20,000 nucleotides of DNA from an uncultured virus (IMG/VR IMGVR_UViG_3300032373_000005) (Duplodnaviria; Heunggongvirae; Uroviricota; Caudoviricetes). The position numbers and the translations under genes are program-made. The notes under the pieces were generated by a model. It made no database searches. It saw nothing but the letters and a program-made list of their open reading frames with translations, and was not told where the DNA came from. How positions within the stretch are numbered: the first letter of the stretch is position 1; each line of letters begins with the position of its first letter. The DNA lies in the IMG/VR virus record IMGVR_UViG_3300032373_000005; one strand, given 5' to 3'. This document shows, piece after piece, positions 1 to 20,000 of the stretch.

Positions 1-1
1 A

Positions 2-55
2 CAGTCTCCCGAGCTGCGCGCGTATCTGGACAGCCTGAAGGCCGACGAGGAGTAG
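2..55 (+). CDS. 3' end of an upstream reading frame (QSPELRAYLDSLKADEE*), or the upstream part of the giant protein separated from it by a 1-nt frameshift
   Basis: Frame 2 shows typical high-GC3 codons (gag ctg cgc gcg tat ctg gac agc ctg aag gcc gac) and ends at TAG 53-55; truncated by the window edge. Confidence 0.5.
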   Translation, partial: QSPELRAYLDSLKADEE

Positions 56-99
56 ACCCTCGGCGTCAGGAGGAGGAGGGATCTTCTCGCCCTCGGTTC

Positions 100-3000
100 G
101 TGGTCCCCAGCCTCGACGGCGTGGACCCGGCGAAGCTGGCCGAGGTCGAGCGGCTGCTGGCGGAGATGGGGCGGAAGCTCTCCTCCTCCCTCGCAGAGGC
201 GGTCGAGGAGCAGATCGGTCAGCCCGTCGCCGCGGTGCGGATGCCCAAGGGCACGGGTGGGCTGAGTGCCTACCTCACCTACCCCCCCGCCAACATCAAG
301 CCGCAGGCGCGCACGCTGACGCGCGACGATGTGCAGTCGTTCGCGGGCGGCCTGGCCGCCAAGGCGGGCGTCACGCTGGAGATGAGCGGGCCGATCAAGG
401 GTGACGGCAGCAACGCCCCCATCGTGGTGCTCAACGTCATCATCGTCGACCAGTCCGACCGAAACCAGGGCCTCGGCTCTGCTGTCATGGACGAGGTCAG
501 CAAGTGGGCCGATGAACAGGGCGTCATCATCGCGCTCACCCCTGGGTCAGACTTTGGCAGCTCGGTCTCCCGGTTGCGCCGGTTCTATATGGAGTTTGGC
601 TTCGCGGAGAACAAGGCCCACCGCAAGGACTACCGCACACGCGAGCGCATGATCCGCTACCCGGAGGATGCGCTGCACAGCTCGCTCTCCTCCCTCGCAG
701 AGGCTGCTGATCGCTTGATCGCTGGCGAGATCACCATTGAGGAGTACAAGCGGATCGCCCAGGCCGCCAAGGCTGACGCGCCCGCAAAGGCCCCAGCCAA
801 GACGGATGGTCTGGCAGCGCTCAAGGACGAGCTGAAGACGATCAAGGACAGCTTCGACGAGCGCTACCAGATGGATCGCGTCTGGGCGAATGTCAAGGAT
901 CTCGGCCGCGGCGAGCGGCTGCTGGTGATCGACCAGATGCGCGTCCGCGAGGAGTACCGCCGCCAGGGCATGGGCACGCGCGCCCTCGAAGACTTGCTCG
1001 ACTTTGCCGATCGGCACGGCATGATGGTCGCGCTGACGCCCGACGACATGGGCGCGCCCAAGCGGGTACTGACGCGCTGGTACAAGTCCCACGGCTTCAA
1101 GCCCAACAAGGGGCGCAACAAGGACTTCCGCTTCCGTGAGGCGATGGTCCGCCAGCCCCAGGCGCCCAAGGCCCGCCCTGACCGGCCCGCTCCCGCCCCG
1201 GTCGCTGTGCAGCCCGCCTACAAGACCAACCCGCGCGCCAAGCAGACCCCGCTCCCGCGCAACCTGCCCGCCGCGGCGCAGCGCTTCCTCGCTGACAGCG
1301 CCGTGCAGAACGTCGTCTACCACGGTGTACCCGACGCGCGCTGGGCACGTCACCCCGACACCGCAGTCCTGCAGACCACCACGCAGCGGTACGGCGGCCA
1401 CGACAACAGCCCGGTGTTCTTCTTCACCGACGACCGCCGCCTGGCCTCGACCTACCGCGACAACAAGCCCACGCCGGTGCTCGGCCGCGACGAGGTGCCC
1501 GAGCCCGGCATCCTCAAGGGCTACCTGTCGATCACCAACCCCTACCGGGTGCAGTGGGGTGGTGAAATTTGGAGCGGCGCGGACGCGGACGGCCTGAAGC
1601 TGCGCGACCACATCGAGCGAGCACGAGAAGCAGGCAACGACGGTGTCATCGTCGACAACGTCGTGGACGACTACCAGCGCTCCAGCAAGAGCCGGCCGGC
1701 CACCGTGTACGTGGTTTTTGAGTCGAACAGCTTCAAGAGCGAAGACAACCTCGGCACCTACGACCCCGCCGAGCCTTCGATCCTCCGCAGCCCGCTCGAC
1801 GCAGACCTCCGCGAGCGCCTCGAGGAGATGCTCAACAGCGAAGACCCGGACGTGGTCAGCCAGGGGCTGGAGCTGTTCGACATGCTGGGGTTGGATCGAG
1901 AAGCCCCCAGCGAGGAAGGAGGAGGTCTCCTCTCAAGCCCGGTCTCTCCTCCTCCCCCCGCGTCCCTGGTCCCCCGCGACGAGGTGGGCCGGGTGCTGCA
2001 GCCGATGGACCTGACGTACCCGCCCGGCCAGGGCGAGGGCGGCGCCTACGACGTGGTCAGCCTCTTTGATGGGATCTCCGCAGGCCGGCAGGCGCTGGAG
2101 AACGCCGGCATCCCGGTCGGCCGCTACCTCGCCTCAGAGGTCGACAAGTTCGCCAAGCAGGTCTCGGCGTCCAACTGGCCCGAGATCGAGCAGATCGGCG
2201 ACGTGACGAAGCTGGAGACGGGTGAGGCCGACAGCGTAGCCCTGCCCGAGCGGTACGACTTCCTGATCGGCGGCAGCCCCTGCCAGGATCTGCGCAAGGG
2301 GCGCGACGGGCTGAAGGGCAGCAAGTCCAAGCTGTTCTTCGACTTCGAGCGTGTCTTCCGTCTGGGCCGCCACAAATACTTCCTCTTCGAGAACAACTCC
2401 GAGATGTCTGCCGCGGATGCGGCCTACGTTACCGAGACCTTCGGAGTGGCCCCGATCCTGATCGACGCAGAGCGCGTCGGCGGGATGCGCCGCAAGCGCT
2501 ACTTCTGGACGAACATCCCCGGCATCCGCCAGCCTGCAGACCTCGGGCTGACCGGCGCCGACATCATGCTCGGCTACGACGAGGCGATGGCGCTCGGCCC
2601 CGAGCAGGTCGGGGTGATCACCGACAAGACCCGCAACACCGCCGAGGGCAGCCGCAAGCCGGGCGGCAAGCCGCGGTGGCAGACCGGCCAAGACGCCATC
2701 CAGGTCAAGAGCGACGACAAGCTGCCGACGATGACGTGGCGCCGCGGCAAGGGTGTCCCCTACGACATCGTGACCCAGGGCGACCGCTGGCGGCGCCTGG
2801 CCCGCGTCGAGGCGGAGCGCATGATGGGCTTTCCTGACGGCTACACCGACGCCGTCAGCCGCAAGCAGGCGCTGCATGGCACCGGCAACTCCTGGTCGGT
2901 CCCTGTCGTCGAGCACATCTTCAGCCACCTGGCCCAAGAGAAGGGCAACACCCCCTCCTCCTCCCTCGCCGAGCTGTCCCGCGCCGAGAAGGCCGAGGTG

Positions 3001-6000
3001 ATCTCCCGGCAGCTCGGCCTGTTCGGTGTGCGGCACCCGGTCGAGCAGCGCATCCGCGCGGAGGGAAACGACGGGTTGCGCTCCCCCGACCTCGACGCCG
3101 AGGGTGACAATCCTGCTGCCCTCGCCGCCGAGATGCTCACCCACGCAGACCCCCAGGTCGCAGCCCAGGGAGCGGAGCTGGTGGCGGCGATGGGTATTGA
3201 CTTCGAGGTCGAAGTCTACCAGTCCATCGTTGAGTCGCTGCGCGCCCTGCCGCAGATAGTGGCTGATACCCCCGCCAACAGGCTGTTTCTGACGTACCCG
3301 GTTTACCCAGTTCTCTTCATCGACAACCTTGTCGCGGACAGGCTGTCACCGCAGCAGTCGCAGCGGCTGGCTGGTCAGATGCGCGACATGGCTGAGTTTC
3401 TCTTGTCGCACACTGCCGACCCTATGGCCGACCGCGACTTCCGAGAGCCTGCCGACAGCCTCATCCGGGCGGCTGGACGGATGGAGGGTGTGGAGCCTGT
3501 GCGCGACCCGAAGCAGGTCATTGTAGACCTGCTCGCCGCGCTCGCAAAGGAGGGCGTCACCGCGTATCCGTCTCCTCGCGATGGCTGGGTGGTCCTCGAC
3601 AAGATGGACCAGCAAGCGCTCAGGTCTGCCACACAGAGGGCATCGTCGCGGCTGGCCGAGAAGTACCCCTACCGCGGAAACCTCACCTACTCCATCGGCA
3701 GAGAGTACGGTGTCGGCTTCACGCAGGTCGAGCTTCCCACAGCCATACAAAATCCTCCTCCTCCCACGCAGACGACCAGCCCGCCCAAGTTCAACAAGCG
3801 GCGGATCGGTAGCGCCGAGCGGGAGGCCAACTTTGCCGCCTGGTTCGGCGACAGCAAGGTGGTCGACGAGGCGGGCAAGCCGCTGGTGGTGTACCACTGG
3901 ACGCCTGCCGAGTTCCGTGTCTTCGAGTCGGAGGGTGAGGGTTTCCACTTTGGCACAGAGCGAGCCGCCATCGACCGGCGGGACGACGTAGGCGAACCCA
4001 TCGAGTACGAAACCGAGGAGGACGAGAACGACGGCTTCTACGTCATCGCCGACTCAGGACCACAGAAGGGTCAGGAGCAGGGACCGTTCCCCACCGAGGC
4101 CGACGCTGAAGCCTTCATCGAGCAGCAACCCAAGCACATCGAGCCGATGGCGATGCACCTGCGCATCTCGAATCCTATCGAGATGACGGACTGGGGAACG
4201 TGGGGGCTGGGTGGCATGATCGTCGCCCTTCAGGACAAGGGAATCATCGACAGTAGAGACGCTGACGACATCATCGAACAGCGCCGACTGCGCCAGGGCG
4301 GCGGCTTCGCTCGCATGAAAGACCTGCTCATCGAGCGCGGCTACGACGGCATCAAATACCTCAACGAGGCAGAAGATGTCGGCTCGGTCTCTTGGATCGC
4401 CTTCAGCCCTGAGCAGGTCAAGAACGTCGAGAACGTCGGCAGCTACGATCCCAACAACCCCGATATGTACCAAGCCCGCTCCCTCGACGACGGCGCCGAG
4501 CAGATCCACGGCTACTACCAGCGCACCGCTGCCGGCCACCTCATCCACCTGTTCAAGACCGGCACACTCGGCACACTGTTCCACGAGCAGGGCCACCTCC
4601 TCAAGGCGCTGCTGGGGGAGGAGGAGGCGGAGAGCCTGCTGCGGATCTTCCGGGGGCAGGCGGCCCGCCTGGAGCGCGAAGAGGGTGCGAAGCTGACGCG
4701 AGACCGGGCGGCAGACTACGACGCCTATACCGACGCCGAGAAGCCCGAGGAGCTGATGGCGGACGCCTTCAAGCTGTACCTGCGGCTGCAGACGGCACCC
4801 AACGGCGTCTTCTATCGGGCCTTCGAGCGGCTGCAGTACGCCCTGGCGGATGCCTGGCGCCGGGTGCGCGGCCGAGCGGAGTGGCTGCCGGCCGAGGCGG
4901 TGGCAGTCTGGGATGGACTGCTGCGTCCGGACCTGATCGCCGACAGCAAGGCGTTGCAGATCAACGGCTACCAGCGCGCCACCGAGGCACCGCCGAGCGT
5001 GACGATCCCCAAGGGTGCCGCGGCCCGCACCGGGCAGCTCGGTGCAGAAGCCCGCGCCAAGCACGACGCCCGCGCCCCGATCCGGCGCGACGAGCTGCTG
5101 CAGCAGTCGGGCTACGCCGAGGGGCAGTCGGTGCCCATCAACGAGCTGATGGCAGACCTCGTGGGGATCTCTGCCGCCGAGCGCGCCCGTCGCCGCATCA
5201 AGGGCGTCGAGTACGTCTCGCTGACCCGCCGTACAGCTGTGCCCCGCCAGCGGGTGCGCCTGGTCGCCGGCCGCGCGCACGACAAACTGGAGCGCGCGCT
5301 GGGGGAGTCACCGGAGACCGTCGCGCAGCGCCTGGGCGACGAGGCAGGCACGACCGGCGCCCGACAGGGCCGCACCCTGCACCTGACGCAGCCGCAGGCC
5401 GCGGGCATCCGCCTGCTGGCCAACACCACCGCCATGCAGCCGATGGGTCGGTCCATCCCTGGCCGGCTGCTGGATCCAGACGCGGACCTCTCGACGATCA
5501 CCCTCGACGAGCTCAACGCGCTGCAGGAGGCGGTAATCGACACCGAGGCGGGCATCGCCTCGGGCCGAGACCGCACCGTCGAGCGGATGCCGCCCACGGT
5601 CGGCTACGCCCTGCTGCGCACGCTGCGCACCGCCCCCACCGCCGCCGCTGAGAAGCTGCGCGGGGCAGCGGTCGGCACCGCTGCCGGCGCTGCGCAGAAG
5701 TACAGCGAGGGGGAGATGTCGCGCAGCGCGGCGCAGAGCGCCATCGACGCCTCGGCGAAGACGGCAGCGGTGGCCGACAAGGCACTGAGCGCCGCCGCCC
5801 GCGCCGAGGCTGTCGCGCGCACCCTGGAGAAGTGGTTCGTGGTCCGCGACGACCTCGAAGGTGACATCGATCCGGGGCTGCTGGAGGTGATCACCTCGAC
5901 GATCCGCGACCTCAACGGCATCGACTATTGGGTGCGACAGGCCCAGCGCGCGGTCGTCGCAGAAGCCAAGGACAAGCGCCGCAGCTACCGGCGCAGCCAC

Positions 6001-8748
6001 GGCAGGGCAGCGCCGGATGTTCAGCCGACGCTGCGGGAGCTCGTCGAAGACCTCGCGGGCGAGCTGACCCCGCCGCTGAGTCTGCCAAACATCCTCCTCC
6101 TCCCTGACATCGAGCGCCGGATCTTCGGTGTCGAGGGGGTCGGCCGCTCCGAGCTGAAGCCCTCCAAGATGGCCGAAGACATCCAGGGCCGCCTGGAGAC
6201 TGGCGAGCACGCCTACCTCGACGACATCGCCGACCGGGTGTTCCTCGCGCGGGTCGCGGGCCTGCTGGCAGACGGGCCGGGCCTCACCCTCCTCGAGGAG
6301 CGCGCGCTGCATGTGCTGGACGTGGTGCTCATGGACAGCACGCGGATGGGTGACCCCCAGGCCGCCTTCCGCGAGACTGGCTGGGTGGAGATCAGTCAGG
6401 CGCTGGCGGTGCTGTACCGGGGCGTGCGGCGCCGAGCAGCCCTCATCGAGGACCGCGGCGCAGACATCGCCAGGGCGCTGCTGGGCAGCGGGGCAGCGAT
6501 CAGCGACATCGGACCTGCGACCCGCCGCAGGCTGGCGCTGGCCTTCTACGAGGGCCAGTGGGGGCACGCAGACGCGGTCGACCCGTTCACCCTGGCCGAG
6601 GCCGGCAAGGATGCTGCGGGCGTGGAGCCGCCCACCGAGAGCGGCTGGCGCACGCTGGCGGAGTGGTCCCAGATCAAGCGGGGCACCCCAGACCCGGAGG
6701 GGCTGCTGCTGTTCGAGATGGTGCTGCGGATGCGCGGCCGGGAGATCCTCGCCGGCCTGTCGGCGGATCTGGCGCGGTACGGTCTGCGCATCGACCGGGC
6801 AGAGCTGGAGGCGATGTCTCTGCGTCCTGCGAACGGCTACGGCGCCAAAAATGGCATCGCGGAGAATGAAGACTTCGTCAACGCCGTCATCCACTACCTC
6901 GACCGAGAGCTGACCAACGCGATCACCGTGGAGCACGAGGGCAGCGGCGTGGCCGACCGCTACCCTGCGCCCGCGCACAACAGCCACGACCACGACGCCT
7001 ACACCGCCGCCCGCGGCATCCTCTCCCGCTACGGCATCCAGACAGGCAGGGCCGTCCCCGGCCTGGACCGGTGGAAGCTGACCACGCTGCCGGATGGCTC
7101 CGAGGTGCTGCTGCCGCAGGCGATCATCGACCTGCTCGGCGACAGCCTCGACCGCGCAGTCCCGGTCGGCCAGCTCGCCGCTGCGCTGTCGGGCGATCAG
7201 GTCGGCTACACGACCGCGGCCATCCTCGAGACCCTCTTCGGCGACGGCAACTTCACCCAGGGCATCAAGCTGGGGGTGACGGTCGGTGTGCTGGTGCCCA
7301 ACCCCGCCTACTACATGGGCAACGCCATCGGTGCAATCTTCCAGCTCCAGCAGGGCCTGGGCGCCATCGGTGCCGCCCAGGCGCTGACCCGCAACCCGGC
7401 CATGCTCGCCGCGGTCGCCTGCCAGCTCTGGGGCGACGGCAGCCGCCACGACAACGGCAGCGTCGTCGTCGGCAAGGACGGCCGCATCTACACCTCTGAC
7501 ATGATCGCGGAGCTGGCGGAGCGCGAGGGCCTTGACTCCAGCTTCATCGGCGCCGAGATCCAGCGCGACCTGCTCAAGGACATCCGCCGCAGCCACGGCA
7601 AGGGGCTGCGGCACCTGGCGGTAAAATTCGGTGTGGGCTGGCAGCGCAACCTCATCGAGGCAGCCAGCGCCATCGACAACGTCTTCCGTGTCGCGGCGTT
7701 CACCGACCGGATCATCGAAGGAGAGTCTCCCTCCTCCGCTGCCAGCTTCGCGCGCAAGGTCGGCTACGACTACTCCCGCCTGACGGAATCAGAGAAGTCC
7801 TGGGCGCGCAAGCTGGTGCTGTTCTACTCCTTCCTCAAGCTCAACACCGCGTTCCTGCTCGACACGCTGCTGCGCAACCCCAGCCGCGTGATGGGCCAGT
7901 TCCGCCTGTACCGCGGCCTCACCCGCCAGCACATCGAGGACGAGGAGCCGTTCGTCGTCACCCCGGAGTTCATGGACGGCCGCCTCATCGTCGGTGCCCG
8001 CAACCTCGGCGCCCGCAACGTCCTGTACGAGACCGCCATCGCCGACCGCACCGCGCAGTGGGTCACCATCGTGCCGCCCATCCCCGCCATCGACGGCGTC
8101 GGGCTGCTGCTCGATGTCCAGGCGAGCATCATGCCGATGGAGGAGGACGCCTGGAAGACCCTCTTCTCCCAGATGCACCCCGCCCTCAAGGTGCCCGTCG
8201 TCATGGGGCTGGGCGTCGACCCGTTCTCGGGCCGCGACATCGGATCGACGCAGCAGGTGCCCGCCTACTTCGTCAAGCTCGACCGCAACCTCACCGGCGG
8301 CCTGGTCGTCGACCAGATGCTGCGCGTCGATCCCGCCCGCAACCGCTACGGTCAGGTCGAGTTCTTGCCGGGCAAGGACGGGCAGGCGCGGCTGTGGTGG
8401 GCGATGAACAGCCTGGGGACGTGGGTGCCAGGGATGGGCCGGTCGATGTCGACCTGGGAGGCAGCCGACCGGGCGGACCTCGGCCTCATCGAGGGGATGG
8501 TCTGGGCCAGCGGAGAGGCCAACGCTGCGCTGCGCGGCGTGCGCGACACCGACCCGGTGCTCGGCAACGCCTACATCAACCCCGCCGGCCCCCGGCCTGG
8601 TCTCACCGCCGCCGAGGAGGCGGGCGCGATGCTCGGCGCCAAGCCCTACCCGATCCCCACCCGCTCAGCGCTGCGCGAGGACCGCGCCCGCAGCCTCGAC
8701 CAGCAGCTCACCCGGAGGATGAAGCTGCACGACCGCGACGAGCGCTAA
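100..8748 (+). CDS. Giant phage polyvalent protein, probably virion-packaged and ejected: GNAT-GNAT-ART-C5 MTase-unknown-ART-zincin peptidase-helical C-terminus
   Basis: 2882-aa ORF with strong GC3 bias and several recognisable catalytic motifs (listed separately), adjacent to the terminase. Start uncertain: frame 1 has no stop from position 1 and there is no well-spaced SD before GTG 100. Confidence 0.9.
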   Translation: MVPSLDGVDPAKLAEVERLLAEMGRKLSSSLAEAVEEQIGQPVAAVRMPKGTGGLSAYLTYPPANIKPQARTLTRDDVQSFAGGLAAKAGVTLEMSGPIKGDGSNAPIVVLNVIIVDQSDRNQGLGSAVMDEVSKWADEQGVIIALTPGSDFGSSVSRLRRFYMEFGFAENKAHRKDYRTRERMIRYPEDALHSSLSSLAEAADRLIAGEITIEEYKRIAQAAKADAPAKAPAKTDGLAALKDELKTIKDSFDERYQMDRVWANVKDLGRGERLLVIDQMRVREEYRRQGMGTRALEDLLDFADRHGMMVALTPDDMGAPKRVLTRWYKSHGFKPNKGRNKDFRFREAMVRQPQAPKARPDRPAPAPVAVQPAYKTNPRAKQTPLPRNLPAAAQRFLADSAVQNVVYHGVPDARWARHPDTAVLQTTTQRYGGHDNSPVFFFTDDRRLASTYRDNKPTPVLGRDEVPEPGILKGYLSITNPYRVQWGGEIWSGADADGLKLRDHIERAREAGNDGVIVDNVVDDYQRSSKSRPATVYVVFESNSFKSEDNLGTYDPAEPSILRSPLDADLRERLEEMLNSEDPDVVSQGLELFDMLGLDREAPSEEGGGLLSSPVSPPPPASLVPRDEVGRVLQPMDLTYPPGQGEGGAYDVVSLFDGISAGRQALENAGIPVGRYLASEVDKFAKQVSASNWPEIEQIGDVTKLETGEADSVALPERYDFLIGGSPCQDLRKGRDGLKGSKSKLFFDFERVFRLGRHKYFLFENNSEMSAADAAYVTETFGVAPILIDAERVGGMRRKRYFWTNIPGIRQPADLGLTGADIMLGYDEAMALGPEQVGVITDKTRNTAEGSRKPGGKPRWQTGQDAIQVKSDDKLPTMTWRRGKGVPYDIVTQGDRWRRLARVEAERMMGFPDGYTDAVSRKQALHGTGNSWSVPVVEHIFSHLAQEKGNTPSSSLAELSRAEKAEVISRQLGLFGVRHPVEQRIRAEGNDGLRSPDLDAEGDNPAALAAEMLTHADPQVAAQGAELVAAMGIDFEVEVYQSIVESLRALPQIVADTPANRLFLTYPVYPVLFIDNLVADRLSPQQSQRLAGQMRDMAEFLLSHTADPMADRDFREPADSLIRAAGRMEGVEPVRDPKQVIVDLLAALAKEGVTAYPSPRDGWVVLDKMDQQALRSATQRASSRLAEKYPYRGNLTYSIGREYGVGFTQVELPTAIQNPPPPTQTTSPPKFNKRRIGSAEREANFAAWFGDSKVVDEAGKPLVVYHWTPAEFRVFESEGEGFHFGTERAAIDRRDDVGEPIEYETEEDENDGFYVIADSGPQKGQEQGPFPTEADAEAFIEQQPKHIEPMAMHLRISNPIEMTDWGTWGLGGMIVALQDKGIIDSRDADDIIEQRRLRQGGGFARMKDLLIERGYDGIKYLNEAEDVGSVSWIAFSPEQVKNVENVGSYDPNNPDMYQARSLDDGAEQIHGYYQRTAAGHLIHLFKTGTLGTLFHEQGHLLKALLGEEEAESLLRIFRGQAARLEREEGAKLTRDRAADYDAYTDAEKPEELMADAFKLYLRLQTAPNGVFYRAFERLQYALADAWRRVRGRAEWLPAEAVAVWDGLLRPDLIADSKALQINGYQRATEAPPSVTIPKGAAARTGQLGAEARAKHDARAPIRRDELLQQSGYAEGQSVPINELMADLVGISAAERARRRIKGVEYVSLTRRTAVPRQRVRLVAGRAHDKLERALGESPETVAQRLGDEAGTTGARQGRTLHLTQPQAAGIRLLANTTAMQPMGRSIPGRLLDPDADLSTITLDELNALQEAVIDTEAGIASGRDRTVERMPPTVGYALLRTLRTAPTAAAEKLRGAAVGTAAGAAQKYSEGEMSRSAAQSAIDASAKTAAVADKALSAAARAEAVARTLEKWFVVRDDLEGDIDPGLLEVITSTIRDLNGIDYWVRQAQRAVVAEAKDKRRSYRRSHGRAAPDVQPTLRELVEDLAGELTPPLSLPNILLLPDIERRIFGVEGVGRSELKPSKMAEDIQGRLETGEHAYLDDIADRVFLARVAGLLADGPGLTLLEERALHVLDVVLMDSTRMGDPQAAFRETGWVEISQALAVLYRGVRRRAALIEDRGADIARALLGSGAAISDIGPATRRRLALAFYEGQWGHADAVDPFTLAEAGKDAAGVEPPTESGWRTLAEWSQIKRGTPDPEGLLLFEMVLRMRGREILAGLSADLARYGLRIDRAELEAMSLRPANGYGAKNGIAENEDFVNAVIHYLDRELTNAITVEHEGSGVADRYPAPAHNSHDHDAYTAARGILSRYGIQTGRAVPGLDRWKLTTLPDGSEVLLPQAIIDLLGDSLDRAVPVGQLAAALSGDQVGYTTAAILETLFGDGNFTQGIKLGVTVGVLVPNPAYYMGNAIGAIFQLQQGLGAIGAAQALTRNPAMLAAVACQLWGDGSRHDNGSVVVGKDGRIYTSDMIAELAEREGLDSSFIGAEIQRDLLKDIRRSHGKGLRHLAVKFGVGWQRNLIEAASAIDNVFRVAAFTDRIIEGESPSSAASFARKVGYDYSRLTESEKSWARKLVLFYSFLKLNTAFLLDTLLRNPSRVMGQFRLYRGLTRQHIEDEEPFVVTPEFMDGRLIVGARNLGARNVLYETAIADRTAQWVTIVPPIPAIDGVGLLLDVQASIMPMEEDAWKTLFSQMHPALKVPVVMGLGVDPFSGRDIGSTQQVPAYFVKLDRNLTGGLVVDQMLRVDPARNRYGQVEFLPGKDGQARLWWAMNSLGTWVPGMGRSMSTWEAADRADLGLIEGMVWASGEANAALRGVRDTDPVLGNAYINPAGPRPGLTAAEEAGAMLGAKPYPIPTRSALREDRARSLDQQLTRRMKLHDRDER
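421..663 (+). other. GNAT acetyltransferase domain 1 of the polyvalent protein
   Basis: Acetyl-CoA motif A IIVDQSDRNQGLGSAVM, followed by IIALTP and LRRFYMEFGF. Confidence 0.85.
919..1158 (+). other. GNAT acetyltransferase domain 2 of the polyvalent protein
   Basis: MRVREEYRRQGMGTRAL, VALTP, LTRWYKSHGF; shares the tail NKxxxKD(Y/F)RxRExMxRxP with domain 1. Confidence 0.85.
1285..1782 (+). other. ADP-ribosyltransferase-like domain 1 (ART-PolyVal type)
   Basis: VVYHG, VFFFTDD..LASTY, YLSITNP, AGNDGVIVDNVVD, VYVVFESNSFKS..NLGTYDP: motif order typical of ART domains in phage polyvalent proteins. Confidence 0.75.
2047..2931 (+). other. C5-cytosine DNA methyltransferase domain (DNMT3-like subgroup)
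   Basis: Motif I SLFDGISAG, II ASEVD, III IGDV, IV GGSPCQ (catalytic Cys), VI FEN, VIII RRKRYFWTN, IX EAERMMGFPDGYT, X GNSWSVPVV. Confidence 0.92.
3829..4473 (+). other. ADP-ribosyltransferase-like domain 2 (ART-PolyVal type)
   Basis: NFAAWFGDSKVVDEAGKPLVVYHWT, GFHFGT, HLRISNP, GYDGIKYLNEAED, SWIAFSPEQVKN..NVGSYDPNNPD. Confidence 0.8.
4510..4870 (+). other. Zincin-like metallopeptidase domain of polyvalent proteins
   Basis: TLFHEQGHLL (HExxH, nt 4582-4596), downstream EELMADAFKLYL (third-ligand Glu) and AP..F.R....L...W tail. Confidence 0.75.
7290..8748 (+). other. C-terminal helical region resembling phage internal virion/DNA-ejection proteins (LPD38-like)
   Basis: NPAYYMGNAIG, IDNVFRVAAF, A...ARKVGYDYSRLTESEK..ARKLVLFYSFLKLN, P..KVPV..GLGVDPFSGRDI. 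Confidence 0.55.
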
Positions 8749-10328
8749 AACGCCGCCGAGACCGCGCCGTGCGGGTCGTCGATCACAGACAGCTTGCGAC
8801 GGTAGCGTTTGAGCTCCAGCCGCGGCGCCCTGGGCAGGGTGCGGCGGTTGTACTCGGCGAGGACCAGCGCGTCGGCGTGGTCGTCTTTGGTGTCGTCGCG
8901 GTCGCCGCTCCCCTCTTGGGGGTTGGAGATCCGGCCGTTGACCTCGCGGATGCGTGACAGCTCGCGCAGCACCTGAAGGTCTGGGATCTCCAGGGCGTCC
9001 CCGTTGATCATCTGGCGGGCGTGGCTGTAAGCGTCCGTCTTCGTCCCGCGGCTGGTGTGCCAGTCCTTGCCGGTGTCCGGGTCGACCCACAGCCGACAGC
9101 GCTCTTTGCGCAGGTAGCGGATGACGTTGTGGCCGCCGCCGCCCTTGTTGGACTCGCAGAGGATGCGGGCGCGGTTGTAGTAGCCGGCGATCCGCGACAG
9201 CCGCTTCGCGAACCCGATCTCGCCGTCTGGATGACTCTTCATGCTCAGCACAGCGCACAGCCGCCCGCGCTCGTCGAGGACGACAGCGGCGGCGTAGTGC
9301 CCGCCGTTGCACCAAGAGGGGTCGGCGCCGATGGCGTAGGCCATGCCCGGCGTGGGCTTGCGGTAGATCCGCAGCAGCCCCTTCTTCGAGACGTTCTTGT
9401 AGACGCCGATCTGGGTGTTGAGCCACCCGACATCGAACCAGCCGCCCTCGAAGGAGAGGAACCCCTCCTCCATCGTGGTCGGGTAGAACTTCCTGAATTT
9501 TGCGAGCCCGACGCCCTCTGGCCCGTAGATTTTCCAGTGTCGCCAGTAGAGCTGGGCCTTGTCGAGCTTCCAGATCCGCCCGTACTCGACCTCCTCGTCC
9601 ATCGGCTGCCAGTGGGGAGGAGGAGTGCGTCTGTACTCGGGGTGCTCAAACCACGCCCAGAAGAAGAACCTCACCGCGGGGTTGTTGTGGATGCGGTCCT
9701 CTTGGAAGGCGGCGTTGACCTGCTCCTCGTATTTCCCGCCTGGCCCGTTGGGTGTGGAGATGATGACCTTCCGGCCCTCGTCGCTGATCGCCGAGGTGAT
9801 CGACGCCCACGCCTCGTTCTCGTTGGGCCAGAACGCCATCTCTTCGGCGATAAGGTTTTGATATGTCTGACTTTTCCCCAGCGACCGGCCGCCGACCGTG
9901 GCGAGCTTGAGCATCCCGCCGTTGCGCCCGAACTGGATCTCGTGTTTGTTGTGGTTGACGCGGATGTTTAGCTGCGGCTGGATGCGGCCGGGCAGGTTCT
10001 CGGCGAACGTCTTGTGCTTGCGCAGCAGGGAGTCGGTGGTGTCGCCGGTGTCGCAGGCGACCATCGTGCGCAGCGGGCCGCGGGCGCGACAGTGATCGTG
10101 GAAGAAGCTGCCGGCGTTGACCGTCGACATGTAGACCTGGCGCGACTTCAGGAACACGAGCAGCTTGACGCGGACATCGCACAGCGCCTCAAGCGCCTCA
10201 AGCTGCGCCTTGGATGGGCGGTTGAAGGGGGCGATGGTGCCGCTGGCGCCCTTGTTCTCGATCTGTAGCCAGCGGCCCATGAAGCGCCGCTTGCTGCGCA
10301 AAACTTGGGCGTCTGTGAGGGTGCCCAC
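8745..10328 (-). CDS. terL: Terminase large subunit
   Basis: Walker A-like VFLKSRQVYMST, Walker B LIAEEMAFW, coupling motif IISTPNG, F.QEYP-like FRKFYP, RNase H-like nuclease YAIGADPS ... ILCESN ... DDHADALVLA; its stop codon overlaps that of the giant ORF. Confidence 0.92.
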   Translation of the reverse strand: MGTLTDAQVLRSKRRFMGRWLQIENKGASGTIAPFNRPSKAQLEALEALCDVRVKLLVFLKSRQVYMSTVNAGSFFHDHCRARGPLRTMVACDTGDTTDSLLRKHKTFAENLPGRIQPQLNIRVNHNKHEIQFGRNGGMLKLATVGGRSLGKSQTYQNLIAEEMAFWPNENEAWASITSAISDEGRKVIISTPNGPGGKYEEQVNAAFQEDRIHNNPAVRFFFWAWFEHPEYRRTPPPHWQPMDEEVEYGRIWKLDKAQLYWRHWKIYGPEGVGLAKFRKFYPTTMEEGFLSFEGGWFDVGWLNTQIGVYKNVSKKGLLRIYRKPTPGMAYAIGADPSWCNGGHYAAAVVLDERGRLCAVLSMKSHPDGEIGFAKRLSRIAGYYNRARILCESNKGGGGHNVIRYLRKERCRLWVDPDTGKDWHTSRGTKTDAYSHARQMINGDALEIPDLQVLRELSRIREVNGRISNPQEGSGDRDDTKDDHADALVLAEYNRRTLPRAPRLELKRYRRKLSVIDDPHGAVSAAF

Positions 10329-10338
10329 GCGCCGACTC

Positions 10339-10848
10339 CTACTTCGCCGCGGGGACGACCCAGCCGTTGTCGGAGTCGTCGTCGCTCTCCTCGAAGTGCC
10401 CGTCGAGACTGCCCCCGGTCAGCGTGGCGCCGGCCTCGACCTTCTCACGGGCGATCCGCAAGGTGTTGTAGAGCTGGAGGTGGGCGACGTTGCCCGCCCG
10501 CAGCCCGCGGCCGAGCTGCATCCAGAACAGCCCGTCTGCCGCTCTGAGATCCGCCTCGGTCGGCCCTTCGACCTCGGGGAACAACTCCCCCCACCACATC
10601 TGGAAGTCTGGGTTGGCCCACCAGCGGTTCCACTCCCGCACCGTGACCGGGTCGCCATCCCAGGCGAAGGTCTTGAGGGGGCTGTCGTCGGGCAGCCGCG
10701 CCCGCATGTCGTTGTCGACGAGCATCCGAGACGCCTGACACCACACCGAGATACCGTAGGCACCGTCGATGTTGCACGCCCAGGCCAACTGGCTGAACTG
10801 GTGCTGGCGCTTCGAGGGTTTGTAGACGGGCAGGGGCACAGCGCTCAT
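10339..10848 (-). CDS. Probable terminase small subunit (start reassigned to ATG 10848)
   Basis: Immediately upstream of terL on the same strand; HTH-like WNRWWANPDF..WW, oligomerisation-like GNVAHLQLY and acidic tail; the ATG lies inside the inverted-repeat arm. Confidence 0.6.
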   Translation of the reverse strand: MSAVPLPVYKPSKRQHQFSQLAWACNIDGAYGISVWCQASRMLVDNDMRARLPDDSPLKTFAWDGDPVTVREWNRWWANPDFQMWWGELFPEVEGPTEADLRAADGLFWMQLGRGLRAGNVAHLQLYNTLRIAREKVEAGATLTGGSLDGHFEESDDDSDNGWVVPAAK

Positions 10849-10959
10849 ATCCAGACCGATAGGCGCAGCAGGCAGCGGGCCGTCTACCCATTGTACCCAG
10901 AGGGTGTAAGCGACAGCGTTGATGCCGGTGTAGCCGCCTATCGGTCTGGATATGAGCGC
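10841..10959. repeat. Perfect 25-bp inverted repeat (10841-10865 / 10935-10959) around a 69-bp spacer
   Basis: GCGCTCATATCCAGACCGATAGGCG and its exact reverse complement CGCCTATCGGTCTGGATATGAGCGC. Confidence 0.97.
10890..10895 (-). promoter_or_regulatory. Candidate sigma70 -10 box TACAAT directed at terS-terL
   Basis: ATTGTA on + equals TACAAT on -, about 40 nt upstream of the terS ATG; no convincing -35. Confidence 0.4.
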
Positions 10960-11488
10960 CGACACACAGCCCCGGCTCGACATCCACCGGCTGGTCTCTC
11001 GTGCAGACCAGAACCGGAAAGCGGGCAGCGTGCGCCTGGTAAATGCCCTCCTCCTCCGCTACCGCTACGACCGCGCCCGCCAGGAGGTCATGCTGTGCGC
11101 CGGAATGACGGGGCAGTGGCAGACCTACCGGCTGGAGCTGGTGCGCGGTCGGTGGGCGGTGGCCTGCCCAGGCGGCCGGCACAAGTGCAGCCGCCGCGCC
11201 GAGGTGCTGTACTTCCCGTTTGTCCGCGGCGCAGACCGGCCCGATCAGGCGGGACTGTGCCGGCACTGCTGCGGGATGCGGATGCTGTCAGAAGACCCCC
11301 CGCGGGCATCCGCTGCCCTGCGCGCTGACCTGAAGATGGGGTCACGCCGCTCGGTCGCTGACGCCCTCTCAGGCGGCGGCTACCTTGCCGCCCGCTGGGC
11401 GCTGGAGAAAGAGGGCATCACCGCCCGTCGCATCTTCACCAGGGCGGACGGTCGGTCTGCTCGATTTGGCTACTTGAACCAGGAGTAA
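10952..11488 (+). CDS. Zn-ribbon-containing hypothetical protein
   Basis: W..ACP...HKCSRRAEVLY...LCRHCCG fits a CP-x-C-RR-x-LY...CRxC Cys4 pattern; the ATG lies inside the right IR arm. Confidence 0.65.
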   Translation: MSADTQPRLDIHRLVSRADQNRKAGSVRLVNALLLRYRYDRARQEVMLCAGMTGQWQTYRLELVRGRWAVACPGGRHKCSRRAEVLYFPFVRGADRPDQAGLCRHCCGMRMLSEDPPRASAALRADLKMGSRRSVADALSGGGYLAARWALEKEGITARRIFTRADGRSARFGYLNQE

Positions 11489-11492
11489 GATC

Positions 11493-12242
11493 ATGCTGCC
11501 CGAACTGCTCAACGGCGGAAAGCTCAACCAGGCCCTGCGCATGGGCGACGGCTCCAACAGCGCCGACTGCCGCCGCGAGGACGGCAAGCAGACGGTCGCG
11601 ATGGGTGACGCTGCTGCCACCTTCACCCTCGGCGGCACCTCGGTGACTGGCGAGGTGCGGCTCGCTGCGAACATCATCAACATCGACCCGGAGTCGTCGG
11701 GCGCAGGCGAGAACGCGACCATGCCTGCGACGGCGAACTGGCGCGGCCCCTACACCTTCTACAACTCCGGCGACGAGGACGTCTACTTCCTCGACGCCTC
11801 CGCCTCTGCGATCGTCACGCTGAAGCCGGGCCAGCACGTCACGCTGCGCAGCGACGGCACCATGATCTTCGTCGAGCAGGCCGTCATCGAGACCGCGCGC
11901 TCTTGGTACAACGCCCCCGGCGCCGAGCAGATCCTCTACATCGCCCCGCAGCCGGTCACCGTCACCGCCATCACCGGTCGCGTCGGCACCCCCGGCTCAG
12001 ACGGCGGCGCAGTCACGGCGACCATCTACAAGGCCGCCAGCGGAACGGCGCCGGGCAGCGGTTCCGCGCTGCACACCGGCACGTACAACCTCAAGGGCAC
12101 CGCAGACACCAACCAGAACCTCGCCCTGCACGGCACCGCCGCCAACCTCCAGCTCGACGCTGGAGACGCGATTGTCATGGTCTCCACGGGGACGACGACG
12201 GCAGCAGACGGGATGGTCTCGGTTCAGGTTCTGCCCCGCTGA
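11493..12242 (+). CDS. Putative virion structural protein (Gly/Thr/Ala-rich, beta-rich; decoration or fibre-like)
   Basis: SD AGGAG just upstream, strong GC3 codon usage, beta-rich composition, late-operon context. Confidence 0.6.
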   Translation: MLPELLNGGKLNQALRMGDGSNSADCRREDGKQTVAMGDAAATFTLGGTSVTGEVRLAANIINIDPESSGAGENATMPATANWRGPYTFYNSGDEDVYFLDASASAIVTLKPGQHVTLRSDGTMIFVEQAVIETARSWYNAPGAEQILYIAPQPVTVTAITGRVGTPGSDGGAVTATIYKAASGTAPGSGSALHTGTYNLKGTADTNQNLALHGTAANLQLDAGDAIVMVSTGTTTAADGMVSVQVLPR

Positions 12243-12270
12243 TCGCACCGCATAGCGGGAGGAGGAGGAG

Positions 12271-12762
12271 ATGGGACTCACAGGGTTTATCGGCAACGTC
12301 AACCAGCCGACCGGCATCAACACCACCTACACGCTGTCGAAGGTGGTGCGGATGACCTACAACGACAACGCCGCCACCATCGATGGGCGCACAACGCGCC
12401 CGCCGAAGAATCTGGCGGAGTATTCCAGGCTGTACCTCAAGTTTTCGTCGGTGACGGGTACGCTGTCGGGCGTCGAAGCCACGCTGACCTGGGACGCTGC
12501 GGGCAACGAGATTGCGGCGGGTCCGTTCTCCTCCTCTACGCCGTTCACCGGGATGACCGGACCCAGCAACCCGGTCTTGTTCGGGATCGGGTTGGACGAC
12601 TGGTGCCCGATCACACCGACCGACACCGGCTCCACACCGCCGGACTTTGACGCCTACCCTGCTGGCGACTTCTACCTCCACCTCAAGCTGTCGGGCTCCA
12701 CGCCCACCGCCACGCTGTCGGGTGCGCGGCTGGAATGGAGCCAGCTCGGAGTGCAACTCTGA
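12271..12762 (+). CDS. Putative virion structural protein (beta-sandwich-like)
   Basis: GGAGGAGGAG directly before the ATG; Thr/Gly/Ser-rich; TGATG coupling to the next gene. Confidence 0.6.
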   Translation: MGLTGFIGNVNQPTGINTTYTLSKVVRMTYNDNAATIDGRTTRPPKNLAEYSRLYLKFSSVTGTLSGVEATLTWDAAGNEIAAGPFSSSTPFTGMTGPSNPVLFGIGLDDWCPITPTDTGSTPPDFDAYPAGDFYLHLKLSGSTPTATLSGARLEWSQLGVQL

Positions 12763-13481
12763 TGGGTTGGACAGGCAAAAACCAGGACGGCTGGGGAACG
12801 GGTGCCGCCGCGCCCGTCGCGGCCTCCGCAGACCCGCCAGCCTGGAACAAGGCCGGCGCCACCGTCATCGGCACCGACATCTTCGCCGACAGCGGCGACA
12901 ACCTCGTCATTACCCTGCCCGATGGCACATCGGCGTTCACCGCCGCCAACGGCATCGCCGAGCTGGTGGGTGCGTTGGTCTGGGATCTGGGCACCCTCGG
13001 CGACTACCACGGCTCGCTCTCGATGAGCTTCAAGCCGGTCTCCCTCGGCGACGAGGTGACGATCTGCATGGGCATCGGCTTCCGCGCGGGCGGGCTGCCG
13101 GCCTCGATGGTGGAGCTGGTCGCCGCCGACCACCAGTACGCCCAGATGCTGCGGCGGGTGAGCTTCTCGGCGCAGCGCAACAGCCTCTTCAGCCGCGGCA
13201 ATGGCGACTCACTGCAGGACAACGTCAGCAACGAGCGCACGGACAGCCAGCAGTTCTCGATGAACACCGAGCTCGCCCCAGAGCGCATCGGCACGATCGT
13301 CGGCCGGCACACCTGGCCCGGCGGCGGCCTGCATCGTCCGCTCAACTGGAATTTGCTTACTCCCACCGCGGGCGATCGCGTCTACGCCTTCCTCGGTGCG
13401 TGCAGCCGCCTGGCCATCTCGACCGGCGACCGCCCCAGCACGATCACCATGACCGGGCGCAGCGTCCCGGCGGGGAGCTGA
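12762..13481 (+). CDS. Hypothetical protein, probably structural (start reassigned to ATG 12762)
   Basis: TGATG stop/start overlap, in frame with ORF 12735-13481, good codon bias. Confidence 0.6.
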   Translation: MGWTGKNQDGWGTGAAAPVAASADPPAWNKAGATVIGTDIFADSGDNLVITLPDGTSAFTAANGIAELVGALVWDLGTLGDYHGSLSMSFKPVSLGDEVTICMGIGFRAGGLPASMVELVAADHQYAQMLRRVSFSAQRNSLFSRGNGDSLQDNVSNERTDSQQFSMNTELAPERIGTIVGRHTWPGGGLHRPLNWNLLTPTAGDRVYAFLGACSRLAISTGDRPSTITMTGRSVPAGS

Positions 13482-13484
13482 CCG

Positions 13485-14273
13485 ATGGCAGCGCCCTACG
13501 ATGGAGTCATCCTCGGCGCCGGCCACGGCGGCTGGGCTGGGTTCGACAGCGACGGCAACCAGCCTCACACGATGGAGCTCGGGGGCGAGGTCCTCCGCGG
13601 GTACTACACGACGCCTGCGCGCAACGGCAAGCGCTTCACGTTCACCGACCTCCGGCCGCCGCAGTTCGTCGCCGAGGGCGTGCTCAACCGCTGGATCATG
13701 GCGGGGGTGATCGCCGCGTACATCGACGAGGGCGTCTACCCCCACGACTGCATCACCATGCGCCAGTGGAAGCGGGCGCCGCACTGGACCGAGTTGGAGC
13801 AGCGCGATGTGTCGCTGACAGAGCGGGTGGCCTACTGCCGCCTCCACCGGGAGTTGCCCTACGTCTCCATCCACTGCAACGCCCAGGGGATGACCAACAC
13901 AGGCCCCTCGCGCCCCAAGCGCGGCACCCAGATCTTCACCCACCCCGGCGAGACCGGCGCGGACGGCATCGCGCGGGCGATGCTCCCAGCGCTCGACGCA
14001 GCCCTCCAGGGCTGGGGCTCTGCCAGCCGCGGCGACTGGAAGACCTCCATCCACGAGGCCAACTTCCACGTCCTCCGCAAGACGCCCCAGGAGGCTGTGC
14101 TCGTCGAGTGCGGATACTTCGACAACGCCGACGATGCCGCTTTTCTCGCGAGCGTGAACGCCCCCCGCCTCTTCGGGCGCGGCATCGTCGCCGCCACGAT
14201 GCCGCTGCTCAACCCGCCACACCGCCGCAACCGCTACCGCTTCCGGCGCTCCTCGAGCCGAGCCCAGAGCTGA
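13485..14273 (+). CDS. N-acetylmuramoyl-L-alanine amidase (Amidase_3) endolysin
   Basis: ILGAGHGG (Zn His), AEGVLN (Zn Glu), LTERV, YVSIHCNA (Zn His), FHVLRKT..EAVLVECGYFDN (catalytic Glu). Confidence 0.9.
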   Translation: MAAPYDGVILGAGHGGWAGFDSDGNQPHTMELGGEVLRGYYTTPARNGKRFTFTDLRPPQFVAEGVLNRWIMAGVIAAYIDEGVYPHDCITMRQWKRAPHWTELEQRDVSLTERVAYCRLHRELPYVSIHCNAQGMTNTGPSRPKRGTQIFTHPGETGADGIARAMLPALDAALQGWGSASRGDWKTSIHEANFHVLRKTPQEAVLVECGYFDNADDAAFLASVNAPRLFGRGIVAATMPLLNPPHRRNRYRFRRSSSRAQS

Positions 14274-14301
14274 ATCCTCCTCCTCCCACCCGGAGAGTAC
14301 C

Positions 14302-15132
14302 GTGCCTGCCCAGACGATCCCAGCCCTCACCGCGGCGCTCCAGACGCTGCTGGCAACCTGGCGCCGCCAGCGGACCAGCCACCTGCTCGACTACGCGCGG
14401 CAGGTCACCACCGAGACCGACATCGACGAGTTCGTCCTCGCCCAGACCCAGGCGCTGATGGCCGACCTCTGGGGCAAGGCCGGCGCCTGGCTGGTCCGCA
14501 AGCTCGTCGACCTCGGCGAGGCGGTCGACGAGAAGCTCCAGTGGCAGTTCATCAAGGACCGCTCGCTGCGCGCGGAGTTCGAGAAGCGCGACAACCCCAC
14601 GGCGCTTCTGCTCGGCGCCTGGGCAGACCTCGCGGACGCCGTAGAGGAGGCTGCTGTCGAGGTCGTCGACCAGGACGAAGACGACGTGGCCGAGGTCGTC
14701 GCCCTCCGACTGCTGGGAGGTGGCTTCTCCGCCCGCCCTTTCGGTAGGGGCCGCGGCGTCGTCAAGGTCGACCGCGCGAAGACCGAGACCGTCGCCGAGC
14801 CGGTCGCCGAGCCAACCGACGCCGAGCAGGAAGCCGCGGACCTCCGGGTCGAGCTCCGCATCATGGCTCAGGAGCACAGCGCGCAGATCGCCAGCCTCAC
14901 CGAGACCGTCGCCCAGGTCACCGCCGAGAACGAGGCACTGCGCTCCCAGCTCGTCGAGCGGGACACCAACGCCGACGACGAGCCGCCGGTGAGCGTCGAC
15001 AAGCTCAACACCCAGCAGGCGGCCCGCCTGATCGACGAGCCCGACGAGAAGCCCGCCGACGACGAGCCCAAGATCGTTGACGTGACCGACCTGCCGCAGG
15101 CAACGCTGCCCGCCGGCGCCCAGGTCCGCTGA
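14302..15132 (+). CDS. Hypothetical protein with coiled-coil and acidic C-terminus
   Basis: SD GGAGAG before the GTG, strong GC3 bias, heptad segment IASLTETVAQVTAENEALRSQL. Confidence 0.7.
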   Translation: MPAQTIPALTAALQTLLATWRRQRTSHLLDYARQVTTETDIDEFVLAQTQALMADLWGKAGAWLVRKLVDLGEAVDEKLQWQFIKDRSLRAEFEKRDNPTALLLGAWADLADAVEEAAVEVVDQDEDDVAEVVALRLLGGGFSARPFGRGRGVVKVDRAKTETVAEPVAEPTDAEQEAADLRVELRIMAQEHSAQIASLTETVAQVTAENEALRSQLVERDTNADDEPPVSVDKLNTQQAARLIDEPDEKPADDEPKIVDVTDLPQATLPAGAQVR

Positions 15133-15165
15133 GACAGTCAGCGCGCAGAATTTTAGGAGCCCTCC

Positions 15166-15906
15166 ATGTTGACCGTCGCCCTGCTCTCCCTCGCCGTCGC
15201 CCTCGCGCAGCCAGCCGGCGACGGCGATGTCATCTCCTCCGACCAACCGGCGATCACCGAGCCCGACACCGGCTGCACGGTCACCCTCGACGGTACCACC
15301 ACCTGCGAGCCCTCCCCTGCCAGCGTGACCCTCGGCCCTGACGGCGATGGCGATGGCGACGGCGGTGACTCGGGGAAGGAGGAGGAGACCATCCTCTGGA
15401 AGCCGTACCACCCGATTGTCGACCTCTTTTACTTGATGATGTTCTTCGCCAACGAGGGCGAGCGGATTGTGGCGACCGCCATCGGGATCGCCGTCACGCT
15501 CGGCGCGATCCTGAGCGTGCCGTTGAACTTCATCCTGCACCACGTCGGGCGGCATCTGGTGGGGCGCTCCCTCACCGCCCAGCGAGCGGTCGAGCGCCTC
15601 CAGACGATGCTCCCTGCTCGGCCGGCGACGAGAGCCGAGACGCTGCTGCGCCGAGACCTGGCGGCGGCCAAGCGGAGGGAGGCCGAGGGCCTGGAGCGAG
15701 AGGCAGACAGCCAGGAGCTGGTCAGCCAGCTCAAGACCACCCTGACCCAGCAGATACGGCTGGGGCTCGGCCGCGAGCAGCTCCTGCAAGCCCTGCTCGG
15801 CGATGCCGTCGATCTCTCCGAGTACACCGTCGAAGCAGTCGAGGGCCGCCTCAGAGAGAAAAAATCCTCCTCCTCCCCAGGGAGCGGTGAGGTTTCGCGT
15901 GTCTGA
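15166..15906 (+). CDS. Membrane protein with signal peptide, TM helix and cytoplasmic coiled coil (possible lysis accessory)
   Basis: SD AGGAG 15155-15159; MLTVALLSLAVALA signal; hydrophobic IVATAIGIAVTLGAILSVPLNFIL. Confidence 0.7.
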   Translation: MLTVALLSLAVALAQPAGDGDVISSDQPAITEPDTGCTVTLDGTTTCEPSPASVTLGPDGDGDGDGGDSGKEEETILWKPYHPIVDLFYLMMFFANEGERIVATAIGIAVTLGAILSVPLNFILHHVGRHLVGRSLTAQRAVERLQTMLPARPATRAETLLRRDLAAAKRREAEGLEREADSQELVSQLKTTLTQQIRLGLGREQLLQALLGDAVDLSEYTVEAVEGRLREKKSSSSPGSGEVSRV

Positions 15907-16549
15907 GGAGGCCCTCGACCACCGACGAACGGTGCGAGAGGTCGACCAGATGCTCGGCCCGCTGCCACGGATCGAGCCGCTGCCAGAGGGGGAGGGCCGC
16001 CCGTGGATGGCAGCGGCGGCCCCCTCTCTGGTGGCACTGGCGCGACAGCAGGCGCTGCTGGCTGGCCAGCCCAAGCTGACCCCGGCCGAGGTCGTGCAGC
16101 GCCGCATCGAGGCCGGCGACGGTCCTCTGGATCCAAGCCTGCTGGTGGAGTGGGCGCGGCGGGTGCGGCGGCGGGTCAGGCTGCGCCGGTGGCTGCACAG
16201 CCGCACGGTGGCCCAGCTCGAGGAGGCCGCCGGCAGTGATCTCGTCGACGCGCGGCTGCGCGCCATCGCTGCGCACCACCTCAAGCAGCGGCGCCTGGGC
16301 GCGCTGGTGGTGGGCCAGCCGCGGCGAGGCGACCAGCTACCCGCCCTGGCACGCACCGATCGCTCCGCCACGCGCGACGAGCCGACGCCCCGCAGCCTGG
16401 CCGGCTACACCGGGCGGGTCTACGCCGACACCGGCGAGCCCGAGACGTGGCGGGTCGAGGTGCCGGCGAAACTGCTGGAGGCGGTGCGCAAAGAGAGCGC
16501 CGCTCACATGGCGGCGATGGCGGAGCTGCTGGCTGCGCTGGGCGGCTGA
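15899..16549 (+). CDS. Hypothetical basic protein (start reassigned to GTG 15899)
   Basis: GAGG SD upstream of the GTG, overlap with the previous stop, TGATG coupling to the XRE gene. Confidence 0.6.
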   Translation: MSEEALDHRRTVREVDQMLGPLPRIEPLPEGEGRPWMAAAAPSLVALARQQALLAGQPKLTPAEVVQRRIEAGDGPLDPSLLVEWARRVRRRVRLRRWLHSRTVAQLEEAAGSDLVDARLRAIAAHHLKQRRLGALVVGQPRRGDQLPALARTDRSATRDEPTPRSLAGYTGRVYADTGEPETWRVEVPAKLLEAVRKESAAHMAAMAELLAALGG

Positions 16550-16877
16550 TGCGCGAGCCATTCGGCAGCGCCCTGGTGAGGTTGCGGAAGCGGGCCGGGC
16601 ACACCCAGACGAGCCTGGCCGACGCCACGGGCGTCTCTCGGAGCGCCATCTACAAGTGGGAGCGCGGAGAGCGCCCCCCGCAGAGGGCGACGTGTAGCGC
16701 CCTCGCCCAGGCGCTGGGTGTCGATGTCGCGGCGCTGTGGCGGCCGGCGGCCTGCTGCCGGAACTGGAGCAGGCGGTCGTCGAGGCCGACGAGGAGGAGG
16801 GGGACTTTGAGAAGGAGGAAGCCGACGATCTCATCCAGCAGATCCGCGAGATGCGGCGGATGTTCGCGACCTTCTGA
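16549..16877 (+). pseudogene. XRE-family HTH regulator interrupted by a 1-nt frameshift near 16737 (real lesion or sequencing error)
   Basis: FGSALVRLRKRAGHTQTSLADATGVSRSAIYKWERGERPP..TCSALAQALGVDVAAL is a classic HTH_3; good codons continue in the -1 frame (VAAGGLLPELEQAVVEADEEEGDFEKEEADDLIQQIREMRRMFATF*) to TGA 16875-16877. Confidence 0.75.
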
Positions 16878-16976
16878 GAAGACCTCCTCCTCTGCTGGCC
16901 AGCGCCTCGGGGTAGTCTCGGGGCGCTGTTTTGTGTCGGACATGACCATATTTTGTAGGTGGCGCTCTGAATAAAT

Positions 16977-17017
16977 ACGCAAGTTTGCGTTGACGCGGTT
17001 TAGATATGCGCATATCT
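16977..17017 (+). promoter_or_regulatory. Promoter/operator region: -35 TTGACG (16990-16995) flanked by two palindromes
   Basis: ACGCAA-gt-TTGCGT (16977-16990) and perfect 16-bp AGATATGCGCATATCT (17002-17017) in an AT-rich intergenic stretch; -10 only weak. Confidence 0.6.
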
Positions 17018-17065
17018 GTAGTGTGTCGGCGGGAGAGTCACCCACCCGCCCCGGAGAGACACACC

Positions 17066-17719
17066 ATGAGCGACCGCAACAACCGAAAGACTGTCCTCTT
17101 CAACGATGCTGAGATGGGCCTGGTTGCCGCGGCGGCAGCGGAGACCCACCCCACCCGCAGCGGTGGCACCAACGTCAACCGCGCCATCCGAGAGGCTGCC
17201 ATCGACAGCGCGGTCAAGGTGATGCACAACGCTGTGATGAGCGCCACCGACCTTGATGCGCTGCTCGGCGCGCTCCAGCAGTTCAAGCGTACCGTCGAGC
17301 CGGTGCTGGAGGACGGAGACTACCAGCACTACTACGAGGGATTCATTAGCGACCTCCCCACATTCGGCGGCGAACCGGTCAACGAATGGGAGATCTGGAG
17401 CTGGGACGACACCCGAATCCTCGTCGGTACGTGCATCGACGACATGACCATCGAGGATCGCGAGCTTCACCCCGCCCAGTACATCCTGATCCCGCAGTAC
17501 ACCGCGGACGGTCAGGAACTGGACCCGATCATGTACTCGCTGGACACCGCCGAGGAGACCACCGAGGCTGCCGAGGCGCTCACCGAGGCGGGGCTGGACT
17601 CCGCTCCGGTATGGGTTGGCGAGGGCGAGGACGCCATCAAGAACGGACTGGTGGTCCTCGCTGAGTGGCCTCGCGGACGGGATGCGCTGCTGGTGTTCGG
17701 GCCGGTGCTGTCCGAGTAG
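17066..17719 (+). CDS. Hypothetical protein with N-terminal ribbon-helix-helix-like segment and LPTFGG..WSWD..R.LVG motif (start reassigned to ATG 17066)
   Basis: SD GGAGAG 17052-17057; RKTVLFNDAEMGLVAAAA...VNRAIREAAI resembles RHH; acidic C-terminal domain. Confidence 0.7.
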   Translation: MSDRNNRKTVLFNDAEMGLVAAAAAETHPTRSGGTNVNRAIREAAIDSAVKVMHNAVMSATDLDALLGALQQFKRTVEPVLEDGDYQHYYEGFISDLPTFGGEPVNEWEIWSWDDTRILVGTCIDDMTIEDRELHPAQYILIPQYTADGQELDPIMYSLDTAEETTEAAEALTEAGLDSAPVWVGEGEDAIKNGLVVLAEWPRGRDALLVFGPVLSE

Positions 17720-17798
17720 CCCCGCGAACGGGTTACACTGCTGATGTTCAGGGCAGTTATAGCTTCACAGTGAGAACTGAGCTGACTTAAACGCTCCA

Positions 17799-17833
17799 GG
17801 GAGACTCCAGAGATGGGGTCTCTCTTCTGTTTT
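17799..17833 (+). terminator. Intrinsic terminator
   Basis: 11-bp stem GGGAGACTCCA / TGGGGTCTCTC (two G-U pairs), GAGA tetraloop, TTCTGTTTT tail. Confidence 0.8.
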
Positions 17834-17854
17834 GCGCCCTCATCACACCGCCGA

Positions 17855-18029
17855 CGTGTACACGGATCTGTACAGGCCGGCGGTCATGTCTCTGCCCTTC
17901 CTGGACTACCTGAGACCTGTACACTCCCCGGTCATGCCGCGATCATCGGTCGCCCGTTTATCTTTGCGAGACACGGACAAATACGATGAGGTCGACAAAA
18001 TAGAGGAGTGTACAGGGGAGGTGTACAGG
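17855..18029. other. attP-like region with integrase arm-type repeats
   Basis: Five TGTACA cores (17857, 17869, 17918, 18009, 18022); GTGTACAGG direct repeats at 18008 and 18021; CCTGTACACTCC (17916-17927) inverted to GGAGTGTACAGG (18005-18016); directly downstream of int. Confidence 0.65.
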
Positions 18030-18030
18030 T

Positions 18031-19191
18031 TCAGCCCTTCCGGCGACGCTGTCGCGCGTGCTCCAGGCTGACCACCCCCTGCGCCTCATCGAGCACGGCC
18101 GCAGCCTCGTCGAGCCGCTCGCCGCAGACCTCGGCGTAGATGCGCCGGCCGATCTCGTAGCTGTGCCCCATCCAGCTCTCGTAGGTGTGGACCCCGAACC
18201 GCTGGCCGTCGATGCGGTCGATCAGCGTCGACGACACCCGCCGCCGGCACCCGTAGCAGGTGAACGCTGGCACACCAGCACGCGGACACGCGCGGCGCAG
18301 CGCCTGTCGGATCGACTCCCCCGGTCGGGCGATGCCTCGCCACACCGTGCCGCGGTCGGGTCGATCCTGCTCGGCGTGCCAGCCGTCGAGGACAGCGCGC
18401 AGGCGGGCGGTCATCGGCACCCAGCGCGGGCCGGTCTTGCCATCGAGGAGCACCCGCCCCTCGTCGCGGTAGCTCTCCCAGCGCCACGCATCGACCTCCC
18501 CAGGACGCGCGCCCGTCTCGGTGAGCGCATCGAGGTACACCTGGTGCCAGCGCCGGGGCAGCGCCTCGCGCACGCTGGCGATCTCCTCGTAGGTGGGCGT
18601 GTAGCCGTTGTTGACGCGCTCGGGGCGCGGGAGGTGGACCTGCGGCAGATCCTGGGCGGGCACCCAGCCACGCGCCCGCCCGTGCAGCCACGCCTGGCGC
18701 AGCACCCGCAGCGAGTAGGCCACCGTCGACGGCGCGAGCCCGTCATCCTCCAGGGCGTTGACCCACCGCTGGAGCGTGGCCGTGTCGATCCGCAGGACGT
18801 GCACCGCCTCCAGCTCGCCCAGCCGCGGCCGCACGCTGCGATAGGAGGCGAGCGTGTGCGGCGCGATCCGCTCTCGCGCCTGCTGGCCCTGCTGGTGTCG
18901 CAGGTAGGCATCGAGGAGCGCGCCGATGGTGTTGCTGCTGACCGCCTCGGGCACCGGGGCGCGGTGGTGTGTCTGCCAGTCCCCGGAGGCCCACGCCGCC
19001 TCCAGCACCGCGCGCACCTCGGCGCGGCTGTAGCGCCCGCTCGGCGCGCCGCTGATCTTGTGCTGCTTGCCGCCTTGGCTGTAGTAGAGCTGCCAGTACC
19101 AGCGCGGATCGCTGGCGATGGGCGCCCTCCTCGGGGTAGCCTTGAGCGTGCCGCGCACCGTCAGGCGCTTCGGCTTCTTCGTCGTCGTCAT
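18031..19191 (-). CDS. int: Tyrosine recombinase / phage integrase
   Basis: ETGARPGEV (R), GKTG (K), YGCRRR (HxxR variant), WMGHS, RRIY (catalytic Y); core-binding segment LAPSTVAYSLRVLR; N-terminal beta-rich arm-binding-like region; SD GGAGG. Confidence 0.9.
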   Translation of the reverse strand: MTTTKKPKRLTVRGTLKATPRRAPIASDPRWYWQLYYSQGGKQHKISGAPSGRYSRAEVRAVLEAAWASGDWQTHHRAPVPEAVSSNTIGALLDAYLRHQQGQQARERIAPHTLASYRSVRPRLGELEAVHVLRIDTATLQRWVNALEDDGLAPSTVAYSLRVLRQAWLHGRARGWVPAQDLPQVHLPRPERVNNGYTPTYEEIASVREALPRRWHQVYLDALTETGARPGEVDAWRWESYRDEGRVLLDGKTGPRWVPMTARLRAVLDGWHAEQDRPDRGTVWRGIARPGESIRQALRRACPRAGVPAFTCYGCRRRVSSTLIDRIDGQRFGVHTYESWMGHSYEIGRRIYAEVCGERLDEAAAVLDEAQGVVSLEHARQRRRKG

Positions 19192-19202
19192 CGTTCGTGC
19201 CT

Positions 19203-19235
19203 CCGCCGCTCCAGTGGTTCAGACTGGAGCGGCGG
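19203..19235 (-). promoter_or_regulatory. Perfect 13-bp hairpin overlapping the integrase SD
   Basis: CCGCCGCTCCAGT-ggttcag-ACTGGAGCGGCGG; on the minus strand the GG of GGAGG (19204-19200) lies in the stem. Confidence 0.7.
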
Positions 19236-19247
19236 TTTCATTGTGGA

Positions 19248-19730
19248 TCACGGCACCCCCAGCAGCAGCTTTGCCAGGCGCCGCGCTTTGGCGTGAGGGG
19301 TTGCCGGCGGGAAGGTGGCGCTGAAGTACAGGGCGGCATCCTCGGCGGCAGCAAGGCCAGAGTCGCGGGCGCCTTCTTGGAAGAGGACAACCCATTCGTC
19401 GACTGTGAGGCCGCGGGTCCACGATGCGCGGCGCCAACTGGGAGCGATAACCTCGGCCCCCTTGACGTCGCAGTCCTCCTGCTCGGCAAGCTGCAACAGG
19501 AAGCGATCCACGTAAAGCCGGCCCCAGCGTGCTCCGCTCCGCCAACCGATGACGCCGAGTCGGTGAACCATCATCGCAGCCTCGGCGGGAGGTGAGCATC
19601 CAAGACTGCGCGCCAACTCCACCGCCTGCTCCCGAACGTCAGGCTTTGGGTTCTTCACCATCCGAGCCACCTCGGAGATCGCCACCTTCAACTCGCGGCC
19701 GGTCAGCCCGTGCTCTTGCTCCTCAGCCAT
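19248..19730 (-). CDS. Hypothetical protein with a short HEAT-like helical motif
   Basis: TGATG coupling with the xis-like gene; lies between xis and int. Confidence 0.55.
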   Translation of the reverse strand: MAEEQEHGLTGRELKVAISEVARMVKNPKPDVREQAVELARSLGCSPPAEAAMMVHRLGVIGWRSGARWGRLYVDRFLLQLAEQEDCDVKGAEVIAPSWRRASWTRGLTVDEWVVLFQEGARDSGLAAAEDAALYFSATFPPATPHAKARRLAKLLLGVP

Positions 19731-19999
19731 CACGCCGCCTCCTCGTCGAGAGGGATCGGCGTCAGTCCCCCGGTCTGCTCCTGCGCCTGGCGGGCCGGCC
19801 GGCCGGTCGAGCTGCCCAGAGCGTCCGCGCGCAGCGCCTCGCGCACGTCACCGACGCGAACTCGCCGCATCCTCGGGCCACCGATCCACAGCCGGTGACG
19901 GTCAGCGAATGACCGCGCTGCGGTGGTGCTGACCTGTAGGTGGGTCGCCAGGGCGGACAGGGTGAGGAGATCCTCGGGGCCGTAGATGAGTGCTGGCAT
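19730..19999 (-). CDS. Excisionase-like winged-HTH DNA-binding protein
   Basis: LLTLSALATHLQVSTTAARSF...RRVRVGDVREAL matches the MerR/Xis-type pattern; upstream of int; may start beyond the window edge. Confidence 0.65.
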   Translation of the reverse strand: MPALIYGPEDLLTLSALATHLQVSTTAARSFADRHRLWIGGPRMRRVRVGDVREALRADALGSSTGRPARQAQEQTGGLTPIPLDEEAA

Positions 20000-20000
20000 C

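Follow-up and report, generated by a model that had tools for sequence, protein, structure and literature searches.

A short asymmetric word of about 14–16 nt, with the consensus A-N-N-Y-Y-CTCCTCCTCC-C and the fullest form ATCCTCCTCCTCCC, recurs about once per 1.5 kb on the coding strand of this phage and is maintained at the nucleotide level where the protein tolerates change. It looks like a selected DNA or RNA signal. The window, meaning the whole 20-kb stretch of DNA that was analysed, is part of a contig listed at 72,312 bases from an uncultured, GC-rich phage that encodes an integrase and an HTH regulator and is therefore considered temperate. It includes a giant gene of 8.6 kb, encoding a polyvalent protein, that offers no intergenic gaps.

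The dispersed (TCC)n motif described in the first-pass annotation is real: CTCCTCCTCC/GGAGGAGGAG has 14 overlapping exact matches at 13 places in the window (69-, 180+, 1946+, 2955+, 3755+, 4617-, 6094+, 9616-, 11048+, 12258/12261-, 14277+, 15378- and 15867+), compared with 0.12 expected from dinucleotide shuffles, which gave at most 2 in 200 trials. Codon-preserving controls also fell short of the 14 observed, with 4.55 expected from synonymous shuffles (maximum of 8 in 2000; this total takes in three fixed non-coding matches) and 3.60 from whole-codon shuffles. The frames reported earlier are correct (SSS at 180/2955/15867, PPP at 1946/3755/9616, LLL at 6094/11048, EEE at 4617/15378), ATCCTCCTCCTCCC recurs exactly at 3752, 6091, 14274 and 15864, and the 17-mer AATCCTCCTCCTCCCAC is identical at 3751–3767 and 14273–14289. 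There is likewise no copy beyond 16.9 kb, even with three mismatches allowed, an absence that carries little weight over a 3.1-kb stretch where about 2.5 copies would be expected. TCC/GGA runs of 6, 7, 8 and 9 nt number 32, 14, 2 and 3, and those of 10, 11, 12 and 13 nt number 5, 4, 5 and 1, a bimodal distribution with a sharp ceiling at 13 nt and without a geometric tail. Runs of at least 10 nt number 14 for TCC/GGA and at most 5 in every other trinucleotide class.

The motif had also been described as strand-independent and present in both orientations. Both are indeed represented, but the excess is confined to one. Inside genes, coding-strand CTCCTCCTCC occurs 8 times versus 0.28–0.52 expected from synonymous shuffles (15–30x enrichment; the count of 8 was reached in 0 of 3000 shuffles with an expectation of 0.28), whereas coding-strand GGAGGAGGAG occurs twice versus 0.67–1.31, as protein sequence and codon usage predict. 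Sense pyrimidine runs follow the same pattern, with 8 of at least 10 nt (0.52 expected) and 10 of at least 8 nt (2.47 expected), neither count being reached in 1000 shuffles; sense purine runs of at least 8 nt stay at the synonymous-shuffle level (6 versus 5.76). Counting the intergenic site at 14277, all nine unexplained copies are co-oriented with transcription. The nine strong sense copies and three weaker ones, spread over 17 kb, are as follows.

178–192 (core 180–189), plus strand: CTCTCCTCCTCCCTC, 80 nt into the giant gene, encoding SSS in the repeated peptide SSSLAEA.
1943–1959, plus strand: TCTCTCCTCCTCCCCCC, encoding PPPP in a Ser/Pro linker that precedes the C5 methyltransferase domain by about 30 residues.
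2951–2967, plus strand: CCCCCTCCTCCTCCCTC, encoding SSS (SSSLAEL) 5 residues past the end of the methyltransferase domain.
3752–3765, plus strand: exact 14-mer ATCCTCCTCCTCCC, encoding PPPP in a Pro/Thr linker before the ART-PolyVal domain.
6091–6104, plus strand: exact 14-mer, encoding LLL where the conserved C-terminal core of the giant protein has a gapped, variable segment.
9614–9625, minus strand: CTCCTCCTCCCC, on the sense strand of the terminase large-subunit (TerL) gene, ACT CCT CCT CCC encoding T-P-P-P.
11046–11057, plus strand: CCCTCCTCCTCC, encoding LLL in g4, a zinc-ribbon-like protein.
14274–14287, plus strand: exact 14-mer in the 28 nt separating the stop of the endolysin gene (14273) from GTG 14302, where g9 starts, and 4 nt ahead of the g9 Shine-Dalgarno GGAGAG.
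15864–15877, plus strand: exact 14-mer encoding SSSS within the final 40 nt of g10 and 8 nt ahead of GGTGAGG, the g11 Shine-Dalgarno (g11 start GTG 15899).
7726–7737, plus strand: weaker copy TCTCCCTCCTCC, on the sense strand of the giant gene.
12526–12537, plus strand: weaker copy TTCTCCTCCTCT, on the sense strand of g6.
16883–16893, plus strand: weaker sense copy CCTCCTCCTCT, 5 nt after the last operon stop codon and directly preceding an intrinsic terminator at 16900–16928.

The purine-run copies are the following:

68–80, plus strand: AGGAGGAGGAGGG, in the gap between the upstream gene stop (53–55) and the giant gene (GTG 100).
4614–4627, plus strand: GGGGGAGGAGGAGG, encoding G-E-E-E.
12257–12271, plus strand: GGGAGGAGGAGGAGA, the Shine-Dalgarno region of g6, whose ATG follows directly at 12271.
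15372–15388, plus strand: purine run with GGAGGAGGAG, encoding K-E-E-E in g10.

The copies at 4614–4627 and 15372–15388 are ordinary by-products of Glu codons, and the two coding-strand GGAGGAGGAG copies encode the sole two Glu-Glu-Glu tripeptides. The site at 68–79 is non-coding, the upstream gene, in another frame, stopping at TAG 53–55; the run at 68–80 resembles a Shine-Dalgarno sequence, yet lies about 20 nt from GTG 100, most likely the start of the giant gene. Read on the minus strand, 12257–12271 has one mismatch to the 14-mer. Half of the seeming strand independence thus consists of ordinary Glu codons and Shine-Dalgarno sites, a lesson in splitting motif-enrichment claims by coding strand.

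Five lines of evidence uphold the earlier suggestion that selection acts on the nucleic acid rather than on the protein. The enrichment outlasts synonymous-codon shuffles. The motif codons are atypical, with CCT used for 7/7 motif prolines and TCC for 12/12 motif serines, versus 11% of Pro codons and 21% of Ser codons outside motifs. The encoded residues are not conserved among homologues: the LLL of g4 is GLF in the syntenic relative L198, and in the giant protein neither the EEE (9 homologues aligned) nor the LLL (7 aligned) is retained. The TerL Pro-Pro is conserved in relatives and written with other codons there, ACT CCT CCT CCC appearing only here, and the 10-mer at this site was found in 0 of 46 terminase relatives. 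Finally, in a relative (X4) with about 18% divergence over the piece concerned, site 180 appears to be kept, lengthened to (TCC)4, despite seven flank changes: positions 171–173, 176, 178, 179 and 190 differ, and no core change is among those listed. The sites are set in linkers, variable segments and loops, gene ends and junctions, and intergenic gaps, and the motif creates nearly all Pro-Pro-Pro and most Ser-Ser-Ser tripeptides of the encoded proteins.

Some of these settings would suit a functionless by-product of TCC microsatellite slippage or of low-complexity Ser/Pro/Leu peptides. Four of the six giant-gene sites fall in Ser/Pro/Thr-rich linkers, two lie in the repeated peptide SSSLAE, and gain or loss of a trinucleotide preserves the reading frame. 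This neutral origin is nevertheless strongly disfavoured, and the least probable of the readings considered, given the 8 copies observed versus 0.28–0.52 in synonymous shuffles, the bimodal run lengths with their 13-nt ceiling, and the restriction of the effect to TCC among trinucleotide classes. Furthermore, a single orientation is enriched though linkers should accept Gly/Glu/Arg repeats just as readily, the TerL site came about via rare codons at a conserved Pro-Pro, with no insertion, and flanking positions are common to the sites.

Those flanks comprise A at -5 in 7/9 sites, C at +1 in 8/9, and pyrimidines at -2 and -1, which suggests a defined recognition sequence rather than a mere repeat. 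Sense runs of at least 8 nt are also evenly spaced, with gaps of 799–2339 nt (CV 0.32 versus a null of 0.87, P = 0.001; minimum-gap test, P = 0.0004). Significance needs the 8–9 nt copies, since the test limited to copies of at least 10 nt gives P = 0.08, and the sense-only choice of sites was made after data inspection.

Even spacing of about 1.5 kb, together with one enriched orientation and the other at the neutral level, could instead relate to a polar DNA signal for a DNA-tracking machine, such as a Chi-like word, a KOPS-like guide for a translocase, or sites for lagging-strand priming at roughly Okazaki-fragment intervals. Like Chi (RecBCD/AddAB), KOPS/SRS (FtsK/SpoIIIE) and architecture-imparting sequences, which act through their density along DNA, the word is short and asymmetric and occurs in any frame of coding sequence; as with all of these, one orientation is enriched and the other neutral. 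A Chi-like word would offer protection from a host helicase-nuclease and create recombination hotspots, which would explain mosaic joints beside the motif: 3 of 14 boundaries of X4 pieces lie at most 25 nt from a strong site (4596, 14258 and 15364; about 0.55 expected by our own estimate), and four runs place contig ends and an identity step at 14258–14306, next to 14274–14287. However, X4 piece boundaries also fall at gene boundaries and may be assembly or alignment artefacts. Eight of the nine enriched sites are on the plus strand, but the ninth, in the minus-strand TerL gene, was clearly selected on the opposite DNA strand, via rare codons. Orientation therefore appears to follow gene direction rather than one DNA strand, a distinction drawn from one copy in the single minus-strand operon. 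Chi- and KOPS-type words belong to the host chromosome and follow the direction of replication, whereas this word was seen in one phage lineage only. Chi and KOPS words are also 5–8 nt long, compared with 14–16 nt here, and primase recognition involves about 3 nt. Among 301 genomes from one phylum, which may not be that of the host, none showed the word strongly enriched relative to the reversed control. We consider a polar DNA word unlikely. Among the roles proposed earlier, a Chi, KOPS or packaging signal might conceivably apply; a parS-like site is a misfit, since parS-like sites are palindromic and the motif is asymmetric.

The same genomes bear on whether the phage copies a host genomic signature, be it a DNA-uptake sequence or some other word abundant in the host. 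The motif is written in all three frames, as uptake sequences are, at about one copy per 1.5 kb, and is lineage-specific, TerL relatives having 0–1 copies per locus (46 loci). USS/DUS and hyper-abundant words such as cyanobacterial HIP1 are comparable in that these 9–12 nt sequences, at about one per kb, are tolerated within genes in several frames and impose particular tripeptides; they are a property of the host genome. Even the densest of the 301 genomes, all from the phylum of G001, reaches 0.04 per kb for the 11-mer (239 copies over 5.9 Mb; reversed control, 234), compared with 10 in the 20-kb window (0.5 per kb). Uptake sequences occur in both orientations and are not confined to the sense strand, whereas the phage enrichment is sense-only, and no genome of the 301 approaches 0.5 per kb. 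The host-mimicking motif proposed earlier thus finds no support within that phylum, possibly not the host's, and is very improbable. The nearest Atlas clusters of the integrase hint loosely at Acidobacteriota, Verrucomicrobiota and Planctomycetota, phyla other than that of the 301 genomes.

The complementary strand, GGGAGGAGGAGG(A), is of the (GGA)4 type and could putatively adopt a tetrad-heptad G-quadruplex, with an i-motif on the C-rich strand; a quadruplex on the template strand of the enriched copies could slow polymerases or seed recombination. The exact 12-mer GGAGGAGGAGGA occurs five times in the window, and about 11 of the 13 strong sites, judged by eye, give four GG runs with 1–2 nt loops. 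As precedents, d(GGA)n quadruplexes form in the c-myb promoter (PMC2330228) and r(GGAGGAGGAGGA) folds as a parallel quadruplex (PMC2764455). These precedents are eukaryotic or, as with the R12 RNA aptamer, artificial, and the enriched mRNA strand here is C-rich. Two-tetrad quadruplexes are weak within duplex DNA. Moreover, the conserved core is (TCC)3 plus C rather than four GG runs, the copies at 178–192 and 16883–93 offer three GG runs only, and sites other than the five exact GGAGGAGGAGGA copies reach four only via adjacent G residues. A quadruplex would not require the conserved A at -5 on the pyrimidine strand, and we regard this structural explanation as improbable.

The main rival, itself rather doubtful and in line with the SD/anti-SD-like elements proposed earlier, would operate at the RNA level. 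As transcribed, the word carries the anti-Shine-Dalgarno core (CCUCC) in tandem and could pair with GGAGG-type sequences (Shine-Dalgarno sites and similar) in the same transcript, masking start sites until an upstream ribosome melts the structure (translational coupling), or bind a factor specific for the 16S 3' tail; we take the AUC-CUCCU in the word to resemble the 16S 3' end. Sense-strand specificity is consistent with this, as are the canonical GGAG-type Shine-Dalgarno sites of the phage genes and the positions of 14274–14287 and 15864–15877, 4 and 8 nt before the Shine-Dalgarno of the next gene. Predicted pairings include a 12-bp stem of 68–80 with 178–192 enclosing the giant gene start, 15864–77 with the g11 Shine-Dalgarno (z = -2.18; 6/200 shuffles fold as well), 16791–16803 with 16883–92 (z = -2.71; 1/200 shuffles), 1917–25 with 1946–55, and 11047–57 with AGGAGG at 11082. 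However, folds of 14255–14325 (z = +1.31), 1900–1975 (z = -0.40), 11030–11110 (z = +0.36) and 12235–12300 (z = +0.01) are no better than shuffles, and that of 55–200 gives z = -1.56. A complementary (GGA)n run of at least 8 nt lies within 200 nt of just 4 of the 10 sense sites, which is not significant against 20% of random positions. Far inside the giant gene, the sites at 2955, 3755 and 6094 have partners of at most 5–6 nt and no nearby start codon, and simple pairing leaves the conserved A at -5 and the even spacing unexplained.

Known systems of this kind include the start-associated sequences (SAS) of cluster K mycobacteriophages and Shine-Dalgarno-masking coupling hairpins, in which conserved sequence near gene starts contains the Shine-Dalgarno or pairs with it; 12257–71, 14274–87 and 15864–77 are similarly placed at gene junctions. 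SAS lie immediately upstream of start codons, whereas, of the 9 enriched copies, 6–7 are remote from any start, and it is the Shine-Dalgarno complement that is enriched. Among the sites in the window, 12257–71 is the only positioned Shine-Dalgarno, 68–80 being about 20 nt off.

Our best guess, offered tentatively, is that the word is an orientation-dependent protein-binding site predicted to act on transcription, like the stoperators of mycobacteriophages. It would be a cis-acting signal read along the direction of transcription by a sequence-specific protein, phage-encoded or phage-exploited. Once bound, this candidate reader would act orientation-dependently on elongating RNA polymerase, so that the copies could serve as roadblock, pause or silencing sites spread along the long late operons of a temperate phage. 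In the giant gene, which has no intergenic gaps, the sites would have been written into inter-domain linkers.

Several observations are consistent with stoperator-like sites: the single enriched orientation, following genes (8 versus 0.28 expected), the shared flanks with four exact 14-mers and two identical 17-mers, the even spacing of sense runs of at least 8 nt, the temperate lifestyle indicated by the integrase and HTH regulator, and the apparent persistence of site 180 in a diverged relative. There is also a precedent, since stoperators are asymmetric 13-mers with more than 20 copies per genome and an orientation that correlates with transcription (PMC9283540). The word described here resembles them in its asymmetry, in its length (13–14 nt for the two words) and, over the 17 kb that carry its copies, in a density of about one per 1.5–2 kb in a temperate phage, and its orientation is likewise tied to the direction of transcription: the sense orientation alone is enriched, and the minus-strand copy in TerL, the only one of its kind, is also sense.

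Other features fit less well. The sequence, a pure pyrimidine tract, is unrelated to that of stoperators, which are located in promoters and short intergenic gaps, whereas 8 of the 9 sites here are inside reading frames. One of these is in the last 40 nt of a gene (15864–77) and seven are well inside, leaving a single intergenic copy (14274–87). No copy lies at any recognisable promoter in the window, and the regulatory region at 16977–17017 has palindromic operator-like sequences instead, with none of the nine enriched copies. The protein that binds stoperators is a monomeric immunity repressor, which combines an HTH with a second DNA-binding domain and blocks elongation; no such monomeric two-domain repressor was found in the window, nor was any cluster A repressor relative or candidate reader, Pfam giving just an Xre-type HTH protein, encoded from 16549. 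That orientation follows transcription rather than one DNA strand hangs on one minus-strand site, and 12257–12270 matches the extended consensus in reverse. Support from spacing depends on 8–9 nt copies and a post hoc choice of sense sites, and the window covers 20 kb of the 72,312-base contig.

On a broader view, the word could be a form of genome punctuation, a 14–16 nt pyrimidine signal co-oriented with transcription and written into coding sequence at domain linkers and gene junctions, which might control very long late operons, the 8.6-kb giant gene included, via a dedicated factor, though we advance this with reserve. This factor, of phage or host origin, would recognise the copies, about one per 1.5 kb, on the non-template DNA strand or in nascent RNA, and its usual target might be the anti-Shine-Dalgarno tail of 16S rRNA. 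Such punctuation may possibly represent a previously undescribed kind of phage signal.

Dispersed polar words are rare in phages, and the understood cases, stoperators and Chi, revealed new regulatory or DNA-processing mechanisms. Here the signal is so strong that it imposes rare codons. Should a reader protein or RNA partner exist, the word would point to a new form of temperate-phage control of transcription or translation across very long genes, and it would also provide a sequence tag for relatives of this otherwise unclassifiable microbial-mat phage lineage.

The TCC-repeat core word CTCCTCCTCC or its purine complement GGAGGAGGAG has 14 matches at 13 places in the window (G+C 68%), against 0.12 expected, and is the most repeated 9-, 10-, 12- and 14-mer of the sequence. 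A recount bore out the coordinates, reading frames and longer recurrences described in the first-pass annotation, and its observation of a dispersed word stands; one correction is that the copy at 68-79 is intergenic: a gene in another frame stops at TAG 53-55, and third-position GC in frame 1 is low until GTG 100. TCC-periodic runs become geometrically rarer as they lengthen, down to 2-3 runs at 8-9 nt, but lengths of 10-13 nt then account for 15 and nothing exceeds 13 nt, which marks a discrete class and not the tail of a microsatellite distribution. Maximal-order Markov expectations are uninformative for a periodic word; under the codon-preserving controls that the annotation had called for, the excess persisted, the 14 observed matches comparing with 4.55 expected in a synonymous shuffle (three fixed non-coding matches included; maximum 8 in 2000) and with 3.60 in a whole-codon shuffle. 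That so many copies accumulated as a neutral by-product is highly improbable. The second most repeated 10-mer, CGCCGAGCAG (complement CTGCTCGGCG), has nine copies as a raw count, and CTGCTCGGCGCC has four copies in the window.

The gene map, based on a third-codon-position GC plot and family searches, is that of a temperate, tailed phage, whose DNA is present in microbial-mat metagenome runs. No tRNA genes were found across the window, which holds the following features.

About GTG 100 to 8748, plus strand: giant polyvalent-protein gene, with two GNAT-like regions
Giant-protein residues 684-980: C5 DNA methyltransferase domain
Giant-protein residues 1289-1478: ART-PolyVal domain
8745-10328, minus strand: T4-type terminase large subunit (TerL)
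After TerL, minus strand: small gene, conserved beside the terminase in relatives
10952 to an intrinsic terminator at 16900-16928, plus strand: operon, its last gene of Xre-type HTH
13485-14273, plus strand: amidase endolysin, in the plus-strand operon
Past the operon terminator: regulatory region, then one more gene (g13, 17066-17719), then a tyrosine integrase (18031-19191, minus strand)

The excess of the word is strand-specific. When coding copies were split by sense strand (the coding strand of each gene) and synonymous codons were shuffled gene by gene, sense CTCCTCCTCC occurred eight times against 0.28 expected, a count reached in 0 of 3000 shuffles (maximum 3), whereas sense GGAGGAGGAG occurred twice against 0.67 expected, as many as in 158 of 3000 shuffles. 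Sense pyrimidine runs number 10 against 2.47 at lengths of at least 8 nt and 8 against 0.52 at lengths of at least 10 nt (0 of 1000 shuffles each), while the corresponding purine runs number 6 against 5.76 and 2 against 1.31. Enrichment is confined to sense CTCCTCCTCC, which refutes the strand independence originally proposed for the motif. Both purine copies in coding sequence correspond to the window's only two Glu-Glu-Glu tripeptides, and 90% of Glu codons are GAG; the two non-coding purine copies are the Shine-Dalgarno sequence of the operon gene g6 and a copy upstream of the giant gene; the reverse-orientation copies thus have ordinary explanations, with the caveat that the g6 Shine-Dalgarno copy matches the extended consensus in reverse. 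The unexplained class therefore comprises nine strong copies (runs of at least 10 nt), 9/9 on the coding strand; the TerL copy lies on the opposite DNA strand, and another falls between genes of the plus-strand operon. This polarity would put a (GGA)4 quadruplex, a structure treated in PMC2330228 and PMC2764455, on the template strand, and such a quadruplex is a quite unlikely explanation.

The proposal that selection acts on the nucleic acid rather than on the protein is supported by the shuffles, and also by rare codons, unconserved residues and the spelling of one site in TerL. Elsewhere in the genes CCT accounts for 11% of Pro codons and TCC for 21% of Ser codons; inside the motif the figures are 7/7 and 12/12. 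All five PPP tripeptides (overlapping, at three places) are written with the word, as are five of six SSS, counting a weaker 9-nt copy in operon gene g6, and two of five LLL; the tripeptides arise from the word, not the word from the tripeptides. In TerL a family-conserved Pro-Pro is spelled ACT CCT CCT CCC in this phage only: the 10-mer is absent from this site in all 46 aligned relatives, GC-rich ones included, and the closest, syntenic relative (L198) has ACA CCC CCA CCT CCA. Comparison with homologues, which the first-pass annotation had put forward as a check, likewise found the encoded residues not kept, as LLL in the zinc-ribbon protein of operon gene g4 becomes GLF in L198 and, in the conserved C-terminal core of the giant protein, EEE is not conserved in nine aligned homologues nor LLL in seven. 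The remaining four giant-gene sites encode Ser/Pro/Thr linkers in the variable N-terminal half; a pair of these brackets the methyltransferase domain, 30 residues from its start and 5 from its end. Module exchange through direct repeats around this domain was rejected from the coordinates, since the copies at 1946 and 2955 lie in different reading phases and recombination between the two would throw the gene out of frame. Short linker peptides are also repeated across residues 55-1070 or so of the giant protein (window 100-3300). SS(S)LAEA is present at three places (near residues 60, 240 and 985), and a longer module, LRSP..D...DP.V..QG.EL...G(L/I)D, which spans some 40 residues, recurs at two (near 600 and 1030). 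The repeats border the enzymatic domains, where they could serve for docking or processing.

When the nine sites are aligned on their cores, A stands at -5 in 7/9 (A frequency 0.18) and C at +1 in 8/9, positions -2 and -1 are pyrimidines, and four of the sites carry the exact 14-mer ATCCTCCTCCTCCC. Sense copies of at least 8 nt are separated by 799-2339 nt inside two plus-strand units, with a spacing CV of 0.32 against 0.87 under the null (P = 0.001; minimum-gap test P = 0.0004), and P = 0.08 when only copies of at least 10 nt are used; these P values are indicative only, because the choice of sense copies followed the strand result. Such regularity is compatible with selected density and equally with a single site in each protein module. 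A Rho-loading (rut-like) region was rejected: in the 80 nt around nine sense sites, C minus G was -0.001 against a null mean of 0.024 (P = 0.79), and surroundings neither C-rich nor G-poor argue against one.

The main rival explanation is an RNA element in which the word serves as a tandem anti-Shine-Dalgarno core. The start signals of the phage are GGAG-type, two copies precede the Shine-Dalgarno sequence of the following gene by 4 and 8 nt, and predicted folds pair several copies with GGAGG sequences (best z -2.2 and -2.7) and form a 12-bp stem around the giant-gene start. However, three deep intragenic copies are without a partner, and pairing with a nearby purine run is not significant as a general rule (4/10 versus 20%). 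On balance an RNA element is doubtful.

The phage has no close relative in culture: a Megablast search of cultured phages came back empty, and the nearest cultured TerL, from Roseobacter phage CRP-7, is 27% identical. A TerL protein scan of IMG/VR found no locus, and scans with a TerL alignment, covering IMG/VR, GTDB genomes and JGI metagenomes, yielded only relatives of at most 59% identity. The 10-mer has 0-1 copies per locus in 46 TerL-relative loci (L121-L125, L197 and L198-L237; 37-59% identity; loci with weaker TerL matches left out), including those of 66-68% GC. Scans of IMG/VR with the giant-protein C-terminus, with operon gene g9 and with a 40-nt stretch from the window start found nothing; all giant-protein homologues are at most 34% identical, and other giant phage proteins share only the C-terminal 1400 residues or so. 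A search with the 17-mer common to 3751-3767 and 14273-14289 returned 11 unrelated contigs with 1-2 copies each, and the 14-mer is too common for diagnostic use. The 11-mer has 10 copies in the window (0.5 per kb), whereas among 301 genomes from the phylum of the one genomic relative the densest held 239 in 5.9 Mb, against 234 for the reversed control. The host may lie outside this phylum, and the Atlas neighbours of the integrase point only loosely to other phyla; a host signature is decidedly unlikely.

A diverged relative in an aquatic-metagenome run, X4 (contigs of 24 and 29 kb), matches in pieces at 80-98% identity. Near site 180 it differs at 171, 172, 173, 176, 178, 179 and 190, which would turn R-K-L-S-S-S-L into E-R-S-S-S-S-V with four TCC codons, and none of these listed differences falls in the core (180-189). 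Retention of the word while its flanks changed is suggestive, at a single site and for the differences listed. The relative is mosaic, with 97% identity from 14258 through g9, below 80% in the endolysin gene, 89% over 12837-13483 and 82% over 9738-10172, and with 1421 nt of the giant gene (3063-4485) swapped for 1619 other letters. The 97%-identical block starts just ahead of the site at 14274-14287, and contigs from two other runs end at 14287-14289; this junction could reflect recombination or no more than the edge of a gene. In the contig alignments no pile-ups of molecule ends were reported. A recombination hotspot, or a signal of Chi or KOPS type, is unlikely as a general account of the word.

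Several other features were noted. An inverted repeat of 38 nt (arms 10828-10865 and 10935-10972, 84% complementary, 69 nt apart) flanks the divergent region between the terminase-adjacent minus-strand gene (ATG 10848) and g4 (ATG 10952, plus strand); the inner 25 nt of the arms, containing GGTCTGGATATGAGCGC, match perfectly, and therefore the divergent genes may share a leader and first codons. In sequence, 10828-10972 looks like a symmetric divergent control region. In the Xre-type HTH gene (16549-16878) third-position GC changes phase near 16737-16750, where the coding frame switches; the new phase gives a well-formed acidic C-terminus ending in LLPELEQAVVEADEEEGDFEKEEADDLIQQIREMRRMFATF with a stop at 16878, and the original frame stays open until 16974 with an implausible Arg/Cys-rich tail. 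The switch could be a frameshift, by error or programmed, or mark a separate 47-codon gene from GTG 16737. Past the operon terminator and ahead of the gene that starts at ATG 17066, the perfect palindromes ACGCAAGTTTGCGT (16977-16990) and AGATATGCGCATATCT (17002-17017) adjoin a TTGACG hexamer and are probably operators of an immunity region. Lastly, a strong hairpin of 13 bp with a T-run behind it (19203-19235, plus strand) lies 12 nt past the integrase start codon (19191, minus strand); it could act as a terminator that keeps outside transcription away from the integrase gene, or could belong to the attachment region. In metagenome run X1, the probable source run, one contig fuses 17834 to 19129 via 38 other letters (depth 48.6 versus about 104 for the main form) and therefore lacks nearly the entire integrase gene; a second joint skips 19291-19662 (depth 92.6), and depth is doubled across 19344-20000.

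The best single reading, which we hold tentatively and by analogy, is that the word may be an orientation-dependent protein-binding site acting on transcription. The word tracks gene direction, has a defined sequence of 14-16 nt, recurs every 1-2 kb and sits where the protein tolerates it, and its nearest overall likeness is to the stoperators of cluster A mycobacteriophages. PMC9283540 describes these as asymmetric, orientation-dependent 13-mers with over 20 copies in each genome, to which the immunity repressor binds and so halts elongation. A limited literature search turned up no published account of a dispersed (TCC)n signal in a phage. Its placement, however, is unlike theirs, because most copies lie inside genes, and the phage's regulatory region carries palindromic operator-like sequences in place of the word. 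Known from 20 kb (of a contig listed at 72,312 bases) of one uncultured phage and a glimpse of one relative, the motif is a dispersed polar cis-word in a phage genome.
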